A stretch of 64,000 nucleotides of DNA from a virus (taxonomy: Duplodnaviria > Caudoviricetes). The first letter of the stretch is position 1. The number at the start of each line of letters is the position of its first letter. The position numbers and the translations under genes were made by a program. The notes under the pieces were generated by a model. It was not told where the DNA came from. It saw nothing but the letters and a program-made list of their open reading frames with translations, and searched no databases. Shown piece after piece: positions 1 to 64,000 of the stretch. The stretch lies in IMG/VR virus record IMGVR_UViG_3300034418_005508, positions 1,551 to 65,550 of that record; one strand, written 5' to 3'.

Positions 1-3000
1 GCCTCTGCTGGATCGAGTGACTTGAATGTACCAGCCGCACCTGGGAATATATCCAGGAACTCTTTCACCCACTTCTTGTCACCCTTCTGGAATCTACCTG
101 ACCTACGCTGGTAGAACACATCTGCTTCGTTGTCTGCACCCAGGTAGTACAATCCTAAGTTCTTTGTTGCCCCGAACAACTGCCACCAGTTCTTGATCGG
201 TGTAGAGACAGCTGAGGGTGAGCTCAGTATTCTAGCAAATTCAATTGGGTTAGTGTACGCTCTCATCTCTGAGTGCAGGCGGAGTCCTTGGTATGCCAGG
301 AAGTCTGCTACGTACGAATCCATATCGTCATCGTCAAGCATGCTACCCATCAGTGTACCCAACAAACCCAGCATCCACACAAAGCCTTGCTCGTGCATGA
401 ACCTCGCCATGTTCTGTTTCTCTGTCTGAGTCATGCCGGCATACACGCTACGGAGATCGGACTTGTTGTGCCAAGCGTTGGACATGACGTTGAAGAACGT
501 TTGGTAGTAACCTTCTATGACCTGCCCACTCTCTATGTCTGTGTGTATACCACCACTACCAAAACCAAATCTCTTACGGTACCCAGGTACAAAGTAGTTG
601 CGGAAGAACATCAGCATCCTACCCATGGCATGTCTGTTGACCAGTGGCTTGTCCACGTTACCCTTGAGCTGGTTGGTCTTCTTGTTCAGACCATGCAGCC
701 TACCAATGAACTCTGACTTGCTCCACTTCCTCCCATTCAGTTTAGCAACACGCTTGTCCAAGTTGTACTGGCCGTTCTCTCCCTTTACAAACAAGTCCCA
801 CATGTCAGCAGGCTTACCATTTTTGTTGAGTATAACGTTACCGTTCTTGTCTTGGAACTTACCCTTATAGGATCTACCCAAAGCCAAGAGTCTCTCGGCT
901 GTAGTCTGGAACTCTGCTGCGTGCTGCAAGACAAATGCACTATCCAAGTTCATCTTCTTCTTGAGTGCTGACCCTGCCTCTGTACCAAACTGACCACCAA
1001 ACTCCTGCAGAGCATCTGCCCACTCCATGAGTGCCACCAGTTTGTTGTCTGTAGCAAATGGTCTAGTAACTCCTTCAGCTAATGCACCCAGCCCATTCCC
1101 GGAACGATAGGTCTTACCCCTAGCCCAGAGCAAGTCCTGCCTGCTGTAGTATTGTCCAGCCCATGCCTCTGATGCATTCATTGTGCTATCAAGTATGATC
1201 TGGTTACCAGCTTGTATCCAGTTACCTGCTAGAGCAGTGACAGCTGTAACGGTACCTGCAAACTGGGACAGCTTGTTACTGTCCAACTTACCTGTAATGG
1301 TAGCTATCACATCGTCCTTACGTATCATGGACTGCCCGTAGAATACGTTGTCCACGAACGACTCGAACTGCTTGAATGCATTGCTGTTCCGAGCACCCTG
1401 CCTGTCAACCATATCTATCCCAGCCTTCTTAGCTACAGCATCCTTCAGGTAATCACCTGTAGTGGCCATCTCCAATTGAGACCTGCTGATCATGGCAGCA
1501 CGAGTCAAGTTCACCACACCAGTCAGCTCAGACTTTGCTTTGTATCTGTGAGCCATGTCTGCAAACTTGATGATGCTGTTAGTGATGTCCTTGGACACCA
1601 ATGCTGCAGGTATGTAGTTCACATAGTACTGAGGTATCATCTTCAACGGCTCACCGTTGGCTCTTCTCAGTTCACCAAACTCTGTGTCTGTCTCCTGTGC
1701 TGTGAAGGTATCACCCAACATGTTCTTTGCAGAGTCCTTGAATCCTTTCTCTCTGTACGAGTCGTAGCTTGACTTACGTACACTTGGGAATACGAATGAC
1801 ACATCACTGAACTGATCTTTGAGCAGAGGGTTTCTACCGATCATTCTCTGAGTATCGTGGTACACCTCCAGCAACAACTCCATGTATTGCTTAGCCTCGA
1901 TTGGCATGTTGGTGTACTTTTTGTTTTCGTACTCACTCATCTTGGGTCTAGCAAGATTACCGATGTAGACTTTCTTGCCTTGATATCTCCTGACGCTGTT
2001 ACGCAGTGTGCTGGTTATATCGTTGATCTCTATGCTGAGTGCCTGCCTCTCAACTGGACTGGTGTTGGGGTCATTGATCTGCTGGAAGAGAGCAACTCTT
2101 CTACGTACAAGATCTGCCTCCACCAGTTCTGCACCGTCTATCTTCTCTGTGTTTTCGTAGTACCACTGGGCTGTAGCTTCTAGATATGCTCTCCCTTCAG
2201 CACCCTCGAAGTATTCGTCGAGGAGTGTGGGGTCTGTTGGGTAGTTGTACTTTTCTCTGAAAGACTCGTAAGCTCTACTCCTGTTCTTGTAGAACTTGTT
2301 CATGTCCTCTTGCTGTACAAACTGTACGACTTCTTTCAACTCAGATGTCTTTGTCTCTGGGTTGTAGATAGGACGCATCACTGTCTCGTATATGTCCTCG
2401 TACAACTTGTCGGGTCTGTCTTGTCCTACCCCTTTCCAGTTAACGAAGTTCTTGAATGCATCACGCAGCTTGTACTTGACTGCTATGGTATCGTCATTAG
2501 ATTGAACCAGCTTATCTCTGACTGCTGCAGCCACCAACTTGGTGATGGTGTCACTGCTGTATACTGCAGGGTCTGTCCACAGAGAGAACCAGCTGACCTT
2601 GTTATGTGTTTCACGCAACTCGTTCTCAATCTCTTCTACCCCGATTCTCTTCTCCTCCAACTGCTTGATATTCAGCTCAGTAACTGCTCTTCTGCCTTTG
2701 GTTCTAGCCTTGAGGAATCTCTTGTCGAGTCTGCTCAAACCTGAAGTGAGGAAGATGCCCTTTTCCATGTTGTCCTTCAGGTTCTTGATCTGAGAGTTCA
2801 ACTGTTCGTTTATCTCGATGGGGGCAAATGAATGCAGTGTTCTCGCCAACACTGGGATGGCTGTGTCCAAGTACTCGTTGTTCACAGCACGCATGCTGCT
2901 CACTGCTTCCTGCAGTTTAGCCAACAGGAATGTTCTCTCAGCTTCGGTACCTACTACTCCCTCCCTCAGCAACTTTGTTTCAAGCAATGCAAGCACAGAC

Positions 3001-3803
3001 TTCTTGTCGTCCTGGTTGTAGAATGCATCGATCGACTCCTTGAGCTCAGAGATATCTCTAAGTGTCTGCATCTTCTCTTTGTCAGACATCTGATCCACCC
3101 TGTCAACATCCTTCTCGATGCGTGCTATCAATGAGTTACCTGCCTTGGCTACGGTAGCTACATAGTCTACAAAGTCAAAGTAGTCACTTACCTTCTGGTG
3201 CTTATCTCTTACCTTTCTGAGGTTACGTTGCAACACCTTCAAGTCAGCTATCTGCTTTCTAGTTCTGTCGCTCTCTGGTATTCTACTTATCCTCCCAATC
3301 TCATACTCCAAGTTGGTGATGATACGGTCTGTGAGTATGTCAGCATTTTCTCTGACGTCCCCGTTCTCCTCTTCTAGTTCAGACTGTTCATCTCCCTGCT
3401 CGTTATCCTTATTCGGATTGTTGAGAGCATTGCTGTTAGCATCATTTGAGTCTAGCAAGTTGAAGTCCCCGGGCAGTATGGTCATGCGTGTAAGCACGCT
3501 GTTGTCCACCCTGACTCTGTTCAGCTTCCCCAAGCTGTCTGTCAAGAAGAGTGGTTTGCCTCCTCGAAACACATCAACCGTCATTCTGTTGATGGCATTG
3601 ATAACTTTCATTGAGTCCTCTGCAGCATCTGATAGTGTAACATAGCTACCTATGCCTTCATCGAACTCTACCATCCCAGACTCAGCGAACTTCTCCATTA
3701 ACTGAAGAGGGGTTCTCGATCCAGGATCTGTCTCCTCAATGTAGTTGAGCATACTGTCCAGCTCGGGAGCACTTACCCCATTGAAATCATACTTACACGC
3801 CAT
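1..3803 (-). CDS. Large virion cargo/ejected protein following the virion RNAP (partial, runs off the left edge; >1260 aa)
   Basis: Absent from the ORF track because there is no stop in the window. ATG at 3803 overlaps the RNAP stop (TAATG). The start (MACKYDFNGVSAPELDSM...) and the left edge (...FYQRRSGRFQKGDKKWVKEFLDIFPGAAG) translate in the same frame; the interior was only spot-checked. Position matches the last large cargo gene of crAss-like phages. Confidence 0.85.
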   Translation of the reverse strand, partial: MACKYDFNGVSAPELDSMLNYIEETDPGSRTPLQLMEKFAESGMVEFDEGIGSYVTLSDAAEDSMKVINAINRMTVDVFRGGKPLFLTDSLGKLNRVRVDNSVLTRMTILPGDFNLLDSNDANSNALNNPNKDNEQGDEQSELEEENGDVRENADILTDRIITNLEYEIGRISRIPESDRTRKQIADLKVLQRNLRKVRDKHQKVSDYFDFVDYVATVAKAGNSLIARIEKDVDRVDQMSDKEKMQTLRDISELKESIDAFYNQDDKKSVLALLETKLLREGVVGTEAERTFLLAKLQEAVSSMRAVNNEYLDTAIPVLARTLHSFAPIEINEQLNSQIKNLKDNMEKGIFLTSGLSRLDKRFLKARTKGRRAVTELNIKQLEEKRIGVEEIENELRETHNKVSWFSLWTDPAVYSSDTITKLVAAAVRDKLVQSNDDTIAVKYKLRDAFKNFVNWKGVGQDRPDKLYEDIYETVMRPIYNPETKTSELKEVVQFVQQEDMNKFYKNRSRAYESFREKYNYPTDPTLLDEYFEGAEGRAYLEATAQWYYENTEKIDGAELVEADLVRRRVALFQQINDPNTSPVERQALSIEINDITSTLRNSVRRYQGKKVYIGNLARPKMSEYENKKYTNMPIEAKQYMELLLEVYHDTQRMIGRNPLLKDQFSDVSFVFPSVRKSSYDSYREKGFKDSAKNMLGDTFTAQETDTEFGELRRANGEPLKMIPQYYVNYIPAALVSKDITNSIIKFADMAHRYKAKSELTGVVNLTRAAMISRSQLEMATTGDYLKDAVAKKAGIDMVDRQGARNSNAFKQFESFVDNVFYGQSMIRKDDVIATITGKLDSNKLSQFAGTVTAVTALAGNWIQAGNQIILDSTMNASEAWAGQYYSRQDLLWARGKTYRSGNGLGALAEGVTRPFATDNKLVALMEWADALQEFGGQFGTEAGSALKKKMNLDSAFVLQHAAEFQTTAERLLALGRSYKGKFQDKNGNVILNKNGKPADMWDLFVKGENGQYNLDKRVAKLNGRKWSKSEFIGRLHGLNKKTNQLKGNVDKPLVNRHAMGRMLMFFRNYFVPGYRKRFGFGSGGIHTDIESGQVIEGYYQTFFNVMSNAWHNKSDLRSVYAGMTQTEKQNMARFMHEQGFVWMLGLLGTLMGSMLDDDDMDSYVADFLAYQGLRLHSEMRAYTNPIEFARILSSPSAVSTPIKNWWQLFGATKNLGLYYLGADNEADVFYQRRSGRFQKGDKKWVKEFLDIFPGAAGTFKSLDPAE

Positions 3804-6800
3804 TATTCACACTTTTTTTGTATGGACATTACCTGCTTCATTTCCTCGAAGTCATCTATCGCTTTCTCTGTCTGTGCATTCAACATCTCTACAGCATAAC
3901 CTGCCATAGATTTTGCACCGGTTCTGGTAACGTCCTTGTTTGCTTGTGCAGTTATGATACTGCTGGTTCCTGAGGTTGTCCCACTCTCATCACGCAAGTT
4001 AACCTCAAACAACTTACCATTGATACTCTTCTGTTGTACAGGCTCCCAGGTGTACTTGCTCTTTCTCTGCAGCAGGGTATACCTGTCAGTTTTCTTTGAC
4101 CCTATGTTGCGCACCTTGATGAACACTGGGTATGCATCTGGGTTTTTCTTTGCACTGAACGTACCGTCAGCGTTCTTCTTGAACATACCCTTGAGCTTCT
4201 TGGTGTCGTACCCAACAGTCTGAACCAAGTCTCTACCATCAACTGTGGAGAGTCCGTAGGTTCTCATGTACTCGAACAAGAATGGGTCGAAGTACTGTGG
4301 GTTGTTCTGAGCTCTGCTCATCTGACGTCTGACGAACTCTGCAGCTGTAGGGAACAGCGGTGTACCGTTCTGATCCTTGAGCTCAGAGCGTCTCTTTGTC
4401 ATGAAGTACTCTACAGGTATGCTGTCGAAGTACGAACCGAACGTAGGAGATGCACCAGTTCTAACCAGTGAGTTCAAGATGAGGTCCTCAGCAAACTCCT
4501 TGATGGCTGTCTGCAGCTTTGGGTCAGAGGTATACTTCCTTGGATTCTCCAAGAGTTCCTGGAAGTCCCTCTTCATCAGGTTACGCATGTCCGTAGACTT
4601 GTCGTCTATGTTGTTCATCTCAACACCAAACGTTCTGCTCTTCTTTGTGGTCTTCACTGACGCTATCCTGGAGATTACGTAGTTGTCTTGCAGTCTAGGT
4701 ACAGCTCTTCTGAGCCTAGCAGCTTTGGCTGCTATGTTGGTTCTCTTGTCCAGGAATAGCTCCTTCGCTCTCTCGGTTGTAAGCATATCAGCAAACGGAT
4801 TGATGTCTGTCTGCTTCCCGTTTATGCTCACAAACTCTGGTCTGGTCATCATCCAGTAGAACGCTGCACGGTTGACTGCTCTGTGCTGGGCAGCACTAAA
4901 GTCTCTTGTACCTACAGCTTCCATCACCCTCGTCTTGAAGTTGTTCATAGACTGGCTGGATGAACCAAAGTAGTTGTTGGAGAGGGACAGTACTTCGGTT
5001 ATCAAGTTGTAGTACGACTGTGATATACCGAACTGGTTGTCCACCAAGAACTGTTGTACGGCACCCATGCTGATGATGGGGCTTGTATTCTTAGAATACT
5101 TCTGCAGCTTGCCAAGGTATCCTTGTATCTCCCCTATCTCACCCAACCCATCCAGGGTATCAGGTGCAATGATCTCGTAGAACTCTTGCAGTTCTTCACC
5201 CCTCATCAGACCGATTGCAAAGTTGTTGAACAGCTTGTTCTCGAGTTCTTTGGCCTCGCCTTGCAGCCCCTTTTTACCAGCTCGGCGTGCACTCTGCAAC
5301 ACACTGAGTACATCGTCCTTTGTGAAACTCTGTATACGAGTCTTAGCTTTCATCTGCTTCTGGTCCATGAAGCTGATACCCATCTCCTTCAATGCCATCT
5401 TTACACTGAGAGGTCCTGTCTCACTACCGATACCCTTACGCAGTTCCACAAACTTGAGGACTGATGGTATGTTCATGAGTCCTTCTATTGCTACAAGGTC
5501 ATCGTTGACTGTTGCATCTGTCATGAAAGAACCGAAGAACACTGTGGCTGCGTGTGTGAACTTGTTGTCGTTTGTCAAACCAGGGATAGGAGTCTTACCC
5601 GCATCGAGGTGTGAAGACAGCTTCTCTTGGAAGTATCCTGCCACAGCTCTAGATGATCTGATGCCTGTTCTTGACACACCATTGAGTGTGAAGTGAGACC
5701 TACCGTTAACAGATGTACCCTGCTTACCGTCTTGTACAACTTCACCCTGGCTGGCAATTGCATATCCTGCCATGGCTTTTGCATACACACCCACACCTGT
5801 TGCAGATGACTTAAACTTCTGCTCCATCTCTATCTCTACGAGTGGGTGCCAGAATGGGTAGTCTGTTTTAAGCAGGTCTTTCTTCAGTACATCTTTAGTG
5901 AACGCCTCAAGTCTGTTTGTGTTCAGAGGCTTGAACGTTTCTACAGTGTGGTTGGGGGACATAGAGATGGCCTCTATGATATCCAACATGCTGTTACGTA
6001 TGGCTGACTCAGACTGCATCTCCAATGGGAGCAGTGGGTCTATAGCATCCTTTGTGAATCCTTCTCTTGCACTACCACTGAACTCAGGGAACATGGTAAA
6101 CATCTTATCGATGTCAAAGTCAGAACCTGTTTGTTCGGTAATGTTGGCTGGCACCATCACAGTCTTCTTGTGAGACTTTGGGAGTATACCTGCCACTTTG
6201 GCTATCACTGTCGATGACTTACCCTGGTGTGGTATACGGTACATCACCATACGTCTCAACTCCTCAGGTATCTCTGACAAGTTATCTCCAGGCTTGAGAC
6301 CATACTTCTTGGCTATGTCTGGTGAGATCATAACCTCAGCATGTCTTGTAAACCCGTTGTCATCCACACTCAGGTATCTCAGCTCTCTCTTCTCGTATTC
6401 ACCTGTCTCGTAGTTGAACACATTGAACGTACCAGGCGCTGCAACCTGCACCATCTCCTTACCCTTCATGAACATCTTGAACACTCTGGTACGGAACATA
6501 GAGAAGAACAAGTTCTCGTACTCCTTGAGGTATGTTGGGAAGCCAAGTGGGAGAGCGAAGTCCACCTCGTTGGTGATCGGGTCAGCTATGATGTTAAGCT
6601 GAGCTTCTATGTTCTCATCAAGCTGGTCTCTCTCCATCTTGTTTCTCAGGAACACGTCCCGCATCTTTTTGAGGGCCTCCACCTTTTTGTCCTCAGGTAT
6701 CAAACCTGTTCTTGGGTCAACCTCGTCAAGTCCTAGCTCTTCCTTGAGCTCTTGCATTGCTCTTCTCTGAAGCTCCTTGAATGAGTTGTGGAATCGCTCC

Positions 6801-9800
6801 TTAATCTCCAACCCAGATATTGGTTCGGACTGTATGTCTGTACCGTAGTTGAGCACGTATGTGTCAGTTGGGTTGACAAGCATGAGTGTACTCTTGGTGA
6901 TCTGCTTGTTCAATCTCACAACGTCAGTACCCTTGTCTGCTATGTTCTGAGGCATCAGCAATCTCTCACCCTGTTGCTGCACGATGACCTGCTCGTTCTT
7001 CATCTCCAAGAACTGCTCGTATGGTACAGCTCTTTCCTTGCTGCCCTTCTTGCCTGTAACAAAGTTGACCAAATCAATTGGTGCAGTGGGGTCCATCATA
7101 CGTTCGTACAACCGTCCCAGCACATCACTCTGTGCAGCAATCTCAGGTGTCAGTACGAAGTATGAGTTCTTGTCTGCTTCGATGGTAAGTGTGTTGCCTC
7201 CGTGCAGTTTGAGGTTCTCGTAGTAGAACTTGTAAGGTGCAGTGTATTCTGCCTTCCACTTACCCATAGCAGCTGCTATGTTAGAACCAGCTTTGTCGAA
7301 CTCTTTGTACCACTCTTCCTGTTCTGGTGTCCATCTACCATTACCCTGTTCGATCTTACGAGCGAATGCTGGGGAGATGATACCCTGTGCGTCAGTAGCA
7401 TTTGCTACCCCAGTCATATATCTCTTGGCCATCCCGTCTGCCTCCTCTTCCGTAGCTCCGTTTGCCAAAGCGGCTTTCTTTATACCAGCAGCTATCTCGG
7501 TATGGACAGGGTCAGATGTAGTGAAGTCCTCTAGGGTTGCTGTGTTGAAGATTCTCTTCATACCGTACTCCGGGCTTCTAGAGAAGTCACCCTCCATGTA
7601 CATGCGGTTACCTGGTGTGTTGATCAGGCCCATACGCTTGAAGTAGTCTACTGTATCCTTGAACATCTGAGTTCCACCACGGAATGTCTTAGACATTGAG
7701 ATGCGATAGATCATATCATCTGCCACAAACTGTCTGATGGCAGAGTCAAGTCCTCCCTCGTTCTTGATGCCAGCAGAGTCAAAGCTGTGCTCGAATTTCT
7801 GTGTGCCTTCTATCTGACGTATGATACCGTAATCCTTGAGCTTCTGCCTGACCTCACTGACTGCCTTGTTGAAGTTGTTGTCATGGAACTCTTCTGCGAG
7901 ACCTATCACTTCGTTGACGGTGTCTCTGTACATGTCCCCTTCGTCCTGCTCTTTGAATGCTTTGTGCAATCTCTTAGCCAACGTTTCAAGCTTGCTGCCT
8001 TTCTTCACTCTACCAAGCAGGTAAGTATCACGGAATGTGGTATCCTGCTTTCCATACTTGTTGTGGTACCCAGGTATTAGCTCACCCCCATTCTTTATGG
8101 TCTCAAGTGCTGCACCAATACCAAGCAGGTCTTGCACCATGATGTTACGGATGTAAGTCTTGACATCTGAGTTGGTGATACCATACTCAGTAGCAGCACC
8201 AGCCTTGGTGAGCTTAGGCAGACCCTTGATAAGTGTAAGCCTGTTACGAGTCTCCTGTGTAGATACTGCTATTGTGCTCTCTGTAGGGTTGTTGCTGTTC
8301 AGGTATGCATCTATGCGGAGTATGAGAGAGTCACGTTCAAACAAAGTCTTGTACGTAGTCTTACCTACCTCGTCTGATGTGTTCTTCACCACGTCAAACT
8401 CACCAAACATCGGGGTGAACTTGCTCTTCTTCATCAGCAGGAAGAACGGGTCTTGGAACTCTGCTCTACCATACACACTGAACCTCGGGTCTTTCTCCAT
8501 CAGCTTGTGCAGTGAAGTAGCATCCCCGTTCGTTACCTGTGACATCAAGTAGTTGAAGTGTGTTGGGAGGTTGTATGCGTAACGCATCTTACCATCACCA
8601 CCCACAAAGCCCATGGCCTCCATAGCTTCTATACGAGGAGCTATTTCTTTGGCCAAGTACTGTATGCCTGTATAGATTCTCTTACCTCTTGGTGTTCTTG
8701 CAGTGAACATGTCACGTACATTTTCAGAGGGGGAGATCTTACCTATGTCGTTACCTATCTGACGTGTGTCGAATGCACTACCGATCAGTTGGTTGATGAA
8801 TATCTTCTGAGCAAACTGCTTCAAGACATCGATCTCATCCAGCTGCCCCTGACGTACGAGGTTCATCTCGTCTGTCTTGGCAGAGATGTATGTCTTAAGT
8901 ATCTGTCTGGACAGCTCTCTTGAGTCAGTTGTTCTCAGACCCAAGTCGAACAGCATGTCAGACATAGCCTCCACTCTGTCAGCCAAAGGTCTTGATGGGT
9001 CTTGGTATATCTGTCGGCTCTCTTCTATACGCTTAGCTCTTTCCTCTGCGTCCTTAACAGTAAGCTTACCGTTCTCATCTTCGACATAGAAAGCGTCTGG
9101 GTTCTCAATACCAAGGGTCTCACGGTTTGTTCTCCACCGCTCCAGCATCGTTCTGTCCTGAGACATTCTATCTGAGTCGTAGCTGAAGACTCTCTTCTTG
9201 TCATCAGAGAAGTCACGCTCGAACACCATGTGAGTTGTGTAGTCAAGTCTAAACAGGTTAGTGATCAGAGCATGCTCATGTGCTTGTATAGATGGGGAGT
9301 CCAAGTAGTCTACCAGTGGTCTCAACTCTGGGTTGAAACTCTGAGCCTTACGGAGAGCATCCATGATGTTGTCTGTGCTCTGCTGGTTCTTAGCTGCAGA
9401 AACTGCTTTACGGACAATGGTATCCATGTTAGCGTAAGTGACAACCCCAAGTCTGTTGGGTGCTGCTGACTTGATCTTAGAGATTGCAATGCGAGCCATG
9501 CGAGACATGCGTGCATCGTCAAGTGGTGACATCTCGAACTGACCCTTGTCGTATATCTTGTCGAAGTGCTGTTGCTGCTCTTCTGACATTGTCTCGTACT
9601 CAGCTACTGTATCGATCAGCTTAACGTCATACCCTTTCTGCTGCAGTGACTCAAGCATGATGCTTCTCCACCCAGTAGTCAACGGGTTCTCGAACTGATC
9701 GTTTGTGCTTTGATCATTCCAGTTCATGTACACATCCTGATACATGAACGAGATGTTCTGCTGCATGCTTGTTGGGAGGCCTAGCGTACCAGTATGCACG

Positions 9801-12800
9801 TCGTTGTGTGGCATGTCTTGTATGCCGTTCTCCTGCATATACTCTCTTGCCTCCTGCAGTTGGCCTGCATCGATCAGTGATCTGATGTACTCGAATGTAT
9901 CGTTGTCCAGCTGTGAACCATTTGCATTGGACATGCTGGCTCTCAAGAACCATGATGCTACAGACCCCTTGTCGTTCTTGTTACCGATGATGTCACCAAC
10001 TGTTGCTGGGGACACCTCACCATACTCACCTTTGATCTCTGACAACCTATCGTGGTAGTCTTTCTCAAACTGCAGAGCTATGGTTTCTCTCAGATCTCTG
10101 TGCAGTTCTTTGTGTGAAGCGTACCGCTCATTGAATCTGTTGACCCCGCCTACAGGTGGTGCCAAAGTCTTTGCTGTGCGTGCATAGCTCTTAGGAACAT
10201 TGTTCGCTTCTATCAAAGAGTACAGCTGACGCATGCCTACAGGATTTGTAAGCATTGCACGTATCATGTTGTACAAGTCTCTGAAGAACTTACGGATACG
10301 GCCTGGGAGCGAGTTGGCTGTTTCTTGCTGAGCAAACACATAGTCACGGAAGTCCTCCGCCATCTTCTCTTCAAGTGCAAGCTCTCTCAGCTCTCTAGTG
10401 CTAAGCTCGGGGAACATTCTCTTGAGTGCCCCGATCTCGTCTTGGGTTGGTCTGCCGAACCTCTTCATTGCTTCAGCATACAACCCCATACGTTGTTGGT
10501 CACTGAGCAGTGTGCGGAATACAAAGTGGAATCCTTCGTGGTATTCTGTACCTACCTCACCTTGTGTCCACAGTTTGACACCTGCACGCTCCATGTATCC
10601 GTGCACATATCCATTACCAATCTGTCTAGCCTGTTCGTAGAACTCTACTGGTATGCCCCTTGCTGACAACCATGATGCAGCCTTCTGCTTATCCAGCATC
10701 TGGTACTCCAAGGATGTCATCAGTCTTGGTACGAAGTTTATGTCAGGGAAAGACTCATTGACTGTCTTTCTAGCCTCTGCTTCTGGTATGCCTTCGTCGA
10801 GCATACGCTGATACATTGTGCTGGCTCTTCTCTTGCGTCTTTCTGCAATGCCCCTCTTTGCCCTCTCTAGTTGCTCAGCGGCTTCCTGACTTCCTTCTTC
10901 TTCCCACTGTTTAGTAAGATCCTCCAGTTCTTTCTGACCCTCTTCGTACTTCCTACGAGCTTCCTCCTCGTTGTAGGGCTCGTACTTCTTCTGCTCTGTC
11001 TGACCAATAGGTGACTGTGCAAACGGGGAGAATCCTTCGTTGTCTTGTTCTACTGTTGTGTTACGTCTAGAAGTTTCAGGAGATGGGGTAACCACATCTG
11101 ATACACCCTCGTCAGTCTTGTTAGCAGTAGTTTGTGGGGGAGCTTCTTGTTGCTTCTCACCATTGACTTCAAACTTGGGGCTGAACTCCAAACCTATATC
11201 AATGAACGGGGTCTTACCATCTACATTCTTTGCAGTAGAACCAAGGATACCTTTAGTACCATGGTCACGTGGGGCACCTGTAGCTTCGTTTGTCAGGTAC
11301 TCGAAGTATGTAGCACTGCTGTTCTCTGCCTCTGGTCTCAGTGGGTTTACAATTCTTTGCCCGGTATCGTCACCGTTCAACAGGTTCTTGTCTACCTGGA
11401 ACTTCTTACGTGACAGCACGTTTCTAAGTATCGTGTCCAGGTTATCTGTCAACTCCTTGGCTTGATCCGTGTACTCAGCCGTCAACGGTGTAAACGAGAC
11501 CTCACCCTCATCGTTTCTGTAAGGCTTGACTACAAGGTTGATTACCTCTGCAGTACCCTTGTTGCCTTGTGACAACAGGTCACCTCGTCTCTTACCATCA
11601 TACCAACGACGTATGACCTCACTGCTCACCTGCATCATGAGCCCGTCAGGAAGCAAAGGTTCACCCTTGCTATCTACGGGTCTGAATGTGAAGATGGCTT
11701 CTCCTGTCTCACCCATCTTCTCAGCAGCCAGGAACTTGTCCTGCAGTGCTAGCTCGTTTGATTCATCAAGGAGGTATGCAACGTTCAAACCAACCAAAGC
11801 TCTGAGCATTGCTTCGTTACCCTCCTTCATATAGTCAATGGCCTTTGCCACAGCCTCTTCTGTAAGGTTAGCTGTGTTGGCTACAATGACTCTGTGCTTA
11901 CCTGTAGGGTCAGCCACGAGGAACACTACCTGACCTTTGGCGATGTTCATGCCGTTGTCAGTGACGTCGTTGAGTCTAGCTTCTATCTCATTAACATCTG
12001 TTCTCAACTGCACCAGTTGCTCTGCAGTCATTGTTTTGGCAAGACCGTCGTCGAACAATCCTAGCTCTACTGTCTTACCCTCAGTGTCAGGGTTCTCCCC
12101 AATCACAGCTACAATGGTGTTTGGACCAAGTGCTTCTGATGGGTTGTAGAAGTGTGGGTTACGTGTGTCGCTGTTGGCTGCAGTAAAGATGTTGCTAGCC
12201 AGCATGTTAGATACAGTCGTAGTGACTGCTCTTGGATTGCCCTGCTTGGCCTGTTCCCAAGCTACCTGACGCATAGGAGAGTCTGATGCATCAAGCACCC
12301 CAACAACCTGCCCGTCTATCTCAACGTACATAGGTACGTTGTATGCGGGGTCCATCTTCTCTTCAGGTGTAGCCTCGTTGTTCCACCAGTCTGTGTCTTG
12401 TCTTACGACTATAGTGACAGTCTTACCCTCCAAGTTGTCATGGAGATATGCTCTGTTGGTTATAATGTACTGACCATCTGCAGTATGCCTACTAGTGGAA
12501 TCATCTTTGTTTATCTGTTGACCACTGTCATCTACCAGCACTCTACCATTCTTATCAATCACAAGTGTAGCGCCCCTAGCCTCTCTGGTCATACGGCTAG
12601 AGTTGTCACTGACCGCTCTCTTTTGTGCTTCCCCCACAACTTCCTGCTCCTTAGCTTGAGTCTTACCCTCTTGCTCTGAGAGTGCAGCTCCTGTATCTCT
12701 ACTTTCAGCAGCTTCATTTACATCCCTTTTCCGCTTGTCTGCTTTTGCTTTGTCGCTAGACTTCAAGTTGTGCAGAGGTTCCTCTTGCTTTCTATTCTTT

Positions 12801-15466
12801 ATGTGTTTTTCCCACACAGCTTTCTCGAGTGGGGTCATGTCGTCTGGGTTAAGCTTCTTGACGTCACTCAGCTTCATGCCCCCAAACTCTATGTTCTTCT
12901 TTGACTCCTGCTGCTCTCTTTCTATGGCTTCATCGTCAAGTTTTTCTAGAGCTGCGTCACTTACTCCAGCAGCCCTTAACCCGTCTCTAGCTACAACAAG
13001 CTCCTTACTGGTGGCTGTCTTCCCAATCGTAGCATCAACCTGTTGGTCTATGGACTTTTGTTCCTCGAGCCTTTCTAGAGCTATAGCTCTCTTTTTGTAC
13101 AGCTCCCTCTCGTTAGGGTCTGTCATGAGCTGCTCGTAGGCTTTTGCTGCAACAGTTCTGTCATCCAACAACTTCATGAGGATGTCTCTCTCCTGCTCCA
13201 GGTTCTTCTTACGGTTCTTGCCTACATACTCACTACGCAAATCAAGATCATTCTTCTTACCGTATCGGATACGTCTAATGGACTTATCCATCTCTTCCTG
13301 CAGTGCCTGCCGTATCTCAGCGGATACCTGTGGATTCATTTGAGGCTGTCGGTACTGTGTCTGCACCTTACCGTCTTTCTCAGATACAGCTACCTCCTGA
13401 AACATTTCTTCCCTCACTAGGTTGCGGAGCTTTTCCCCGTCAAACTTTGGGTCAAGTGTCTCGAACGTTTTGATGATGTCCTCTACCCTTTGGTCAGTAT
13501 CAAACAATGAGCTCTCGTAGAACAGCAAAGCATCCTTCAATGCTTCGTTCTCTGCTATCTGATTGCGGACATTGTCTTGCCCATTCTGGGACATGAACCT
13601 ACCAGCAAGACCTGTTGGGAGAGTTGGGCCTGGGAATGCATCAGAGATCTTTGCGTAGTTGTCTACTACGTTGTCTGAGCTTTCCAAGATCTGATTGATC
13701 ATTTCATGCTTCTCAGCTTCTGTGACTTCTTCACCCACAATTTTGCTGACCTCATCAGCAGGCATTGCCTTGAGCTCCTCCAGTCTTTCTTTGTACTGAT
13801 CGTATGTACCGAGCTTTGCGTGCAGCAGTGCACTCTCGTTCATCAAGCGAGATCTGTAGTCGTCGTAAGACTTCTTATCACCTCTAGCTTGAGCGGCATC
13901 CATACGTGCTAGGTAGTATTGTCCCATGGCTGAGCTCTTGGCTCTAGCTCTCAGGTTGAAGAATGTCTCAGGGTCCATGTTGAGATCATTCAAAGCTTCT
14001 TCTGTAGCCTTGCTCTTTCTCTTACCTGCTTGTATAGAACCTCTACCACCACTGATAATCCCTACCAGTGCACCGATAAGCATCTGCTCTCTACCCTCAG
14101 GTGTGTTGAGTGTTTCAAGTGCTGTGCTCCCTATGTGCTCGTAGTCTCTAATCGCTTTTGCAAACAAGCCCCCTCTCAACAAACCCTCAGCTACTTCAGC
14201 CCCACCATACTCAGAGTACATGGCTTTAGCTCTTTCGTTCAAGCCCTCTGAGATTGCGTACTGTGACCCTTCTTGAAATGCTTCAGTAGCACCCTTCTCT
14301 ATGAATGGGTAAGCAACTCTACTTGCCCTGATTCCTTTTTGTGCATATCCAGGCAGGTTATCAATGGCTTCAGTGTACTGTCTCCACCCTGCTCTTTCAC
14401 CAGGCTTGGATGCGATCTTGTGTGTAAGACCTTTGCGCATACTCTTTGGAGTAAACGGCATAAGCCCTTTACCGAACATCACCAAGTTTGTAGGCATGAG
14501 TATGCCCATGTTACCGTAGAATGCAATGGCTTCTTTCTGAGCTGCGATCTCTTCAATCTTACGTCTCTCAGATACAGGTATATCATCTACACTGTCAAGC
14601 CCCATTTCTGTCATCACCTGCTGGTTCAGAGACTCAACGACTCTGTTCTTAACTTCTCTTGCTTCGACAGACGATTCTGCCATCGACATCATAGCACCAG
14701 TCTCCAAGTATCCCAGAGCGTTTGATGCTCTGTTGGTTTGACCCATTGCTTTAATGTTAGCAGCTCTTCTGATTATATCACCTGACTTCTTGGCCCCGTT
14801 CAGAGCTCTTGCTGCATGCAGGGATGCAAGACCTTTACTTACACCTGTCCCAATCTTAGCTGCTTTACCAAGTCCTGTCACCAATCCAGTTGTACCACCA
14901 GTCAGCATCATGGTAGCTACACTACCTAAGCTGTATGCCATACCGTTGGCAAACTTGTCTGCCCAGAAGTTTATACTACCCAACGACCCAAGCGTTCCTT
15001 GCTTGTCCATCTCCTCCTGTGTGTAGAAGTTAGGCATCTCCTCTTGCAACATCTTGTTGCGTTCGTCGAAGTACACCCCTACAGGGTTGTTTGTCATAGA
15101 CTCTTGAAAGTCTTCAAACCCACTCATCACCCAGTCAGTCAAACCAAGTGCATAACCTACAGTGTTCTCTGCAGCACTACCTACAAACGTGTTGGCAGCT
15201 TTGTACAAACCGTTGCCTACTTTCTCCCAGTTGCTTTGGTTGCGGGCTCTCTCTTCTTCTAGGTTAGCGAAGGGTGAGTAGTTGACTCCATACTTAGAGA
15301 AGTCAGAGAAGTCACCAGTTCGTGCATAGCTAGTAGACAAAGGTCCCTGGGCTGTGCTAAACCTGGGACCAAAGTTTTGTTTTGTAAATGGATTTACAGG
15401 ACCATCCTTCTTAGCATTTCTGCCCTGCAACGGTAACCCCGTCAGGGGATTGATAACTTCTGACAT
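3803..15466 (-). CDS. Virion RNA polymerase polyprotein (crAss-type two-barrel RNAP) with N-terminal cargo region and zincin metalloprotease-like domain
   Basis: 3887 aa. Catalytic GSDFDIDK (DFDID at 6107-6121), upstream YRIPHQG, ATDAQG (~7382-7396). Zincin HEGFH (10526-10540) followed by EEKMAEDF. Gly/Ala-rich hydrophobic segments lie in the N-terminal ~470 aa. Confidence 0.93.
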   Translation of the reverse strand: MSEVINPLTGLPLQGRNAKKDGPVNPFTKQNFGPRFSTAQGPLSTSYARTGDFSDFSKYGVNYSPFANLEEERARNQSNWEKVGNGLYKAANTFVGSAAENTVGYALGLTDWVMSGFEDFQESMTNNPVGVYFDERNKMLQEEMPNFYTQEEMDKQGTLGSLGSINFWADKFANGMAYSLGSVATMMLTGGTTGLVTGLGKAAKIGTGVSKGLASLHAARALNGAKKSGDIIRRAANIKAMGQTNRASNALGYLETGAMMSMAESSVEAREVKNRVVESLNQQVMTEMGLDSVDDIPVSERRKIEEIAAQKEAIAFYGNMGILMPTNLVMFGKGLMPFTPKSMRKGLTHKIASKPGERAGWRQYTEAIDNLPGYAQKGIRASRVAYPFIEKGATEAFQEGSQYAISEGLNERAKAMYSEYGGAEVAEGLLRGGLFAKAIRDYEHIGSTALETLNTPEGREQMLIGALVGIISGGRGSIQAGKRKSKATEEALNDLNMDPETFFNLRARAKSSAMGQYYLARMDAAQARGDKKSYDDYRSRLMNESALLHAKLGTYDQYKERLEELKAMPADEVSKIVGEEVTEAEKHEMINQILESSDNVVDNYAKISDAFPGPTLPTGLAGRFMSQNGQDNVRNQIAENEALKDALLFYESSLFDTDQRVEDIIKTFETLDPKFDGEKLRNLVREEMFQEVAVSEKDGKVQTQYRQPQMNPQVSAEIRQALQEEMDKSIRRIRYGKKNDLDLRSEYVGKNRKKNLEQERDILMKLLDDRTVAAKAYEQLMTDPNERELYKKRAIALERLEEQKSIDQQVDATIGKTATSKELVVARDGLRAAGVSDAALEKLDDEAIEREQQESKKNIEFGGMKLSDVKKLNPDDMTPLEKAVWEKHIKNRKQEEPLHNLKSSDKAKADKRKRDVNEAAESRDTGAALSEQEGKTQAKEQEVVGEAQKRAVSDNSSRMTREARGATLVIDKNGRVLVDDSGQQINKDDSTSRHTADGQYIITNRAYLHDNLEGKTVTIVVRQDTDWWNNEATPEEKMDPAYNVPMYVEIDGQVVGVLDASDSPMRQVAWEQAKQGNPRAVTTTVSNMLASNIFTAANSDTRNPHFYNPSEALGPNTIVAVIGENPDTEGKTVELGLFDDGLAKTMTAEQLVQLRTDVNEIEARLNDVTDNGMNIAKGQVVFLVADPTGKHRVIVANTANLTEEAVAKAIDYMKEGNEAMLRALVGLNVAYLLDESNELALQDKFLAAEKMGETGEAIFTFRPVDSKGEPLLPDGLMMQVSSEVIRRWYDGKRRGDLLSQGNKGTAEVINLVVKPYRNDEGEVSFTPLTAEYTDQAKELTDNLDTILRNVLSRKKFQVDKNLLNGDDTGQRIVNPLRPEAENSSATYFEYLTNEATGAPRDHGTKGILGSTAKNVDGKTPFIDIGLEFSPKFEVNGEKQQEAPPQTTANKTDEGVSDVVTPSPETSRRNTTVEQDNEGFSPFAQSPIGQTEQKKYEPYNEEEARRKYEEGQKELEDLTKQWEEEGSQEAAEQLERAKRGIAERRKRRASTMYQRMLDEGIPEAEARKTVNESFPDINFVPRLMTSLEYQMLDKQKAASWLSARGIPVEFYEQARQIGNGYVHGYMERAGVKLWTQGEVGTEYHEGFHFVFRTLLSDQQRMGLYAEAMKRFGRPTQDEIGALKRMFPELSTRELRELALEEKMAEDFRDYVFAQQETANSLPGRIRKFFRDLYNMIRAMLTNPVGMRQLYSLIEANNVPKSYARTAKTLAPPVGGVNRFNERYASHKELHRDLRETIALQFEKDYHDRLSEIKGEYGEVSPATVGDIIGNKNDKGSVASWFLRASMSNANGSQLDNDTFEYIRSLIDAGQLQEAREYMQENGIQDMPHNDVHTGTLGLPTSMQQNISFMYQDVYMNWNDQSTNDQFENPLTTGWRSIMLESLQQKGYDVKLIDTVAEYETMSEEQQQHFDKIYDKGQFEMSPLDDARMSRMARIAISKIKSAAPNRLGVVTYANMDTIVRKAVSAAKNQQSTDNIMDALRKAQSFNPELRPLVDYLDSPSIQAHEHALITNLFRLDYTTHMVFERDFSDDKKRVFSYDSDRMSQDRTMLERWRTNRETLGIENPDAFYVEDENGKLTVKDAEERAKRIEESRQIYQDPSRPLADRVEAMSDMLFDLGLRTTDSRELSRQILKTYISAKTDEMNLVRQGQLDEIDVLKQFAQKIFINQLIGSAFDTRQIGNDIGKISPSENVRDMFTARTPRGKRIYTGIQYLAKEIAPRIEAMEAMGFVGGDGKMRYAYNLPTHFNYLMSQVTNGDATSLHKLMEKDPRFSVYGRAEFQDPFFLLMKKSKFTPMFGEFDVVKNTSDEVGKTTYKTLFERDSLILRIDAYLNSNNPTESTIAVSTQETRNRLTLIKGLPKLTKAGAATEYGITNSDVKTYIRNIMVQDLLGIGAALETIKNGGELIPGYHNKYGKQDTTFRDTYLLGRVKKGSKLETLAKRLHKAFKEQDEGDMYRDTVNEVIGLAEEFHDNNFNKAVSEVRQKLKDYGIIRQIEGTQKFEHSFDSAGIKNEGGLDSAIRQFVADDMIYRISMSKTFRGGTQMFKDTVDYFKRMGLINTPGNRMYMEGDFSRSPEYGMKRIFNTATLEDFTTSDPVHTEIAAGIKKAALANGATEEEADGMAKRYMTGVANATDAQGIISPAFARKIEQGNGRWTPEQEEWYKEFDKAGSNIAAAMGKWKAEYTAPYKFYYENLKLHGGNTLTIEADKNSYFVLTPEIAAQSDVLGRLYERMMDPTAPIDLVNFVTGKKGSKERAVPYEQFLEMKNEQVIVQQQGERLLMPQNIADKGTDVVRLNKQITKSTLMLVNPTDTYVLNYGTDIQSEPISGLEIKERFHNSFKELQRRAMQELKEELGLDEVDPRTGLIPEDKKVEALKKMRDVFLRNKMERDQLDENIEAQLNIIADPITNEVDFALPLGFPTYLKEYENLFFSMFRTRVFKMFMKGKEMVQVAAPGTFNVFNYETGEYEKRELRYLSVDDNGFTRHAEVMISPDIAKKYGLKPGDNLSEIPEELRRMVMYRIPHQGKSSTVIAKVAGILPKSHKKTVMVPANITEQTGSDFDIDKMFTMFPEFSGSAREGFTKDAIDPLLPLEMQSESAIRNSMLDIIEAISMSPNHTVETFKPLNTNRLEAFTKDVLKKDLLKTDYPFWHPLVEIEMEQKFKSSATGVGVYAKAMAGYAIASQGEVVQDGKQGTSVNGRSHFTLNGVSRTGIRSSRAVAGYFQEKLSSHLDAGKTPIPGLTNDNKFTHAATVFFGSFMTDATVNDDLVAIEGLMNIPSVLKFVELRKGIGSETGPLSVKMALKEMGISFMDQKQMKAKTRIQSFTKDDVLSVLQSARRAGKKGLQGEAKELENKLFNNFAIGLMRGEELQEFYEIIAPDTLDGLGEIGEIQGYLGKLQKYSKNTSPIISMGAVQQFLVDNQFGISQSYYNLITEVLSLSNNYFGSSSQSMNNFKTRVMEAVGTRDFSAAQHRAVNRAAFYWMMTRPEFVSINGKQTDINPFADMLTTERAKELFLDKRTNIAAKAARLRRAVPRLQDNYVISRIASVKTTKKSRTFGVEMNNIDDKSTDMRNLMKRDFQELLENPRKYTSDPKLQTAIKEFAEDLILNSLVRTGASPTFGSYFDSIPVEYFMTKRRSELKDQNGTPLFPTAAEFVRRQMSRAQNNPQYFDPFLFEYMRTYGLSTVDGRDLVQTVGYDTKKLKGMFKKNADGTFSAKKNPDAYPVFIKVRNIGSKKTDRYTLLQRKSKYTWEPVQQKSINGKLFEVNLRDESGTTSGTSSIITAQANKDVTRTGAKSMAGYAVEMLNAQTEKAIDDFEEMKQVMSIQKKCE

Positions 15467-15470
15467 TATG

Positions 15471-15478
15471 CAAATATA
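15471..15478 (-). promoter_or_regulatory. Bacteroidota sigma-A -7 element TATATTTG, 4 nt upstream of the RNAP ATG
   Basis: Minus strand reads TATATTTG-CATA-ATG, matching the TAnnTTTG consensus within a 12-nt intergenic gap. Confidence 0.7.
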
Positions 15479-18286
15479 TTAAGAATGAATGAGTTGCATG
15501 TAAACAAATGCGGCTGCTTCAAGCACGTCTTGGAACCCGTTTGCTTGAGCCCAGTCCTGATCGATCCTGATGTCGCTGCTGTCAGTACCACCTCCGTTTG
15601 ATTTGGACATGTGCATTTCTACTACAGGGTATCTACCAGTAAGGTCCCCCTTCTCATTACGTTCTACTGGTATGCTCACTTGTATACGTCCTGTATTTCT
15701 ATTTCCTGGCAGCATTACATCTACTTCAGGCACACCACCGGATGTTGCCAATGCATTCAAGACCTGAACTTGGAACTGGTGTGCTGGGGTGTAACCAAGT
15801 ATGGCTTGTCCAAATGATCCAGTTGTGCCCAATCCAGGTTCTGCATTCAGGTATCCACGAACTGCTTGATCTGCATCCATTCTTATTACTCTGCTAACTT
15901 TATTGTTCCCCGATCCTGCAGATACATGCAGGTTTACCGTAGGTATGGTCTCACCATTGACTGACCAGAAACCGTACATGACGTTGTCAATTTTCCAATC
16001 AGACAGAGGGTTATCTGCAAACTGCTCATCTTGGTTGCCTTTAGAGTCTGTGATGATTGCAGTTCTCCATGCTGCTGTTTCTGCACCAATCTGTTGAGCT
16101 GTTGGGTCTGTAAGATCAACTGCCCCAGCAAACGAAGACAAGTCTGTTTGCGTTGCAGCTTTACGCAGTGCATCTGATTCTTCACCATCTGCATCCCCAA
16201 GCGCAACAGGGTACTCAGGCCAGTTAAATGTAGTTCTGCTAGCATCATTGATGAATGCATCTGCAGCTTCTGATCTCTTACTTGCTTCTGCATCCAAGTT
16301 GGTCAGGAAGTTCTCATATGCCATATCCATTCCTACACCACCTTTAGGTAGAGTAGCAATTGTGTGGTCGTTCTCTGGTCCACCGACTGTAGGATTCTTT
16401 CCGTCTGGTCTTCTATTGGTGTCACTGTCAGCTTGTTTAGCATCGTACATTCCTTGTACGTAGCTAAGTGCTGTATTAAACACCTCTCTTGCTTCTGCGG
16501 GATCAAGTCCGAGACCTGCTGTACCCTCCCCGATATCTGTGTTAGTTAAGAGTGGGGTAAGCATATCGAAGATGTTTTGATTGTTTGGTGACATAGCACT
16601 AGGTCTACCATTCCAGAAGCCTCCGTCTGTAAACAAGTCCCTTATCATCTCAAATGCAAGAGCTTCACCAGCAACCACGTTGTCTGGTCTTGTATCACCC
16701 TGTGGTCTTATGACGTAATTGATTGCATCCTGTGTGATGTCACCTGAAGCAGCAATAGCCGCACTGTGAATAGCTTGAGGAGTATTACCAACTTCAGTGT
16801 TTGCATAGTCAATCATAGCATCAACTTGGTTAGACCTGTCGGCATGGTTCATCAAAGCACCCTGCAACTGCAAGAGGTCCTTCAATACTACTTGCTGATC
16901 TCTTTGGCCGCCGGCTGACATATCGCTAGCAAGCTCTACAACCTCGTCATAGCTCAAGTCTTCTATGTACGACTCTACCTCTTCAAGGTTACCAGGGTCA
17001 ACGTTGTTGGCCTCAAGCGCCATTGAAAGCTCTGGGTAAGCTTGTGTAGCAGCATTGAGTCTATCGATAGCTTTGTTGTGCAATGTCTCCTCCCCTTGTC
17101 TAAGAAGGTCTGCAGTAACGTTAACATTGTTAGGATCAACTCCCTGCTGCTGAGCGATGGCTGCAACAACATCTTGTGTTGTACCACTAAACACAGGTCG
17201 GTTAACCACATCCTGAGTCTGTGCTTGATTTTCAAGCTGCTTGAGCCACAATGGGTTGATCTGGAAGGTGTTCCCTCCACCGTACACACTCTGACCTGTG
17301 AAGCGTTCTGCATCTGACTGGTAGTTGTCTACGACACGCTGCTTGTAGATGTTAGCTACAGCCTCACGCATCTGACCCAATCTACCTGATTCTTGCGCAG
17401 TCTTCAGGTCTGCAATCTGTGCTTGTATGTTGTCTCTCTTGGTACCTGTTGCACCAGCCATCTCGAGTTCGAGTTCCTGCACTCTACCTTCTATCTGTGT
17501 CTGCAGGCTACCAGGCTCCATGTCCCACGTGTTTATCTCAGACTTGAAGTTCAAGTAGGCTTGTACCTCAGGTGATCCCAATGCAGCTTGCACTGCTTGT
17601 GATACAGCCTCGCTGTCCTTACCACTGATGGTCTGGCCTTGTGTGGTTCTGATGACAGGTATCTTCATTGTATTACCCTGCTCATCTGTATATGTCTGGA
17701 AGTCAAAGCTAGCTGCAGTATACCCACCCTCTTTCATGATAGGTAGAGCATTGACCTGCTTGAGTATCTCTGCATTGATGTCTACCGCTTCAGGGACAGG
17801 TTCAGCTTGGTAGTATGAGCTTTGTACAACATACCCGTTCTCATCATACTCTATGCCCTGGTATGGTTGATATTCACCATTCTCGTCCCTGCGAGTGAGA
17901 CTCCACCCCAACCACTTTTCATAGTCGTCAGGGTTTAGTTTTTGCTGTGCAGCAGTCTTAGCTTTCTCTCTTTCCTCGTAGTTTTTTTTCAAAGGGTTGT
18001 AGCCCTGCAAAAACTCTCCTGCATCACGTGCAATGTTTGTACCGTACATCTCGTACCTACCACTCTCTGCGTACTTCTTAGATCTAGCATCTATTGTAGC
18101 TCTCAGCTGTGCTGCTTTTTCTACATCACCTGCAAAGTCTGCAGACACCAGCATGTCTGACAATGCATTCTGTGTCAGTGTATCTGCAGCAAAAGCATCT
18201 ACATATCTTTTACGAAGTATCTCGTTAATCTTTACAGACTGCGGATCTCTGTATACACTTCTATATGGTTTGAACTTGTACGCCAT
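15479..18286 (-). CDS. Putative virion cargo (ejected internal) protein
   Basis: 935 aa, helical and acidic. Lies between cargo protein 1 and the RNAP as in crAss-like genomes; TAATG-coupled to the upstream gene. Confidence 0.65.
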   Translation of the reverse strand: MAYKFKPYRSVYRDPQSVKINEILRKRYVDAFAADTLTQNALSDMLVSADFAGDVEKAAQLRATIDARSKKYAESGRYEMYGTNIARDAGEFLQGYNPLKKNYEEREKAKTAAQQKLNPDDYEKWLGWSLTRRDENGEYQPYQGIEYDENGYVVQSSYYQAEPVPEAVDINAEILKQVNALPIMKEGGYTAASFDFQTYTDEQGNTMKIPVIRTTQGQTISGKDSEAVSQAVQAALGSPEVQAYLNFKSEINTWDMEPGSLQTQIEGRVQELELEMAGATGTKRDNIQAQIADLKTAQESGRLGQMREAVANIYKQRVVDNYQSDAERFTGQSVYGGGNTFQINPLWLKQLENQAQTQDVVNRPVFSGTTQDVVAAIAQQQGVDPNNVNVTADLLRQGEETLHNKAIDRLNAATQAYPELSMALEANNVDPGNLEEVESYIEDLSYDEVVELASDMSAGGQRDQQVVLKDLLQLQGALMNHADRSNQVDAMIDYANTEVGNTPQAIHSAAIAASGDITQDAINYVIRPQGDTRPDNVVAGEALAFEMIRDLFTDGGFWNGRPSAMSPNNQNIFDMLTPLLTNTDIGEGTAGLGLDPAEAREVFNTALSYVQGMYDAKQADSDTNRRPDGKNPTVGGPENDHTIATLPKGGVGMDMAYENFLTNLDAEASKRSEAADAFINDASRTTFNWPEYPVALGDADGEESDALRKAATQTDLSSFAGAVDLTDPTAQQIGAETAAWRTAIITDSKGNQDEQFADNPLSDWKIDNVMYGFWSVNGETIPTVNLHVSAGSGNNKVSRVIRMDADQAVRGYLNAEPGLGTTGSFGQAILGYTPAHQFQVQVLNALATSGGVPEVDVMLPGNRNTGRIQVSIPVERNEKGDLTGRYPVVEMHMSKSNGGGTDSSDIRIDQDWAQANGFQDVLEAAAFVYMQLIHS

Positions 18287-20958
18287 TATCTTCTTCTTTT
18301 ACGTCTCACTGCTTTCGCTCTGCGAATATAACCACCTGTGTTACCACTTGGTCTTTTTACTCTTCTTCTCACGCGTCCTCCCAGTTGTTTTTCTTCGCTC
18401 TCCTCTAGCTTCTCTTCTTGTTGTGCTACAGCTTCCTTAGACTCTTTTTCTGCAATGTCTTGGTTGTTCTGCTCCTTCTTCTCTTGCTTCTTGCGGGCGA
18501 AGTATGCATTTATCTGCTCCTCTGTGTAGCCCATGTCTCTGAGCTGCTGTGCTTCGTATATGCCATCAGCCCCAATCTCTCTTGCAAGTCTCTCCTGAGC
18601 TCTGTATTCCAAGCTGTCTCCTGCCATACCAGCAAGTCTGTCAGCCATAGCATCAAGTGCACCAAGCTTCTCTTCACGTCTGTCTCTGATCTGCTCACGT
18701 GCAAGAGATGCAGCGAACTGACCAGCCTCCAATCCAAGTTCAGCATTGGCTTTGTTTGCCTCAAGCTTCATGCGCTTTTCTTCTGCAGACAGCTCTTTGT
18801 TTGCTTTGTTTTCTGCATTTGCAATCTCTCTATCTGCTGCTTGCTTTCTCTCCAACCCTGCAATCATGTTAACCATGCTAGCTGGACCCCCACCGCTGCC
18901 TTCAATTGCAGCCATGGTAGAACGGAAGTCATTTGCATTTGCAGAACGCTCAGCATTCAAGTTAACTCTAGGCATGTTAGGTGCCTGCACTGATGCAGCA
19001 CCTGGGCCTGTTATGTATGCAGGCTGTGACTTAAATGCATAGATGGGTGGTATAAGCTGAGCTCCCATACCAAGCATTGCCAGTGTTGGGATCTCTCTAG
19101 TCTTAACGTCTTCGATGTCTCCTGGATCGTCTGGTGTTTTCTCACAGCACTCTTGCTTCTTTGTACCATCTTCACACTCACATCCTGGAGTAGTAATAAT
19201 CTCCTGCTCTACCTCTGGCATCTCCCTGCGTACTTCCCTAGGTTGTTCGGGCTTTTGCGGTATTGTAGCACTCTGAGTTTGATCACCCCACTTACCGTCT
19301 ACCTTAATCTTTTGGTTGTCTGGTACACGAGAGTTGTACTCCTCTTGGTACTTTTTTACATCCTGTGTGTCATCTACGTTAAACCCGTCCTCACCGAAGT
19401 CGATGTCTTTCACCCAGTGGCTCTCATTCTGCAGTCTACCGTCTACGTCTTTGAGTGTAACGTTAGAGTAAAGGTTATCCCCAGTCTTGAATTGTAGCAG
19501 GCCTTCTGACCAGCGAGTCACCTCTTCTCTTCTTTTAGCTGTACCAGACTCGTTGTCTGTTTCTTTAGTTACTTCACCATCTTTGATGTAGAACTTTTCT
19601 CCCTCCTTAGCATCTTTGGGGTAGAGTGGGTGGTCAGACCCGATCTCTATTTCGCCCTCACGTATACCTGTTTTAGGCTTTTCTTTTTCTGGTGGGAGTG
19701 CATCTCCTTCTTGATACTTGCGTACACCTCCCTCTGCGTACACAGAAGACTCTCCACCAAACTGCATCACCTTAGGGGTTCTACCAGCTTTCTTCTCTTG
19801 CATCTGAGCAAGTTTCTGTATGTCTTTCTGGCTAGCACCACCATTCAAGAGTTCTTTATGCCTCTGTGCAAACGTCTTACCACCCAGTTTCAGGTAGTCA
19901 GAGAAGATGTAGTCTGTCTTTTTACCGTCTTTTTTCATGTGTACTTTGTCCATTGTTTCCCCACCCTCGACTTCTGTCTGAGGATCGAGCATGATGCCGC
20001 CCTGTGAATGTTTCTTGCCTATGAACTCTACAGCTCCGCCCGGCAATGGCTCTGTCTTTCCTCCCTCTAGTTTGGTTCCACCGTATATGTATGACCTGCT
20101 GTACTCACCCCCATCACGCATGCCTCGCTGTGCCAGGTATGAGTTTGTGATAGAGCCGACGTCAGCAAATCCTGTCTCACCTGATGTCTCGAACTGCTTT
20201 GCTTCTGCAGCCTGTTGTGCAAGCTGAGCTTGTTGTGCAGTACGCATTTGCTTTACAGCTTCCTTACGGTCTTTCTCTTGTTGCTTCTTCGCTTTCTTAG
20301 CTCCGAAGATACCACCAGCTACACCTGCCAAAGCTTGCAGTCCTTTACCAAACACAGGTACCTTGGCCAATGCTTGACCCACTTGGCTATCTGCTGCAGA
20401 CTTAAACCCTGCACCAAACCCTGCACGCTTTGCAGCCTTACGCTCCATTACATTGTTGCGGTATGGATCGGCTACTGCAGCCTTACCAGCCTTCTTTTCT
20501 GCATGCTTAGCAGCAAGCTGGGATAATGCATTGACTGCAGTACCCATGCTGACAGCTCCCTTCAGTCCTTCTTTGAGTCCCTTTGCCCCGTCTTCAAATA
20601 TGCCTTTAACTCCCCCAGCATCTGCAAGCTCATTCTGCTTCTTCATTTTGAAGTTTTGGATGGCTCCTTTGAGTCCACCCATGTTCGTCAAACCTGAAGC
20701 TGCATCGGATACAATTGGGGTGCTTCCATCTGAGAAGTCTAGTCCCCCACCCAAGAAGTCAAGTGCTCCACCCTCTTGCTTCTTTCGCACGTTCTCTGCA
20801 AAGATTGCTCTCTTTACTAGAGTTGGGTCGTTTGACTTTTTGGCACGGGCAATGCACTCAGCAGTTACCTTTCCTTTGCAGTATTCAGTGAACTTGCCGA
20901 CAGTGCCCTTCCGCTTCATTCGCCTATTGGCTTTCTGTATCCATTTGTTATCACTCAT
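18286..20958 (-). CDS. Cargo protein 1-like internal virion protein with repeated xxxGG motifs
   Basis: 890 aa directly after the muzzle. Contains GKKHSQGGI..EVEGGET, an N-terminal GKFTEYCKGKVTAECI..KRAIFAENVRK module, a Gly/Ala-rich amphipathic segment, and KQEGG/MQFGG/YAEGG/KQLGG motifs. Confidence 0.7.
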   Translation of the reverse strand: MSDNKWIQKANRRMKRKGTVGKFTEYCKGKVTAECIARAKKSNDPTLVKRAIFAENVRKKQEGGALDFLGGGLDFSDGSTPIVSDAASGLTNMGGLKGAIQNFKMKKQNELADAGGVKGIFEDGAKGLKEGLKGAVSMGTAVNALSQLAAKHAEKKAGKAAVADPYRNNVMERKAAKRAGFGAGFKSAADSQVGQALAKVPVFGKGLQALAGVAGGIFGAKKAKKQQEKDRKEAVKQMRTAQQAQLAQQAAEAKQFETSGETGFADVGSITNSYLAQRGMRDGGEYSRSYIYGGTKLEGGKTEPLPGGAVEFIGKKHSQGGIMLDPQTEVEGGETMDKVHMKKDGKKTDYIFSDYLKLGGKTFAQRHKELLNGGASQKDIQKLAQMQEKKAGRTPKVMQFGGESSVYAEGGVRKYQEGDALPPEKEKPKTGIREGEIEIGSDHPLYPKDAKEGEKFYIKDGEVTKETDNESGTAKRREEVTRWSEGLLQFKTGDNLYSNVTLKDVDGRLQNESHWVKDIDFGEDGFNVDDTQDVKKYQEEYNSRVPDNQKIKVDGKWGDQTQSATIPQKPEQPREVRREMPEVEQEIITTPGCECEDGTKKQECCEKTPDDPGDIEDVKTREIPTLAMLGMGAQLIPPIYAFKSQPAYITGPGAASVQAPNMPRVNLNAERSANANDFRSTMAAIEGSGGGPASMVNMIAGLERKQAADREIANAENKANKELSAEEKRMKLEANKANAELGLEAGQFAASLAREQIRDRREEKLGALDAMADRLAGMAGDSLEYRAQERLAREIGADGIYEAQQLRDMGYTEEQINAYFARKKQEKKEQNNQDIAEKESKEAVAQQEEKLEESEEKQLGGRVRRRVKRPSGNTGGYIRRAKAVRRKRRR

Positions 20959-23900
20959 TATCTGTACGAATTACGGAACTTGGTACCGGCAGAATACAAA
21001 TATATCAAATTTTTGCTCTCGTTATTGCTGATAAGGCGTACTCCTAAGTAGTGTCCAATGAACTTCTTCTGTTCGTACCACTGCTTTTCCGCGTTTATGT
21101 ATTCTGGGTTAGGTACCCCCTCATAGGTAAACATAGGAGTGTCCTCCCTAGTTGACTCAACTTTGGTTGTGAGTTTACCTACTACGTTAGGTTCACCTGT
21201 ATTAATATAGCTATTGGTATTTACTACGACAGCGGCCAAATCTCTGAATGAGTTGATGTACCATATCCCATCCACAAGCCTACAGTTGTTGAGGTAGTTG
21301 ATTTCTGTAAACTCTCCGGATATCTGCGTAGTGTTGTAGACATAGAATCTGTCAAAGATTGGGAATGTCTGCCTCTTGAACTCTGTTGTATAGTCCTCAC
21401 TTCTACTCTTTGCATCAGCCCAGTAGTACACGTTGCTGTACAGTTTAGCCATTGCTGGGTTAGCATTGTCAATGAACTCTAGCTCAAAGTTGTACAGTGT
21501 ATTGTAGAAGTTACCTGGGTTGTCTTCATCGTTGTGCATGTACACACTACCCTTGTACATTGTGTAGTATGTCTGCTCACCCGTAATGAAGATGTCTGGT
21601 ACGTAGCTGTGTCTGCTGATCCATATCTGCAGGTCAGGTAAGTATGACAATGTCCACCCACTTTGTGTAAAGTACGTAGGGTTACTCAAGCCTATAGGTC
21701 CTGATTTCACATTACCCTTGTTGGCTGGGTGGTTTATGTCAGAAGCAATCTCCCTTGCTGTGTCAGAAGGACCAAGCTTGTCTATAGCTGTGTTCTCTCT
21801 GAATGCCTCGAGATTACGTCTATGTGTGTATTCTCTCTCGCTCTTGCTGAGCTTAACACCAGTTTTAGAATTGTTCTGCTGTACAGCAAAGAACATGTTG
21901 TTCTGTATCTCTATGGTACCGTCTTGCAGCCCATCTATTAGAGTCTGTGTTGGTAGAGGTTCTCGCTTTGTAAGAATGATCCTTTTGAACTTGGGGTCAT
22001 ATCCTACGATAAAGCCCATGGGTACATTCGTATTTGTAGGAGCGTCTGGGTAATACGGGAACTCATGAGCATCCACGTTTATACCGTACCGTTCTATCTC
22101 AAACGGTATGTTCTCTCTGAACCAATGGTTCATGTTCCCCATCACTTCTGTGATGCCTTGGGTAAGCATGTGTACTTTTCTGCTTCTACGTGATACATAG
22201 AAGTGTCCTACTTCAGTTGTGTATGACGAAAGTCCTGACATAGTACCACCATACCCTATCTCAGATTCCTGTAGCTCGGTTGGTGGTATTGCGAATATGT
22301 CACCGCTACCAATGAATGCCTTGACACTACCCAGCTCCAGCTGTTCATTACCCTTAGTTTGGAAGAGAGCTTTCTCTGTATGTACATACAACGTGTCGTT
22401 CATGGTGAACATGTCTGTGATGTCACCACGCTTCTTAGGTATGTCAGCGTAATCGTTTGCCAAAAACTCCCTGTACCTGTCAGACAGTGCTCCTGTTGCA
22501 GATTTAGATCTGATGATTCTATTTCTGAACTGATCGTTCTCTTCTGTCCCCGCTCTCACTTTAGGGAATGGAACTGCTACCCTCTTATCCTGCACAAAGC
22601 TGAAGTGGTCCTCATACAACAACTGGTCTTGCTTTGTGAAGTCTTGTGTTGGGGGTGAGAACAATACCTCTGCTGCTGTATTGAAGTCAAAGAACTTCGT
22701 CGCCTGCCCCTTCTCACTGTCCTTCTGGTGCCTGAGTCCTATGTTGTCATCAGACTCTACCATGAACGTAAACAATGACGTGACTGGGTTAGAGTTGCCT
22801 TGCTGCCAGTTGTTAGCGTTTAGCAGTGTTTCAGATATGAACGACTCTATTTTGCCGACCTCTGTGCTGTTAGGGAACTCTGGGTATGTTGTATCTGTGA
22901 TAGTAGTAATGAAATTTCCCTGCCACACACTCATACCACCTGCAGTTCCCCAGTTGGTCAAGAAGTCATTAAGACTCAAGAAGTCTGGTACGTCTTTCTG
23001 TCTAGTGTTTTGTATGTATCCCAGGTTAACACCATTAGTTCCTGGGTTACCAATAACTTTGAGAGCATCAGTCGAATTAAGGCCAGAAGCGCCTGAAGGT
23101 CCTGCGTCACCCAAAGCACTAGACGCTCTGAACCAAGAATGGCCATAGCTATGAGATGTAGTGCGGAATGCGTACTTAGAAATGTAAGTATCCCCACCAT
23201 ATACTTCTGTTGATTCTGCTCCACTGAAGTATTTTTTCACTGGAGACAAGACCGTGCTACCACCTGCTGAAGTGAAGTCAAGATCATTTATGGCTGCGGT
23301 TGTACCAGTCTTCAATGCTGCATAACATGCCCCTTCTGCTAAATTATACTTGTCTTCCCACTCTTTGAACTCTTCATCGATTGAGTAGTAGTAACCAGTC
23401 CATACCAGTTCTTGCTTGTCGAATGGTGTATATACATCAGTTTTCAGCGAGCATACATTGATCAGCCAAGCCATAGGATAGCCCCACTCGTAGTCTGCAC
23501 CAGCTAGAGTGTAGTTCAATCCTTTGAAGTTAGAATTTTCTGTGGTTACACTCGAGCCATATAAGTACACGGCATGGTCAGGGATTGGTCGTACAGGTTT
23601 GGGATCTTTACTTGCTTGGAACCAAGCGTCAGGGAACAAGAACTTGTCGTCGTCTCCCCAAGCTGCTATGTTAAATGGTCCGTATTCACCTCCTCCGTCG
23701 TCAGATCCATCTCCCAGATACCAAGGGAATCCAGGTATTGCATTACCCTTAAATGGTACGAGTCCTTTCAAGTGAGGCAATCCACTAACTAGCGCCATAA
23801 CAATTGAACTCTCCCCACCCCTGTTGAAGATGTACTGAGCTCCTTTGAATGAACTAGACTCTGCTGTCTTCAAGTTACGTTGCCCTGGCAGGTATGTTTT

Positions 23901-26900
23901 GCTACCAGGGTCAAGCATGAATGTAAACTGAGAGTTTCTAGGTGCGCAGTAAGAATCTACAAACTCAAATCCTGCAGGTTTTATTAAAGACCAATCTTTG
24001 CCTGCGCTGTTGTACCATATGTTTTGTTGTCCATTCCATCTGTGGTCACCACCCTTGATGATCTCTCGGTGTCTATATATCTGCTCTGGGTGATAGTGTG
24101 CACAAGCTACGTATGCCCCACCTCTGTATGAACGGATGCGGTATCTACGAGCACGCAGCTCGGACACGTCGCTGTAATCCTCTATGTCATCTACGTCTTT
24201 TTCTTTACCGCGCAGACGTCTGAATGCTCTCTTGAACAAACCACCGGGCTTGTCTTCTTGGTCAGCAGGTGGATTGTCACTACCGTAGGGATTGCTCACA
24301 TCTTCATCTGCATCGATGAACGTATCAGTCACGTCATAGATCTCACCATCTACGTTGTAGTCGACAGTGTTACCCAACGCTTGTGATATCCATCCCAGTG
24401 ATGGGAAGGTTGTGAGCTTTTCTTTGTTCTCCTCATCTTCTTTACGAGCCCCAAATACACCAGGCCCGCCCTGGAACTGTCTAAATGCAATAGCCGCCTG
24501 GCATTGTATGTGTGTGACTGTGTTAAGAGTTGGTCTCTTACGCAGCATGTTAAAATCGTGGAATGTAAAGACTGGGTTCGCGTAGTAACGGAACATCCTG
24601 TCTACAATCGTAGGGCCTGCGTAAGGAAACTGCTCAGCCCTGTTGGGGTTGGGTACTTGTTCCTGTCCCCTTCCTGCAGCATCTGGATTGTTGTCTGTGT
24701 GGTAAGCTGCTTTCCACTTTGACGCTACAGCCATAGCGGTCTCCATGTCGCTTCTCAATCCACCAAATGCGTAGAATGCATTGAAGTATGGCCCCTTACG
24801 CGCCAGCAGTCTGTTCTGGTTTGGGGAAGATGCATACCTAGGCATAGCTGGTATGGCCAAACTTTGCCCACTAATAAGTCTGTCAGAGTTTGTACGCTTA
24901 GCATAATAGATCTTGTACCCTTGTATTTCCTTAAGCATGTGCTTAGGAATCTTCAGGTTCTCCAATTGTATACCAAGTATTCTTACAGTCTCACTGGTTA
25001 TAAGCTTTTTCTTTACATACGAATCACTGGCAATCTTTTTATCTCTGTGATTGGATATCCATGCTGCTCCCAGGTAATCCAAATTGTTCTGATAGGTTTG
25101 TGGTATCCCTGTAGTTGGGTCTTCAAATGCAGCCACAAAACCTCTTTGAGATAGGTTACCTGCATTTTCAAAGAATATCCCACCGTAGTTTCGATCCCAA
25201 GCAAGTGGGCCATACTGAATGCCTGTATTGTTACCCGTCAGTATGTCCTCTCCTGCACCTGAGTATTTCACGTATGAAAAGTCAGGGTTGTAGTTAGATG
25301 GCATTCTATGATGTCTCACTTTTCTGCCATACAAGCTGTAGTACTTATGGTAGTAGCTATCAAACGAGTATCCGTCTGTATTGCCTGGGCCTATGATGTT
25401 TGTTTGTTCTCCTGTATCTCTGTCTACATCTGCGTGCACCCAATCAAAGTTCTCTGGGTATCTTTCACTCTGGTTCTCCCAGAACCCCATGTTCATTTTC
25501 AAAGCAGTATAAGCACCATCGTCTCCATGGTTAATTGGGTCACCTCCTGCGAAAGAGGTATTGTAGCTTGTATCAATGACTTGATATATACGTGCTACTT
25601 TAGACTGTTCTTTCAATTCAGGGGCGTGGAATCCGTGACTCTTAAGGTGAAGGTTCTCACCTTTGTGAGTGAACCTGTCACTCTCCATGAGGTAGTCTCC
25701 CAAACAATCTGTTTCATTGGGGTCTAGTTCGCCCAGCAAAAACTTGTAGTAAGTGTCCGTAGGTACTGGATCTCCATTGCAGAGACCAGAGTTGCTTATG
25801 ATATTTGCTTGCTGCTGCGTTGTAACCAACGGAACCTCACGTCTTCCTGGTATGTGGTACGCAAAGGTCTCTGTACCGTCTCTAAGTACGAATGATACGT
25901 AGAATGCATAGACGTCACCACGTCTAAAGCTCTTACCTCTGTACGAGAATCTGTTGTCTTTATATCCTCTACGTGTAGCCTGAGCGAGATTATAGCTAAC
26001 TCCGAATTTCCCATCACCGAGTCTTAGCTGTATCTGACCGCTGTCCGGGTATCTCAGGTAGTCTGCAATTGAACTAACGTAGTCTGGGTACATAGAGTCA
26101 ACAGCATCTATACCTAGGGTAGCAGGGTTTGCGGGAGCACCGTTTTGCTCTGACTGGTAGTAGGTTTGACCTATACCATCAAATCCTGCAGGGTGTTCTT
26201 TAACCGCATAGTACGGCATGACCATGGTACCATATCCCTTGTTTAGAGTTATGATGTCATACACCCTTCTATCAAAGCCTTCCACAGCTTTGACTACAGG
26301 CTTGATTTTAATGTTAGATGCGTATCTCTGGAACCCTATGTCTTTACGTGAGATCAGGTTACCTAAGTACAGTCTGTCGTTAAGTTGAGTAAGTGTCTTC
26401 GCAGTCAAGTACTTTACTTGATCTGCTACAATGTCAAGAAGACTTAATGTGCTTGCATCCTCTCTGCCGCTATATACGATGGTAAATATGCTGCTACTCA
26501 GCCCGAAGTTAGAACTGCTTCGTTGTTCAGATGCTTGTCCTGAAGTTTCTACAAACGGTGCTGGAGGGGGCGATGTTCTTCTGTCTGCGACGAAATCTTC
26601 AGTATCAATACTTGGATCATTGAACGCTCCGGTAGGAGGAGTGGTGTTACCTACGATGTCAAGTGTATTGATACTATCATATGCATCGTCATCATTTGTG
26701 CTCTGGATCTGTATTCTGTCCAGCTTGTACACGTTCTCTGCATTCCCTATGCGCTGTATTACAGCAGGCTGCAGGTACTTGTACTGCACCGTCTTTGGTA
26801 TGTATACCTCCCAGTGTACGGACTTCGTTGTTGTTGTCCCACCCTGTGCCCCAATAACAATGTCTGCTGGTACTGTTGTATCGGGTTCTGGGATGATGTA

Positions 26901-27593
26901 AACTGGGTTAGATACCACGAAGTAGTTCGTCTCCACAAAGTCTTCGTCAGCATATGCAAGTGCAAGGTGATATGTGCCTGATCTTACTGCACCACCTTCA
27001 AACACATATGCATTCTTGATACGAGAGTGTGTGCCCACTTCAGGGAACAAGCTTAGCTTATCTACAGTGTAGTTGTTCTCCCCATACAAGACCTCGAACG
27101 CACTAGCGCCAGGGGCTATGGCAAACCACTGCAGTTGTCTAGTTACATTAAATGTCCTTGGTGGGTTAAAGTCGGATACGTAAGACGCTTCTGTGATCGT
27201 CTCATCTATGACGTAGTAGTTGTCCGTGAAGTAAACAATGACATCGTTCTTAGCATCTCTTCTGTACTCACCTATAATAGGATGGGATCTCTTGAAGTTG
27301 AGTTTATCGCTGCGGTACAGTACGGTTGTCTCTTTCTTGACTGGGTCAACAAGTATGATCTCGCAGCTTGTATTTTGATTTACCCCAATGCCGAAGATGA
27401 TCAGCCTTTCTTCGTCAATTGGTATTGCACCAACGACGTCTACGTTCAACGATACGGCAAGCTCATTGCCCCATTCGTTGCTCATAGTGCCTGTCTCTAC
27501 GCTTACTGTAGCGTTGAGCGCATCTCTGTACGTCCCATCAGGCTGTTCAGCCTTGGACGTATCTTTAGCCATACCTCCAATAAACTTCTTCAT
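20958..27593 (-). CDS. Tail stabilisation / muzzle protein (P22 gp10-like, crAss type)
   Basis: 2211 aa. N-terminus GGMAKDTS..QPDGTYRDALNAT, internal TLTQLNDRLYLGNL, SFRRGDVYAFYV, GYKIYYAKR, C-terminal WTLSY..WISRHSYVP. Synteny after the ring protein. Confidence 0.85.
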   Translation of the reverse strand: MKKFIGGMAKDTSKAEQPDGTYRDALNATVSVETGTMSNEWGNELAVSLNVDVVGAIPIDEERLIIFGIGVNQNTSCEIILVDPVKKETTVLYRSDKLNFKRSHPIIGEYRRDAKNDVIVYFTDNYYVIDETITEASYVSDFNPPRTFNVTRQLQWFAIAPGASAFEVLYGENNYTVDKLSLFPEVGTHSRIKNAYVFEGGAVRSGTYHLALAYADEDFVETNYFVVSNPVYIIPEPDTTVPADIVIGAQGGTTTTKSVHWEVYIPKTVQYKYLQPAVIQRIGNAENVYKLDRIQIQSTNDDDAYDSINTLDIVGNTTPPTGAFNDPSIDTEDFVADRRTSPPPAPFVETSGQASEQRSSSNFGLSSSIFTIVYSGREDASTLSLLDIVADQVKYLTAKTLTQLNDRLYLGNLISRKDIGFQRYASNIKIKPVVKAVEGFDRRVYDIITLNKGYGTMVMPYYAVKEHPAGFDGIGQTYYQSEQNGAPANPATLGIDAVDSMYPDYVSSIADYLRYPDSGQIQLRLGDGKFGVSYNLAQATRRGYKDNRFSYRGKSFRRGDVYAFYVSFVLRDGTETFAYHIPGRREVPLVTTQQQANIISNSGLCNGDPVPTDTYYKFLLGELDPNETDCLGDYLMESDRFTHKGENLHLKSHGFHAPELKEQSKVARIYQVIDTSYNTSFAGGDPINHGDDGAYTALKMNMGFWENQSERYPENFDWVHADVDRDTGEQTNIIGPGNTDGYSFDSYYHKYYSLYGRKVRHHRMPSNYNPDFSYVKYSGAGEDILTGNNTGIQYGPLAWDRNYGGIFFENAGNLSQRGFVAAFEDPTTGIPQTYQNNLDYLGAAWISNHRDKKIASDSYVKKKLITSETVRILGIQLENLKIPKHMLKEIQGYKIYYAKRTNSDRLISGQSLAIPAMPRYASSPNQNRLLARKGPYFNAFYAFGGLRSDMETAMAVASKWKAAYHTDNNPDAAGRGQEQVPNPNRAEQFPYAGPTIVDRMFRYYANPVFTFHDFNMLRKRPTLNTVTHIQCQAAIAFRQFQGGPGVFGARKEDEENKEKLTTFPSLGWISQALGNTVDYNVDGEIYDVTDTFIDADEDVSNPYGSDNPPADQEDKPGGLFKRAFRRLRGKEKDVDDIEDYSDVSELRARRYRIRSYRGGAYVACAHYHPEQIYRHREIIKGGDHRWNGQQNIWYNSAGKDWSLIKPAGFEFVDSYCAPRNSQFTFMLDPGSKTYLPGQRNLKTAESSSFKGAQYIFNRGGESSIVMALVSGLPHLKGLVPFKGNAIPGFPWYLGDGSDDGGGEYGPFNIAAWGDDDKFLFPDAWFQASKDPKPVRPIPDHAVYLYGSSVTTENSNFKGLNYTLAGADYEWGYPMAWLINVCSLKTDVYTPFDKQELVWTGYYYSIDEEFKEWEDKYNLAEGACYAALKTGTTAAINDLDFTSAGGSTVLSPVKKYFSGAESTEVYGGDTYISKYAFRTTSHSYGHSWFRASSALGDAGPSGASGLNSTDALKVIGNPGTNGVNLGYIQNTRQKDVPDFLSLNDFLTNWGTAGGMSVWQGNFITTITDTTYPEFPNSTEVGKIESFISETLLNANNWQQGNSNPVTSLFTFMVESDDNIGLRHQKDSEKGQATKFFDFNTAAEVLFSPPTQDFTKQDQLLYEDHFSFVQDKRVAVPFPKVRAGTEENDQFRNRIIRSKSATGALSDRYREFLANDYADIPKKRGDITDMFTMNDTLYVHTEKALFQTKGNEQLELGSVKAFIGSGDIFAIPPTELQESEIGYGGTMSGLSSYTTEVGHFYVSRRSRKVHMLTQGITEVMGNMNHWFRENIPFEIERYGINVDAHEFPYYPDAPTNTNVPMGFIVGYDPKFKRIILTKREPLPTQTLIDGLQDGTIEIQNNMFFAVQQNNSKTGVKLSKSEREYTHRRNLEAFRENTAIDKLGPSDTAREIASDINHPANKGNVKSGPIGLSNPTYFTQSGWTLSYLPDLQIWISRHSYVPDIFITGEQTYYTMYKGSVYMHNDEDNPGNFYNTLYNFELEFIDNANPAMAKLYSNVYYWADAKSRSEDYTTEFKRQTFPIFDRFYVYNTTQISGEFTEINYLNNCRLVDGIWYINSFRDLAAVVVNTNSYINTGEPNVVGKLTTKVESTREDTPMFTYEGVPNPEYINAEKQWYEQKKFIGHYLGVRLISNNESKNLIYLYSAGTKFRNSYR

Positions 27594-28615
27594 GCTATAG
27601 AGTTGGTGCTGTAGTTACCTCTGTACAAATTCTCTCTTGTGTTGAGAGTTCCCATCACGTTGTCAAACTCGCTGATACGTGGTACGAGTCTAACCCACTG
27701 GTTCATGAACGATTCGTATCTCGCCATGTCTGGGTACTTAGCTTCATTACGAGCCTGTGTACAGTAGAACTTCCACTGCTGGTCTGCGAAGCTGTAATCG
27801 ATTCCGTTTGTTGATGGATCAAATGATGCACCAAGCAACAGCTTCTTGTATATGTACCAGAACATAGCTTCCTTGAAGCTGATGTCGTCTGGTATCAATG
27901 GCCAGCATTCTGTATCTGTTGCAAATGCTGTGTACGACAAGCAGAGCTTACCTGTTCTGAATGACGTCTTGATTCTATCGTTCTCTACGAGGTAACACTC
28001 GTTAGACGTAGTGAATTCGTTCACACACTTATCGCAGTGTATGCCTCTAGGGAAGTTAGTTGTGCAGTACTGTATTGGTGTGAGATTACCTACAGTCGGG
28101 TTCATGTATGCTGTATATATTACCTGAGCATCTGCAACAAGTTTGTTGAGATCTTTGTCTGTAGTTTTTCTAGTTTTTTCTAGACCGTTTACAGTAGTGT
28201 CAAAGGCATTAGCTATTAGTGAAGTAGATTGAGCACTACTAGCGAAGAAGTTTAAACTGGTAGCTATCCCGTCTAGGTAAGGGCCATAGAGATTTCCTAG
28301 GTCGCTGTACTCTTTTGTCAGGTCTGTTATCTCTTTTCTTAGATCTGCAATCTTAGCACTAAGAGACTGTTCTTGCTCTGTTTGATTGATCGCAACCTGG
28401 TTGATGTAGTATACATCTGGAGGTAGTGTTGCTTTGAAGTCATCTACTTCAATGATGCACCCTTTGCTTTCTACGTGCGCACCAGCACCAATGTGTTCGA
28501 GTGCTTCCCCAATCCATTCAACAGCATCGTAGATCCAGTTACCGTCACCAGGGTTCAAGTCACGCATGACTTTCCTGATGATCGCTTTACATGATATAGT
28601 CTTATATGTCGCCAT
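27590..28615 (-). CDS. Tail tubular / ring protein (P22 gp4-like) with helical insertion
   Basis: 341 aa. EWIGEALEHIG, IKTSFRTG.LCLSY.AF..D...PLIPDD.SF.EA..WYI, W.FYC.QA. Immediately upstream of the muzzle. Confidence 0.8.
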   Translation of the reverse strand: MATYKTISCKAIIRKVMRDLNPGDGNWIYDAVEWIGEALEHIGAGAHVESKGCIIEVDDFKATLPPDVYYINQVAINQTEQEQSLSAKIADLRKEITDLTKEYSDLGNLYGPYLDGIATSLNFFASSAQSTSLIANAFDTTVNGLEKTRKTTDKDLNKLVADAQVIYTAYMNPTVGNLTPIQYCTTNFPRGIHCDKCVNEFTTSNECYLVENDRIKTSFRTGKLCLSYTAFATDTECWPLIPDDISFKEAMFWYIYKKLLLGASFDPSTNGIDYSFADQQWKFYCTQARNEAKYPDMARYESFMNQWVRLVPRISEFDNVMGTLNTRENLYRGNYSTNSIA

Positions 28616-29084
28616 GCTTCTTGAATCTTAAGTATGCTAAGTCATCGTTTTTCAGGAGTGATGTTAACTTCTCCTTGTTCCCCTTGATTCCTCGGGTTGG
28701 GGTAAACCTGTATGCAGACTTGTTAGATATCTTACATCTAGACTTCTGCCAGTGATATTTGCAGTACCAGGGGTCAGTGTAGTAGATAAACCACTTCTCA
28801 CCTTCCCCTGATTCTGCGTCGTAGAGCTGCTTACCTTCTGCAAGCAGTTCTTGTTTGTACTTGTTGCTCTCCCACCAGTCTATCGTAGGCTTACTGGGAT
28901 TGCGCTCTATGCGTCGTATTGACAAGGTGGACAGGTTGCTGCCCATGCTGAACTCCTTACCATCAAGGATCATACTGATGACCTCCATGTTGAACTCTTC
29001 ACACAGTTGCTTAAACAGTCGTGTTTCGATGGGGTCTTCAATATTCTTTACATAGTCCTTATGTATGTCCTTGATGGTATGCAT
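28602..29084 (-). CDS. crAss-type IHF-like DNA-binding protein
   Basis: 160 aa. ILDGKEFSM..NL..LSIRR...IDW.ES pattern, at the conserved position upstream of the ring and muzzle genes. Confidence 0.65.
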   Translation of the reverse strand: MHTIKDIHKDYVKNIEDPIETRLFKQLCEEFNMEVISMILDGKEFSMGSNLSTLSIRRIERNPSKPTIDWWESNKYKQELLAEGKQLYDAESGEGEKWFIYYTDPWYCKYHWQKSRCKISNKSAYRFTPTRGIKGNKEKLTSLLKNDDLAYLRFKKHGDI

Positions 29085-29890
29085 TATCTAGTTATAGTCT
29101 TCTTCTTTCTTTCGTTCCTTCTGTTCATCCTACCGGCAACTCTTTCAGCCCTCTTCTTGCTTACAACTTTGCTTCTGTCTGCAGTGCGTTGGCTTTGAAC
29201 TTCATACAGTTCTTTGTCTCGCCTTGTTTCTCTGCGCTTGCTGACAACTTGCTTGTTTCTCTTCACATCTACATTGCGGCGCTTTCCTTCGATCGTTCTT
29301 CTTTTCTCTCCGCGCTTTGCCATGACCTGCTCTTCTTGATACGGTCCTTCGTCTTTCTTCTTTCTCTTACCACCCAGCAACTTTGTGCTAGTGTTTATTT
29401 TCTTTCTCCTCTTGTTGTACCTAGACTCAAGCTTTTTGGCTTTTGCTCTACGCTTGCCTACGCGGCCATCCTGTGGACCTACATCTCTGTTTGTAGTGCG
29501 TGTGACGTTCTTCTTGATTTCATAGGTGCCGTCTTCATTTTGAACAACTTCTTTAGTTCTTACTCTACGAGTTTTAACCCTACCTATATTTCTTGGCTTA
29601 CTGTTGGGGGTTCGTGAAGCCAATGTGGCAGGGCCACCTTCTTGTTTGATCACACCTCTACCCTTGAGGATGTCAGCTCTGGTCACTTTACCGTCACCAG
29701 TCAAATCAGGGAATCCACCTTCCTTCTTCTTGGAGTTGCTCATGCTACCAGGTCCTCCTGCCTTAGTGCAGCGTACACCCCAAGCATTTGCATATGCAGA
29801 CGGATACACATCGAACTTAGATCTAGCTGCTGCTTTACAGGGCCCGCTGATCTTGAATCCACCTTTCTTTTTAAAATCTGGATATTTCAT
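29084..29890 (-). CDS. Highly basic modular protein (268 aa), xxxGG-punctuated
   Basis: Start reassigned to ATG 29890 (MKYPD, after the upstream stop, matching the neighbour's MKYPS). Modules CKAAARSKFDVYPSAYANAWGVRC and FPDLTGDGKVTRADILKGRGV, then a K/R-rich tail. Confidence 0.8.
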   Translation of the reverse strand: MKYPDFKKKGGFKISGPCKAAARSKFDVYPSAYANAWGVRCTKAGGPGSMSNSKKKEGGFPDLTGDGKVTRADILKGRGVIKQEGGPATLASRTPNSKPRNIGRVKTRRVRTKEVVQNEDGTYEIKKNVTRTTNRDVGPQDGRVGKRRAKAKKLESRYNKRRKKINTSTKLLGGKRKKKDEGPYQEEQVMAKRGEKRRTIEGKRRNVDVKRNKQVVSKRRETRRDKELYEVQSQRTADRSKVVSKKRAERVAGRMNRRNERKKKTITR

Positions 29891-29901
29891 GTCTCTTGTT
29901 A

Positions 29902-30924
29902 TTATTCGTATGCTCCGCATCCCCCACCTTGACATCCAGAACCGCTGTTAGATCTTTCTTTTCTACGGTTCCTTCTAGCTGTTCTTCTAGCCTGTGAAGC
30001 TGCTTTCACCTTACCTGCAAAGTCTCTAACCTTGTCACGTCTCTTTTGACGTCTACGCTTTCTCTTCGCTTTGTTCTGAAGCTTTTCTCTGTATCTGTCG
30101 AGACCAACTTCCCCAGCACCCTGTCTGTCTGACTTCTTTCTTCTAGCACCTACGCGCTTGAATCTTTCAACTTTACGTCCTGTCTGTCTCTCGCTTCTAT
30201 CGGCTTCTCTTTGTTCCTTCTTGGTACGAGTGCCCTTGATAACTTCAACGTCTATTCTATCCTGCTCTGACTTAGGCAGTTCAAACATACCCCCGTTCTG
30301 CATTTTGCCTTCTTTGCGCTTTACTCTTCTGCGAGTACGAAGTCCTTTCTTACCAATTTTATATCTAGGCTTGTCTTTGGTAGACTCGTATCTAGCATCA
30401 GGGTTAGGCATGTCTCCTGGAGGGACGCGTCTTTTCCTACGGCGATCTGGAAGTCCGCCTCTTTGTAGTGCACCAGTATCCATACCTGCACCAACAGCTG
30501 ATGTATCTACACCACCACCAACAGCACCTGTCATTTCAGGCGCAGTTTCAGCCGGTTCTTCGGGTTGGTTCTTTCTGTCCTTGAACTCTTGAAGTCTATC
30601 TGCATAGCCTTCTTGTATTTTGTCAGCAAGGCCTGCATTGGCGTTGTTGTTAAATCCTCCAGCAGCACCTGCAGCAAGTCCTTTGAGTCTTTCTTTAAAG
30701 CCTTTGCCTTTGTTTGCTCTGAAGCCTTGTATAGCTCCCATGGCTCTACCGACACCAGTTCCAGACAAGAATCCTTTACGTCCTGCCTTTCTCAGTTCCT
30801 TACCTGTAAGGCCCTGTTCTTTAGCACGCTTACGTGCACCGGCACGACCTATAAGACCTCCAATGATTTTCTTACTGACACCCTTCTTACGGCGTCCCAT
30901 TCCTGGTAGTGATGGATATTTCAT
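29902..30924 (-). CDS. Highly basic modular protein (340 aa), xxxGG-punctuated
   Basis: K/R/G-rich. KIIGG, LQRGG, MQNGG; ends CQGGGCGAYE. Confidence 0.8.
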   Translation of the reverse strand: MKYPSLPGMGRRKKGVSKKIIGGLIGRAGARKRAKEQGLTGKELRKAGRKGFLSGTGVGRAMGAIQGFRANKGKGFKERLKGLAAGAAGGFNNNANAGLADKIQEGYADRLQEFKDRKNQPEEPAETAPEMTGAVGGGVDTSAVGAGMDTGALQRGGLPDRRRKRRVPPGDMPNPDARYESTKDKPRYKIGKKGLRTRRRVKRKEGKMQNGGMFELPKSEQDRIDVEVIKGTRTKKEQREADRSERQTGRKVERFKRVGARRKKSDRQGAGEVGLDRYREKLQNKAKRKRRRQKRRDKVRDFAGKVKAASQARRTARRNRRKERSNSGSGCQGGGCGAYE

Positions 30925-30941
30925 GTTCTCTTAGTTAGAGA

Positions 30942-30959
30942 GGGGAGCCGGAGCTCCCC
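30942..30959 (-). terminator. GC-rich hairpin with C(UCCG)G tetraloop; weak terminator or mRNA stabiliser
   Basis: Minus strand GGGGAGC-TCCG-GCTCCCC then TCTCTAACT, in the 43-nt gap between two CDSs. Confidence 0.6.
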
Positions 30960-30967
30960 CCCTGTTA

Positions 30968-32149
30968 TTAGACTTTGGGTCTACCCCAGTGTCTAGTCTT
31001 TCTTGTATTCGTAGTCTTTCTGCTGCGAGTCCTAATCTTTTTAGCCCTCTTCTTGCCTTTGCTGTGGTCATAATCGTACGCTCCGCATCCACCTGGTCCG
31101 CAGCTACCTCCGCTTTGGAATTTAGCTCTACCTCTGACTCTGGTCTTGAAGCCTGTGCTCTTCCTTGTTTTCTTTCTCTTAGGCATCTTTGGTCCTCTGC
31201 CGCCATCGTATGCTGCGCAAGGCTGTCCTTTTCTACATCCGCCTCTTTGACGTCTGTCGACCAAACCGCCCTTCAGCATCTCCTCAGTCATTGCGTCCTC
31301 TTCAGCTGCTGGATCTGCTCCTGCCATTGGATCGGCTTGAGCTGCCATAGACTGTTGCTGAGCTGCCATACCTTGATCCGCACCCACTCCCTGCATTCCC
31401 TGCTGGAAGTTTTGCTTCATGTTCTGGACACCAGCTTTCAAGTTACCGATACCCTGCTTTATCTGACCAGCTCTTACACCAGCTCCTGCTGCTGCACCCG
31501 CTGCCATTCTACCGAAGAATCCTTTACCTTGAGCTTTAGCTTCTTGTCTAGCAGCACGACGTGCCATACGTCTTTCCTTACCACCTTTCAATGCAGCTGC
31601 ACCCAACGCCATACCGAGAAGTGCTTTCTTAGGCTCTCCCCCATTTCTCAAACCTCTGTACGTTGTTGGCTCTGCCTCACCTCTTTTGACTGCTTGCCTA
31701 AACTCGTAGTTGTCTCTGATTCTAGCAGACGCCTTCTTCTGACGTACGCCTTTCTTCATCGTTCTTGCAGCGCTCCTAGTCTCTTTCTTGGTATTAGACT
31801 CACCAAGCATCTTCATGCCTTTCTTCATGTTAGCCTTACTCTTGGTAAGCTTCTTAGCAGAGCGCTTGATAGCCCCTGGGACTTTACCGAACTTGACTTC
31901 TTTAGAGTCTTCGATAAATGATTTTGGGTCTTTCTTTTTAGCTTCGCTCAAGCTTCCACCGGCTTGCATCTTACTTCTGTCTCCATGGGGAGCCGTTCGA
32001 CGCTTCTTGAGCTCTCTCCAGCGCTTTCTTGTCTCGCGGATTTTCTTGCGATCTTGTCTTCGAGCCTGACGCTTTTCTTTGCCTGGTTCCATGTCTTTGA
32101 TCATGATGGCACCTGTTGGGCGTTTGCCGCCACGTTGTTTGTAATTCAT
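30968..32149 (-). CDS. Highly basic modular protein (393 aa), xxxGG-punctuated
   Basis: KQRGG, MQAGG, LRNGG, MLKGG, RQRGG and FQSGG separate K/R-rich, Gly/Ala-rich and Cys-containing segments. Confidence 0.8.
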   Translation of the reverse strand: MNYKQRGGKRPTGAIMIKDMEPGKEKRQARRQDRKKIRETRKRWRELKKRRTAPHGDRSKMQAGGSLSEAKKKDPKSFIEDSKEVKFGKVPGAIKRSAKKLTKSKANMKKGMKMLGESNTKKETRSAARTMKKGVRQKKASARIRDNYEFRQAVKRGEAEPTTYRGLRNGGEPKKALLGMALGAAALKGGKERRMARRAARQEAKAQGKGFFGRMAAGAAAGAGVRAGQIKQGIGNLKAGVQNMKQNFQQGMQGVGADQGMAAQQQSMAAQADPMAGADPAAEEDAMTEEMLKGGLVDRRQRGGCRKGQPCAAYDGGRGPKMPKRKKTRKSTGFKTRVRGRAKFQSGGSCGPGGCGAYDYDHSKGKKRAKKIRTRSRKTTNTRKTRHWGRPKV

Positions 32150-32158
32150 AATTTCTAA

Positions 32159-32383
32159 TTATTTTTTCCAAGATACCCGCTTAGATGATTGTTTTCTGCG
32201 CATACCTGCTTTTGTACATGCGCTCATAGTAGGTCTGCAGGCCGGGTACCCTGTCTTCCTACTTTTCTTTGCTGACGATCTACCACAAGGGACAAACTTA
32301 CCTGCGGCTTTAGCTGCTTTGCAGTCTACCCAGCCACGGCCCTGGTTACGACCAAACCATTTTTTAAGTCCCTCGCTAGCCAT
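32159..32383 (-). CDS. Small basic Cys-containing phage protein
   Basis: 74 aa. LKKWF..WVDCK..PCGRS..YPACRPT..C, a pattern I recall from small proteins of marine phages. Confidence 0.75.
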   Translation of the reverse strand: MASEGLKKWFGRNQGRGWVDCKAAKAAGKFVPCGRSSAKKSRKTGYPACRPTMSACTKAGMRRKQSSKRVSWKK

Positions 32384-32772
32384 TACGCTTTAGTCCAGTA
32401 GCCGTATTCGTAGCTAATTTCGTCAGTTGTGCTGCTTGTTACTCTGATACCTTTGGCTCCTTTTACTGGGAGGAATATTGCTTCTCCCTCAGCCAAGTCT
32501 GCAAAGTCTTGAGTGTTCTCTGCTGTGCTTAGGACGAGGACAGGTGTGCCTCCGTCTTTGCTTACGTACTTGATATATACGTATGTGGTATCAGTTACAC
32601 CTGTACCTAGAATGGTATTTGGTCCTGTAGAACTAGTTACAGTGCCTGAGGCCAAGTTTACTACAGGGGCTTCTATGGTCAGAGAGTCTGTTACAGATAT
32701 ACCAAACCCTGCGGTTGTTGTTGTGGACGACCCCGTAGATGTTAGTGACAGCCTTGATTTAATGTTTCCCAT
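32383..32772 (-). CDS. Hypothetical beta-rich structural protein
   Basis: 129 aa, T/S-rich. Resembles 36960-37349 (YVYIK...LAEGEAIFLP versus LVFLK...LGPGQFTLFP). Confidence 0.7.
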   Translation of the reverse strand: MGNIKSRLSLTSTGSSTTTTAGFGISVTDSLTIEAPVVNLASGTVTSSTGPNTILGTGVTDTTYVYIKYVSKDGGTPVLVLSTAENTQDFADLAEGEAIFLPVKGAKGIRVTSSTTDEISYEYGYWTKA

Positions 32773-32784
32773 TGTTGTTCGTTA

Positions 32785-33090
32785 TTAGCACCGGCAGTTC
32801 CACTTGCGCAGTGACTTATTGATTCTTGAATTAGGATCTCTCTTACCCTTAGATCCTGTTCTCTTTGCTTTCATTCCACACATACGTGAGCAGAATGACT
32901 TTCTCCTGGACTTGCGTTTACCTGAGGGGTTAGACTCAGTTACTGGAGCAGCAAGTTTGCTCCCCGGGTTAGCAGCTCTGTAGGATGCCCTACCTTTTGC
33001 ATTGAGACCTCCGCTTGGGTTTTTACCAGCTTTCCTAGTCCAAGCAGCTCCTCTCTGATACTGTCTTTTATTTTTACTGAAGTATGTCAT
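32785..33090 (-). CDS. Small basic phage protein, DUF6321-like
   Basis: 101 aa. AWTRKAGKNPSGGLNAKGRASY...RRKSFCSRMCGMK...SRINKSLRKWNC. Confidence 0.75.
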   Translation of the reverse strand: MTYFSKNKRQYQRGAAWTRKAGKNPSGGLNAKGRASYRAANPGSKLAAPVTESNPSGKRKSRRKSFCSRMCGMKAKRTGSKGKRDPNSRINKSLRKWNCRC

Positions 33091-33344
33091 AGCCCTAGGT
33101 CTTCTGCGGTTACTACTTCAGTCCAGTCTGTACCAGCTAAGATCGCTGTGATCTGAGAGTACGTGTATGTTGTCTTGCCTGAGAAAAAGTCAGGTAGTGG
33201 AGTCTGGTACTTGATGACAGCTTGTGTACCATCAAGTGAGTACCTCAACACAGTCTTGTCTGTGTAGGGTAGCTGATCAAAGTCAATTGTAGAATTGACG
33301 TCATCCAACTCTGTCTTCGGTATGATTACAAACTTCTTCATCAC
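33087..33344 (-). CDS. Hypothetical protein (tail-fibre-associated)
   Basis: 85 aa. IDFDQ..LRYSLDGT..IKY..P.F..YT..I..IL..W; ATGA-coupled to the LamG gene. Confidence 0.7.
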   Translation of the reverse strand: MMKKFVIIPKTELDDVNSTIDFDQLPYTDKTVLRYSLDGTQAVIKYQTPLPDFFSGKTTYTYSQITAILAGTDWTEVVTAEDLGL

Positions 33345-34147
33345 GGTGGAGTTGGGGTGGTTACAAATGCTGGATCACCTTCTGTTGTTGCAACTGTTGC
33401 CAAACTTCCTGAGTTTGTGAGATCGTTGTTAAGTCTGTACCAGTTTTGCAGAAATGCAGATGACGTGTAGTCTCCACTATCTGAGCTGATGTCGAACGTC
33501 TCTCCGCTGTTGTACAAAGCTGTGACTTCTGCTGCACTCAGTTGTGTTGTCCATGTAGCTATCTCATCAAACGTACCAGTTGCATGTCCTGAGTAAGCAC
33601 CGTTCGATCCTTGATACGCACCGAATGGCATATTAAATGGGACTCCAACAAGCGTTGCTTCTTGTACTGTACCTGTAGACGCGCTTGTGCTGATCTTTTC
33701 TACCCCGTCTACGTACAACTTAAACGTACCGTTAGTACTTGCCCCACCCTTTCTTAGTGTTACTACAAAATGCACATAGTCTGATGTGCTAGGGGTACCT
33801 GCTGCTGCTAACCCTGAGTATGCAACACCTCCTAGTTTAATATTTGTTTGCCAGTATACTGCTCCAATGTTCAGCGATCTTACAAATACTGCAGTAGTGT
33901 TAGCACCTGTAGTGGTGTCAAAGCCCATCAAGTAAAATGTCTGCCAAGAAGACACTTTAACCCAGAATGAGATAGAGAAATCACTTCTCATCAAGGTCTG
34001 CAAGGCACCAGATTTATAGGTCTTAATCACATCACCTGTCCCATCTAAGTCTATGGCATGCGTATTAGAGTAGGGAGCAACTCTCTCTACACTACCTGCA
34101 TCTACTATAGCAGCACCTGGACTTATATTTAGGCTGAGACCAAGCAT
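33341..34147 (-). CDS. Concanavalin A/LamG-like lectin-domain protein (probable receptor-binding or decoration protein)
   Basis: 268 aa. DFSISFWVK, HFVVT, KLYVDG, GTFDEIATW..LSAAEVTALYNSG. Confidence 0.85.
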   Translation of the reverse strand: MLGLSLNISPGAAIVDAGSVERVAPYSNTHAIDLDGTGDVIKTYKSGALQTLMRSDFSISFWVKVSSWQTFYLMGFDTTTGANTTAVFVRSLNIGAVYWQTNIKLGGVAYSGLAAAGTPSTSDYVHFVVTLRKGGASTNGTFKLYVDGVEKISTSASTGTVQEATLVGVPFNMPFGAYQGSNGAYSGHATGTFDEIATWTTQLSAAEVTALYNSGETFDISSDSGDYTSSAFLQNWYRLNNDLTNSGSLATVATTEGDPAFVTTPTPP

Positions 34148-34434
34148 TACTCACACTTCCTGTATGCTATGATAGCTCCACCTGTAAGTTGAAGTGAGCT
34201 GAAGTTTCCGAATATTGTCACTCCTTTAGGCAGAGTAGTGTCTGTATCCAGATCGTCTATGTTAGAAACGACTCCGCTTGCATCAAGTTGGGTGCTGTCT
34301 GCGATTACAGTAAAAGCTACAAACCTACCTGTAACAATGGTTGCACCATCTATAAGAACGCCTCCGCATTCACCTGTCCTTGCCTGTCGGTCAATGGAGC
34401 TCAGCAGTCTTTCTTCGTTTGTTGTATATGCCAT
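34147..34434 (-). CDS. Small structural protein
   Basis: 95 aa. C-terminal LPKGVTIFGNFSSLQLTGGAIIAY; TAATG coupling. Confidence 0.7.
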   Translation of the reverse strand: MAYTTNEERLLSSIDRQARTGECGGVLIDGATIVTGRFVAFTVIADSTQLDASGVVSNIDDLDTDTTLPKGVTIFGNFSSLQLTGGAIIAYRKCE

Positions 34435-34436
34435 GA

Positions 34437-35120
34437 TTATTGTCCTTGTTGTTTATCGTTAACGGTGTCGTTTATACTATTTGTTAGCATAGCGAATTCA
34501 CCTTGTACCAAACCTTGTGTTATAGCGCTAACCATATCTAAAGGTAATGGGTATGCCATCTGGTCGTCATAACAATAATCGTTTTCACATGTAGCAAATT
34601 TCCCTACTTCTTCGGGATCTTCGAACACGCCTCTAACGTTTATCTTTTCCATACCGTTAGGTTCGTAGACGTAAATATACTCATCAATGACGTAATAACG
34701 TGTAAGTCTAGATGTATATTTATCGTATGGAATCCATTCCAGTTCGTAGGGTTCCATCTTAGGTATGGTGTCTGCACCGTTTACTTTACCTATGAATGTA
34801 AAAGCATCAGTGAGATTGAACCTAACAGTCTTAGGCATTCTCCTGTTGGTTCGATATATGGTACATCCTGTAGGTACTGCAGGACCTATGGTTCCTTCGC
34901 AGCATCTAGCCCAGTTGACTCTTTCTAGGTCTATGCATCCCAGGTCTTGTTCTATGGTTTTAGAGACGTACCCATTCCGTGAGTAGTCTCTACGTATCAT
35001 CATAGCCCTGTAATGCTGGATGTTGAACTTTATCTGATCGATAGATATAAGTTCATCGTTACTGCTCCTGCCGCCCCTAAGCAGGTTCAGTATGTTATAT
35101 GCCATTTCGTCAAGAGTCAT
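34437..35120 (-). CDS. Tail ring (tubular) protein
   Basis: 227 aa. MTLDEMAYNI..IKF.I..YRAM.IR..QDLGC....VRGVFEDP..YPLP, typical of crAss ring proteins. Confidence 0.8.
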   Translation of the reverse strand: MTLDEMAYNILNLLRGGRSSNDELISIDQIKFNIQHYRAMMIRRDYSRNGYVSKTIEQDLGCIDLERVNWARCCEGTIGPAVPTGCTIYRTNRRMPKTVRFNLTDAFTFIGKVNGADTIPKMEPYELEWIPYDKYTSRLTRYYVIDEYIYVYEPNGMEKINVRGVFEDPEEVGKFATCENDYCYDDQMAYPLPLDMVSAITQGLVQGEFAMLTNSINDTVNDKQQGQ

Positions 35121-35400
35121 CGTACTTCTTTTTAACGTGCACTAGCTCAGCACACTTTTCGTATTCTTCGTTGTCTTCAAAGTATTGTATGATGTCGTCT
35201 ACAATCATGCGAAATGTCTCAGGCGCAGAGGGGTCAAAGGGCAGGAAGATCATGTCGTCTGCTTTGTCCAAAAGCTCACGCACAGTCATCCCACCCGTAG
35301 CTATCGAATATGCATTTCGATAAGCCTCGTCAAGTATCTGTATCTCCTCTTCTAATGAGGAAATATTCTCTTCTTCGTCTCTGTCTTCAAACTCTAACAT
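35110..35400 (-). CDS. Acidic hypothetical protein with C-terminal UVR-like EEYEKCAEL motif (96 aa)
   Basis: Start reassigned to ATG 35400 to avoid a 160-nt overlap with the phosphoesterase gene. Confidence 0.65.
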   Translation of the reverse strand: MLEFEDRDEEENISSLEEEIQILDEAYRNAYSIATGGMTVRELLDKADDMIFLPFDPSAPETFRMIVDDIIQYFEDNEEYEKCAELVHVKKKYDDS

Positions 35401-36520
35401 TTGCCTGTAAATAGCCCTCAAGTCCTGTGGACTTATTCCATATATATGCTTGCCCTGTTCTTTTAGCTTCATACCCCATTTGCTTATGCCATTCATCGTT
35501 AGGACAAATAGAAGGTATGAACCGTACTTTGATACCTCTGTACTCATTTACCATTTCTTTGTGGAGATGCCCGCAGTGCACTTCTCGGTGTTCTGTACGT
35601 GCAAACATCTCTGGTTTTTCAGTTGCCATTATTAGTGGCATGTCTGCAGGTTTCTCCTTATCACCATGTGTGAACATGATCATGTTCGTGCCATACTCGT
35701 AGTACTTGCGTGAATCATAGTCATTGTCCACGGTGACATTGGCATCATTTCTATACCATCCTGCTAACACATCTCCTGCATAGAACATGCGTTCGTAGTC
35801 ATGGTTACCTGATACAACGATTACATCTACCGGTGCTCTTTGCTTAAGGAAGTCGATCGCAGTAGTCATCAGTTGCCAGTAACCTCTAAAGGTATCCTTC
35901 CACCCAGCAGAGTCCTGCTGTGGTGTCCCTTTGGTTGTAGTACCTCTCATACCCTCAGAGTTCATACCGTCATTACCGATGGGAAGTATGAATCTTTCTA
36001 TATCAAGTCCCGCCGCTTTTCTCCAGAGTTCTTCCACCACCTTCATGTACTGCTTCTCAACCTGATCAAGTGTCAGGCTATGAAGCTTTCCGTAGTGGAT
36101 GTCGGGCAATGAGATCTCGTACGCTACTGGCTCAAGAGCAGGCTTGTAGTCTACTCTGTTAACCTTGGGGCTGTACTTAGCTGCAAAGCTTTCTATCTCA
36201 TCTTTGATTGCTTCGACGCTCATTGAGTCACCCTTTGTGACTACAGAGAATCTCTGCTGTCCTGACACAGTCTGCCAGAACTTTACACTAGAAACGTCGG
36301 ACGGGCTGATGCCGTTCTTGTCAAGGAACTGTTCGAACTCACTAATGACACTCTCGTTATCATTCGTGTTTTCTTCATTACGTGCCAGCTTCCTGGCTTC
36401 GTACAACGCTGTCTCACAATCTTCGATAGGGCAATTAAGTCTCTCAGATAGTACGTCAGCGCTTTTCTTAAGGTATCCTCGCCTCTCGGCGATGAAGTCT
36501 TTGATTTCGTTTACAGTCAT
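35387..36520 (-). CDS. Calcineurin-like metallophosphoesterase
   Basis: 377 aa with the full motif set DIHYG, GNDG, GNHD, HGD, GHLH. Confidence 0.9.
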   Translation of the reverse strand: MTVNEIKDFIAERRGYLKKSADVLSERLNCPIEDCETALYEARKLARNEENTNDNESVISEFEQFLDKNGISPSDVSSVKFWQTVSGQQRFSVVTKGDSMSVEAIKDEIESFAAKYSPKVNRVDYKPALEPVAYEISLPDIHYGKLHSLTLDQVEKQYMKVVEELWRKAAGLDIERFILPIGNDGMNSEGMRGTTTKGTPQQDSAGWKDTFRGYWQLMTTAIDFLKQRAPVDVIVVSGNHDYERMFYAGDVLAGWYRNDANVTVDNDYDSRKYYEYGTNMIMFTHGDKEKPADMPLIMATEKPEMFARTEHREVHCGHLHKEMVNEYRGIKVRFIPSICPNDEWHKQMGYEAKRTGQAYIWNKSTGLEGYLQANVRV

Positions 36521-36963
36521 GTGTTTGGTTTACGACTCTTTTCAATTGTTCTACCTGCGAAGTATGCACCGAATGCAGTAAGCATAAGTATCTCGAGCAG
36601 AGATACATAGCTGTCCTTTACATTGAAAGGCCATGCGTCCATGGAGTCTGCTATCATTGTAGCCATGAACATCACCATCAAACAGATCAGTGTGACGGGT
36701 CTGATGTACTTCGCAAGCTTTACATCGCTACCCATGTCGGCTTTCCACCGCTCAGTAACGTTGTTTTGAAATGCTATCTCAGCATCTATCTTAGCCTTTG
36801 CTTCGGCTGGATCAATCCCTGGCTCTTTGTCCAAGAGATTCTTTACGACACCAAGTGCACCTTGGTCAGGGAGTAGGTCACCTACTGTACTAAGTACGTT
36901 AGGTGCCTTCTCCTTTAACCATTTGCCAAGGCCGGTATCTTTTATTTTTTTACGCTCACTCAT
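36517..36963 (-). CDS. Holin-like membrane protein (GTA holin 3TM family-like)
   Basis: 148 aa. VTERWKADM.SD..LAK.IRP, two hydrophobic helices, FGAYFAGRTIEK. Confidence 0.75.
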   Translation of the reverse strand: MSERKKIKDTGLGKWLKEKAPNVLSTVGDLLPDQGALGVVKNLLDKEPGIDPAEAKAKIDAEIAFQNNVTERWKADMGSDVKLAKYIRPVTLICLMVMFMATMIADSMDAWPFNVKDSYVSLLEILMLTAFGAYFAGRTIEKSRKPNT

Positions 36964-37349
36964 TTTGCTGCTCCAGCTAGAACTTCAAGACGAATGCCGT
37001 TTGAATCATTACCGTAGAGCTTAAGATCATCTCCTGTCTCAGTTCTCCAGGGGAACAGTGTAAACTGCCCAGGGCCGAGTCTCATGATCTGTTGGCTGCC
37101 TATGATTACATACAAGTACTTGCCAGTAGCTGTAGCCCGGTTCTTAAGAAAAACCAGAACGTTCTTATCTGCTCCGTAGGTAGATACTTGCAACATTGTC
37201 TCAGCAGCACCACTAGTGGTTGCCGTAATGCTACGTATGTATCTGTCTACGTCCGAGTCTAGCGTATATGCTTTATCGTTCCTAGACGCAAAAGCGTTAG
37301 TGAATATGTTCTTAGACTGCAGCTGCAGCGTTGTATTAATCGAGGCCAT
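36960..37349 (-). CDS. Hypothetical beta-rich structural protein
   Basis: 129 aa, in the tail-fibre cluster; probable distant paralogue of 32383-32772. Confidence 0.65.
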   Translation of the reverse strand: MASINTTLQLQSKNIFTNAFASRNDKAYTLDSDVDRYIRSITATTSGAAETMLQVSTYGADKNVLVFLKNRATATGKYLYVIIGSQQIMRLGPGQFTLFPWRTETGDDLKLYGNDSNGIRLEVLAGAAK

Positions 37350-37752
37350 CAGTAATTATTTGTAGTATTTTTTCTACCTGCTCTCCTGTAATGTCATCAG
37401 GAAGCTGGTCTTCTCTTACGGGGTGAAGCTGGAGAGTAACGCTTTCATCAAGCATGTCCTCAACCTTTTTCATTTGGTCCTTGCGCTCTTCGATCAAGTC
37501 CTTGTTGTCTTCCTCCAACTGGTCCATAGCTTCTTTGTCTTGTGCTTCGACGAGATCTCTCATCTGGATAGACACAGTTTGGAAAGCCGGTGAGGGAACA
37601 GCTGCCTGTTCAATTGGGTTAAGGATGTGACGAATCTCCTTCATGTTCTTGCCGACAAGCATAGCGAAGCGAGAGCCTTTAATGTCCTTAACTCCTTCCA
37701 GTCCTCTGTACAAGTTGAGGAGTTCACGGTTAGTACCTTCAAAATTGATCAT
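37336..37752 (-). CDS. Helical protein, possible tail-fibre chaperone
   Basis: 138 aa directly downstream of the fibre gene. Function inferred from position and coiled-coil composition. Confidence 0.55.
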   Translation of the reverse strand: MINFEGTNRELLNLYRGLEGVKDIKGSRFAMLVGKNMKEIRHILNPIEQAAVPSPAFQTVSIQMRDLVEAQDKEAMDQLEEDNKDLIEERKDQMKKVEDMLDESVTLQLHPVREDQLPDDITGEQVEKILQIITDGLD

Positions 37753-37777
37753 AATGTTTGGGTTATAGGTTTATATG

Positions 37778-37785
37778 CAAATTTA
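37778..37785 (-). promoter_or_regulatory. Bacteroidota -7 element TAAATTTG
   Basis: TAnnTTTG consensus in a 40-nt intergenic gap, 25 nt upstream of ATG 37752. Confidence 0.65.
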
Positions 37786-37792
37786 CACAGAA

Positions 37793-39406
37793 TTAGTTTA
37801 TAACTAGGAAGTTGACTCTCATAACTCCTGCAGTTGTACCAGAGTTTTCTTGGTTGTGCAGGAGTATAGTGAATGTACCTGTACCTTGGTTACCTAGAGA
37901 TACTGAGTATCTAGCGTTAGCTGTCCCAGTCTTATCGAACAAGGTCAGTAGTATGAGTGAGTTTGCAGTTACTAAGCTGTTGCTTACATCAAAGGATGCG
38001 GTCGCGTCCCCTGCCAAAGTACAGGTGCTGCAAAGTGTTATCTTACCACTTGTAGTATTGAGAGTTACCCCATCTACAAACCCTGCTGTAGCTCCTTGAG
38101 TCACTGATCCCATACCTGTATGTATGATTCCGTGATCAGCGGCTGTGAGGGTTATGTCCCCGTCCGCAACTGTGAGGTCACCTGAAGTGATGTTAACTTG
38201 ACCACCCGCGACTCTGAGACTACCGTTGTTTACAGTAACGTTTTGAGACTCGTCTACGGTAAGTGCATCAGTATCTGCTGTACGAATCTTTACGCTGCCA
38301 TCTGTACCACTACCAGCTTTACGGCCTCCGTTAATTGTCAGTGCGCCCCCACTACCGTTAGTATCACCGTCTCCAGCTTTGATTGTGACGTCTCCGCCTG
38401 CGTTACCTGTACCAGATGCACTTGCGCCTTGTATTGTAAAGTTGGATGTCGCTCCAGTGATGGTGTTCTTTACCGACAGGGTTTGGCTGTTACTGCCTGT
38501 GGTACCCAGAGAAATGTTGTTGGCTACGTTGAGGTCAGATGTGAAGTAAGCTGTAGGGGTAGCACTACCTATGAAGACTTTACCTGATGTGTCTATGTTA
38601 ATGCCTTCGTTGGTTACGTCGTTGCTTATCCAACCACTGCCCATCCCCAGGTTGTTGTCGTCAAAGTCTACGTTGGCTGTTATACTACCAATGCTGGAAG
38701 ATATCTCTATCGCACCTGCAGTATTGTTTATTGACACATTTGTGCCGGCAGTCAATGTAGACCATGCAGGCTTACCTGTAGTCTCATTGTGTATGAGAAC
38801 CTGACCGTTTGCTGTAGGTGTGACTTGCTGTATGTCATTTGTGTCGTTACCAAACAACACCCCACCTTTTACAATAGAGGACAACCCTGTACCACCGTTT
38901 GCTTCTGGAAGAATACCAGCTACATCTGTAGTAAGGGTAACTGTAGTCAGGTACTCATTGGTAGTGTTCCTAAAGTTGCTGAGGTCGTAGTTAGAGGGGT
39001 CCCACGCCAAGAGGATGTTACCCTTCGTAGTGTCGTTGGCGTCTGTTTCTTCAACAATCTGTATGGGGCAGTTTGCATTGTTGTGCTCTCCGGCACTTGG
39101 CATTGATATGCTCCCGTCAAAGTCTACTCTAAATCCTTTGAAGATGAGTGTATTGTTGTCTATACCTGTAGTGGTATCTGCGCTACCTCCTCCCACGAAC
39201 AGCTTTGAAGAGTTTCCTATATTAACCAAGGACGTGCTGTTTGCACCGTTGTTATGTGCAAGCGTTCCGTTGTTCAGTTTAGGGAACACGTCTGTAATAG
39301 GCAGCTGGAATGATCTACCCGTACTTCCATTGGACAGGAGCAGTACGTCGTCAGCCGTAGTTTCCCTTTTAGATTTTACCGGTAGTGATGTAAGTCTTTT
39401 AGCCAT
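37793..39406 (-). CDS. Tail fibre/spike protein
   Basis: 537 aa, G/T/N-rich. LPEANGGTGLS, GQVL...PAW and GGDVTIKAG/GGALTINGG fibre repeats. Confidence 0.8.
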   Translation of the reverse strand: MAKRLTSLPVKSKRETTADDVLLLSNGSTGRSFQLPITDVFPKLNNGTLAHNNGANSTSLVNIGNSSKLFVGGGSADTTTGIDNNTLIFKGFRVDFDGSISMPSAGEHNNANCPIQIVEETDANDTTKGNILLAWDPSNYDLSNFRNTTNEYLTTVTLTTDVAGILPEANGGTGLSSIVKGGVLFGNDTNDIQQVTPTANGQVLIHNETTGKPAWSTLTAGTNVSINNTAGAIEISSSIGSITANVDFDDNNLGMGSGWISNDVTNEGINIDTSGKVFIGSATPTAYFTSDLNVANNISLGTTGSNSQTLSVKNTITGATSNFTIQGASASGTGNAGGDVTIKAGDGDTNGSGGALTINGGRKAGSGTDGSVKIRTADTDALTVDESQNVTVNNGSLRVAGGQVNITSGDLTVADGDITLTAADHGIIHTGMGSVTQGATAGFVDGVTLNTTSGKITLCSTCTLAGDATASFDVSNSLVTANSLILLTLFDKTGTANARYSVSLGNQGTGTFTILLHNQENSGTTAGVMRVNFLVIN

Positions 39407-39407
39407 T

Positions 39408-42400
39408 TTAGAATATTATTTCGTTCCCGTCTTCGTCTTGGAATCCTATGGATGAATTACCACCAAAGTCCTGGGTTCTGTTGTTAGGACCAATGCCCTG
39501 TCCTTCGTTACTTTCATAGATGCCTGAGTTTGCAAGTGGATCTATCTCACAGTTGTCGCAGTATCTCTTGATGAAATCCACGAATGTCTGGAAGTAGTTC
39601 TCTGGGTTGCCCCCGCTTTGGAACTTGACGTTGATGCACGCTTCCCACACTCTTTGCTTTTTGTCTGCTGTTACTCCTGGGAGTGTCATTCCAGGAGACC
39701 AATCTGACTTTGCAGTGTAGTAGCTTGACGTACTCACTCCGTTCACGACCCTCGTGTACTTGACTGTAGTTCCTTTTCTGTAGTTGCTACTTGCAGCGAA
39801 TCTTTGATATCTGCCTGCAGCCCACCTTGCTTTACAGTCGATCTCTTTCATTCTATTGCTGAAGCCTCTAACCTTACCGTTTCTCTTGACCCCGGCTTCA
39901 TAGTTATCGCAGTCAAACAAACAATCAAGGTTGTTCTTTGAGCCTTCGATGAACAAGTATGCAATAAGAGCAAGCTTGGTTGTATCTACGTCATCCAGGT
40001 GTATGCCTGCTTTGAGTCGGAACATGTACTTAAGTGCATCTCCGCTGGCGCAGGACATCAGTACCTGAGTCAACCAGTCTTTGTCGTACTCTTCATTTAG
40101 AGCTGCTTCCTCGAATATCGGGTTGCATACAATTGTAGTAGTTGTGAACGTTTCGATGGGCTCACACTCATTGTTTGCTACACTCTGCTCGCATGGTTGT
40201 TGTCCAGGGTTGCACAACTCTGGATTTAGCAAACACTCTGGATTACAATCGTTGCCTACACAAGGACAGTCACCGGTCTCTAGGCAGTTCACGATAGGTG
40301 GATTTACACAGTCCGGGTTGTTCGGGTCTGGGCAGGGATCTTCGACGCAGCCCTCTCCTGTTGGGTCATCTTCACAATCTGTACATCCTGCACCATTACA
40401 AGCGTAAGTGCACTGGCCGTTGTCTGCATTTTCCCCTCTACACTCAGGGTCGTAGTTAGTCGCACTTTGATCCGCGCAGCACTTACCTCCTCCCTCGCAA
40501 TCTCTGAGGCTTGCACTGAATCCTCTACTTCCTGCTGTTAGTGTTTCATCTGCACGTTTGTCGCATAGAAGACACTCTGGGTGTGTTGGGTACAAGTCGC
40601 AGAAGTCACATGTAGTGCAGTACACACAAGTGCCATCGTCAATTGTTGCGTCTGGGTCGTAGTTCTCGGCCCCAGGGTCAGTGCAACCTGCTACGTTGTC
40701 TGGACAGTCATCCGGGTTTGTAAACTGGTTACAAGGTTGAGGACAGTCATCTGTGTTCGTTATCATGTCAATGACATGATAAGTTTGCTCATCTGCGAAC
40801 TGACCAAACTCTGCAATACAGTCTTCAAGTCCCCCGAAGTTTTCACCAACAGCTGTTGCGTCGATGTGGGGTACTACAAACAGAAGGTATTGACCCCCAG
40901 TTAAGTCGTTGGTTGGTCCAAAGAGCGCACCTAACGGAACATTTATTTCATATTCAGAACCCGCTAAACTTTCCCCTATACCAAATGGGTCACCGTTTGT
41001 TATAGGTGTGGTAGTCATATCCCCAACTCCTATGAAGGCTGCAGCAGTATTACTCATAGTCAGGAATTCTCCTTCTCCTAGGCCTTGTATAGCGGTTACG
41101 TTGTTGTCGTAGAAGACCATGGCCTCACCAACAACGTTGATGTTTCCTCCGCTTACGTAGGCTACGAACAGTACAAAGTTTCCTTCGTTAGCTCCAAGTG
41201 CTCCTGTTGGGCTTGATACCGAGTAGTCTTGGACTGTGACAGTCATACTGCCATCGTAGTTCGGGTCGTAGTAATAGTACGGCTCTCCTCCATCACTGGG
41301 CTCTGCTACGTAAACGCAATCTGAGCTTGCTCTGGTTGACTCTACGTCCGTTATGAATATAGAGTTAAGTGCATCATTGAATATTTCTTCGCATGGTATG
41401 TACTCGCAGGAACCATCATCGGAGTTTGCATCCGGGTTGAAGTTCACCGCTGTCTCGTCCATACATCCCTCTACCAAGTCTACGCAGTCTTCTGAAGTTG
41501 ACACGTATGAGATAAGTTCTGCGGGGCAGATTACTGATGTTGGGTTACCGTCATCGTCTACTATGTAATCTACTACATCCAGCAGACTTACAAACTGGCC
41601 GCTGTTATCTATAAGTCCAGTTGCTTGAAGTGTAACTCCTATCACAGCCTCACCCACAGATCCGTTGTTATCCTGATCGAAGTCAAAAGGACCTGCATTT
41701 ATAACAGCATTTGCTCCCTGGAATGTGCTGATCACTGACTGTGTTATAGCTATCTCTGGATTAGGTACGTAGAGACCGTTTTCTACTATGTGAGAAACTA
41801 CTGTCTGTTCAAGAATACCATCTACAGTTATCTCAACTATGTAATAGAATGCAAATCCTGTCTGCGGTTCAATGAGTTGATATGCATCTCCTAGAGTTCC
41901 ACCTTGTCCTGGGTCTGACTGTACAAAGAATCCATCGATAAGAATGCTGAAATTAGCTTCTCCGTACACATTTCCATTCTCGTCTGGTCCGACGCAGTCT
42001 GTAGCTATTTCTGTAAGACACCAAGAGTAGAAGTTGCCGCAAGTTACACTTTCGTCCTCTCCTTGGAACTCACATATTCTTGAGTTGAGCAATCCTGTAG
42101 ATATACCATCCTCAGATGTTACACAGAAGTTAGGTGTAAATACACCGGAGCCATCTGCGAGGAATGTATTAAATTGGTCTGTTGGGGTGTTTACTCCAGG
42201 GTAGAAACTTACTCCATCCCATGGAGTTCCTTGCCACGGAGCATTGTCTGCTCCTGCATAGTTTCCTGCGGAAGTTGATGTTGGATCAGTACATTCACAG
42301 TATTCCACGAAGAAGTGGTAGGCCATGTAGTAGAACTGCTTCTGACCGCAAGTCTGTAGTGGTTGGAATCTAAGTACAGCTACATATTCTCTTCCTGCTT

Positions 42401-45400
42401 CTAGCCCTATGTCTGTTACTGTACTTGCATCATCGGGATCAAAGTTTCTAAAGTAGAATGAACTAGCATCACCAGTGTACTGGTTTGCTAGTGTTGCTAC
42501 CTCATCGAAACTTTCCAACCCAACTCCAGAGAAGTTCCCAAATATATCATAGTACACATTTGTTTGTGCAAATGTTGATCCGTCTCCATTGCTTTCTACC
42601 GCCCAACCATTACCGAACGTGTTAGCGGGCACAGTTCTGTTCTGCCAGTCGTCGTACGTATATATCTGACATACCCACCTAGAAGCAAGCTCAGAAGTAA
42701 TCATATCGTTTAGTGCAACCTGATACCCACCACTATAGCTATCGTTGCCTAATTGCTGTTGAGAGCCTTGGTCAGATGCAGGTACAAGACGGTCAAGCAA
42801 AGCATCATGCCTCATAGCGAAGTATGTAAAGGCTGTATTAGGTCCTCCTCCTGATCCGCTTGTTAACGCGTTCTCTGAAGTGTTTACTGCATTAAACAAG
42901 TTACCATCCTGCCAGTCATAAATATCTGGGCTTGACGTTGGTACGTCAGCCAGTCCCCCTCCAACATTTCCTATATATGTAGCGGGGGCTGTTCCGTATA
43001 GTCCGTTTGCGCTAACACTGTCTACGTTTCCAGGAGTTGTATTTATAAGAAGTGGAAGTGCTTGCACAAAGTGTAAGGCATTTGCATCCGAGTCTAAGGC
43101 AGTTTCGCAGAAGTAACAACTGCCGTCATCCACGTTGGCGTTAGGATTGAAGTTCACTGCGTTTTCATCAGTGCACCCTTTAATAGAATTATCTGGATCT
43201 CCGTCGCCGTCGTTATCTTCAAATCCTGTGTCAATAGTGTGATCTCCTATTACAACAAACTTCCTATTTCTGTATGGGGGTTTGTCTTTGGATACGTCGC
43301 TGCACTCTGTAGTAATACCTAACGACAGTATAGAACATTCTACCTCTGTGTTTTCCCAGCTCTGTGTCCATCCCAAGTCTACATGAGCTCTTTTAGGATC
43401 GGTTCCTGCTATTGCTAGGCTTCCTGCTGAGAACAACAGCATATGTCTGTGAGGTTCATCATCACTTGAGGCAGCACTGTTATATCCGGCTCCACCTATC
43501 GTGGCAAATACTCTTGCTTCATCTGCTGAGTCATGAACAAAGAACTGCAGGTCTTGATCTATGTATGGATCTCTGCCGGGAAAATACTTGTATGTAAAAG
43601 TATTAGTATCAGCTAAGACATCCGTTGGATCAGCCAAACTGAGGCCCAAGAACTCTGTTTGGAAGATGTCACCGTACCCATTAAATCCTAGGCCAAACTC
43701 AGAGAGAAGGACTGTCTGAGTGGAGTTGGTTGTTGTTCTGTACTCTACAGAGGTTGCAGCGGCGAGCGTTCCGTCAGCGAGGTAGTTTAAGGCGTAGCCG
43801 TTATCTACATTGGCGTTTCCTGTTACTGAGAAGTATGAGTTTACGTACAGCAGTGATGGAAAGGCATCTGCACCACCTGTCCCCGTTTCTGAGTACTGAT
43901 CAGTTACAACGTTTCTAGGATATATGACTACTGTTTCAAACCTTTTGCTGTCAGGGCTAGTGCCCTTTCCGACTTCGCCTACAGGTAGTGACTCTACAAC
44001 ATTTCTACATCCGCACCGGTCATAGTCTAGTTCCTCGTTACATAGAGACAAGTTTCTGAATCTAACTAAGCTTGTTTCGTTTTCGTCCCCTAAAACAGCC
44101 CACGTTGCTTCAGAATTTTTATCTGTGCAGAAAGTTGAGTTTACACCATTAATGCCGTTGGCAGCTATAGCGTATGTGGGAGGTAGTGTTGAACTGCCCC
44201 CTCCGGAAGTAACGTTAACTCGGTACTTAACTCGGTGTAGGGTGTCTCCAGCTCCCTGCTCTGTTATTGGAGAAAACCCATAAACGTCAGTAAAAGTTGG
44301 TATGTCTGAAGTAGCCCAAGGCGCATAATCGTCATTACTAATCGCTATAGCTTGAGGAGACTCTGCGTATACAAATGCTGTATAAGTGAAGAGCACAGAA
44401 CTTGACAAGTTCTGACTGTTAACAGCGGCTGATGCTACTGTGGGCCACCCAGAAGTTAACCCTGTAGATGCTGGCGTAAAGCCGGCTTCTCCTCCTCCTA
44501 TGTTAGCTCCTATGGTTCTTGAGGCGTTGTAAAAGGTTTGGTGTATTCTGGTTGCATGGTACACACCAGAGAACAATTTATCATATGCTGGAACCAGTTC
44601 TTGGTTCTCCGAGGTAGAAATATAGTTTTGGAAACTGTGCGCTGACGTGTTGTCTGGGTCAGCCCCCATGTAAAATGCATTTGATATAAAGTCCTGCCAC
44701 CCTATATTTCCGATAAGTACTGCGTTTAAAGCCTCAAGACGCATATACTGACTGCCTCCTAGAGCTGTCTGGTTAGAGGCATCAGGATTGCCTGACGCTT
44801 CATTGTATGATGATTGAAAAGCCCAACTAGCATACCAAGCCCAAATGTTTACGTCATTTGAGTTGATTGCACTACCTACACCATTTGTAATGTTGTAGTT
44901 AGTAGTTGAGTTTATGGTGAAGTTAGTGTTCTCCCACTTATAGAAAGTAACATAGTGCATAAACTCAGACTGAGCATGCGGGTAGTAAGGACTTCTGTAG
45001 ATACCTCTGTCTGGGTGTACTCTCAGATTCTCACACCTAGCGTTGGATCTGGTTGCTGAGTCATCATACCCGTAGGTATCTCCTAGTTCATATCCTTGGT
45101 TTGGTATGCCTAGACCTGTAGGTAGGAAATCACCACCCACGGTCTGTGGTAGGTAAGACCCACCTATAGAAGACGCACCGTATTTTGTATCTCCGTAACT
45201 AGGTCCTACTACGTACTTCCAGGCATAGAGTCCATAATTTATATATCCATGGGTTTCCCCTATGTTTAGTTGTGGTCCGTGGAATTCAAGCAAGCTGAAT
45301 TGATCGCCCTTACGCTGGCTTCTGTAAGTACTAGTACGTCTGTCTATTCTCTGCTGAGATTGAGGATCAACCATGTCCATCCTGTCCCTTGTCAGGTCCA

Positions 45401-46277
45401 GTTTTCTAAAATCTGGTTTTGAGTTCCTGCCGTATACGGCGTTTCTAAGAAAGTGTATTTGTCCGGGGGCAGTTATTGCTTCAGGGGGAAGATCAAACGC
45501 TGACCGCTGGTGCTTAGGCTGAGCTGGGGCTAGTCTACTAGCTGAACCGGGAGTACCGTTGAGCCACTTTGTTTTTGTCCTTACCGAGTTCCACTGTATA
45601 CCATCGTTAGCAGTTCCTAGATCTTGAACCTTCACTGTTGCCCCTATGTTACTGCTGTCAGCCCCAGTTAAGAATCTGGCTACGTCAACTGTGGGGTTTT
45701 GGTGTGCTTTATCGCCAGTTGATGCTGGCACTCCAGCAAGAACGAATGGTACTTGCCTCTTATTTACAGCTACCCCTAAGTCACTTCTGCCCCCTTGTAG
45801 CAGCAAACACCCTTCTAGTATAACTATATCACCGGGCTGGACTTGATCAAAAAGCTTTTCAAGCAGATATACTTTTACTGCCAGGTGCCCATCTGTAAGA
45901 TATCTGAACTCTGTCCGCTCGATGTACTCTGCTAGTGTGTTTCCTGTTATAGTAACTAGAGTTAGGTCATCTGACTTTATTTTAATAGACGTGGGCTGCA
46001 CACCTACCAGCTCTCTTATAGGCTTATTAAGCAGACCGTTCTCAAAGTTTCCCTGAAGGCCGTCACCTCCGTTAGCGCCCCCGTACAGCAAAAGATCTGC
46101 AGAAGTCCACCCCTCGTAAGCTAACTCTTCGCTTGAGAGATACCGTATTTCTGAGGGAGAATGCGCGGAATTGTGTATGAATATATCAAATGCGCTAGCG
46201 GCATGAGCCTCTACGAACGTAAATACGGGTAGATCTCTGCCCCCCTCTCTTGTAGAAAATCCAAGTACTCTAGCCAT
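39408..46277 (-). CDS. Giant Cys-rich tail-associated protein with GCTDxxAxNY/FxPxAxxDDGSC repeats
   Basis: 2289 aa. Three full and two degenerate GCTD repeats, a Cys/Pro-rich stalk, and a C-terminal helical Cys-containing domain with an aromatic insert. Occupies the tail-hub position. Confidence 0.75.
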   Translation of the reverse strand: MARVLGFSTREGGRDLPVFTFVEAHAASAFDIFIHNSAHSPSEIRYLSSEELAYEGWTSADLLLYGGANGGDGLQGNFENGLLNKPIRELVGVQPTSIKIKSDDLTLVTITGNTLAEYIERTEFRYLTDGHLAVKVYLLEKLFDQVQPGDIVILEGCLLLQGGRSDLGVAVNKRQVPFVLAGVPASTGDKAHQNPTVDVARFLTGADSSNIGATVKVQDLGTANDGIQWNSVRTKTKWLNGTPGSASRLAPAQPKHQRSAFDLPPEAITAPGQIHFLRNAVYGRNSKPDFRKLDLTRDRMDMVDPQSQQRIDRRTSTYRSQRKGDQFSLLEFHGPQLNIGETHGYINYGLYAWKYVVGPSYGDTKYGASSIGGSYLPQTVGGDFLPTGLGIPNQGYELGDTYGYDDSATRSNARCENLRVHPDRGIYRSPYYPHAQSEFMHYVTFYKWENTNFTINSTTNYNITNGVGSAINSNDVNIWAWYASWAFQSSYNEASGNPDASNQTALGGSQYMRLEALNAVLIGNIGWQDFISNAFYMGADPDNTSAHSFQNYISTSENQELVPAYDKLFSGVYHATRIHQTFYNASRTIGANIGGGEAGFTPASTGLTSGWPTVASAAVNSQNLSSSVLFTYTAFVYAESPQAIAISNDDYAPWATSDIPTFTDVYGFSPITEQGAGDTLHRVKYRVNVTSGGGSSTLPPTYAIAANGINGVNSTFCTDKNSEATWAVLGDENETSLVRFRNLSLCNEELDYDRCGCRNVVESLPVGEVGKGTSPDSKRFETVVIYPRNVVTDQYSETGTGGADAFPSLLYVNSYFSVTGNANVDNGYALNYLADGTLAAATSVEYRTTTNSTQTVLLSEFGLGFNGYGDIFQTEFLGLSLADPTDVLADTNTFTYKYFPGRDPYIDQDLQFFVHDSADEARVFATIGGAGYNSAASSDDEPHRHMLLFSAGSLAIAGTDPKRAHVDLGWTQSWENTEVECSILSLGITTECSDVSKDKPPYRNRKFVVIGDHTIDTGFEDNDGDGDPDNSIKGCTDENAVNFNPNANVDDGSCYFCETALDSDANALHFVQALPLLINTTPGNVDSVSANGLYGTAPATYIGNVGGGLADVPTSSPDIYDWQDGNLFNAVNTSENALTSGSGGGPNTAFTYFAMRHDALLDRLVPASDQGSQQQLGNDSYSGGYQVALNDMITSELASRWVCQIYTYDDWQNRTVPANTFGNGWAVESNGDGSTFAQTNVYYDIFGNFSGVGLESFDEVATLANQYTGDASSFYFRNFDPDDASTVTDIGLEAGREYVAVLRFQPLQTCGQKQFYYMAYHFFVEYCECTDPTSTSAGNYAGADNAPWQGTPWDGVSFYPGVNTPTDQFNTFLADGSGVFTPNFCVTSEDGISTGLLNSRICEFQGEDESVTCGNFYSWCLTEIATDCVGPDENGNVYGEANFSILIDGFFVQSDPGQGGTLGDAYQLIEPQTGFAFYYIVEITVDGILEQTVVSHIVENGLYVPNPEIAITQSVISTFQGANAVINAGPFDFDQDNNGSVGEAVIGVTLQATGLIDNSGQFVSLLDVVDYIVDDDGNPTSVICPAELISYVSTSEDCVDLVEGCMDETAVNFNPDANSDDGSCEYIPCEEIFNDALNSIFITDVESTRASSDCVYVAEPSDGGEPYYYYDPNYDGSMTVTVQDYSVSSPTGALGANEGNFVLFVAYVSGGNINVVGEAMVFYDNNVTAIQGLGEGEFLTMSNTAAAFIGVGDMTTTPITNGDPFGIGESLAGSEYEINVPLGALFGPTNDLTGGQYLLFVVPHIDATAVGENFGGLEDCIAEFGQFADEQTYHVIDMITNTDDCPQPCNQFTNPDDCPDNVAGCTDPGAENYDPDATIDDGTCVYCTTCDFCDLYPTHPECLLCDKRADETLTAGSRGFSASLRDCEGGGKCCADQSATNYDPECRGENADNGQCTYACNGAGCTDCEDDPTGEGCVEDPCPDPNNPDCVNPPIVNCLETGDCPCVGNDCNPECLLNPELCNPGQQPCEQSVANNECEPIETFTTTTIVCNPIFEEAALNEEYDKDWLTQVLMSCASGDALKYMFRLKAGIHLDDVDTTKLALIAYLFIEGSKNNLDCLFDCDNYEAGVKRNGKVRGFSNRMKEIDCKARWAAGRYQRFAASSNYRKGTTVKYTRVVNGVSTSSYYTAKSDWSPGMTLPGVTADKKQRVWEACINVKFQSGGNPENYFQTFVDFIKRYCDNCEIDPLANSGIYESNEGQGIGPNNRTQDFGGNSSIGFQDEDGNEIIF

Positions 46278-46286
46278 GGGTAAGGT

Positions 46287-46745
46287 TTAGCAGCCGCAAG
46301 CACAACGCTCTTGGCAAAATTCTTTTGCTTTGCGATACATGTCGTTAGCGTCGGTTTGTCTACCGTTTGTTGCAGCAAAGACAGCAGCTTGTAGCAGGAG
46401 ATAAATCTTCTCCGCAAGCTTGAGATCTTCCTTGCACTTATCGCACTTACATGTGCAATGTATTGCGTCATGCACCAGCTTAGCGATGCAGCACTGTATG
46501 TCGGCTGTACCTACTGAGTACTCAACTGTTTTATTACCTCTACCATCGTCTATGGTTGTCTTCAATACCCCGCTTGAGTTCATAGTAAGCGCAGTAACAA
46601 CCTTACCCTTCTTGGTGCGGGCTCTCTGAGAGACGGTGTCTCCGGTGAATAGGTTTTCTACAGTTACGGTGTAGTTAGTTCCCCTAGCTGCTCCAGGAGA
46701 TGCTACCAAAACTCTTTTGCCTGAGTATACAGATCTTGTTGCCAT
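46287..46745 (-). CDS. Tail hub-like protein, Cys-rich C-terminus
   Basis: 152 aa. CCIAK..CTCKCDKC..LLLQAA..A..MY.KA..C..CACGC; follows the auxiliary capsid gene. Confidence 0.65.
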   Translation of the reverse strand: MATRSVYSGKRVLVASPGAARGTNYTVTVENLFTGDTVSQRARTKKGKVVTALTMNSSGVLKTTIDDGRGNKTVEYSVGTADIQCCIAKLVHDAIHCTCKCDKCKEDLKLAEKIYLLLQAAVFAATNGRQTDANDMYRKAKEFCQERCACGC

Positions 46746-46754
46746 GATGATAAG

Positions 46755-46784
46755 TAATAAAGGGGGACACCCTATGTGCCCCCC
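46755..46784 (-). terminator. Rho-independent terminator after the auxiliary capsid gene
   Basis: Minus strand GGGGGGCAC-ATAGG-GTGTCCCCC-TTTATT. Confidence 0.75.
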
Positions 46785-46792
46785 ATATTAGA

Positions 46793-47947
46793 TTAGCTCC
46801 AAACGAAACGCTTCGCAGTACGAACAGTAACTTGGAACAAAGTGTCAATTACTGAGTTAGAGCCGTCAGCAAGGAGTGCCGTGCCAGACGAACCTACGTA
46901 GATACGAACACTGTTTGTCTGACCTGCAGGAGCAATTCCTGCACCAACTGGCCAGTTAGGAGTGTTGTAGTTGATGTCGATGACATCGTATGCAAAACCA
47001 GACTGAGTAAACGTAGTCTGATCAGTTGGGAAGTACATACGGTTGAAGTTTCCGTACTTACCTCTAGTACCCTTCTCATCAGAGATAGCCTGCCAGTCGT
47101 TACCAGCACCAATAACCAAGTTAGCCTTGGTGTTAGTCAAAGTGCTGTCTACTGCACCAGTGTCGCTGAGGGTGATCATAATGTCAAGATCAACACCAGC
47201 ATGGCGAGCAGTGTAGGTGTCACCAGACGTAGTAGTCGTAGTAACATTAATCAACTTGCTCAAAATGCCGTGAGCATCAACTTTTTCCTCAAGCTTAGCA
47301 CAGAAGCCAGCAAGGTTATCAGTAGCCAACTCAGAGTTCAGCACCTCAATGTTGAAGACCTTGTGGTTTGTGGTATTGAAAGCTGCGAGTGGGAACTCTT
47401 TGCTTTCACCACTCAAGTCAGTCATCGTCAGGTCCTCGTTGTTTACGAAGTACTCGTAAGCAGTAGGGGTAGTTCTGATGACAAACTTGACCAGTCTGTC
47501 TTTACTAGTAGCCATTGTGTTGTCAGTGATGGTGTGCTTAGCACCTACAGAAGCAGTGTGGGGCGTGTATTGAATGCTCTTGATGTTAGCCGTAGGGATA
47601 ACAGGAGTAGCAATTGGGTTTCCGCTAGGCATACCCTGAGCAAACTGCAAGTGGCTGTAGTGCCATGCTGGATTGACCGAAGTCAGAGCACTCACCTCAG
47701 TCACTACGAGTTCGTCAGCCACTTGGATACCGTCAGCAGGGTCATCTGCATCTGTACCAACAATGTTCACGTTAGTAGTAGAGTACAACTGATTTGCAGT
47801 AATCCAAGCTTGTCCGTATGAATCCCAAATACCACACTCGTGGTTGGCAGCGGTAGTGCTACCTACAATAGATCCGAAATTGGTGGTCGCGCCCGGGATG
47901 AGCTGACCATCGTTGCAGATAAAAGTCTGCGAAAGATTAGAAGCCAT
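46793..47947 (-). CDS. Auxiliary capsid protein (crAss type), putative
   Basis: 384 aa, beta-rich. C-terminal GAG...E....G.F.R.YFP......YD.I.I; followed by a terminator; conserved position after the ring gene. Confidence 0.6.
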   Translation of the reverse strand: MASNLSQTFICNDGQLIPGATTNFGSIVGSTTAANHECGIWDSYGQAWITANQLYSTTNVNIVGTDADDPADGIQVADELVVTEVSALTSVNPAWHYSHLQFAQGMPSGNPIATPVIPTANIKSIQYTPHTASVGAKHTITDNTMATSKDRLVKFVIRTTPTAYEYFVNNEDLTMTDLSGESKEFPLAAFNTTNHKVFNIEVLNSELATDNLAGFCAKLEEKVDAHGILSKLINVTTTTTSGDTYTARHAGVDLDIMITLSDTGAVDSTLTNTKANLVIGAGNDWQAISDEKGTRGKYGNFNRMYFPTDQTTFTQSGFAYDVIDINYNTPNWPVGAGIAPAGQTNSVRIYVGSSGTALLADGSNSVIDTLFQVTVRTAKRFVWS

Positions 47948-47978
47948 GGTAATAAAGTTTTATGGCGTTCAACAAAAA

Positions 47979-49217
47979 TTACTCGCTCTCCAGGACCTCC
48001 CCAGATTGCGTTTGATATCTTGGAGACTCGAATGACTCCAGGATGCTTTTAACTGTCATCTCCACAATCTCGTGATGAGTGTGCTCTGCCAGCTCGCAGC
48101 CTATGCCCTCAGCTAAGTTGACATTTACAGGTCTGCGTAAATACTTTATAGTTACGTTGAGAGGTATCGTATGTACGTCAGAGTACAAATCTACGAAATT
48201 TTCTTGCATCGTGTACATGATGTTGTCCGTTTTTGCAGTGTTAAACGGATCGTCAAGCAATGCAAATATGTCATCGTGTTGGACTGCCTTACAAAGTTGC
48301 CTGCTTATCTTAGTGTGGTTTTGACTTAGGTCAGCTTTTCTATTTACTTTGTATGACACTTCAGGGGATTCAAAGATTTTTCTCTCTATTCCACCGTCCT
48401 TTAGTGGTGCATATGCAGGTGCGTACTTTATCAACCCATATATACCATCATATATCCCATCTGTAGAGTTCTGAACTTGGTGTGGCTTTGCCAACCCACT
48501 CCCGTCAGAAAGTTTTCTTACTGGGTAGCTTAGGTATATTTCGTTACCATCTGCGTGGGGAGAGTCTGAAGTTATAGAGCTGGAGAACATGTCAGCCAAA
48601 CCATCTTGGTAAGATCTTCCAGGCACATAGCCTTCAGCCCACATCAGTGGATTTAACAGTTCCTCTAAGCTAGTTCTGCTTCCAATCGTGCTCCATATAA
48701 CTTCTAACTCCCCAAAAACGTTAGCTACTGATACTTCTCGTATTACATTGCCTGGTTTTCCAGAGTCTATGGGTATTCTTAGAAACCTATCTGTTGTAGC
48801 TATCTCTTCAAACCGTACAGGCTTATTACAGTTTACTGCAAGTGTGCTCTTTATGTTGATGAGGTACATGTAATCTACAGGAAGCTTGAATCTCTCCAAG
48901 TTTATAATCTTATTTCCTGTAGCTGAGTAAACTGCCCCGAAATAACTACCCGAGCCTATTGCTTCTGATCCACCTTTTATGTTCAAAGGTGTAGAATAGT
49001 CTTCAAGTAGCGTTCTGAGGTCGTCTATCCTCTTCTGAGATTGCTCAAACCCTTTTCCTTTGGGATTGGACATGGGATTGTAGCGCTGATTGATGAATCT
49101 GCGTACGGCCATGTTGATTTCATGGTCAATCTCTTCAGGTAAGAGATTGTCAACCTGGAAAGATGCGACTTTTTGCACCCCCAGGTTGACAGCTATATGC
49201 ATCTCTTGTATTGTCAC
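47979..49217 (-). CDS. Ring / head-tail adaptor protein with central insertion
   Basis: 412 aa, GTG start. EEID..IN.A...GFEQSQKRIDDLRTL, LP.DYMY, YLRRP, CELAEHTHHEIV..TV. Confidence 0.8.
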   Translation of the reverse strand: MTIQEMHIAVNLGVQKVASFQVDNLLPEEIDHEINMAVRRFINQRYNPMSNPKGKGFEQSQKRIDDLRTLLEDYSTPLNIKGGSEAIGSGSYFGAVYSATGNKIINLERFKLPVDYMYLINIKSTLAVNCNKPVRFEEIATTDRFLRIPIDSGKPGNVIREVSVANVFGELEVIWSTIGSRTSLEELLNPLMWAEGYVPGRSYQDGLADMFSSSITSDSPHADGNEIYLSYPVRKLSDGSGLAKPHQVQNSTDGIYDGIYGLIKYAPAYAPLKDGGIERKIFESPEVSYKVNRKADLSQNHTKISRQLCKAVQHDDIFALLDDPFNTAKTDNIMYTMQENFVDLYSDVHTIPLNVTIKYLRRPVNVNLAEGIGCELAEHTHHEIVEMTVKSILESFESPRYQTQSGEVLESE

Positions 49218-50020
49218 GCTATTGTCTTCAGTTGAGCTCTCATAGCGTTAACCGCTCCTGAGTTCTTCTTGTTTTTAAAGTAAACTATGGCGTCGGTTTG
49301 GTTCTCTCCAATGGTCTCGTCCCCGTATATGTACTGGTTTCCGATTTTACGCAAGACATCCTTGCTAACCATCTCTTCAATCTCTGCCTTAAGGTCGAGA
49401 TCTTTGTCAGTTGCAAACTTCAAGAACTTGGCTGGGTTGTTTCCTTTGAGTTCGTACAGTTTGTTTTCAATTTCCAAGTCAGTTAGCTTCTCTGGATTAG
49501 ATCCGTCGCTAAGTAGTCTTACAAGTCTTCTCATTTTGTCAACATCTGTTGAGCACTTGATGAACTCTTTGTCTGCTTCCTTGCTAACTTTTACTTTTGC
49601 GTTCTTCTTAAGAAGATCTCGTTCAGGATCGTAGATATAGAACTTTTTTACTGGGTCTTTCTCCATATGTTCTTGACTATCTGCTACCTGTCTATGCTTC
49701 TTGCACCACTGAAAGGTGATGTAGTCCATTACGTTGTGCGGGTGACCTGTCTCATCTACTGTAATGTCCAACTCCTTACCTTCAAATGGTACCTTCAGTG
49801 CCATACTGGCCCAAAAGTCTTTTTCAAGCCTTGGCCAGGCTTCGTGTGTTGGGGGCACGTCGAGTATTCCTGTCAACAACCTGTGTGCTTCATCTCCTTC
49901 TACTCCTCTAAGAGGTTGTCTTCCAACGTAGATGGAGCCAATCGTAATTTTTGCCCCAGCTCTGATCTCTTTTGGGAGATGGTTGAGGACTTCTTTGCGT
50001 CTGATTATAACTTTTTTCAT
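49214..50020 (-). CDS. Conserved crAss-like protein downstream of the major capsid gene
   Basis: 268 aa. FYIYDPE and IGE....AI.YFK..KN; conserved synteny. Function uncertain. Confidence 0.7.
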   Translation of the reverse strand: MKKVIIRRKEVLNHLPKEIRAGAKITIGSIYVGRQPLRGVEGDEAHRLLTGILDVPPTHEAWPRLEKDFWASMALKVPFEGKELDITVDETGHPHNVMDYITFQWCKKHRQVADSQEHMEKDPVKKFYIYDPERDLLKKNAKVKVSKEADKEFIKCSTDVDKMRRLVRLLSDGSNPEKLTDLEIENKLYELKGNNPAKFLKFATDKDLDLKAEIEEMVSKDVLRKIGNQYIYGDETIGENQTDAIVYFKNKKNSGAVNAMRAQLKTIA

Positions 50021-50053
50021 GTTCTTTTGAGTTAAGAATAAACTAGTCCTGGC

Positions 50054-50095
50054 TGCAAATCGGGGAGAGCCGACATTTCAGCTCCCCCCTTTGCA
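50054..50095 (-). promoter_or_regulatory. Long stem-loop downstream of the major capsid gene
   Basis: Minus strand TGCAAA-GGGGGGAGCTGA-AATG-TCGGCTCTCCCC-GA-TTTGCA; no immediate U-tract. Confidence 0.65.
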
Positions 50096-50109
50096 AACCA
50101 AACACCAAA

Positions 50110-51558
50110 TTACGATGCAGTGCAAGTCAAGTCGAGCGAAGTATCGAATCTGCGGAGCAGGATACCAGCTGTCTTCAACATGTGCACAGAAGCACCGTCT
50201 ATATCTGAAGCTCGCGTGTCGGTTTCAGTGAAGCCCTTAGGCACAACTGAACCTGCAACACACCAGCGGAGCATTTCGCGTCCCTTCTTGTTCAACATCT
50301 GGAGGTTGTTCTCCCCGTCATAAGATGACTGGTCAACAAACACCATTCTGTATGACTCAAGCGGCAATCCAGACTCAGGGTGCTTCTGAGAAGCCTGAGC
50401 AACAGGGCCGTGATCGAACAATGGGACCTTAACCACGTTCACCGTGTGACCATCGACGTGGTCGTACGAGGTGAAGTAACCAGTGATACCCAAGCTACGA
50501 CCGCTACCAGTGATAAACTTAGACTCAGTAGTTCTGAGGTAAGAGTTTGTAGTAGTACCGACACCGCTAGAGCTAACACCGTTAGCGTAGTAGCTGCGGA
50601 GAGCCTTGTCGAACTCACGTGCACCACCAATACCGGTGTACAAAGTCACCTGCTTGTCGGTAGCATCCGTCATGCCGTAGAACAAGTCACCAATCGTGTC
50701 CTCCAACTTCTTCTGCGTGAGAGTAGAGTAGGTGTCCTTATTGATGATCTGCTCGAACAAACCAGGACCAGATATAACTGGTTGGCCATTCTCGTCCAAC
50801 ATTCTGTTAGATCCTTTGTCATCATAAGTCTTGTTTCCGTACCAGTAGTACATCTCACACTCTTCCTTAAACTTGAGCATGTGACGGTACTCCTCGTAGT
50901 CCATCCACAACTTCGTAGAAGAACCTTCCTTAGTTGGGAGGTTGAACTCTGCTACGTAGTCTTTAGCGTTACCAGAGAAGTGGTAAGACTTACGCACAGT
51001 ACCAATCTTAGAACGGACCAACCCGGGAGCTGTCCAGTTAGAAGCGTTACCGCGTGAGAAGTCAATACCAACGTTAGCAAACAACATGCCCCAAAGAGCA
51101 CCTGCTGCACGGTCCTCTGAAGGAATAGCTGTAACGTCTGGAGAAACGATTTGGAGTTCATACTCGTAACCGTTACCAACTGATCTAGGTTCGCTCATAA
51201 TCCGAGCCAACACACCAGTCTGTGAGACCAAAGTGTATGGGAAAATGAACCACTTGTCAGGGAAGGTCAATCTGAAGGGTGCACCTCCAGTTCCGTCTCC
51301 TGTGTTAGCGACAACTGGGCGAACGTTAACTTCATGGGTCTTGACACGATACTCAAATTCAAATCTATTGATTGACTTCGTGTTACCAACCCCTTCAGTC
51401 AAGAAGGAAAGAGGAAACTTCTTTTCTTCACGTCCGGCCAAGTGCGTAATGATGGGAGAGAGCTCTTCGGGCTTCTCCATCAAAGCATTAACCAACGAGT
51501 TTGTGTCGGTCATCTGCTGGTCATTGTAGTACGTTTTAAGTACCTGCATCAAAGCCAT
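50110..51558 (-). CDS. Major capsid protein (crAss-like, HK97 fold)
   Basis: 482 aa. FPLSFLTEG, RKSYHFSGN, KLWMDYEE, GPGLFEQI, LYTGIGG..EF, HVDGH.V.V...PLFD, HPESGLPLESYR. Confidence 0.92.
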   Translation of the reverse strand: MALMQVLKTYYNDQQMTDTNSLVNALMEKPEELSPIITHLAGREEKKFPLSFLTEGVGNTKSINRFEFEYRVKTHEVNVRPVVANTGDGTGGAPFRLTFPDKWFIFPYTLVSQTGVLARIMSEPRSVGNGYEYELQIVSPDVTAIPSEDRAAGALWGMLFANVGIDFSRGNASNWTAPGLVRSKIGTVRKSYHFSGNAKDYVAEFNLPTKEGSSTKLWMDYEEYRHMLKFKEECEMYYWYGNKTYDDKGSNRMLDENGQPVISGPGLFEQIINKDTYSTLTQKKLEDTIGDLFYGMTDATDKQVTLYTGIGGAREFDKALRSYYANGVSSSGVGTTTNSYLRTTESKFITGSGRSLGITGYFTSYDHVDGHTVNVVKVPLFDHGPVAQASQKHPESGLPLESYRMVFVDQSSYDGENNLQMLNKKGREMLRWCVAGSVVPKGFTETDTRASDIDGASVHMLKTAGILLRRFDTSLDLTCTAS

Positions 51559-51583
51559 GATTGTTTATTTTAAAAGGTTATGC

Positions 51584-52747
51584 TTAAAAAAGCGCGTTTA
51601 TGTCCAGTTGATCTGGATCAAATGATGGTTGTCTACGCTGAGCTTTACGAGCACTCTTGACTCTCTCTTCGTTAGACTGGATACGTTCCCTGAGATTTCT
51701 GACACTCTGCGTGCGTGCTTTTGTGTCAATGATATCTCCGAGATCAAATCCGCTATACATGAGATAGTCTATTGCGAGCTTGATGTCGATGTTGGCATCA
51801 GCATAGTCTAGGTCTCTTTGAGTATTGCCTTCCTCGTCTACGGGAGCGGAGATGTAATCGAAGAAGTCTTGCTTATCTGAGTCTGGGATCACTATACCTG
51901 CAAACTCATTGTCTTCTGAGATGTAGTCTGCTACATCGCCCCAGAAGTTTTCTTGCACCTGCTCTTCGTACGCTTGCGCCTCAAGTTGCTCTTGGTACAA
52001 AGCTTCTCTCTGCTGCTCTTGCATTGCAGTAAGTTCTCCTTGTGCTATCAATGCTTTGTTGTACAGCTTACCACCTTCTTCGAAATCGTTGAGCATCTCG
52101 AGGATAAACTCATCTTGGTGGCCCATTGCTTTGTAGTACTCACCAAGCATAGCGCGTTGGAGAGTCACATCCTGTTCCCTAAGCTCGATACGGCTGTAGT
52201 CTGACTGTGGGTTGTTTGCAGCGTAGAACTCCTGTGGGTCTCCGCCAGCCAACACAAAGTCGAGGTGAGCTTGTATCTCTGGGTACTGGTCAAACAGATC
52301 TTGCAGCTGTGCTTCTGCAACTTCTTCAGACATATCTCTGACAAAGCTGGTGAGCCCCTCTACAGTATCGGCATACTCATTTTCTAATTCAAATCCGAGA
52401 ATATCAGAGATCTTATCTGCGATGGGGAGATCGTCGTATTCGTCTTCGGTGAGTTCGTCTTCAAACTCTTCGTCGTCATCTTCCTCATCATCATATTCGT
52501 CCTCTTCGTCGTAGTCGTCTTCTACGGTGTCTTCATCGTCATCGTCATCGTCGTCTTCATCGACATAGTCTTCGAAGTCTTCGTCTCCATATTCTCTAGG
52601 GTCTTCGTCGATGATGTCATCATCGTCGTAGTATTCCTCAACGTCTTGAGGCTCCTGTTCGACTGTTTCCAGTCCTGGTGCGCCTTCCCCAACGACACTG
52701 TCGAAGGTAATGGCGCTAAAGTCTAGTTTGTTGTTTGGGTCTGACAT
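51584..52747 (-). CDS. Acidic scaffold-like protein
   Basis: 387 aa with a long D/E tract and helical C-terminus, immediately upstream of the major capsid gene. Confidence 0.7.
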   Translation of the reverse strand: MSDPNNKLDFSAITFDSVVGEGAPGLETVEQEPQDVEEYYDDDDIIDEDPREYGDEDFEDYVDEDDDDDDDEDTVEDDYDEEDEYDDEEDDDEEFEDELTEDEYDDLPIADKISDILGFELENEYADTVEGLTSFVRDMSEEVAEAQLQDLFDQYPEIQAHLDFVLAGGDPQEFYAANNPQSDYSRIELREQDVTLQRAMLGEYYKAMGHQDEFILEMLNDFEEGGKLYNKALIAQGELTAMQEQQREALYQEQLEAQAYEEQVQENFWGDVADYISEDNEFAGIVIPDSDKQDFFDYISAPVDEEGNTQRDLDYADANIDIKLAIDYLMYSGFDLGDIIDTKARTQSVRNLRERIQSNEERVKSARKAQRRQPSFDPDQLDINALF

Positions 52748-52751
52748 TACG

Positions 52752-52759
52752 CAAAAATA
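52752..52759 (-). promoter_or_regulatory. Bacteroidota -7 element TATTTTTG, 4 nt upstream of the scaffold ATG
   Basis: Minus strand TATTTTTG-CGTA-ATG. Confidence 0.7.
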
Positions 52760-52818
52760 TTAATGGGTTTGGTTTGTATTTCTGTAAAATTATTTTATAC
52801 AGTTGCTATTATTATATA

Positions 52819-54819
52819 TCACTTGCGCTTTCTGCGCTTCTTTCGTCTATCTATCATTCCTCCTCTTCTACGTAGTGACTTGAGCGAGTTAAGTCCAAAC
52901 TCGTAAGCTTTCATATCTTCAAAAGATATGTAGCCTGGAGCGGATTTATCTAAGTTAATTGGTTGGGGTCCTCGTGATGCTCCTGCTCTAGATACCAAAG
53001 GTTCAGAGCTGCCTGGGAGTGAAATGTTTAGCCTTCCTTGATCAGCGTGTACATCAAAGCTTTGTCGTATTCTTATAGGTTTCCCGCCCAGCGTTTCAAA
53101 TACCTCAGTATTGAAGAGTTTATTTTTTGCCCGTTCTGGGAGTTTGTTTATTGCTTTTTTAGCTCTATTAGGAAGTCTGTCCAAGAGTGGAGAGGTTGTT
53201 CCTTGTTGAAACGGTTGGAGATCCCAGTCATCAACCATATCTACTCTCATACCCTTATTCATTGGGGTTGTCTCTATTCTGTATCCACCCATCACACCAT
53301 ATAGGTCATCAGTGTATCCTACAGATACACCTTTATTTCCTTTAAGACTTGCTTTACCAGCTGCCAGGTGTTCCCCGAATGGTATCTTAGGTCCATGTTT
53401 CCATTCATCTGAGAGAGGTGCTGTCCATTTTCCTCGTGCAATCAAATCTTTCTTTACAGCTTTGGGTATCTGAATGTCTCCCACATTGGACGCTGCAAAG
53501 TCAAGTTGGTCAGGGTCTCTTAGCTTAACCTCTCGTCCGCTGACTCCGGAAGGTTTGTATGAACCATACCGTTGTTCTTTTCCAAGACTTAACCGAACTG
53601 CATCAATTCTGTTTTCAATTTGATCTCGTTGATTTTTTGGTATTCTATCATACGGCACAATCGGATTTATGCCCCTGCCCCTGTGTGCCCGGAATACGTT
53701 TTCTACTTGTTTCTTCTTGCTGAATACACTTTGCAAAGTTTCTTTTGGGCCCAGAGACTTTTTACCGTACCCAAAAGGAACTTTAGAGTAGGTCAACCCA
53801 AATCTAGCGGGGGCTCTAAACAGTCCTAGGGCACCCTTTCCCGTCATAAATGCACCTGCAGGATCAAATGCTATATCTGCTGCTACTGCTTTAGCCCCAG
53901 TTAGGCCTAGTGTTGTAGACGGGGAGTAGTTTTCTTGTTTTATACCTCTGGCTGCATCTGTGTAGGCAAACGGGTTTGTATTTATTTTCTTTCCTGTAGC
54001 AGCATTGAGGAGTGCGCCTGTAGTAACTCTACCCGGCCATGACATTGCATCTGTAGCTACGTTTATCATGTTGTTGCCTGCAGTATTGATGTCTTCTCTT
54101 ACCCCAGACTCAAACTTTTTTCGCTTAGACTTATCTGTCTTGGCGTAGTCTCCTACAATGCCTGACCCTGTTCTTTTAACAGCGTCTTCTACAGAGTCTA
54201 ATCCTTTCCTGTCTTTCTTTGCTACTACCTCTGCTGTCCCTAACAAGACGGGCATTTGAGTGCCGTCTTCAAACGTCATGATTCTGGTGCCTGGAACTGT
54301 ATTCTTATCCAGCTTGTGTTTTTCTGACCACGTCAAGGATACTTTTTGCTTCTCCTCTTTATTATCGTCCTTAGCCCCACCAGTCTGCATCTTTTTTACT
54401 TCTCCCCCTTTTTGATACGTAGCTGGGGTTTCTATCACGGTACCGTGATTTGGTCCCGTAGGCAAGTTGGTTATGCCGGGGGGTACATTCTCGTATGACT
54501 GTATCAGATGTCCCTGCTCATCTACTTTCTTAATGTTGATAGGTGCTTTCATACCTATCGTATTGAACGGGGTATTAGGAGGGACGTCAGGGAAGACCAT
54601 AGTTTGATTGAACTCCCCGGCTTTGTGGTAGGGCCTCAGCCCTTCTTTCTGTTGTTCAGGCGTTTCTGCAACCAGCGGCTTAGCCTGTTCTTGTTGCTGT
54701 CTATGTTCAGCCAACAAATCGGTACCCTGAGCGTAGGCCTTGTATACGTCAAGTATAGAGCCCTCCATACCGGATGCTCTAAACTCCTCTAGCAATCTCC
54801 TACGATCAGCGTTTGTCAT
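52819..54819 (-). CDS. Multi-module putative internal virion protein (QxGG-tagged) between portal and scaffold
   Basis: 666 aa. YQKGG and MQTGG after a Pro-rich N-terminal domain; ends RRRGGMIDRRKKRRKRK. Confidence 0.75.
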   Translation of the reverse strand: MTNADRRRLLEEFRASGMEGSILDVYKAYAQGTDLLAEHRQQQEQAKPLVAETPEQQKEGLRPYHKAGEFNQTMVFPDVPPNTPFNTIGMKAPINIKKVDEQGHLIQSYENVPPGITNLPTGPNHGTVIETPATYQKGGEVKKMQTGGAKDDNKEEKQKVSLTWSEKHKLDKNTVPGTRIMTFEDGTQMPVLLGTAEVVAKKDRKGLDSVEDAVKRTGSGIVGDYAKTDKSKRKKFESGVREDINTAGNNMINVATDAMSWPGRVTTGALLNAATGKKINTNPFAYTDAARGIKQENYSPSTTLGLTGAKAVAADIAFDPAGAFMTGKGALGLFRAPARFGLTYSKVPFGYGKKSLGPKETLQSVFSKKKQVENVFRAHRGRGINPIVPYDRIPKNQRDQIENRIDAVRLSLGKEQRYGSYKPSGVSGREVKLRDPDQLDFAASNVGDIQIPKAVKKDLIARGKWTAPLSDEWKHGPKIPFGEHLAAGKASLKGNKGVSVGYTDDLYGVMGGYRIETTPMNKGMRVDMVDDWDLQPFQQGTTSPLLDRLPNRAKKAINKLPERAKNKLFNTEVFETLGGKPIRIRQSFDVHADQGRLNISLPGSSEPLVSRAGASRGPQPINLDKSAPGYISFEDMKAYEFGLNSLKSLRRRGGMIDRRKKRRKRK

Positions 54820-57029
54820 TCTCCGTCAGGTCTTAGGTCACCCTCTTTGTTAAGGGCTTGCTGCTTAAGATCTAGCTCTCTCTGCTTTATCTCAAAGTTC
54901 TGCTGCATCTTGGCCATGTCAATGTTCAGCCTATCCTGATTGTCTGAAGCTTCAGCTTTGATAAGCGCCAACTCGATCTGCAACTGTCTGTCCTTCTCTT
55001 TGTCGACAGCCTGCTGCTGTATCTGCATCTGCTGAGTCTTCTGCTGTTCAACTTGAGCTTGCTGTTGAGCTTGCTGTTGTTGTTGCTCCAACTCTTTCTG
55101 TGCTTTCTCAGCTTTCTTGATCTTATCCTTGATGCCTGCGTAGTTCTCAGTATCGAACAGGTCAAGTACTGCAGAAGCTGGTACCCCGTTCTGAATCATA
55201 GATTGAGACAACATCTTAGCTTGTTCAAGCTTGTCTTGGTCTCTACCTGCATCAGACACGAAGATGCCGTACTCTGTCTCCATGTGTTGCATAGAGTCGA
55301 TGTCGATCATTTCAGTAGTCATGTCAGGCATAACGTACATGGCCTTCTTACCTGAGAGCCAGGCTTCTTTCGAGTAATCGATCAAGCCTTGCAACTCACG
55401 TTGTTCAAAGCGTGCATACTTACGGAAGATGTCTTCGGTGATATGCGATGACTGTACGATTGCCTGCTGTGATGTAGCCTTGCCTTCGTACGGCCCGATA
55501 CCACCTTGTCTTTGTCTGTTGACTCCTGATATCTTCTCCCACTCCTGCATGATGGACTCGAGAAGATTGAGATACTGGTCGATTGTCTTGATAGACATGT
55601 CAAGTACAGACTGGTGCTGCGGTGACAGCTGTATCCCTTCTTTGTTGTAATCTACCCACGCGATACCTGTACCTTCTACGAAGTACATGAACTTATCCAT
55701 GTCCCACTTCTTGGGTATCATGTTGATGTCAAACTGGGCTATGATGTCTTTTGATCTTGCGATCGCCAACTCCATTCTATACTTAAAGATGTTGTAGTTG
55801 AGCTGGAATGGGACACCCAGTGATACAATTGATATGTTGTCAGCGTTGATGTCTGAGTACTTTCGTCCATTGACTGGTAGTTTGCAGAGTGATGGGTTGT
55901 CAAGTGATGTACGTTGGTTGGAGATGGGGTTCATCTTGATGTAGAAGTCCCCGTCTATACGCGTGCCTTCCCACACCTCATTGACCCACTCGTATTTAAT
56001 CTTAGCTCCTTGTTCTTTTAGTTCTTGCGGGATACGGAATCCGTCCTCAACCTGCATCTCTTCGATGACTCCTGTGACTTTGTCTTTGTAAGACAAGAAC
56101 CCAATGCGCTTGCGTGACTTCCAGTATACAGTAACTACTTCGATAAGTCTGTTTCTATAGATGTTGTCATCTGACCCTGTAGCCTCTGATCTGTACAACA
56201 AGTAAGACTCAGTAGACTGCTGCTTTGGGTTCTCCAACTGCAACACCTGTTCAGGCGTGAGATACGGGCTGAACATGTCCACTGCGCTTGATGCGTGCAC
56301 AAACTTTCTGATGATGGCCCAGTCCCCGTCCTCCACGAACTCAATGTCTGGGTCTTTATCGAAGTCTATATCAAGAGGGTTAAGTATCTCGTAGAATGGT
56401 TCTGCATTACGCACGCCTTTGTGCGAGTACACCTCACCCGTCACCAGGTAGTGGAAGAACCCTTTCTGGAACTTGTCGTATATCTCCTGATGCTGCATGA
56501 TGTAGTTCAACGCAGCCTGTCCTTTGATGGCTCTGTTGTCTACGTATGTACGCTCGAACTGCTCCAGTACTTCTTCTGGGAGTGGGATCTCTTCGGGGTT
56601 GCCTACAAGGTCTGAGTTTCTAGCTAGTTCATTCAAGAACATCTTCTGAACCTGAGTAAACAATGCTTGCTTCTTAGCCTCTTCTTTGCGAGTGACTGCA
56701 TCTGCATTGGCTATGATAACGCTGTAGTTCAGAGGTCTCTTGGACTTCTCCCCCAGCAGCAGGTCAATGATGGGCTTGATGATTGGGTAGTTGCGCAGCT
56801 TTGATGGGAAGTTGCTTCTCGTTTTCCCGTACGGCTTAAGCACATACTTGTAGTCATCGTCATCGATGTTACCGTTGTAGTATTCATACAAGGCTTTCAG
56901 TCTGGAGCGGCGCTCTGACAGACCAAACTTAGACATATCTATGTAGGCTTCAACGCATTCCTCTGCCCACTTCTTCGTCTTCTTTGACCTCGGGATACGC
57001 TGTTGCGGTATTTTATGGGTACCGTACAT
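54816..57029 (-). CDS. Portal protein (crAss type)
   Basis: 737 aa. IPQQRIP.SKK.KKW, RNYPIIKPIIDLLLGE.SKRP, W.NEVWEGTRI, SGVNRQRQG, Q-rich C-terminal barrel. Confidence 0.93.
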   Translation of the reverse strand: MYGTHKIPQQRIPRSKKTKKWAEECVEAYIDMSKFGLSERRSRLKALYEYYNGNIDDDDYKYVLKPYGKTRSNFPSKLRNYPIIKPIIDLLLGEKSKRPLNYSVIIANADAVTRKEEAKKQALFTQVQKMFLNELARNSDLVGNPEEIPLPEEVLEQFERTYVDNRAIKGQAALNYIMQHQEIYDKFQKGFFHYLVTGEVYSHKGVRNAEPFYEILNPLDIDFDKDPDIEFVEDGDWAIIRKFVHASSAVDMFSPYLTPEQVLQLENPKQQSTESYLLYRSEATGSDDNIYRNRLIEVVTVYWKSRKRIGFLSYKDKVTGVIEEMQVEDGFRIPQELKEQGAKIKYEWVNEVWEGTRIDGDFYIKMNPISNQRTSLDNPSLCKLPVNGRKYSDINADNISIVSLGVPFQLNYNIFKYRMELAIARSKDIIAQFDINMIPKKWDMDKFMYFVEGTGIAWVDYNKEGIQLSPQHQSVLDMSIKTIDQYLNLLESIMQEWEKISGVNRQRQGGIGPYEGKATSQQAIVQSSHITEDIFRKYARFEQRELQGLIDYSKEAWLSGKKAMYVMPDMTTEMIDIDSMQHMETEYGIFVSDAGRDQDKLEQAKMLSQSMIQNGVPASAVLDLFDTENYAGIKDKIKKAEKAQKELEQQQQQAQQQAQVEQQKTQQMQIQQQAVDKEKDRQLQIELALIKAEASDNQDRLNIDMAKMQQNFEIKQRELDLKQQALNKEGDLRPDGE

Positions 57030-57039
57030 CTGGCTAAAA

Positions 57040-58992
57040 TTACTTATAAATACGGTCGAACCAGTCGTCCGTAGATCTATCGGATAGAATTTCGGTTACC
57101 TCTCTATTATATAACTCTCGCGTGTGGTACATACCCACCATGAAAGCCATTACCCTATCGAAGTTTCCTCTGTGGTTAAATTTAATCAATTCTTGGAGAA
57201 GTCCGGGATCGTATATCTTATGCAAGTTAAGTGTTACGTTACCGTCTTCATCTGTGTGTCTTGGTGTCACCAACCAGTCTCTGATGTACAACTCTCCCTG
57301 CCGCTTCCGCTGCTCGGTCATGTGCATCCCGTACTGGCGTCTTACATTTCTGGATCGCAGTTCTCGCTTGTCCAGCATTTCAAATTCTTCTTGTAGCTTA
57401 TGTAGTTTGCGATATCTCTTCGCGTAAGCAATGAGCTCTCCACGGTCGTTCTCGAACCCGATTTTTGCGTTGTAGTACTCCGCCAACATAAATAGATTGC
57501 GGTTGTACTCATCCTGTGTTTGTGGTCTCCCGACATAGCTTGCTACTATTATATCATCCGGCTTGGATAGATTGTTTGGTCTCTTGATGACGTATGCAGC
57601 CCCAAGCGATTCATTGCTCGTAGACTTTGACTGAGCATAAGGGTCATGGCAGATAAGATACAAATTGTGAGGCACTTCTTTTTCGTTCGTTAGGTAGGGT
57701 GCTTCGTATACCACTACCGCCCCCTCTGTCTTATCCCCTTTTCTGTGTGGGAACTTGTAGACTGGTTGGACATCTCCAGATGGTCGGAACGATGCCTTCC
57801 CGTCTTTGTCGTAGTACATTACTCCTGCTGTCCCCTCAGTCTGTAGGCCATGAGCTTTAACCTTGTTATACTGCTCTTTAAGACTGTTGACATCAAAAAG
57901 ATTTGCTGTGACTTGTAGCGTCGCTTCTTGAGGGGTGAATGGGTGCTCCGCGACGTACTGGTCAAGCGCCTTTGGGTCATTAGCTCCCTTCTTCTTCTCC
58001 CTTTGTATCTCTTCATGTTTCTTGGCTTCTTCTATCATAGAGTTACCGTTCTCATCTATGAACCCGTCTAGGTTTTGGTAGATTGGGACAAAGTATCCGC
58101 AGACAGTTCCCATAGCTCCTGCATCCCACTCGTTGTCAAATGCCATGCAATCATACGACTCAGGGTGGTAGAACAATTCCTCCATACCCTCGAACCCAGA
58201 GCCCTCTTCACCACCCGTACCGAATGCTATCATGGTACCCAGTGTCTTTGAGCCCTGACGCATTGTAGGCATAGCCACTTCCCAAGCTTTCAGCAGTCCT
58301 CCGAATGAACCTGCCTCCTCAAAGAAAATCAGATCACCTGCTTTACCACGGACTTTGTCTGGGTTATCCTTCAACGATACCCCTATGATTTGGGACTTCA
58401 TCCCAAGTTCAACATCTGCCCCGTTTACGTTCTTCTTGTACCCGGATTGTTTGTGCATCTCACGGTCACGCAGGCGAGGTTGCGTCCATGCCGTGTTGTC
58501 GTCTATGAATGACAGGAAGTCCCAAGCTTTGCTGAGCAGTCCATCCCCGATCAGGTACTCTTTCTGCGAGGCGAACACATAGTTCTTGGAGTTACGCATC
58601 AGGAAGTAGTTCCTGGCTAGCATAGCCCCAGCTTTGTACGAGAAACCTTTACGTCTTGCTTTCAAGACGACCATATGCCTGTTTGTTTTTCTGCACTCGT
58701 CTACCGCAGTGAAGTACTGGTGGTCTCCGTCGTAGAAGGCAGGAAATGTTCTGTCTCTTCGGGCGATCTTTGTACCATCTGCCAGGAACTCGTCTACGAC
58801 TCGGTCTATAGGGCAGAAGTTTAGGTAGAAATAGTGATACCCCGTTATGTCTAAATATCCCTGCGTGCATCTCTCTTTCTGTTCGTCCCAGTAGTCGTAG
58901 TACTCTCGCGTGCCCGGCAACGCATCGGTGTAGAACCCGAAGTCTAGGTAGTGCTGAGCAGCAGGTGAGTATTTACTGGAGTTTTTGAACAT
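57040..58992 (-). CDS. terL: Terminase large subunit
   Basis: 650 aa. Walker A LKARRKGFSY, Walker B IFFEEAG, FGTGG coupling motif, nuclease DPY and GNFDRV. Confidence 0.95.
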   Translation of the reverse strand: MFKNSSKYSPAAQHYLDFGFYTDALPGTREYYDYWDEQKERCTQGYLDITGYHYFYLNFCPIDRVVDEFLADGTKIARRDRTFPAFYDGDHQYFTAVDECRKTNRHMVVLKARRKGFSYKAGAMLARNYFLMRNSKNYVFASQKEYLIGDGLLSKAWDFLSFIDDNTAWTQPRLRDREMHKQSGYKKNVNGADVELGMKSQIIGVSLKDNPDKVRGKAGDLIFFEEAGSFGGLLKAWEVAMPTMRQGSKTLGTMIAFGTGGEEGSGFEGMEELFYHPESYDCMAFDNEWDAGAMGTVCGYFVPIYQNLDGFIDENGNSMIEEAKKHEEIQREKKKGANDPKALDQYVAEHPFTPQEATLQVTANLFDVNSLKEQYNKVKAHGLQTEGTAGVMYYDKDGKASFRPSGDVQPVYKFPHRKGDKTEGAVVVYEAPYLTNEKEVPHNLYLICHDPYAQSKSTSNESLGAAYVIKRPNNLSKPDDIIVASYVGRPQTQDEYNRNLFMLAEYYNAKIGFENDRGELIAYAKRYRKLHKLQEEFEMLDKRELRSRNVRRQYGMHMTEQRKRQGELYIRDWLVTPRHTDEDGNVTLNLHKIYDPGLLQELIKFNHRGNFDRVMAFMVGMYHTRELYNREVTEILSDRSTDDWFDRIYK

Positions 58993-59368
58993 ACGTTTTT
59001 ATTTTGCTCCAACCCATAGCAGTTTCAGACTGCAACTCTAGTTCGCTAACTGATAGAGCTATGTAGTCTTTGTTAAGCTTAGCTTGTTCGTTAAGCATCA
59101 CGCCTCTTCGGTACTTGCTGGAACTCCATATATATATCACATGTATCTTTCTTTCTTTGATGTGGTCCAGTTGTTTGATGGCTATGTCCTTCTGTATCAC
59201 TGGATTAACAAAGACAGACTTAGACCTCAGAAGAGCGCAGTCATAGTAGCAAGCTGACAGTTCTCTGACATGCAGGGGTTTGCGCGAACACTTCACTCCC
59301 AGGTCACTTATAAAAGCTTTCACTTTCTTCTTGAGCTGATTGGATGCTCCTACGATTGCTATCTTCAT
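58973..59368 (-). CDS. Hypothetical protein
   Basis: 131 aa, coupled to both neighbours; N-terminal IAIVGAS strand-loop. Confidence 0.6.
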   Translation of the reverse strand: MKIAIVGASNQLKKKVKAFISDLGVKCSRKPLHVRELSACYYDCALLRSKSVFVNPVIQKDIAIKQLDHIKERKIHVIYIWSSSKYRRGVMLNEQAKLNKDYIALSVSELELQSETAMGWSKIKTYVQKLQ

Positions 59369-59862
59369 TGTGAGTACTTGTTAGTTATCACTCCTCCTCT
59401 GTTGGGGTTGTCCTTTTGTTCGTGTTTCTTGACTATGGCTTCCAGTTCTTCCAAACCGTTTACGACTTTACCCATGTTTGCCAAGTTGGCTATCAGGTCT
59501 TTGGCGTGGTAGATTGGTTTGCCGTGGTCATCTAAAACGTTCAAGTTAATTGTGGCAAAGTACCTCTCCAGTTTAGTTACCGAACTACGTGCAGATTTAA
59601 GTAGCTTGATAGCTGAGGTTTCTGATAGTTCCTTATATTTATCTATTGCCCCCATCACTTTTGGGGTGAACTTAACCTTGAGATCCTTACCTATTTTAGT
59701 TTGTCTCTCTTCTTCCTCATACACAGCGTAGGGGGAGCGGTGGTCCGTGTAGAAGTATACAGCGCCCAGCTCCTGCCCTTTCAGACTCTTGAATTCGTCG
59801 ATGGTCAGTGCGTACGCGCTTGGGATAACTACGTTGTTACTAACAGTTATCAAGTCTCTCAT
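59365..59862 (-). CDS. Putative terminase small subunit
   Basis: 165 aa, helical, D.RSPY motif, C-terminal NRGG. Position upstream of terL. Confidence 0.55.
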   Translation of the reverse strand: MRDLITVSNNVVIPSAYALTIDEFKSLKGQELGAVYFYTDHRSPYAVYEEEERQTKIGKDLKVKFTPKVMGAIDKYKELSETSAIKLLKSARSSVTKLERYFATINLNVLDDHGKPIYHAKDLIANLANMGKVVNGLEELEAIVKKHEQKDNPNRGGVITNKYSQ

Positions 59863-60380
59863 GGGTAGGTTTCTTGAGTGCCATCGAACTCCTCTCTGTA
59901 AACCACTACGACTGTTAAATTCAGATCCGTCTCGTTCAGGTTTGGTGAAGTGGTTTCGCCGTAATATGAACTGCCGTCGCCCTCAGGGCCCAGGTCCCAG
60001 GACCCAGCTTGCACCGCTGTATTTCTCTTCACCTCGCCTGCCTGCAGGTTGTAGAATGGTGGGTCTGCATACGTATCAGCTATAGTGAAGACTATAGACT
60101 TACCTGTCATTATCTCCTCCCACATCTTTATTATAGAACCCCAGGCCCCACCCTGAACGTCCTCGAAGCGGATTTTAACTACGTCTATTTCGTTTGTAGC
60201 ATTTGTTCCGCTACCTCCACCACCTTCTTGGCGCAGCATAGTACCAAAATATATTTCTACATAGTTCCCAGATACTCTACGTATACCTCTGAATAGATTT
60301 GCGTGCCAGAAATGTTGGGTACCGTCACGCGTCCGGACTCGTATTAGTTTATCTGGTATTGTGCGATACTGATTGCTCAT
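59859..60380 (-). CDS. Hypothetical protein
   Basis: 173-aa ORF overlapping both neighbours in the operon. Confidence 0.65.
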   Translation of the reverse strand: MSNQYRTIPDKLIRVRTRDGTQHFWHANLFRGIRRVSGNYVEIYFGTMLRQEGGGGSGTNATNEIDVVKIRFEDVQGGAWGSIIKMWEEIMTGKSIVFTIADTYADPPFYNLQAGEVKRNTAVQAGSWDLGPEGDGSSYYGETTSPNLNETDLNLTVVVVYREEFDGTQETYP

Positions 60381-60570
60381 TGTTCAAGTGTTTAAGTCGT
60401 CCTGGTAGGACGTGAAACTTACCAAGGAATGGTAATCTGACTGGTTCGAAGCTGCCCTCCTTTATTATGCGTGCAGTGTATTTGAATTGGTAGTAGACTG
60501 CCTCTTCAACTTTCTGCAGCGGGAGTGCATACTTAGTCGCTAGTCTTTGAATTATTATTTTTTCGCTCAT
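60349..60570 (-). CDS. HU/IHF-like DNA-binding protein
   Basis: 73 aa. LATKY.L....VE..V...F....I..G....VRLPFLGKF.V. Confidence 0.75.
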   Translation of the reverse strand: MSEKIIIQRLATKYALPLQKVEEAVYYQFKYTARIIKEGSFEPVRLPFLGKFHVLPGRLKHLNNEQSVSHNTR

Positions 60571-60904
60571 TTCTCAGTTTCTGCAGTCTCCGCTTCTTGT
60601 ACACAGCATTCTCTTTTGTCTTGGACAGCTTGACTGTCTTTCCCCCACTACCTACAACCTGTGGCTTCCATCGATCGTCGGGGCACTTTGATGTTGCCCA
60701 CTTTGCCTTGTGTTCTACCACACATCCGCAGAGTCCGCACCTACCTTCTTTTTCTCTTAGGTGCTCACATCCATTGCATGTGTTCAGCCTGTCTTGGTAG
60801 TCGCTTTCGTTAACGTTAGGTGCTCCCTGCTTGGCGTATTCTACAGTTTCCTTAGCGAAATTCTTCACCATTTGGAACACTGATAACTTGTTCTTCTTGC
60901 TCAT
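60533..60904 (-). CDS. Cys-rich putative zinc-binding protein (DUF6171-like)
   Basis: RLNTCNGCEHL...CGLCGC....K......CP..RW. Confidence 0.75.
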   Translation of the reverse strand: MSKKNKLSVFQMVKNFAKETVEYAKQGAPNVNESDYQDRLNTCNGCEHLREKEGRCGLCGCVVEHKAKWATSKCPDDRWKPQVVGSGGKTVKLSKTKENAVYKKRRLQKLRNERKNNNSKTSD

Positions 60905-61010
60905 AGTCTAAATTAAAAATGATTACTGTTGCTGAATCTCCTGAGGGCGAGTAGTACACTGATATAGCCCACGGGTCATAGATCCACCTTGTCTCTATTG
61001 GGCGTGGCAT
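60852..61010 (-). CDS. Small hypothetical protein (52 aa), not in the ORF track
   Basis: MPRPIETRWIYDPWAISVYYSPSGDSATVIIFNLDYEQEEQVISVPNGEEFR; bridges the gap between two genes with overlaps at both ends. Confidence 0.45.
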   Translation of the reverse strand: MPRPIETRWIYDPWAISVYYSPSGDSATVIIFNLDYEQEEQVISVPNGEEFR

Positions 61011-61323
61011 TCTGTATGCTTATGGTTACAACGTCTTCAGATATGGTCAACAGCTTAGATAGCTTATACCCGTTCTTGGTTTTCACTATCGCACCCTTGT
61101 CTTTCAGTCGCTTGACGTAGTTGTTCAGGGTGTTGGGGTCTTTGACATTCAGCTCTTTGGCTACGTTCTTCTTTGCATCTGCAGAGCAGAGGTTTACTGT
61201 CTTGCCCAGGTCAATGAAAGCAGACAGTACCTGTAGCTCTTTATCTGTAAGCTCTAGTATACCGTTGAATACCTGCAAGAACTGGTATGTGGTTTTGACT
61301 GCTATATTAATATTCCTGGCCAT
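60976..61323 (-). CDS. Winged-helix DNA-binding protein
   Basis: 115 aa. LTDKELQVL...VAKELNV...TLNNYVKRLKDKGAI. Confidence 0.75.
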   Translation of the reverse strand: MARNINIAVKTTYQFLQVFNGILELTDKELQVLSAFIDLGKTVNLCSADAKKNVAKELNVKDPNTLNNYVKRLKDKGAIVKTKNGYKLSKLLTISEDVVTISIQNATPNRDKVDL

Positions 61324-61555
61324 CTCTGAAAACTATTTTGGCTCTCCCCTCATCTAGGTTTATTCTACACGTGGAGGATTGCCTGTTAAACTCATCTAGG
61401 TATTCTTGTATGTTCTCTCTTGTCACCAAGAATGATAAGAATACCTCTAACTCTCTTGCTGCTCTTTGCAGCATTTGGTCTTTCTGGTCTGTGGCTTCTT
61501 TAGCGCTCCTCAGCTCATCGAAAGACTTTAACGACACTGTGACGCTTCCCTCCAT
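61307..61555 (-). CDS. Hypothetical protein
   Basis: 82 aa, TAATG-coupled to groES. Confidence 0.7.
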   Translation of the reverse strand: MEGSVTVSLKSFDELRSAKEATDQKDQMLQRAARELEVFLSFLVTRENIQEYLDEFNRQSSTCRINLDEGRAKIVFRDGQEY

Positions 61556-61833
61556 TAGTTAGGGATAATACCGCAGATCATAAATTCGTTCACCATTACG
61601 TACTCCTTACCCTTTAGGTCTATAATTAGACCTTCAGATGTAGGATGTACCATGACAGTGTCGCCCTCTTTGACCATCTCACACTTAGGTCCTGCGGCAA
61701 CTACTTCAAGTATGTTCGTACGTAGTGAGTTTTCTGCACCCCCGTGCAGTGTAATACCGGATGCGGTCTTATTCTTACGTTGAACTGGGAGAACTACCCA
61801 GTCACGTGTGGGTTGGAAGTTGATCTTTGCCAT
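61555..61833 (-). CDS. groES: Co-chaperonin GroES (Cpn10)
   Basis: FQPTRDWVVL..KTASGI.L..VVAAGP...VKEGDTV..EY.MV.E..I.GI. Confidence 0.92.
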   Translation of the reverse strand: MAKINFQPTRDWVVLPVQRKNKTASGITLHGGAENSLRTNILEVVAAGPKCEMVKEGDTVMVHPTSEGLIIDLKGKEYVMVNEFMICGIIPN

Positions 61834-61849
61834 TTGTGTTGGTTTTAGG

Positions 61850-61857
61850 CAAAGATA
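61850..61857 (-). promoter_or_regulatory. Bacteroidota -7 element TATCTTTG upstream of groES
   Basis: TAnnTTTG in the intergenic gap, with TTG 21 nt upstream (61879-61881). Confidence 0.75.
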
Positions 61858-61869
61858 TAAAAACTTGTC

Positions 61870-62268
61870 TTATATAAACAAGAGTAGTACAGTTCTTTTT
61901 CCCTCATGTGGGGTTACCATGTGCTCTACGTCAGAACTGTGGATGTAGGCTGAACGGTAAATCTTATCTTCTTTCCTGTCTCTGTAGGTAAGTGTGCCCC
62001 CAGTAAACTGATCTGGTTTGGATAGCAGTACACTTGCCCCATATCTGCACCAAAGCATGTGCTTTTTGCTGCCTGTGTCTATATGCCACCCGTGTCCTTG
62101 AGGCTTAGACTCTACTCTCCAATAAGAGTTTTCTGTAGGGGTAGCATCTATGTGAGCTAGCACTTTTTTGAGCGGTGCAGAATCCCAGGTACGATGCTTA
62201 CCTGTAGGTTGTGCTTTTAACCAGTTTACGTCATCTTCGTCTATGACGTTGTCAACTCGTTTTCTCAT
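61870..62268 (-). CDS. 2OG-Fe(II) oxygenase superfamily protein (132 aa)
   Basis: WHID (HxD), FTGG.L, HMVTP..GKR. Start reassigned to the ATGA overlap at 62268. Confidence 0.85.
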   Translation of the reverse strand: MRKRVDNVIDEDDVNWLKAQPTGKHRTWDSAPLKKVLAHIDATPTENSYWRVESKPQGHGWHIDTGSKKHMLWCRYGASVLLSKPDQFTGGTLTYRDRKEDKIYRSAYIHSSDVEHMVTPHEGKRTVLLLFI

Positions 62269-62681
62269 AGTATATCTGCAAACTTCTCGCTGACTTTGAA
62301 GCTGGGGCATGTTTTGTCTGAGAACTCATTGTGCCCGTGCAGCGTCAACTCTCTATCCCATACCATGCGTAGTGAGAACACCAGTTCCCTGAATGCTTCT
62401 TCTTGGCATTCGAACATTGTGTCCTTGGGGTTCATCTCAGCATCCATCCCACCGATGTAGCAGATCCCTATGGAGTCGTCATTGTGGCCTTTGGTGTGTG
62501 CACCTTTTGTATCTAGAGGTCTCCCACTTTCTATCTCCCCGTTTAGCTTGATGACGTAGTGGTACCCGATATCCGCCCAGCCGTTTCCGTTTACGTGCCA
62601 GTCTCTTATTGTTGCTGCGTCTATGTCTCTCCCTTCTGGAGTGGCGGAGCAGTGCAGTATAATTCGGTTAATCTCTCTCAT
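62265..62681 (-). CDS. Endolysin, N-acetylmuramoyl-L-alanine amidase (T7 lysozyme-like, 138 aa)
   Basis: IILHCSAT, GWADIGYHYVI, GAH..GHN..SIGICYIGG, GHNE...KTCPSF. Start taken at ATG 62681. Confidence 0.93.
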   Translation of the reverse strand: MREINRIILHCSATPEGRDIDAATIRDWHVNGNGWADIGYHYVIKLNGEIESGRPLDTKGAHTKGHNDDSIGICYIGGMDAEMNPKDTMFECQEEAFRELVFSLRMVWDRELTLHGHNEFSDKTCPSFKVSEKFADIL

Positions 62682-62920
62682 GACTAGATACAATTTACCC
62701 CCTTGGGTTTGCGTGTTTAGCAGTTGGATTTCCACTCGCCGTCTTTAGCCTACGTGGGGGCATTTCTGTCAGCCTATAGCCTTGTTCCCACCCGAGTTTT
62801 ATACCAACGCACTTTTTGAAACTACCGGGGACAACGTTCACTGCCTATGGTGACAGCTAATGTAACCCGATGTCTAGGCCCCTTTTTGGTTACCGAGGGC
62901 CGGTCGCAAAGCGGTTTCGT
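62682..62920 (-). ncRNA. Candidate structured ncRNA or 5' leader upstream of the endolysin
   Basis: Largest non-coding gap in the window, GC-richer than the other spacers, preceded by TACCTTTG, with several nested helices identified by eye. No family recognised. Confidence 0.55.
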
Positions 62921-62922
62921 TA

Positions 62923-62930
62923 CAAAGGTA
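62923..62930 (-). promoter_or_regulatory. Bacteroidota -7 element TACCTTTG
   Basis: TAnnTTTG just after the stop of 62932-63240, pointing into the structured spacer. Confidence 0.65.
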
Positions 62931-62931
62931 A

Positions 62932-63240
62932 TTAATTGCAGTCTTTCTGCCGCAACTCATCCACAAGTATTTGCAGTTGTTCTACATCACGCTCTAAGTG
63001 ATTGAGTCTGAGGTTCTGCTCAGCATCATCAGGTAAGCTGCCCATCTCCCCTCTTGGCCACTTGATTCTGAACTCTGAGTTGAGTTCGATCTCTTGATTG
63101 TGACGCATAGTTTCTATCTCAAGCTGAGACAGTGCAGACATGATGGTGAAGTAAATCCATACAGCCCCACCAACACCTACAACGATTTGGATCAACCACT
63201 TAATGTTAATCCCGAAGTTTGTGGTGTCGTCAAGTTTCAC
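62932..63240 (-). CDS. Membrane protein with one TM helix and coiled coil (lysis-associated?)
   Basis: 102 aa. WLIQIVVGVGGAVWIYFTIM hydrophobic helix; near the amidase gene. Confidence 0.7.
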   Translation of the reverse strand: MKLDDTTNFGINIKWLIQIVVGVGGAVWIYFTIMSALSQLEIETMRHNQEIELNSEFRIKWPRGEMGSLPDDAEQNLRLNHLERDVEQLQILVDELRQKDCN

Positions 63241-63446
63241 TCCATCTTGTTTTTAGCGAGGAGTATCTTGATCTCTTGGATGTCTTTAAGGAGCTGCTTA
63301 ACGTCGTCCTTAAACTCTTTGTTGTCTGCCTCCAGGGCGTAGACCCGAGATGATAGTTTGTTGTAGTCAGCTTGGAACTTTATCCAACCCCCGATTAACG
63401 ATCCTGCTACAACTAAAAACTCAAAGTGAGATAGGTATTCTTCCAT
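63237..63446 (-). CDS. Small TM plus coiled-coil protein, holin/XhlA-like (69 aa)
   Basis: Start reassigned to ATG 63446 (MEEYLSHFEFLVVAGSLIGGW...), because the upstream extension overlaps another gene. Confidence 0.65.
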   Translation of the reverse strand: MEEYLSHFEFLVVAGSLIGGWIKFQADYNKLSSRVYALEADNKEFKDDVKQLLKDIQEIKILLAKNKME

Positions 63447-63459
63447 AGTGATAGGTGTG

Positions 63460-63594
63460 TCACCTACCCTGGCCGCGATATGCTTTCTTATAGTTCTTAG
63501 ACTTCTTATGGACTGAAGTCTTGGTCTTAGCATGTACCCCAGGACGGGAGACAGTTTTACGAATGTAAATGTCGAATGCTGTTTGTTTTGCCAT
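63460..63594 (-). CDS. Small basic protein ending YRGQGR (44 aa), not in the ORF track
   Basis: MAKQTAFDIYIRKTVSRPGVHAKTKTSVHKKSKNYKKAYRGQGR. The KxYRGQG ending is a motif I recall from small aquatic-phage proteins; it has its own promoter. Confidence 0.85.
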   Translation of the reverse strand: MAKQTAFDIYIRKTVSRPGVHAKTKTSVHKKSKNYKKAYRGQGR

Positions 63595-63598
63595 GTGG

Positions 63599-63629
63599 CA
63601 AAGTTAAGTCAAAAAAATTATGTGGCAAA
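63599..63629 (-). promoter_or_regulatory. Full Bacteroidota sigma-A promoter TTTG-N19-TAACTTTG starting the late operon
   Basis: -33 TTTG at 63626-63629, -7 TAACTTTG at 63599-63606, then CCAC-ATG. Confidence 0.8.
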
Positions 63630-63738
63630 AAAAATTTTTGTGAGAGCGTGAACCTACACATTCAAAGACCCCAGCTATGTTGCGGGCTTCGACAGCCCCC
63701 GGTAGTACATTGTGTCACCCCTAATTTAACAAGTCGCC

Positions 63739-63957
63739 ATGGCGAAATTCACTAAGAGCAACACGCAAGTAATGCGTGACCTGGACAATACCAAGAAGCT
63801 GGTCATTGTCATCGATGGGCAGGAGCCCATGTCCTTTTACGCGGACGAGGACGTCCTTGCCGCAGATTCGAACTGGCGTTCGCGTCTGCTCATACAGGAG
63901 GGAGACTATGGTCCCTTCGCTAAACTCGAACGTCGTTTGGAGTTGCTAGACCTTTGA
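63739..63957 (+). CDS. Hypothetical protein (72 aa), first gene of the opposite-strand region
   Basis: Only credible plus-strand ORF; no minus-strand gene opposes it. A CTAGAC/GTCTAG hairpin (63946-63963) overlaps its stop. Confidence 0.65.
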   Translation: MAKFTKSNTQVMRDLDNTKKLVIVIDGQEPMSFYADEDVLAADSNWRSRLLIQEGDYGPFAKLERRLELLDL

Positions 63958-64000
63958 GTCTAGTTGCGCCAACCATCAGAGGTACAAGTTAGTGTGTGTG

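Follow-up and report, generated by a model that had tools for sequence, protein, structure and literature searches.

A Gln-x-Gly-Gly junction tag in modular basic proteins of a divergent crAss-like phage

Gly-Gly processing sites include the Q-T-G-G of SUMO with its Ulp1/SENP proteases, the (M/L/I)-x-G-G of adenain and the double-glycine leaders, about 15-30 residues long, that go with C39 peptidases. In phage T4 the prohead protease removes the capsid targeting sequence, which is confined to N-termini. MuF-type polymorphic toxins are encoded beside phage portal genes. Closer to the present case is gp45, the cargo protein 1 of Bacteroides phage crAss001 (Bayfield et al. 2023, PMC10172136; PDB 7QOG chain M). 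According to the accessible text of that paper, the gp45 domain headed by the peptide considered here interdigitates with the portal wing loops in the virion, and crAss001 virions contain polymerase and C2-class proteins; the same text leaves the motif and any processing unmentioned ('cleav', 'proteoly' and 'protease' occur 0 times each). Our literature search found no published description of the motif. Here we describe it in a stretch of 64,000 nucleotides (the window) that belongs to a marine, divergent crAss-like phage. Phage crAss001 is a distant relative, with a capsid protein ~30% identical to that encoded here. The record that contains the window amounts to 65.5 kb out of a genome of about 84 kb, a point that we count against the uncut-seam reading given below.

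The tag, its enrichment and its placement

A short tag ending in Gly-Gly is enriched and recurs in different virion-type proteins of the window. What is conserved is the peptide, and its copies fall at the edges of folds and at breakpoints of homology. The first-pass annotation had listed 13 Q-x-G-G peptides in five proteins and had interpreted them as a code for loading or cutting packaged proteins. All 13 were found in the genes named there, all on the minus strand (Table 1), and the five proteins comprise 2572 aa together. The listed variants KKKGG, KKEGG, LRNGG, MLKGG, MRDGG, YAEGG, RRRGG and YQRGA were also present, as was the Lys or Arg described upstream of the motif, which lies within three residues at 10 of the 13 sites. 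Two sites had been overlooked, FQSGG in a 2289-aa protein, where it is one of 27 overlapping GG positions (22 non-overlapping GG sites), and RQEGG in a 173-aa protein; both are probably chance occurrences. When the five proteins were shuffled one by one at constant composition, 1.75 Q-x-G-G were obtained on average (sd 1.29, maximum 8) and 13 were reached in 0/5000 shuffles. Local shuffles in blocks of 15, 30 or 60 residues gave means of 1.65 to 1.75 and shuffles with GG fixed a mean of 3.8 (maximum 11), again with at least 13 in 0/5000. Because the five proteins had been chosen after the fact, all 43 ORFs were tested as well, and 15 Q-x-G-G were counted against 6.0 expected, a number reached by 6/5000 shuffles. 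The five proteins contain 47 GG sites, 13 of them with a Gln two residues ahead; for the remaining 38 ORFs the corresponding figures are 105 and 2. Across 79 related loci, observed over expected counts were 80/43.7 for ORFs after the muzzle gene, 45/20.9 for ORFs before ring protein 1, 28/24.4 for the muzzle gene and 21/24.3 further upstream.

Q-x-G-G is the local dialect of a junction tag [K/R]-[M/Y/K/F]-[Q/K/A]-x-G-G, the longer consensus being roughly [K/R]-[K/R]-[M/Y/K/F]-[Q/K/A]-x-Gly-Gly. Among 283 distinct tags, P5 was Met in 32% and Tyr in 28%, and Lys was the most frequent residue two and three positions ahead of this bulky residue. Of its bearers, one is a C1-type cargo protein, one a DUF192 carrier encoded next to the portal gene, and three are small and rich in Lys and Arg. 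The tag stands behind short N-terminal leaders, between swappable modules and ahead of poly-basic tails, with up to 7 copies per protein. Leader-plus-tag starts such as MNYKQRGG and MKYKQKGG are found in window proteins and relatives. That the motif marks boundaries of unlike segments, as previously noted, was borne out by homology breakpoints: alignment segments (HSPs) ended within 10 aa of a tag in 33% of cases (n=4223) versus 6% for random positions, and started there in 27% (n=724) versus 8%. Specifically, one related locus (L115) encodes DUF192-RDGG-tail, and in another (L105) an extra module lies between two tags in the same frame. Homologues carried the tag at matching positions, and its Q, G and G were encoded with background codon frequencies (p 0.29-0.62), indicating that selection acts on the peptide and that there is no conserved DNA word. 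Of the first interpretation, a shared boundary peptide in different virion-type proteins is supported and the cleavage code is not. With all window ORFs checked, neither the RNA polymerase proteins nor the protein at the C2 position had a tag, so the tag is not a universal address.

Table 1. Coordinates, strand and basis of the features discussed, in positions of the window
Feature	Position	Strand	Basis
HEGFH zincin signature in the 3887-aa RNA polymerase-type giant protein (3803-15466)	10526..10540	-	
C1-type cargo protein, 890 aa; KQEGG, MQFGG, KQLGG; variants MRDGG, YIYGG, YAEGG	18286..20958	-	position, gp45 similarity
Tag KQLGG, aa 857-861, ahead of the C-terminal poly-basic tail (18289-18375)	18376..18390	-	sequence
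Tag MQFGG, aa 398-402, just past the portal-binding-type fold	19753..19767	-	aligned with F-A-Y-G-G 559-563 of gp45
Portal-binding-type domain of the C1-type protein (predicted), aa 293-396	19771..20082	-	AF2 model and structure match
Tag KQEGG, aa 60-64, end of the FTxYC module	20767..20781	-	aligned with N-A-F-G-G 424-428 of gp45
Muzzle gene	20958-27593		phrog_15100 E 5e-58; crAss_MUZ_C E 0.0019, under cut-off
Small basic protein, 283-aa ORF, likely start M16 at 29890; leader MKYPDFKKKGG; KQEGG 29633-29647	29084..29935	-	orthologue starts
Small basic protein, 340 aa; LQRGG 30454-30468, MQNGG 30289-30303; also CQGGG 29920-29934	29902..30924	-	orthologue alignment
Small basic protein, 393 aa, four Q-x-G-G: leader KQRGG 32126-32140, MQAGG 31955-31969, RQRGG 31238-31252, FQSGG 31106-31120	30968..32149	-	alignment of 7 orthologues
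DUF6321 small basic protein, 101 aa; degenerate tag YQRGA 33046-33060 ahead of the module	32785..33090	-	Pfam E 1e-20
FQSGG, 2289-aa protein, aa 2219-2223 (probably chance)	39609..39623	-	no tag-like context elsewhere in the protein
Very acidic 387-aa protein between carrier and capsid genes	51584..52747	-	scaffold-like by position and composition
Portal-adjacent carrier, 666 aa; YQKGG, MQTGG	52819..54819	-	homologues, synteny, AF2, Foldseek
Carrier RRRGG and basic tail	52822-52872	-	
Carrier tags YQKGG and MQTGG	54403-54417; 54376-54390	-	after the DUF192 fold
Carrier N-terminal helices (conserved) and DUF192 fold (predicted)	54418-54819	-	AF2/Foldseek
Portal protein	54816..57029	-	phrog_6547 E 2.5e-122; gene overlaps the carrier gene start
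RQEGG, 173-aa protein, then GGSG (probably chance)	60219..60233	-	

Tagged proteins and their homologues

The gene of the C1-type protein directly follows the muzzle gene. Residues 14-82 of its product correspond to gp45 378-444 (phmmer against the PDB, 7qog_M, E 5.8e-9; BLASTP E 9e-14), and a second BLASTP segment pairs residues 349-407 with gp45 480-568 (E 0.007); this similarity covers part of the protein only, and in the phage collection just residues 7-59 match. Since the Pfam profile PF25725 (crAss_CARG1) gave no match at E up to 5, we call the protein C1-type, on its position, two shared modules and fold, and do not assign it to the Pfam family. The AF2 model of the domain that lies between the variant tag SYIYGG and MQFGG had a pLDDT of 78.8, with model residues 21-130 ordered and confidence <50 from residue 132. 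In a wide VIA-align search it matched 7qog_M with Z 8.5 (rmsd 3.3, 86/126 aligned, 27% identity), model residues 24-127 superposing on 425-548 of the chain, and the runner-up reached a Z of only 4.0; Foldseek and a repeat look did not recover the 7qog_M match. By this model, residues 293-396 are predicted to share the portal-bound fold of gp45 425-552. The glycines of MQFGG were retained in 41 and 40 of 42 aligned homologues (32-84% identity). KQEGG was kept in the relatives L002 (KKQEGG) and L007 (RYQAGG), and KQLGG is KRLGS, not a Q-x-G-G, in L002. The homologous tag of gp45, A425-F426-G427-G428, opens the continuous modelled chain 425-552 of the solved virion (7QOG), and the G428-W429 bond of chain M is intact; for this one homologous tag, crAss001 thus shows an ordered peptide with an unbroken link to the portal-bound domain. 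This structural evidence comes from a single tag of a distant relative with another dialect (A-F-G-G) and describes the virion state, not the state after injection, which we also count against the uncut seam.

The carrier gene lies beside the portal gene. The DUF192 profile (PF02643, UPF0127) scored 18.5 bits on the carrier (E 0.0022), below the 27-bit cut-off, and precomputed PF02643 matches were present in many of its homologues. Its AF2 model (pLDDT 79.6) was ordered over residues 1-135, with confidence <50 from residue 138, and Foldseek returned 3m7a_A (E 2.5e-4, probability 1.00, TM 0.45/0.53) and 3pjy_A (E 2.8e-3), so the constant domain is predicted to have the fold of solved DUF192 members. 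The N-terminal 165 aa were 46-78% identical over 58 homologues and the remainder varied; total lengths ranged from 150 to 1806 aa, and the exchangeable C-terminal modules included precomputed Pfam DUF2272, ART-PolyVal and SLT domains. A GG occurred at most 12 aa past the DUF192 fold in 115/115 database homologues and 74/74 locus ORFs, and a strict Q-x-G-G past the fold in 77/115 and 54/74, respectively. Of 80 loci, 76 had a portal ORF on the upstream side of the DUF192 ORF, and the remaining 4 have no DNA there. A homologue of the acidic 387-aa protein followed the DUF192 ORF in all 48 loci with at least 1300 nt downstream; the acidic protein itself had no family match, Pfam and PHROG included.

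Among the small basic proteins, window proteins 283 and 340 part from their orthologues exactly after the tag. For the 283-aa ORF, the start at M16 given previously agrees with the starts of the orthologues; these (L001, L002) are conserved up to GVIK[KQ]xGG and then carry unrelated tails, of 8, 76 and 182 aa, and phrog_27331 matches aa 28-61. The L001 orthologue of the 340-aa protein stops 19 aa past ALKRGG, and KQSGG-MFEMTKKE of L002 occupies the position of MQNGG-MFELPKSE in the window. CQGGG, which the first list had included, is probably not a tag by sequence comparison, the nearest relative L002 having CQGAG. Seven aligned orthologues of the 393-aa protein have the leader M-x-Y-K-(K)-[QS]-x-GG in common; MQAGG is retained in L005 and L007, RQRGG aligns with RRRMGG or KK-GG, and FQSGG lies inside a window-specific insertion. 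In relatives, YKKGG, YARGG or KTGG stands ahead of the DUF6321 module, or else the gene begins exactly with the module (MAAW...). These stand-alone genes begin precisely where a cut after GG would fall, an observation that speaks against an uncut seam.

Uncut seam, docking peptide or cleavage site

The reading that we favour, at about even probability, is that the tag is an uncut hinge or docking seam punctuating modular, basic and probably packaged cargo proteins. The tagged proteins are modular, largely disordered and very basic, and are presumably carried inside the particle of the present phage, as in a crAss-like particle generally. Their common architecture is a short leader or anchor domain, a tag, repeats of module and tag, and a poly-basic tail. 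Gly-Gly may provide a flexible seam that works uncut, and the bulky residue with Gln, Lys or Ala before it a small cap or handle at the module edge. Small modules strung together may be arranged about portal, tail barrel and DNA and be threaded out singly, one after another, and new cassettes could be inserted with their neighbours undisturbed. Any contact between tag and partner is a prediction, and the docking role is putative. A plain hinge needs neither Met/Tyr at P5 nor a preferred Gln, and such residue specificity is typical of the demands of a reader protein or a protease.

Alternatively, the zincin of the polymerase protein or a host peptidase might cut behind Gly-Gly, either in the head or following injection, and free small basic peptides and effector modules in the manner of adenovirus core protein maturation. 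We consider this processing code unlikely. An invariant GG with preferred P4/P5 residues at junctions of unrelated modules does have the look of a polyprotein site, and the start of stand-alone DUF6321 genes right after the GG position fits as well, but the gp45 tag is uncut in the virion at G428-W429. Pro directly follows GG (P1') in 19 of the 283 tags and is not depleted against a background of 4.3%. Moreover, tags lie 2-3 residues from C-termini and 4-8 from N-termini, where cuts would gain little; 27 of 1105 complete ORFs, nearly all small, basic and located before ring 1, end in GG plus at most three residues. The zincin had been called the only protease-like motif seen in the window, and its HEGFH was indeed located at aa 1643 of the 3887-aa protein, in a region with no Pfam peptidase match. 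HEGFH is conserved in the giant ORFs of 9/10 relatives, which favours processing, but the surrounding 201 aa are conserved in 4/5 Q-x-G-G-rich and 5/5 Q-x-G-G-poor relatives alike. We also record, as a point against the seam, that this conserved zincin travels in the polymerase protein. Peptidase families known for GG sites (C48, C5, C39 and S78) were absent from the window by Pfam and PHROG profiles and from 5/5 near-complete relatives (4 of them at least 90% complete), PF03412 being the C39 profile used. S77, the T4-type prohead protease family, was found in 0/5 relatives, and the control was likewise without a match. These searches thus gave no phage-encoded clan CE peptidase (C48 or C5). 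The control genome of Bacteroides thetaiotaomicron did give a C48 match, so hosts of that phylum can encode such enzymes, a point in favour of cleavage. A SUMO-type Q-x-G-G reader is unlikely because both crAss001 and close relatives have K, R or A in place of Q. Zincin processing of polyvalent phage proteins has been proposed (Iyer et al. 2017, PMC5512222), in line with a processing code. Gels of crAss001 virions have bands between 15 and more than 300 kDa, the polymerase subunits running at high mass (PMC6235969), which disfavours cutting.

Quite improbable in our judgement is a capsid-loading address, in which the tag would be portable, would dock on an inner procapsid surface present in many copies and would do in crassviruses what the capsid targeting sequence does in T4. 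The candidate readers would be the scaffold-like acidic protein, the portal wing or the ring barrel, and more tags would mean tighter loading. Exposed N- and C-terminal tags with Lys/Arg neighbours, several per protein, suit this idea, as do the acidic protein gene between the carrier and capsid genes in 48/48 loci reaching far enough and the fact that the sole tag in a solved virion heads a domain interdigitating with portal wing loops. Diverse T4 internal proteins likewise have just a conserved targeting sequence in common, as described in the accessible part of PMC3012670. However, the polymerase giants and the C2-position protein are untagged although crAss001 virions contain these classes, internal tags are as frequent as terminal ones, the reader is putative and AF2 confidence for tags in isolation is low. 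We are equally doubtful that the tag is a portable, position-independent code, read by a conserved inner surface of the particle (portal wing, ring barrel or acidic protein) and sufficient alone to load a payload into the head and set its exit order. If this were true, it would be a natural plug-in system for protein packaging and injection, with the DUF192 carrier and the C1-type protein as two portal-docked strings that receive spliced cassettes. Very improbable is a DNA hook, in which K/R-flanked aromatic-x-x-Gly-Gly turns bind the minor groove or backbone and the bearers are protamine-like proteins that condense or escort packaged DNA; Lys and Arg are extremely abundant in the three small proteins and in every C-terminal tail, and Lys prevails ahead of the bulky residue, but the gut dialect of gp45 (NAFGG, FAYGG) is without basic flanks, the single resolved copy lies on a portal-bound domain and not on DNA, and the closing tag of the DUF192 fold has a non-basic context (ETPATYQKGG). 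Finally, the tag might have no function of its own, as chance in Gly-/Lys-rich low complexity, a recombination scar or a DNA-level linker. The proteins are Gly-rich (10-15% Gly) and of low complexity, CQGGG resembles chance, as do both sites beyond the five proteins, and cassette recombination is clear at tag points. This reading is largely refuted, and scarcely credible to us, given that local-block or GG-fixed shuffles never reach 13, that codon use at the tag is that of background, and that GG is retained in 40-41/42 C1 homologues and in all 115 carriers with varying flanks.

Comparison with known systems

Like polyvalent proteins (PMC5512222) and MuF-type toxins, the carrier combines a constant N-terminal domain, encoded beside the portal gene, with interchangeable C-termini. 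Its constant domain is DUF192 and not MuF, with no Pfam or PHROG match to the MuF (SPP1 gp7-like) domain in the carrier. The accessible text of Iyer et al. 2017 contains neither 'DUF192' nor 'glycine', and its description of polyvalent proteins does not include a fixed junction peptide between modules. Pre-toxin junction motifs (PT-VENN and others; Zhang et al. 2012, PMC3482391) are likewise short conserved elements, placed where a constant trafficking part meets recombining cassettes. They form a single boundary before one C-terminal toxin in secreted bacterial proteins, whereas the tag is repeated up to 7 times in phage virion-type proteins without immunity genes. With the T4 capsid targeting sequence (Rao and Black 2010, PMC3012670, as far as accessible) the tag has in common that a short peptide alone is shared by diverse payloads; here some tags follow N-terminal leaders and most are internal or C-terminal. 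The Q-x-G-G pattern, the upstream bulky residue and the basic, core-like proteins recall Gly-Gly processing sites, but no ubiquitin-like fold precedes the tags, the modules being DUF192, DUF6321 and others, and leaders of 4-8 residues are far shorter than double-glycine leaders. The cargo protein gp45 of crAss001 is just as densely studded with x-x-G-G: it has 21 GG in 842 aa, and its portal-bound domain lies between NAFGG and FAYGG. Its gene also stands right behind the muzzle gene, and it has the FTxYC module and, by the model, the portal-bound fold in common with the C1-type protein, in a different module order. The two differ in dialect, gp45 using [F/K/N]-A-[F/Y/E]-G-G without basic flanks and the window [M/Y/K]-Q-x-G-G with Lys/Arg.

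The Gly-Gly tag in the window and in related loci

The first-pass annotation had counted 13 QxGG peptides, the strict form of a short tag ending in Gly-Gly, in five proteins: the 890-aa C1-type protein (C1, cargo protein 1), a 283-aa ORF, the 340-aa and 393-aa proteins and the 666-aa DUF192 carrier. All 13 were present in the 2572 aa that these proteins total and were enriched over a composition-matched background, with 1.75 expected and none of 5000 per-protein shuffles reaching 13. The same was seen when blocks of 15, 30 or 60 residues were shuffled (means 1.65 to 1.75; 0/5000) and when every GG was held fixed (mean 3.8; 0/5000). Because the five proteins had been chosen post hoc, all 43 ORFs were also pooled, giving 15 QxGG sites versus 6.0 expected, a number reached by 6 of 5000 shuffles. 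The two further sites, overlooked in the first reading, lie in the 2289-aa and 173-aa proteins and are both at chance level. One of the 13 listed sites, CQGGG of the 340-aa protein, is probably not a tag, to judge from the CQGAG found there in the nearest relative. The 2289-aa protein, within the tail-gene region, is Gly-rich (27 overlapping GG positions) and had no Pfam or PHROGs match.

We fetched 79 related loci with a ring-protein-1 query and grouped their ORFs by position. Strict QxGG exceeded expectation about twofold in ORFs downstream of the muzzle gene (80 observed, 43.7 expected) and in those within 3.5 kb before ring protein 1 (45 and 20.9), whereas the muzzle gene itself (28 and 24.4) and ORFs further upstream (21 and 24.3) showed no enrichment. 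The strict form is clade-limited. ORFs after the muzzle gene were present in 54 loci, of which 26 carried at least one strict tag and 13 at least three; elsewhere other dialects were used instead, such as KKKMGG or MYKKGG. Instances from the related loci gave the consensus [K/R]-[K/R]-[M/Y/K]-Q-x-G-G, and the tag often lay 4-8 residues from the protein start (MKYKQKGG, MTYKKQSGG, MKNKYQKGG). In a QxGG-poor clade (loci L030-L071), small basic proteins ending ~500 nt before ring protein 1 finish, near-fixed, in ...AAAGKKKMGGKKC or ...KKRMGGKNC, that is, in a tag plus a C-terminal Cys.

All long ORFs of the window are on the minus strand. Its capsid protein matched 141 deposited phage records, all below 60% identity and the best at ~30%, and the phage is therefore a divergent crAss-like phage. 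The record spans 65.5 kb, but an identical 666-aa protein occurs on DNA of up to 84 kb, so that about a quarter of the genome lies outside it. The exonuclease-type gene is located within the structural block and overlaps an upstream 145-aa ORF by ~160 nt; its true start is thus probably later.

Features of the window and the basis of their assignment
Feature	Position	Strand	Basis or detail
Terminase	57040-58992	-	Family scans
Portal	54816-57029	-	Family scans
DUF192 carrier, 666 aa	52819-54819	-	
Acidic protein, 387 aa	51584-52747	-	
Crassvirus major capsid protein	50110-51558	-	Pfam Crass_capsid, E 1.7e-77
2289-aa protein	39408-46277	-	
Exonuclease-type gene	35110-36520	-	phrog_704, E 2e-58; Metallophos_2
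DUF6321 protein, 101 aa	32785-33090	-	
393-aa protein	30968-32149	-	
340-aa protein	29902-30924	-	
283-aa ORF	29084-29935	-	
Cys-loop copies CQGGGCGAYE, GGCRKGQPCAAYD, GGSCGPGGCGAYD	29920-29934, 31190-31250, 31070-31120	-	
Muzzle-type giant protein	20958-27593	-	Family scans
C1-type protein, 890 aa	18286-20958	-	
C1 portal-binding-type domain	19771-20082	-	
Invariant residues of the C1 domain	aa 317, 329, 331, 334, 350, 353 of the 890-aa protein		H48, E60, E62, E65, Y81, S84 of the model
Holin, ring proteins 1 and 2	In window	-	Family scans

Tags as module limits in small basic proteins and the DUF192 carrier

Orthologues of the 283-aa ORF are conserved through GVIK[Q/K]xGG, beyond which their tails (8, 76 and 182 residues) are unrelated. 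Its listed start overlaps the previous gene and the orthologues begin at the equivalent of M16 (29890, MKYPDFKK.GG), which is likely the true start. One orthologue of the 340-aa protein stops 19 residues past ALKRGG, and a second runs on through KQSGG-MFEMTKKE, equivalent to MQNGG-MFELPKSE in the window. In the 393-aa protein, the leader tag is common to the orthologues, MQAGG is retained in two and RQRGG is aligned with RRRMGG. In ~30 relatives DUF6321 is a stand-alone gene whose start is precisely that of the module (MAAW...). Copies that are extended at the N-terminus, or fused into a 906-aa ORF downstream of the muzzle gene, have YKKGG, YARGG or KTGG in front of the module. At this position the window DUF6321 protein has YQRGA. 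The small basic proteins and the large cargo protein thus use one module pool.

A Cys-loop, C-x(2-7)-C-[G/A]-A-Y-[D/E], is present in three copies in the 340-aa and 393-aa proteins, directly after GG; it occurs once among the 79 related loci (in L002) and could form a small metal or disulfide knot. The DUF6321 protein matched 512 deposited phage records (37.5-65.1% identity among the matches listed), mostly T4-like cyanophages, cyanopodoviruses and pelagiphages, whose proteins are small and hypothetical. DUF6321 is thus a widely exchanged marine phage gene, and its sharing with cyanophage and pelagiphage records suggests a marine origin of the window phage.

The 666-aa carrier had 178 database relatives at E <= 0.001, 120 of them among the matches listed, and no matching record in the phage collection. 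Its N-terminal 165 residues were 46-78% identical over 58 aligned homologues, while the C-terminal parts differed, with precomputed DUF2272, ART-PolyVal or SLT domains. The predicted structure of residues 1-165 (pLDDT 79.6) was ordered to ~135 and fell below 50 from 138, which would place YQKGG (135-139) at the edge of the fold. Two functionally uncharacterised DUF192 proteins with solved structures share this fold (3m7a_A, E 2.5e-4); we found no function described in the DUF192 literature. GG followed within 12 residues of the DUF192 fold in 115 of 115 homologues among the matches listed and in 74 of 74 locus ORFs. Identical modules reappeared in varied combinations with tags as boundaries, the clearest case being L115, which reads DUF192-RDGG-VRYSNRRYKR, and L105, a second related locus, which inserts VVKYAEGG-module-LRSGG before that tail. 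Of 4223 ends of local similarity, 33% lay at most 10 residues from a tag, versus 6% for random positions, a descriptive figure only because the pairs are not independent. Pfam, PHROGs and NCBIfam yielded no match for the bodies of the carrier and the 890-aa protein, or for the 340-aa and 393-aa proteins, and the best ESM Atlas score, 0.76, is at most a lead.

In 80 loci, the genes of portal, carrier, acidic protein and capsid protein came in this constant order. The portal ORF was upstream of the carrier in 76, the remaining four having no upstream DNA, and among loci reaching far enough the acidic protein (48/48) and the capsid protein (36/36) came after it. A role for the carrier as a protease, considered from its slot between portal and capsid genes, was rejected, as the conserved part has the DUF192 fold, which gave no protease-like match, and the C-terminal part varies. 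Across loci L081-L160, the end of the portal gene and the start of the carrier gene share a few bases in most of the 76 that have both (54816-54819 in the window), suggesting coupled translation; eight loci have a gap of ~415 nt instead. The 387-aa acidic protein, conserved between carrier and capsid genes, is nearly pure Asp/Glu over its first ~130 residues and matched no family library searched.

The crAss001 cargo protein and the fate of the tag

The gene of the 890-aa protein directly follows the muzzle gene. Residues 14-82 matched residues 378-444 of gp45, the C1 protein of Bacteroides phage crAss001 (E 5.8e-9), and the BLASTP alignment placed the window KKQE-GG opposite NWNAFGG (424-428) and VMQFGG opposite MFAYGG (558-563). 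gp45 has 21 GG per 842 residues, in contexts that include AYGG, AFGG and FAEGG. The predicted structure of residues 270-415 of the 890-aa protein (pLDDT 78.8) was ordered at model residues 21-130, and in a wide VIA search its residues 24-127 superposed on 425-548 of 7qog_M (gp45 in PDB 7QOG, chain M) with Z 8.5, the next match having Z 4.0. For the C1-domain model, only this search found gp45; Foldseek and its second look did not. Comparing the C1 alignment with gp45, hhalign gave a C-terminal match only, of low probability (21.8%, E 0.001). According to the structural report, gp45 residues 425-552 make up a domain interdigitating with the wing loops of the portal, and residues 214-245 a helix that lies on ring proteins 1 and 2 (PMC10172136). 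The portal-bound domain opens with the tag A425-F426-G427-G428, and the ring-bound helix starts four residues after AYGG (207-210). The portal-binding-type domain was found in ORFs after the muzzle gene in ~50 loci, always with x-x-GG before and GG after, and this latter GG is retained in 41 and 40 of the 42 sequences aligned. Hitherto described as a portal-bound fold only, the domain has an invariant His, three Glu, a Tyr and a Ser across 42 homologues, which look like a metal or catalytic site.

We consider it an even call that the tag is an uncut seam or docking element rather than a protease site. The annotation had proposed a cleavage code, but the gp45 chain is continuous across G428-W429 in the virion, which argues against it at one site of a distant relative; none of the evidence on cutting bears on what follows injection. 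Processing after Gly-Gly, in the head or after injection, by the zincin or a host peptidase, appears unlikely, although the specificity of the tag sequence and the stand-alone DUF6321 genes, which begin just after the GG position, would agree with it. Against cutting, Pro directly follows GG in 19 of 283 distinct tags (6.7% versus a 4.3% background). Moreover, of 1105 complete ORFs, 27 have a terminal GG followed by no more than three residues (KKKMGGKKC, RRRGGRR), nearly all of them small and basic and located before ring 1, and many ORFs open with a leader of 4-8 residues and a tag, so that cutting at such sites would remove almost nothing. As for an enzyme, it speaks for cutting that the polymerase giant protein has a conserved HEGFH zincin, and zincins have been proposed by Iyer et al. 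to process polyvalent phage proteins; zincin presence was uninformative as a predictor of tag richness, being found in 4/5 QxGG-rich and 5/5 QxGG-poor relatives. Pfam peptidase families C48, C5, C39 and S78 were absent from all five relatives searched, four of them at least 90% complete, but a host enzyme is possible, as the C48 control matched a Bacteroides genome. S77 also gave no match in the five relatives, but neither did its control, making this result uninformative. Gels of crAss001 virions, as reported, have bands from 15 to >300 kDa, with polymerase subunits at high mass (PMC6235969), which also speaks against processing.

That the tag itself loads proteins into the head, as an address, seems improbable to us. 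In its favour are the exposed, multivalent and basic nature of the tags and the gene of a very acidic, scaffold-like protein beside that of the carrier; however, neither the polymerase giant proteins nor the C2-position protein has a tag, and their counterparts are reported in crAss001 virions, so the tag cannot be a general packaging ticket. Gln-specific chemistry or a SUMO-type reader is unlikely, given that in the nearest relatives GG is retained and Q swaps with K or R, and with A in crAss001. A recombination linker at the DNA level was rejected, since the Q, G and G codons match background usage and no conserved DNA word is therefore under selection.

Meaning and comparison with known systems

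Crassviruses rank with the most abundant phages described. The crAss001 structure paper raised the question of how several megadaltons of protein cargo are selected, stored and injected by these phages (PMC10172136), and the tag bears on whether that cargo travels as threaded strings or as cut fragments. A conserved junction peptide predicts uncharacterised members of the cargo set, here three protamine-like proteins and the DUF192 carrier, none named by family libraries, and marks module limits for expression and structure work. If the tag were a docking or address code, proteins could be loaded into phage particles with its help; if it is only a seam, it still accounts for the free swapping of effector cassettes in these proteins.

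In a full-text motif search, we did not find the tag motif described in phage cargo; the papers returned were unrelated to it, to judge from titles and the openings of abstracts. On crassvirus cargo itself, literature searches yielded just the crAss001 structure paper and a review. The closest known systems are gp45 of crAss001, polyvalent and MuF-like portal-adjacent proteins, the pre-toxin junction motifs of polymorphic toxins and the T4 capsid targeting sequence, and Gly-Gly protease sites are a further close comparison. To these, the window adds that the tag reaches three protamine-like proteins and the DUF192 carrier. It also adds clean cassette cases (L115/L105, and the 283-aa and 340-aa proteins versus their orthologues), and a structural superposition by which a tag falls on the residues where the modelled portal-bound domain begins.

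Follow-up and report, generated by a model that had tools for sequence, protein, structure and literature searches.

Lysine- and arginine-rich mosaic proteins in a hypervariable gene slot of an aquatic crAss-like phage share modules with small genes of unrelated aquatic phages

The internal proteins IPI, IPII, and IPIII of phage T4 are basic proteins of small to medium size that are encoded in the variable ip locus and believed to accompany the DNA and be injected along with it. Like the core proteins of adenoviruses, they are trimmed by a protease; the adenovirus enzyme adenain follows the cleavage rule (M/I/L)-X-G-G. The accessible parts of the adenovirus literature describe the core proteins pVII, V, and Mu as very basic, DNA-condensing particle proteins that are processed by adenain (PMC10548178, PMC4189039). 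For the crAss-like Bacteroides phage crAss001, the available text portrays the cargo proteins C1 and C2 (Gp45 and Gp46) as partly unfolded, stored in the capsid and the tail barrel, with ejection expected, and likewise expects them to form a channel; the words "basic" and "positively charged" are both absent from the available main text (PMC10172136).

The window analyzed here, 64,000 nucleotides of the IMG/VR record IMGVR_UViG_3300034418_005508, belongs to an aquatic crAss-like phage. Its late virion-gene block shows the gene order ring protein 2, slot, HU/IHF-like gene, ring protein 1, muzzle protein, and cargo-position proteins, with a cluster of very basic open reading frames (ORFs) in the slot (Table 1). 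The initial annotation had placed three tandem K/R-rich ORFs and two small basic ORFs between tail genes, two of the large ones beginning with MKYP, and both the coordinates and these starts (in B268 and B340) were confirmed.

Table 1. Positions of the slot genes, their modules, and the bordering genes within the window
Feature	Position	Strand	Description	Assignment
Ring protein 2	34437..35120	-	Upstream border of the slot	Pfam CrAss_Ring_2, E 5e-35
s101	32785..33090	-	101-aa basic protein, DUF6321	Pfam
T129	32383..32772	-	Non-basic 129-aa ORF among the basic ones, same insertion, outside the K/R set	
s74	32159..32383	-	Four-Cys basic protein of 74 aa (WVDC...PCGR...YPAC)	
B393	30968..32149	-	393-aa K/R-rich mosaic with Gly/Ala-rich middle and two CxAY(D) motifs	
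B340	29902..30924	-	340-aa K/R-rich mosaic, starts MKYP	
M3	29905..30288	-	B340 residues 213-340, charged helical tail ending GCQGGGCGAYE	
B268	29084..29890	-	268-aa K/R-rich mosaic: leader, module A, linker, module B, basic tail	
Module A	29750..29857	-	B268 residues 12-47, two Cys flanking PSAYANAW core	
Module B	29633..29713	-	B268 residues 60-86, FPDLTGDGKVT...GRGVIKQEGG, EF-hand/dockerin-like loop and short helix	
Basic tail of B268	29087..29632	-	B268 residues 87-268	
p160	28602..29084	-	HU/IHF-like candidate, 160 aa, separating ring protein 1 from the basic ORFs	
Ring protein 1	27590..28615	-	Downstream border of the slot	Pfam CrAss_Ring_1, E 3e-54

The five basic ORFs rank first by basicity among the 46 listed minus-strand ORFs, the next showing a K+R fraction of 0.23. 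Their own fractions are 0.31 (B268), 0.28 (B340), 0.27 (B393), 0.28 (s74), and 0.29 (s101), with pI values of 11.1 to 11.7 among neighbors mostly of pI 4.3 to 5.4. Net charges amount to +54, +57, +73, +19, and +27, respectively, which adds up to +230 when one copy of each protein is counted. The five ORFs are real genes under purifying selection. Codon comparison with relatives shows that third-position changes dominate: s74 differs from its counterpart in the related locus L002 by 21 synonymous and 2 non-synonymous codons, the N terminus of B268 by 19 and 10, and indels between the basic ORFs and their relatives keep the frame. For B268, an upstream ATG would give an alternative product of 283 aa; MKYP is the conserved start, since the relatives too begin with MKYPDFKK. 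Contigs from RNA libraries match parts of the cluster at identities of at least 95%, most of them at least 99%, and may stem from carried-over DNA. Protamines are dominated by Arg, with well over half of their residues basic. A protamine- or sperm-type DNA condenser was rejected for the present proteins, whose K+R content of only 27 to 31%, with Lys and Arg mixed, lies well below that of true protamines.

The slot is hypervariable. Across 68 loci, ring proteins 2 and 1 are separated by as little as 509 bp and as much as 8644 bp, and the K/R-rich slot ORFs differ widely in number and length between related contigs. At least one slot ORF with a K+R fraction of at least 0.20 is present in 56 of the 68 related viral contigs. 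The other 12 are without one, so in these loci the K/R-rich genes are either dispensable or encoded elsewhere. Such ORFs are concentrated at this place, with 105 of the 121 ORFs reaching a K+R fraction of at least 0.22 in the roughly 20-kb loci falling in the slot. In the gut crAss phage cr4_1, Flavobacterium phage Fpv1, and crAss001, the slot holds nothing beyond the HU/IHF-like gene except a single ORF of 88 aa or an intron endonuclease, the latter being the only further content in crAss001. The candidate HU/IHF-like protein p160 was found by tblastn in 78 of 79 related loci and takes the position of crAss001 Gp42, upstream of ring protein 1. It aligns with Gp42, which is annotated as HU/IHF-like, with a BLASTP E value of 0.004 and 24% identity; a Pfam search with p160 gave no match. 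T129 has a pI of 4.6, is kept in 8 related loci (30 to 72% identity), and matches no family in Pfam or PHROG. Further non-basic ORFs inside the insertion encode proteins of 85 aa, 268 aa (Laminin_G_3), and 95 aa.

B268 contains both strings reported in the initial annotation, KKKGG ahead of the C...SAYANAW...C module and KKEGG ahead of FPDLTGDGKVTRADILKGRGV. L002 and the related locus L003 match its first 86 residues at 81% identity but do not conserve the tail. Immediately upstream of p160, the encoded protein measures 54 to 55 aa in L004/L005, where it has module A only, 102 aa in L003, where it has A and B, 162 aa in L002, and 268 aa in the present window; the basic tail is missing from the L003 and L004/L005 counterparts and different in L002. 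The representative protein P0002 is 95% identical to residues 1 to 88 of B268 and shows an indel of ∼10 residues immediately after the terminal GG of module B. Module A matches phrog_27331, a 50-position profile, at positions 3 to 40 with E values of 1.1e-6 and 9.3e-8, PHROGs having no curated cut-off. The loop of module B resembles the dockerin/EF-hand family; its matches to Pfam Dockerin_1 reach 13.0 and 16.1 bits (E 0.12) and stay below the cut-off of 22.9. The AlphaFold2 model of residues 1 to 90 has a mean pLDDT of 55 and only three short helices, and the three large proteins are predicted to be mostly unfolded.

The N-terminal 90 residues of B268 match 929 representative clusters. Among the best 150 of these representatives, 83 carry module A alone, 51 module B alone, 10 the order AB, 5 the order BA, and 1 a double A, with stand-alone copies making up 23 of the 83 A-only and 12 of the 51 B-only cases. 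Thus both modules can stand by themselves or at the N- or C-terminal end of a larger protein, and either may precede the other. ORFs of at most 80 aa contain module A at 40 of 77 viral-contig loci. It is unlikely that these short homologues are fragments cut at contig ends, because all 40 ORFs are complete and lie inside their contigs and because annotated genes of this kind occur in cultured phage genomes.

Profile searches assign B340 to no Pfam or PHROG family. The B340 counterpart in L003 shows 61% identity over 317 aligned residues and misses residues ∼167 to 207. At least four distinct N-terminal contexts precede the C-terminal M3; elsewhere its partners are module A (P0006, P0156, P0162, and P0166), A plus B (P0167), or a different N-terminal part (P0168 and P0172), and the proteins P0153, P0157, P0158, and P0169 stop precisely at the point where M3 starts. 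B393 and a 368-aa protein of L002 share a block at 68% identity, residues 88 to 169 in B393 and the N-terminal part in L002, and the SKEVKFG motif stands before this block in B393 and after it in L002. Gly/Ala-rich blocks are present in both B340 and B393. These arrangements show that the three large ORFs are Lys/Arg-rich mosaics in which fusion and fission of genes, together with indels, have combined short modules of a common pool comprising A (SAYA), B (DxxGDG loop), the CGAYE-ended M3, the SKEVKFG motif, the Gly/Ala-rich blocks, and others.

The small proteins s74 and s101 are free-standing members of the same pool, representing the s74 type and DUF6321. The match of s74 to phrog_23735 is weak (E 3.2e-4, 22.3 bits, profile positions 3 to 66 of 81). 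The protein is 97% identical in L002 and was found by tblastn in 8 roseophage, flavophage, and other records; its pattern W(V/F)...KWVD...PCGR...YPxC, read by eye, recurs in s74-like separate genes of the phages P-SCSP2 and HTVC027P. By comparison with the Pfam cut-off of 28.5 bits, s101 matches DUF6321 at 74.6 bits (E 1e-20) over profile positions 1 to 72 of 72, and tblastn found it in 489 GenBank phage records at 38 to 63% identity. All 31 sequences of an alignment retain C67, C71, C99, and C101, a pattern that is our own reading and not part of the Pfam definition. The AlphaFold2 model of s101 shows three helices with a mean pLDDT of 66, and a Foldseek search of this model against the PDB gave no match with an E value of 10 or less.

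Modules A and B, the s74-type module, and DUF6321 travel together through unrelated aquatic phages, separate or fused, beside head or packaging genes. In the cyanomyovirus P-RSM4, the 365-aa protein PRSM4_120 (phrog_727; record note "T4-LIKE GC: 119") unites an s74-like module, module A, and a C-terminal DUF6321 domain, and its gene sits between the gp16 and gp17 terminase genes. The cultured Prochlorococcus podovirus P-SCSP2 encodes A, B-like, s74-type, and DUF6321 modules as a run of genes of 56, 41, 86, and 85 aa, respectively, placed between the gene for the scaffold and that for the major capsid protein. Pelagibacter phage HTVC027P has module B at the start of gp44 (88 aa), A as gp49, the s74 type as gp50, and DUF6321 as gp52. 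At 37 viral-contig loci with a stand-alone module A, a DUF6321-type or phrog_23735 neighbor is present in 22, with strong phrog_23735 matches at 11; head, packaging, or connector neighbors occur in 16 of the 37, a count that has no matched control of random small phage genes. The carriers are phages of cyanobacteria, SAR11, roseobacters, and Bacteroidota. The present cluster resembles PRSM4_120 and the P-SCSP2 run, which lie near head or packaging genes, in combining module A, the s74 type, and DUF6321, and P-SCSP2 also in its B-like module, but those genes are without the long K/R tails and M3. The mini-genes of P-SCSP2 and PRSM4_120 are annotated as hypothetical only and thus lend no function to the present proteins.

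The proposal that the two modules of B268 also exist as independent mini-proteins in aquatic phages is borne out by P-SCSP2, HTVC027P, and the viral contigs, and the homologues include stand-alone ORFs and different module orders, not only colinear full-length proteins. The same proposal found no support, in the collection searched, for the N-terminal module of cargo protein 1: it matched 40 GenBank records, all of them listed as crAss-like or gut phages, and in both matching records inspected (2 of 40) the module lies inside a large protein. Fast-evolving filler, that is, low-complexity ORFs tolerated in a recombination hotspot and serving no specific function, is a very improbable explanation for the cluster. 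In its favor, the tails are poorly conserved even among close relatives, such slot ORFs are missing from 12 of 68 loci, and a purine-rich coding strand yields long open antisense frames. Against filler stand the purifying selection on the modules, the 38 to 63% identity across unrelated phage groups, the hundreds of representative clusters, and the conserved Cys positions.

Gene position, composition, and analogy lead us to a best explanation that we hold tentatively, as somewhat short of an even prospect: the basic mosaics may be packaged, DNA-associated internal proteins assembled from portable modules. They would be produced late, enter the particle together with the DNA or alongside it, bind it via their positive charge (+230 for one copy each), and be released with it at infection, and the Cys pairs might bind metal or form disulfides. 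Like the T4 internal proteins IPI, IPII, and IPIII, they are basic, come from a hypervariable locus of the late genes, and begin with short leaders that are conserved. Unlike the T4 proteins, they are mosaics of portable modules. Pfam and PHROG scans show no sequence similarity between the two sets. In T4, a prohead protease removes an N-terminal targeting sequence; here, the T4-type family Peptidase_S77 (a weak test) and S78 were not found in 5 of 5 records. The likeness to the cargo proteins C1 and C2 of crAss001 consists in the same virus order and the same late gene block. However, the cargo genes follow the muzzle gene on its downstream side. The basic ORFs instead lie upstream of ring protein 1, between ring protein 2 and the HU/IHF-like gene, and share no Pfam or PHROG family with C1 and C2.

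Points against packaging with the DNA include the K+R content well below that of protamines, the 12 of 68 related loci without K/R-rich slot genes, and the Gly/Ala-rich amphipathic blocks, which would suit a membrane-active role equally well. It is conceivable, though rather unlikely, that the proteins are ejected effectors and not DNA counter-ions, injected like T4 IPI or P1 Dar to breach or bridge the envelope or to blunt defences. The hypervariability of the locus, typical of arms-race genes, its place within the tail-barrel gene block, and the polycationic stretches combined with Gly/Ala-rich blocks in B340 and B393 are consistent with such a role, as is the channel expected, in the available text, from the crAss001 cargo proteins Gp45 and Gp46 (PMC10172136). 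The occurrence of the same modules across phages of four host groups argues for a host-independent target and so against effectors, and inspection by eye found no hydrophobic stretch of transmembrane length.

The initial annotation had the modules shuffled at GG junctions. This is partly borne out: a GG motif is over-represented across the family and borders modules in many cases, but it does not mark every junction. In 63 non-redundant slot proteins of relatives, a (Y/M/F)-(K/Q)-x-G-G motif is enriched 1.8-fold, GG being observed 433 times compared with 236 expected (z = 14.8). Counted from the first Gly, positions -3 and -1 favor hydrophobic residues, Tyr showing 11-fold enrichment three positions ahead of GG, and -2 holds mostly K or Q, with Met modestly enriched there. 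Ends of local similarity lie within 3 residues of GG in 668 of 2522 cases, 1.6 times the 16.8% for random positions. Module B is flanked by GG upstream in 60 and downstream in 62 of 78 copies, whereas only 22 of 108 copies of module A have GG just upstream; stand-alone or C-terminal copies of A are preceded by M-G or SPLxK instead. Within the three large proteins, raw GG counts are not above composition (observed/expected, 5/2.5 in B268 with p = 0.09, 8/7.8 in B340, and 9/7.0 in B393). The form [KQRE]xGG is enriched in B268 only (4 versus 0.9, p = 0.014), B340 and B393 showing no significant enrichment of the motif, and the cargo-position proteins show none either (p = 0.26 and 0.73). The recurring motif, which caps many modules, would most likely act as a flexible, recombination-tolerant joint and perhaps also as a docking handle.

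Cleavage after (Y/M/F)-(K/Q)-x-G-G by a phage or host protease, turning polyproteins into small basic peptides inside the capsid, seems quite improbable. The capping of modules, above all of B on both sides, would fit it, as would stand-alone homologues that start or stop near motif sites and the motif in N termini such as MNYKQRGG and MKYPDFKKKGG, which would suit a removable leader. The adenovirus core proteins are likewise very basic and, in the accessible parts of the literature, cut next to Gly-Gly, but they are proteins of eukaryotic viruses and richer in Arg. Protease searches of this record and four relatives, three of them 98 to 100% complete, speak against processing. Peptidase_C48, C39, S78, and S77 were not found at or above their cut-offs, the S77 search being a weak test, as its control matched nothing anywhere. 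Peptidase_C5 gave one match of 11.5 bits, below the cut-off and interrupted by a stop codon, again a weak test with a control that matched nothing. A clan CE protease of the adenain or Ulp1 type is not seen above its cut-off in these 5 records (C48 in 0 of 5). Pfam searches with 44 ORFs of the window returned no protease family, the sole hydrolase being a cell-wall Amidase_2. Further points against processing are the low share of module A copies with GG just upstream and the residues at -2, P4 for a cut after the second Gly, where K or Q dominate in contrast to the adenain rule, with hydrophobic residues at -3 and -1.

Finally, the proteins might stay in the cell unpackaged and serve there as nucleic-acid chaperones, produced late to prepare replicated phage DNA for the terminase by condensing or organising it, or to bind RNA, a reading that we consider unlikely. 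It accords with the extreme basicity of the proteins, with the adjacent HU/IHF-like candidate gene, and with the situation in cyanomyoviruses and some podovirus contigs, where the genes adjoin those of the terminase. T7-like phages, however, carry the genes between the scaffold and capsid genes, the usual place of head components, which favors the packaged, DNA-associated internal proteins. The intracellular and packaged readings differ only in the final location of the proteins.

The phage of the window is assigned to the crAss-like group, and all of its genes lie on the minus strand; the record of 65,550 bp supplying the 64-kb window is estimated to be 78% complete. A P22-like portal gives a weak Pfam match in the window, under the cut-off. 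Transcription runs from ring protein 2 through a 95-aa ORF, a 268-aa Laminin_G_3 protein, an 85-aa ORF, and the basic ORF s101 (DUF6321) to a nonbasic 129-aa ORF, the basic ORFs s74, B393, B340, and B268, and the 160-aa protein p160, followed by ring protein 1, the muzzle protein, proteins of 890 and 935 aa, and a 3887-aa ORF. The counterpart genes of crAss001 run Gp40 (ring 2), Gp41 (intron endonuclease), Gp42 (annotated HU/IHF-like), Gp43 (ring 1), Gp44 (muzzle), and Gp45 and Gp46 (cargo) (PMC10172136). The 890- and 935-aa proteins of the window occupy the crAss001 cargo-protein positions. Based on a weak alignment with Gp42 (E 0.004, 24% identity over 111 residues) and the same gene position, p160 is taken with moderate confidence as an HU/IHF-like gene; PDB sequences gave only chance-level matches to it (E about 0.6). 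A megablast search of positions 27000 to 36000 against GenBank phages gave no match. The sequencing runs holding the stretch are labeled freshwater metagenome, and the phage is therefore termed aquatic, not marine. The 3887-aa ORF, one of two giant ORFs, sits where crAss virion RNA polymerase proteins are placed. The 145-aa ORF next to ring protein 2 overlaps the 3' end of the calcineurin-like phosphoesterase gene by about 160 nt, and one start of this pair is probably mis-set.

Positions of features in the window
Feature	Position	Strand	Remark
3887-aa ORF	3803-15466	-	no Pfam match at E <= 0.001
890-aa protein	18286-20958	-	
N-terminal 64-residue module of 890-aa protein	20767-20958	-	ends KKQEGG
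2211-aa protein	20958-27593	-	weak Pfam match to muzzle C-terminal domain
CrAss_Ring_1	27590-28615	-	Pfam
p160	28602-29084	-	
B268	29084-29890	-	
KK(E/K)GGF-coding repeat, B268	29711-29728, 29855-29872	-	
B340	29902-30924	-	
GGCGAY(E/D)-coding stretch, B340	29903-29925	-	
B393	30968-32149	-	
310-aa open frame antisense to B393	30989-31921	+	
GGCGAY(E/D)-coding stretch, B393	31071-31093	-	
s74	32159-32383	-	
129-aa protein	32383-32772	-	Thr/Ser/Gly-rich
s101	32785-33090	-	DUF6321
Laminin_G_3 protein	33341-34147	-	
CrAss_Ring_2	34437-35120	-	Pfam
145-aa ORF	35110-35547	-	
377-aa calcineurin-like phosphoesterase	35387-36520	-	Pfam 26.8 bits, just under 27-bit cut-off
2289-aa ORF	39408-46277	-	no Pfam match at E <= 0.001
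Crassvirus major capsid protein	50110-51558	-	Pfam E 2e-77

The five basic ORFs are present as the initial annotation described them. Their K+R content is 27 to 31% and their pI is 11.1 to 11.7, with net charges of +54 (B268), +57 (B340), +73 (B393), +19 (s74), and +27 (s101). Eight measured neighbors have pI values of 4.3 to 5.4 and p160 has a pI of 8.8; the K+R fraction of the remaining minus-strand ORFs of the window is at most 0.23. The five ORFs are judged to be genes because synonymous changes dominate in comparison with the related viral contig L002. Here, s74 shows 21 synonymous and 2 nonsynonymous codon differences and the first 58 codons of B268 show 19 and 10, respectively, the changes being concentrated at third positions. 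The five genes are evidently under selection, and their reading frames are kept through indels in relatives. The MKYP starts are also kept, which supports the 268-aa start of B268 over a 283-aa start. Contigs from four metatranscriptome-labeled runs match parts of B393, B340, s101, and their neighbors with at least 95% identity, most with at least 99%; this coverage may be DNA carry-over and is therefore no proof of transcription. BLASTP revealed no significant paralogy among the five proteins, with the best pair, B340 and B393, at an E value of 0.49, which leaves the likeness of Gly/Ala blocks and 'GGL-DRR' seen by eye without statistical support. Open frames on the opposite strand, the 310-aa frame and several more opposite B340 and B268, were rejected as genes; they result from the purine richness of the coding strand (GC skew of -0.24 and AT skew of -0.35 at 30001 to 32000).

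The gap between ring protein 2 and p160 that houses the basic genes, termed the slot here, is hypervariable. A search with ring protein 1 yielded 79 related viral-contig loci with 42 to 70% identity. Both ring genes and p160 are seen in 68 loci, where ring 2 and ring 1 are 509 bp (p160 alone in between) to 8644 bp apart, and 56 of the 68 contain at least one K/R-rich ORF (>=45 aa, K+R >= 0.20) between ring 2 and p160, with none in the other 12. Such ORFs number 1 to 4 per locus and measure 50 to 507 aa. Enrichment is centered on the slot: 105 of the 121 ORFs with K+R >= 0.22 across all loci are found there, 15 lie upstream, and 1 lies downstream. No K/R-rich gene was found at the slot of the distant cultured or gut relatives Flavobacterium phage Fpv1, cr4_1, and crAss001. 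The gp18 to gp20 genes of crAss phage cr4_1 (L083) show several in-frame stops in table-11 translation, as expected with a reassigned stop codon. Apart from the two closest loci, only short stretches of the three large proteins are similar to relatives in tblastn. Nonbasic genes share the slot, namely, the Laminin_G_3 and 129-aa proteins of the window and extra proteins of 689 to 805 aa (K+R of 0.01 to 0.02) and 348 aa in two relatives (L004:3435-7198 and L005:3123-7241). This makes the slot a general hotspot, which may take up fiber- or lectin-like proteins as well. Many K/R-rich slot proteins of relatives (e.g., in L015, L018, L024, L041, L048, and L059) end in a Cys-bearing tag (MGGKKC or GEVCFD) or in GGF(I/L)EPxxPxLDDL, conserved terminal peptides that could be docking signals; B340 ends in CGAYE.

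B268 contains module A, with a SAYA core, and module B, with a DxxGDG loop. Residues 1 to 90 gave 929 matches among 1.84 billion representatives (E <= 0.001), and the architectures of the best 150 were classed with the B268 halves as separate queries: 83 have module A alone, 51 have module B alone, 10 have A then B, 5 have B then A, and 1 has A twice. Among the same best 150, module A is stand-alone (flanks of <=30 residues on either side) in 23 and module B in 12, and in 43 module A closes a larger protein at its C terminus, although some of the metagenome-predicted proteins may be truncated. As anticipated by the initial annotation, the two modules thus occur alone; they also occur in both orders, and homologues are not always full length and colinear. 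A stand-alone module A protein was used to fetch 80 viral-contig loci, of which 77 matched a module A pattern. Among these 77, the module lies in an ORF of <=80 aa at 40 loci, of 81 to 150 aa at 5, and of greater length at 32; the pattern is loose, and a few of the 32 are false matches to it. Directly upstream of p160, L004 and L005 have a gene consisting of module A only (54 to 55 aa), L003 has A+B (102 aa), L002 has A+B with a tail (162 aa), and the window has A+B with a long tail. The representative P0011 found no match in GenBank phages by tblastn, and a podovirus-type copy of module A matched 11 records. For residues 1 to 90, the AlphaFold2 model has three short helices and a pLDDT of 55, which is insufficient for a fold search; the likeness of module B to a dockerin/EF-hand loop falls under the Pfam threshold.

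B340 is a fusion. Four proteins of 149 to 188 aa (P0153, P0157, P0158, and P0169) and a 147-aa L002 gene resemble roughly its first 205 residues and end where B340 continues with MQNGG and MFELPKSEQD. In other proteins its tail, module M3, which ends in GCQGxGCGAYE, is fused to module A (P0006, P0156, P0162, and P0166), to A+B (P0167), or to another N-terminal part (P0168 and P0172). The L003 orthologue of B340 (P0160), 63% identical by BLASTP, lacks a block of about 40 residues (VPPGDMP... to ...KRKEGK), and the same block ends P0161 and P0169. In B393, the motif SKEVKFG precedes a block 68% identical to L002, where the motif follows the block. A search for shorter B393 homologues gave two near-identical fragments and one 45-aa protein, which are uninformative on stand-alone modules. 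B340 matched only viral clusters in the ESM Atlas, at 0.76 to 0.77, under the meaningful level. In another contig, P0171 (236 aa) is a gene call in which an M3-like basic tail continues without a break as a p160 homologue; where these two neighboring genes of a relative meet, there may be a frameshift, or their calls may have been merged.

The proposal that modules are shuffled at GG junctions holds in part. The motif is enriched in relatives, with 433 GG versus 236 expected in 63 nonredundant K/R-rich slot proteins (z=14.8), and brackets most copies of module B (GG on both sides in 52 of 78); the three large window proteins show no excess over the composition-based expectation, and few copies of module A have GG just upstream (22 of 108), with 91 of 108 containing it within a C-terminal KAGGP. 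In the 63 proteins, Tyr is enriched 11-fold three residues before the first Gly, with Lys/Gln at -4 and -2, Met at -1, and Phe, Leu, or Pro after; forms in the window are YKQRGG, MQAGG, and FQSGG (B393) and MQNGG and LQRGG (B340). Internal ends of local alignments, which are not mutually independent, lie <=3 residues from GG in 668 of 2522 cases (26.5%), versus 16.8% of random positions. Two anecdotal cases agree: directly after the GG closing module B, a relative 95% identical to B268 shows an indel of 10 residues, and relatives of the L003 type have one more unit, ASYKKGG, ahead of module A. At the DNA level, KK(E/K)GGF is encoded twice in B268 by an 18-nt direct repeat with 16 of 18 positions identical, and the GGCGAY(E/D)-coding stretches of B340 and B393 agree at 20 of 23 nt; these short two-copy repeats could be microhomology for recombination or chance. 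We interpret the GG motif as a conserved element that caps or joins modules and do not regard it as an established junction rule.

No sign of cleavage of the proposed polyproteins into peptides was seen. B268, B340, and B393 stand in different reading frames with gaps of 9 to 43 nt and are therefore not one read-through product. No protease family was matched by Pfam among the 44 window ORFs scanned, and Peptidase_C48, C39, S78, C5, and S77 gave nothing at or above family cut-offs in the record and four relatives, three of them 98 to 100% complete; the C5 and S77 control genomes were also silent, so that these two negatives are weak.

Similar modules recur in phages of other lineages. s101 matches 489 GenBank phage records with 38 to 63% identity, mostly T4-like cyanophages but also pelagiphages and others. 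In Prochlorococcus phage P-RSM4, an s101-type module is the C-terminal end of PRSM4_120 (365 aa), which also holds an s74-like module and a module A variant and whose gene is flanked by the terminase genes gp16 and gp17. In P-SCSP2, a cultured T7-like phage of Prochlorococcus, the scaffolding and major capsid genes are separated by five small genes, four of which encode module A (56 aa), a B-like DxxKDG loop (41 aa), the s74 type (86 aa), and DUF6321 (85 aa). Pelagibacter phage HTVC027P encodes module B with a basic tail (gp44), a Lys-rich protein with YKVGG and MYKKGG motifs (gp47), module A (gp49), the s74 type (gp50), and DUF6321 (gp52). Neighborhoods of stand-alone module A were scanned for 125 ORFs at 37 loci, drawn from 149 ORFs at 40 loci; the 24 ORFs left out are minus-strand ORFs, all those of L106, L122, and L124, and four short plus-strand ORFs. 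As raw counts without a matched control, DUF6321-type neighbors occur at 11 of the 37 loci, phrog_23735 (s74 type) at 11 others, terminase, portal, adaptor, scaffold, or capsid genes at 16, and a lysis gene at 3. The predicted DUF6321 structure (pLDDT of 66) has three helices and four invariant Cys residues, and Foldseek found no fold match in the PDB. These occurrences show a module pool common to phages of unrelated hosts, beside head, packaging, or tail-barrel genes.

The products of these late-block genes are thus mosaic proteins, extremely basic and for the most part unfolded. In the usual view, tailed phages package naked DNA together with a few ejection proteins. We tentatively favor a packaged, DNA-associated role, a reading that falls just short of probable: the proteins would be loaded into the particle, would neutralize DNA and make it compact or would form a lining of the tail or portal channel, and would exit with the DNA. 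Their Cys pairs may bind metal or form disulfides; the crAss001 tail is disulfide stabilized according to its description (PMC10172136). Ejected effectors were considered as well, and the spread across hosts favors a target that does not depend on the host, for instance the DNA of the phage itself, over an effector specific to one host; a cleaved polyprotein, an unpackaged DNA chaperone, and filler were the other alternatives. A far-reaching version, which we consider improbable, is a processed protamine-like DNA-condensing system ('phage chromatin') built from a portable kit common to tailed phages of aquatic bacteria. Here, module A, the DxxGDG loop, the s74-type module, DUF6321, and Lys-rich tails would be capsid internal, combinatorially assembled precursors would carry a (Y/M/F)-(K/Q)-x-G-G tag for head loading and be cut inside the head by an as yet unrecognized protease, and the kit would be exchanged among crAss-like, T7-like, and T4-like lineages.

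A widespread, horizontally passed set of highly basic miniproteins beside head and tail genes would suggest that in abundant phages of aquatic habitats (crAss-like phages, cyanophages, and pelagiphages) proteins assist in packing or delivering the DNA. Many small genes now termed 'hypothetical', among them DUF6321 and several PHROG families of unassigned function, would thereby gain a role. The mosaic architecture is a clear natural case of proteins made by shuffling very short modules, and the cultured carriers P-SCSP2 (Prochlorococcus MED4) and HTVC027P (Pelagibacter) make the question directly testable. A full-text literature search found no description of such basic modular phage proteins, and DUF6321 is absent from the literature searched. 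Searches on protamine-like phage virion proteins, crAss-like marine structural proteomes, and lysine-rich disordered internal proteins gave nothing of this kind, nor did one on crAss cargo proteins; papers matching DUF5872, DUF5754, or phrog_727 concern algal and polinton-like viruses.

In the two cargo-position proteins of the window, [KQRE]xGG is not enriched (p=0.26 and 0.73), and a relationship of HTVC027P gp44 to the cargo-position protein N terminus was rejected (E 1.7). The N-terminal 64-residue module of the 890-aa protein is 60 to 72% identical to a stretch inside crAss001 Gp45 (about residues 384 to 421), which directly precedes the portal-bound domain described for crAss001 (PMC10172136). 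The module is also internal in DAC15_59; its placement within the cargo-position protein therefore varies among phages.

Follow-up and report, generated by a model that had tools for sequence, protein, structure and literature searches.

A conserved, pseudoknotted non-coding RNA near the head of the late gene arm in uncultured marine crAss-like phages

In guts and waters, few viruses of Bacteroidota are as abundant as the crAss-like phages; to our knowledge, very little has been learnt about how they time late and lysis gene expression. In lambdoid phages the late leader comprises a constitutive promoter, PR', a short leader RNA ('6S' or StxS) and a terminator, tR', which is read through with Q. 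The put RNAs of phage HK022, which act in cis as antiterminators, consist of two simple stem-loops of ~70 nt in total. Much larger and more ornate are the non-coding RNAs GOLLD and ROOL, which have Rfam families of their own and often reside in phage or prophage DNA. With respect to the crAss-like phages themselves, a preprint on the Cellulophaga phage phi14:2 (10.1101/2020.03.07.982082) has the host RNA polymerase transcribing the middle and late genes, and describes two long intergenic RNAs, at the g004-g005 and g005-g006 junctions, that outnumber most mRNAs, lie in the early region and are seen at the earliest time point sampled.

Here we describe a spacer next to a phage endolysin gene in which comparison of relatives reveals a real folded RNA of ~235 nt, with eight helices and a pseudoknot. 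To judge by Rfam 15, the GenBank phages and the literature searched, the RNA family appears to be new, i.e. to have no catalogued relative; the novelty lies in the family itself, and the claim does not extend to its mode of action. At gathering thresholds, the 4227 models of Rfam 15 gave no match in the window (the whole stretch of viral DNA that was analysed, 64,000 nt, IMGVR_UViG_3300034418_005508:1551-65550), and at E <=10 the segment 62400-63300 gave only a chance lncRNA match on the other strand, scoring 5.8 bits vs an 80-bit cutoff. The same search of five other copies of the RNA gave no match on the RNA, and blastn searches of 50,697 GenBank phage records with the region and with a divergent copy returned nothing. 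At E <=10, a covariance model of the RNA (R1) had no match anywhere in the phi14:2 genome, and a second model, of the core domain (R2), found nothing in cr109_1, ProJPt-Bp1, Fpv2, cr1_1 and a Bohxovirus (best E 1.26). Literature searches, supplements excluded, yielded no description of the RNA; in PMC9226505, Crassvirales are named only with regard to reverse transcriptases.

Genome setting and the gene-free spacer

The window lies within a linear viral record of 65,550 nt, estimated to be 78% complete. The best tblastn matches of its terminase, at ~43% identity, are to cr109_1 and relatives (Crassvirales, Suoliviridae), and this similarity, along with the arrangement of the genes in two opposed arms, places the source, an uncultured marine phage, among the crAss-like phages. 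In a complete relative of 89,217 nt, a minus-strand block of ~20 kb wraps from 80.6 kb to 11.0 kb and a plus-strand block of ~68 kb spans 12.2 to 80.5 kb. In this relative the RNA occupies 12479-12723, after one 102-aa ORF and ~1.4 kb into the 68-kb late arm. In L048, a divergent copy, the strand switch is immediately followed by the RNA. The module behind the RNA is identical in all copies checked, with genes for a GroES-like protein (PF00166, phrog_3188), an 82-aa protein and an HTH-like protein of 115 aa, continuing with DUF6171, 73-aa and 165-aa proteins, and then terminase, portal and major head protein.

The stretch 62682-62930 on the minus strand is gene-free and lies between a 102-aa ORF and an Amidase_2 gene; a tRNA search of it found none. 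The features that surround the RNA in the window are as follows.

62932..63240, minus strand: ORF of 102 aa (phrog_20984), just upstream of the RNA
62923..62930, minus strand: TACCTTTG box (TAnnTTTG), at the start of the conserved block
62265..62681, minus strand: N-acetylmuramoyl-L-alanine amidase (endolysin) gene, 138 aa (PF01510, E 5.8e-13; phrog_822, E 9.4e-51)
61864..61882, minus strand: AU-rich hairpin CUUGUUU/AGACAAG followed by UUUUU, terminator-like in sequence and fold, weak (z -1.6)
61850..61857, minus strand: TATCTTTG box, a separate promoter of the GroES-like gene (ATG 61833), with the same box and spacing in L102, L110, L121, L139 and L108

The first-pass annotation of this DNA, made from the single sequence, had described a gene-free spacer that ends at the endolysin start codon, and this description holds: the amidase begins at ATG 62681. 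The start is not at GTG 62735, which had been considered, since ATGAGAG at the ATG is conserved and the sequence upstream of it carries frame-breaking indels. The accompanying remark that other co-directional spacers in the window are short (under ~90 nt) is roughly correct, the single other apparent gap (35121-35386) being an open frame.

Both a 48-aa ORF (62695..62841) and the amidase frame extended to GTG 62735 are present in the window. The start codon of the 48-aa ORF is retained in 38 of 63 distinct copies and lost in 25, the net length change 3' of it is not a multiple of three in 44/63, and the variable columns are spread evenly over codon positions 1, 2 and 3 (26, 26 and 28, of 51 each), without third-position bias. 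A protein-coding gene is rejected on these grounds, and the spacer RNA is non-coding.

Copies, conservation and covariation of the RNA

With the amidase protein as query, 80 IMG/VR loci were collected, and blastn located the spacer in 39 of them at 82-95% identity, directly upstream of the amidase in all except L048; the amidase proteins of these 39 loci are only 61-83% identical. Three patterns scanned against the viral collection matched 63, 53 and 62 stretches, the same approach gave 68 stretches in the metagenome collection, and among 185,579 species genomes there was one match (L212, an Anditalea MAG). Both models give L212 and L227 no support (10-13 bits, E >=0.18), and ten pattern-scan loci (L084, L086, L092, L100, L106, L120, L122, L126, L130 and L138) were dropped as chance matches in unrelated sequence. 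In all, 80 distinct copies were counted, and R1 aligned 67 copies, 63 of them distinct (alignment A2). A divergent clade of six loci, i.e. L048 (the same copy as L180 and L143), L161, L189, L223, L225 and L226, scores 124-143 bits vs 245-293 bits for the remaining copies. The RNA is single-copy in the record of the window and in each of five related records; a second match, at 32758-32884 of the window (17.8 bits, E 0.012), falls within coding sequence and was treated as chance.

The RNA is the best-conserved DNA of its neighbourhood and is under stronger constraint than the neighbouring genes. Compared with the window, 28 distinct relatives have a median nucleotide identity of 90.5% (range 84.2-95.0) in the RNA, and medians of 71.1% in the amidase gene, 71.9% in the GroES-like gene and 79.7% in the 165-aa gene. 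The loops and junctions of its core are invariant even across clades with proteins 55-70% identical.

Folding energy alone would count against a structured RNA: the single sequence folds at -67.4 kcal/mol vs a shuffle mean of -72.0 (z +0.91), and 163 of 200 shuffles fold at least as stably as the native stretch, so the better-than-shuffled stability on which the first-pass proposal had been staked is not seen. The supported fold came instead from comparison with relatives. In a MAFFT alignment of 41 copies (A1), with five helices picked on inspection and with a pair scan, 96.9% of cells are paired, 15/27 pairs have changed on both sides vs 6.3 in shuffles (0 of 500 reaching this), and the covariation score is 0.290 vs 0.143 shuffled, with slid controls at <=0.06. 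RNAalifold lengthened P3 to 10 bp and proposed three further helices in the invariant core. In A2, the resulting eight helices comprise 43 pairs with 98.2% of cells paired, of which 21 have changed on both sides vs 9.9 in shuffles (0 of 500), at a covariation score of 0.234 vs 0.112 shuffled (slid controls <=0.039); A2 was fitted to the model, which favours the structure, and A1 is free of that bias. The elements of the fold, all on the minus strand, are the following.

62905..62913: P1, short hairpin, CGC and GCG around a UUU loop; 94.2% of cells paired
62877..62901: P2, hairpin GGCCCU/GGGGCC, strands 62901-62896 with 62882-62877; 99.5% paired
62819..62875: P3, 10-bp helix from RNAalifold, enclosing P4; 98.1% paired
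62841..62856: P4, hairpin CUGUC/GGCAG with conserved loop ACCAUA; 94.8% paired
62715..62835: PK1, pseudoknot of GUU (62835-62833) with AAC (62717-62715), crossing P3
62720..62810: P5, GCGUUGG (62810-62804) with CCAAC(U)GC (62727-62720), closing the conserved core
62735..62796: core domain (P6, P7 and P8), with loop UAUAGGCUGAnAGAAAU and junction GUAGGCUAAAGACGG near-invariant
62796-62793 with 62738-62735: P6, CUCG/CGAG; 4/4 pairs doubly changed, all changes from the divergent clade
62791-62787 with 62758-62754: P7, GUGGG/CCCAC; 0/5 pairs changed, invariant, so that covariation is uninformative
62781-62779 with 62761-62759: P8, GGC/GCC; 1/3 pairs doubly changed (GGC/GCC to GAC/GUC)
62688..62704: 3' tail, AAGGGGG and then A/U-rich UUGUAU, where the conserved RNA ends, 7 nt short of the amidase ATG

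Changes on both sides are found in 2/3 pairs of P1 (GC 31, AU 19, UA 4, CG 2), in 4/5 of P4 (e.g. GC 37, AU 21) and in 6/7 of P5, which is 98.0% paired. In P3, formed by AGACAUCGGG (62875-62866) and CCCGGU-A-GUUU (62829-62819), one of ten pairs has changed on both sides and three on one side, and every change retains pairing (e.g. UCGGG/CCCGG to UUGGG/CCCAA). In the divergent clade the outer four pairs of P3 are broken and P4 is longer, with ACAUAG retained. PK1 is 100% paired in the 63 distinct copies (GC 63; UA 60 and AU 3; UA 34 and CG 29), and its variants GUU/AAC, GUC/GAC and GAU/AUC provide two covarying pairs, with slid controls reaching <=71%. P2 is the GGCCC...GGGCC hairpin that had been proposed from the single sequence, and 3/6 of its pairs are doubly changed. 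Its 13-nt loop bears GGUAACC, which has a complement, GGUUAC (62867-62862), directly after the 5' strand of P3; this loop-to-downstream complementarity averages 5.56 nt vs 4.04 shuffled, its register shifting among copies, and a second pseudoknot, GUAACC/GGUUAC, is plausible on this comparison.

The GGGG of the 3' tail is invariant in 41 copies, ORF-less copies included, and conservation decays after ~10 nt. Pairing of tail bases with those before P2 (CC/GG) is 100% retained, but with one-sided changes only. The invariant AAGGGGGU tail resembles a Shine-Dalgarno sequence; according to PMC7797042 and PMC9976891, Bacteroidia ribosomes normally ignore Shine-Dalgarno sequences.

Many conserved pairs are G-U (UG 41, UG 59, GU 49, GU 46), which fit the gene-sense strand only; on the other strand they would be A-C, and so the fold belongs to the gene-sense strand, i.e. 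to an RNA. These strand-specific pairs and the compensatory changes favour a single-stranded fold over a double-stranded DNA site.

The multi-helix RNA that the first-pass annotation had envisaged is upheld, with eight helices supported by comparison of the copies, but its actual fold differs from most of the helices drawn there. The long-range set CUGUCA..AUAG/CUAU..UGACAG, with the enclosed UUGU/ACAA and CCCG-AGUUU/AAACU-CGGG, scores 0.036 vs 0.031 shuffled, has one doubly changed pair vs 1.7 and breaks where one side varies (20, 26 and 36 unpaired cells at three pairs). The inner part of a proposed 3' domain, GGC-AGU-GGA/UCC-ACU-GCU, scores 0.088 vs 0.091 and likewise breaks where one side varies; its outer CCCCC/GGGGG is invariant and hence uninformative, the core CCCCC that would pair with the tail never varying. 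For the proposed closing helix CUAGA/UCUAG, the 3' partner is present, by eye, in only some rows of a 28-row alignment, and of the two pseudoknots suggested, GUAACC/GGUUAC is the plausible one, the 3' partner of UGCGU/ACGCA not being conserved. The identification as an unclassified phage non-coding RNA, one of two readings that had been offered, fits the covariation among relatives, the gene-sense G-U pairs, the lack of coding signal and the outcome of the Rfam search, which had been put forward as a check along with covariation.

Transcription unit, neighbours and candidate roles

The TACCTTTG box at 62930-62923, correctly noted at the outset as heading the RNA, has T1, A2, T5, T6 and G8 of TAnnTTTG invariant in the 41 aligned copies, and it stands at a fixed distance before the RNA, directly at its head; the DNA upstream differs by context. 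We take TAnnTTTG to be the -7 consensus of Bacteroidota primary-sigma promoters, and infer that the box is the -7 element of a host promoter of this type, with the RNA starting a few bases downstream. Further minus-strand TAnnTTTG boxes lie <=39 nt before ORF starts (63606-63599, 61857-61850, 52759-52752, 21004-20997 and 15478-15471); among all of these, only 62930-62923 precedes a 240-nt untranslated stretch.

In the window, the hairpin at 61882-61864 and the GroES-like promoter stand behind the amidase and a 132-aa ORF, and the hairpin is likely the end of an RNA-amidase-p132 unit, at which transcription would terminate. Since there is no TAnnTTTG box between them, the RNA and the amidase probably share one transcript. 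In ORF-less copies the counterpart of this hairpin, likewise AU-rich and with a U-run, stands ~25 nt after the RNA, and the GroES-like gene's TATATTTG promoter comes next. These terminator-like elements are weak (z -0.3 to -1.6). In metatranscriptomes, six RNA runs matched, each with 6-8% of sampled words; contigs of four runs cover 61629-61836, 62211-62472 and 62923-63319 but not the RNA, and such contigs cannot show absence.

The neighbours of the RNA vary on both sides. Downstream of the 80 distinct copies stand the amidase (61), the GroES-like gene directly (7), a DUF5675 gene (4) and others (5), three copies being too short to judge. Upstream are at least five kinds of neighbour: a 44-aa basic ORF (26), a 102-aa ORF (6), a 98-aa ORF (1), a divergent signal-peptide gene (6), DUF5675 on the other strand (1) and others (28), with 12 copies too short. 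In the window, the conserved basic protein of 44 aa is encoded at 63460..63594. The DUF5675 protein has only a DUF in Pfam and an unnamed family in PHROGs, PDB sequences gave no match to it, and its AlphaFold model from five sequences has a pLDDT of 37, too low to use.

These arrangements point, in our view, to a free-standing RNA gene, the product of which would be a folded particle that binds a conserved partner and tunes the late/lysis phase; we hold this reading tentatively, at a probability of roughly 0.4. Given its size and pseudoknots, such a particle is likely to be compact. The reading of the RNA as more than an endolysin leader draws on seven of the 77 judged copies, in which an intact, high-scoring RNA is followed by no ORF before the hairpin, U-run and next promoter. 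It also draws on the promoter box travelling with the RNA among different neighbours on both sides, and on there being one copy per genome. Where constraint exceeds that of all surrounding protein genes, the cause is usually catalysis or the binding of a conserved machine. Host RNA polymerase, acting from the Bacteroidota-type promoter, would make the pseudoknotted RNA of ~235 nt. Its 3' end would form at the AU-rich hairpin and U-run before the GroES-like promoter or, where the lysin gene rides along, might arise by cleavage within the A/U-rich sequence that follows the GGGGG tail. The invariant loops and junctions would then bind the partner, which may be a phage protein or the host RNA polymerase or ribosome. 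The effect would be to tune the late/lysis phase other than by base-pairing or by switching one downstream ORF; a search for antisense targets in the window found four 10-mer complements vs ~14 expected, and no 11-mer. Counting against a free-standing RNA are the leader-like spacing to the amidase in 61/77 copies, the weak hairpins, three relatives that lack the RNA (L021-L023) and the ordinary stability of the single sequence.

That the RNA acts instead as a put-like antiterminator in cis, the nascent fold making host RNA polymerase termination-resistant so that it reads into the late arm of more than 60 kb, is by analogy an unlikely but serious alternative. The RNA follows an invariant promoter box at a fixed distance and heads a co-directional arm of ~68 kb, a terminator-like hairpin stands after it whether or not a lysin ORF intervenes, no following ORF would be required, and the invariant core would suit a conserved host enzyme. 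However, several late ORFs have a TAnnTTTG box of their own <=39 nt upstream, so there is no obvious need for one licensing site; the hairpins that the polymerase would have to pass are weak, and a pseudoknotted 235-nt fold is far from the two stem-loops of put.

We likewise doubt that the RNA serves only as a cis-regulatory leader of the endolysin, the other reading offered at the outset, in which the fold, on its own or together with a ligand or protein, would set lysin translation or stability and with it the time of lysis. Such a role suits the 61/77 judged copies in which the conserved tail is followed at 13-16 nt by the amidase ATG, without an intervening promoter box, an arrangement typical of 5' leaders. 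DUF5675 follows in four further copies, and the DUF5675 gene or its signal-peptide neighbour stands just upstream, on the other strand, in five of the seven ORF-less ones. Small membrane or coiled-coil ORFs also adjoin the RNA upstream, i.e. that of 98 aa, with a weak XhlA match (E 0.027), and that of 102 aa (phrog_20984). A leader role is, however, difficult to reconcile with the seven copies that keep an intact RNA with no ORF before the next promoter, and the four DUF5675 copies do not fit an element dedicated to the endolysin. In addition, no conserved pairing masks the start region, the CUAGA/UCUAG helix being confined to some rows. Three relatives (L021-L023) have the same amidase and the whole downstream module, with the stop of a 43-aa ORF overlapping the amidase ATG, and no RNA was found in their available DNA; these records are 7-46% complete, and the RNA may be dispensable in them or lie elsewhere.

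More speculatively, the free-standing RNA could be a new kind of phage device, RNP or RNA only, the core of which docks on the Bacteroidota RNA polymerase or on the Shine-Dalgarno-blind ribosome and reprogrammes host gene expression for the late/lysis phase; we consider this improbable, but it would, if true, be a mechanism without described counterpart.

Very unlikely, in our opinion, is a primer or origin transcript analogous to ColE1 RNA II, in which the RNA and a G-run hybrid near the divergence of the arms would start replication. A promoter of its own, a single copy per genome and no need for an ORF would fit, as would an invariant G-run followed by A/T-rich sequence; in the complete relative the RNA also lies ~1.5 kb from the cumulative GC-skew minimum (11.0 kb). 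But this minimum coincides with the gene strand switch and is therefore not independent evidence of an origin, and the spacing between the RNA and the divergence point is not constant among relatives, with zero to three small ORFs in between. Slightly more doubtful still is a ribozyme, self-cleaving or of another kind, that would process the late or lysin transcript at its 5' end. The fold is compact and pseudoknotted and its junctions and loops contain invariant unpaired nucleotides, which would suit catalysis, but no Rfam 15 ribozyme matched even at E up to 10, and sequence does not allow a cleavage site to be placed.

Some known classes were rejected. A riboswitch does not agree with the incoherent set of downstream genes (amidase 61, DUF5675 4, none 7, other 5), and there is neither conserved alternative pairing with the start region nor an intrinsic terminator directly behind the core. 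A phi29-type pRNA is unsupported by any match to Rfam Phage_pRNA, and a 6S RNA by any Rfam 6S match, the fold here being branched and pseudoknotted and not rod-like with a central bubble. Finally, that the spacer acts other than as RNA, as a small coding gene in either of the frames that exist in the window or as a DNA site, can be practically dismissed given the lost starts, broken frames, lack of third-position bias and compensatory changes.

Comparison with described phage RNAs

The RNA is a defined object of 235 nt, the helices of which are open to compensatory mutants. The ORF-less copies and the RNA-less relatives provide natural comparators, and with them late-phase control in crAss-like phages becomes approachable.

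Among described systems, the long RNAs of phi14:2 are likewise intergenic RNAs in a marine crAss-like phage, in that case of a Flavobacteriia host, but they lie in the early region whereas the present RNA lies at the head of the late arm, and R1 finds no homologue there. GOLLD and ROOL resemble it in having complex, covariation-supported folds without an assigned function; the present RNA is several-fold shorter and matches neither in Rfam. Like the put RNAs of HK022, it comes straight after a promoter and heads a long operon, here the 68-kb arm, and could act with no ORF; unlike them, it has ~235 nt, eight helices and a pseudoknotted core.

The lambdoid PR' leader differs in several respects. 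With eight helices and a pseudoknot the present RNA is far more elaborate, and the two have no sequence or Rfam relation. A weak AU-rich hairpin with a U-run stands ~25 nt behind the RNA in 7/77 copies, in 61/77 the amidase intervenes, and several late genes have their own TAnnTTTG box just upstream. What the two share is a host-type promoter heading late/lysis genes, a non-coding leader of ~200 nt and, in some copies of the present RNA, a terminator-like hairpin behind it.

Genes flanking the RNA

The RNA, a folded non-coding RNA of about 235 nt, is preceded in the window by three small ORFs:

63460-63594, minus: 44-aa, very basic ORF (..KTKTSVHKKSKNYKKAYRGQGR), kept in relatives
63237-63533, minus: 98-aa ORF with a weak XhlA match (E 0.027)
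62932-63240, minus: 102-aa ORF, phrog_20984

As read from their translations, the 102-aa and 98-aa products each show a single hydrophobic segment and, behind it, a tail that resembles a coiled coil, making them candidate lysis proteins of the holin or spanin type, an assignment that would place the RNA within the lysis cassette of the window phage. The 44-aa basic ORF, without a match in Pfam or PHROG, is the direct upstream neighbor of the RNA in 26/68 judged copies, and its product could be an RNA-binding partner; it is also found in L022, a related locus where the RNA is absent.

Downstream of the RNA, the amidase is replaced in four copies by a 158-aa DUF5675 protein. Genes for this protein lie, for example, at:

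L087, 1530-2003: DUF5675 protein
L102, 1180-1656, minus: DUF5675 protein

In copies other than those four, the DUF5675 gene is inverted and lies just upstream of the RNA, beside a signal-peptide protein. The protein has an invariant stretch, IHCGN..TAGCLLLG; its AlphaFold model (pLDDT 37) is unusable.

The junction before the packaging genes

In every copy inspected, the GroES-like gene is preceded by an AU-rich hairpin with its U-run and by a TAnnTTTG box, for instance:

Window, 61850-61882, minus: hairpin, U-run and TAnnTTTG box
L102, 2320-2362: matching cassette

This conserved cassette looks like a terminator-promoter junction, with the unit of RNA and lysin on one side and the packaging genes on the other.

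Relatives without the RNA

In three close relatives (L021, L022 and L023), the amidase ATG is overlapped by the stop of a 43-aa basic ORF, for example:

L022, 2873-3004: 43-aa basic ORF
L022, 3001-3414: amidase

Neither promoter nor RNA lies between these two genes, and the three loci are natural RNA-less comparators, with records only 7-46% complete.

Other features of the window

The sole other apparent long co-directional gap in the window (35121-35386, minus) is probably a small unlisted gene; a second non-coding RNA there is disfavored by 91 codons open in one frame, with an internal ATG. No tRNA genes were found in the window itself; a contig of the divergent clade, with lower-scoring RNA copies, carries one at L226 11978-12051 (Rfam RF00005, 71.6 bits).

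Three giant ORFs are present:

3803-15466, minus: 3887 aa
20958-27593, minus: 2211 aa, phrog_15100, virion structural protein
39408-46277, minus: 2289 aa

Only the 2211-aa ORF has a PHROG match, the 3887-aa and 2289-aa ORFs having none. A virion RNA polymerase is typical of crAss-like phages, and one of the three may be the putative counterpart here.
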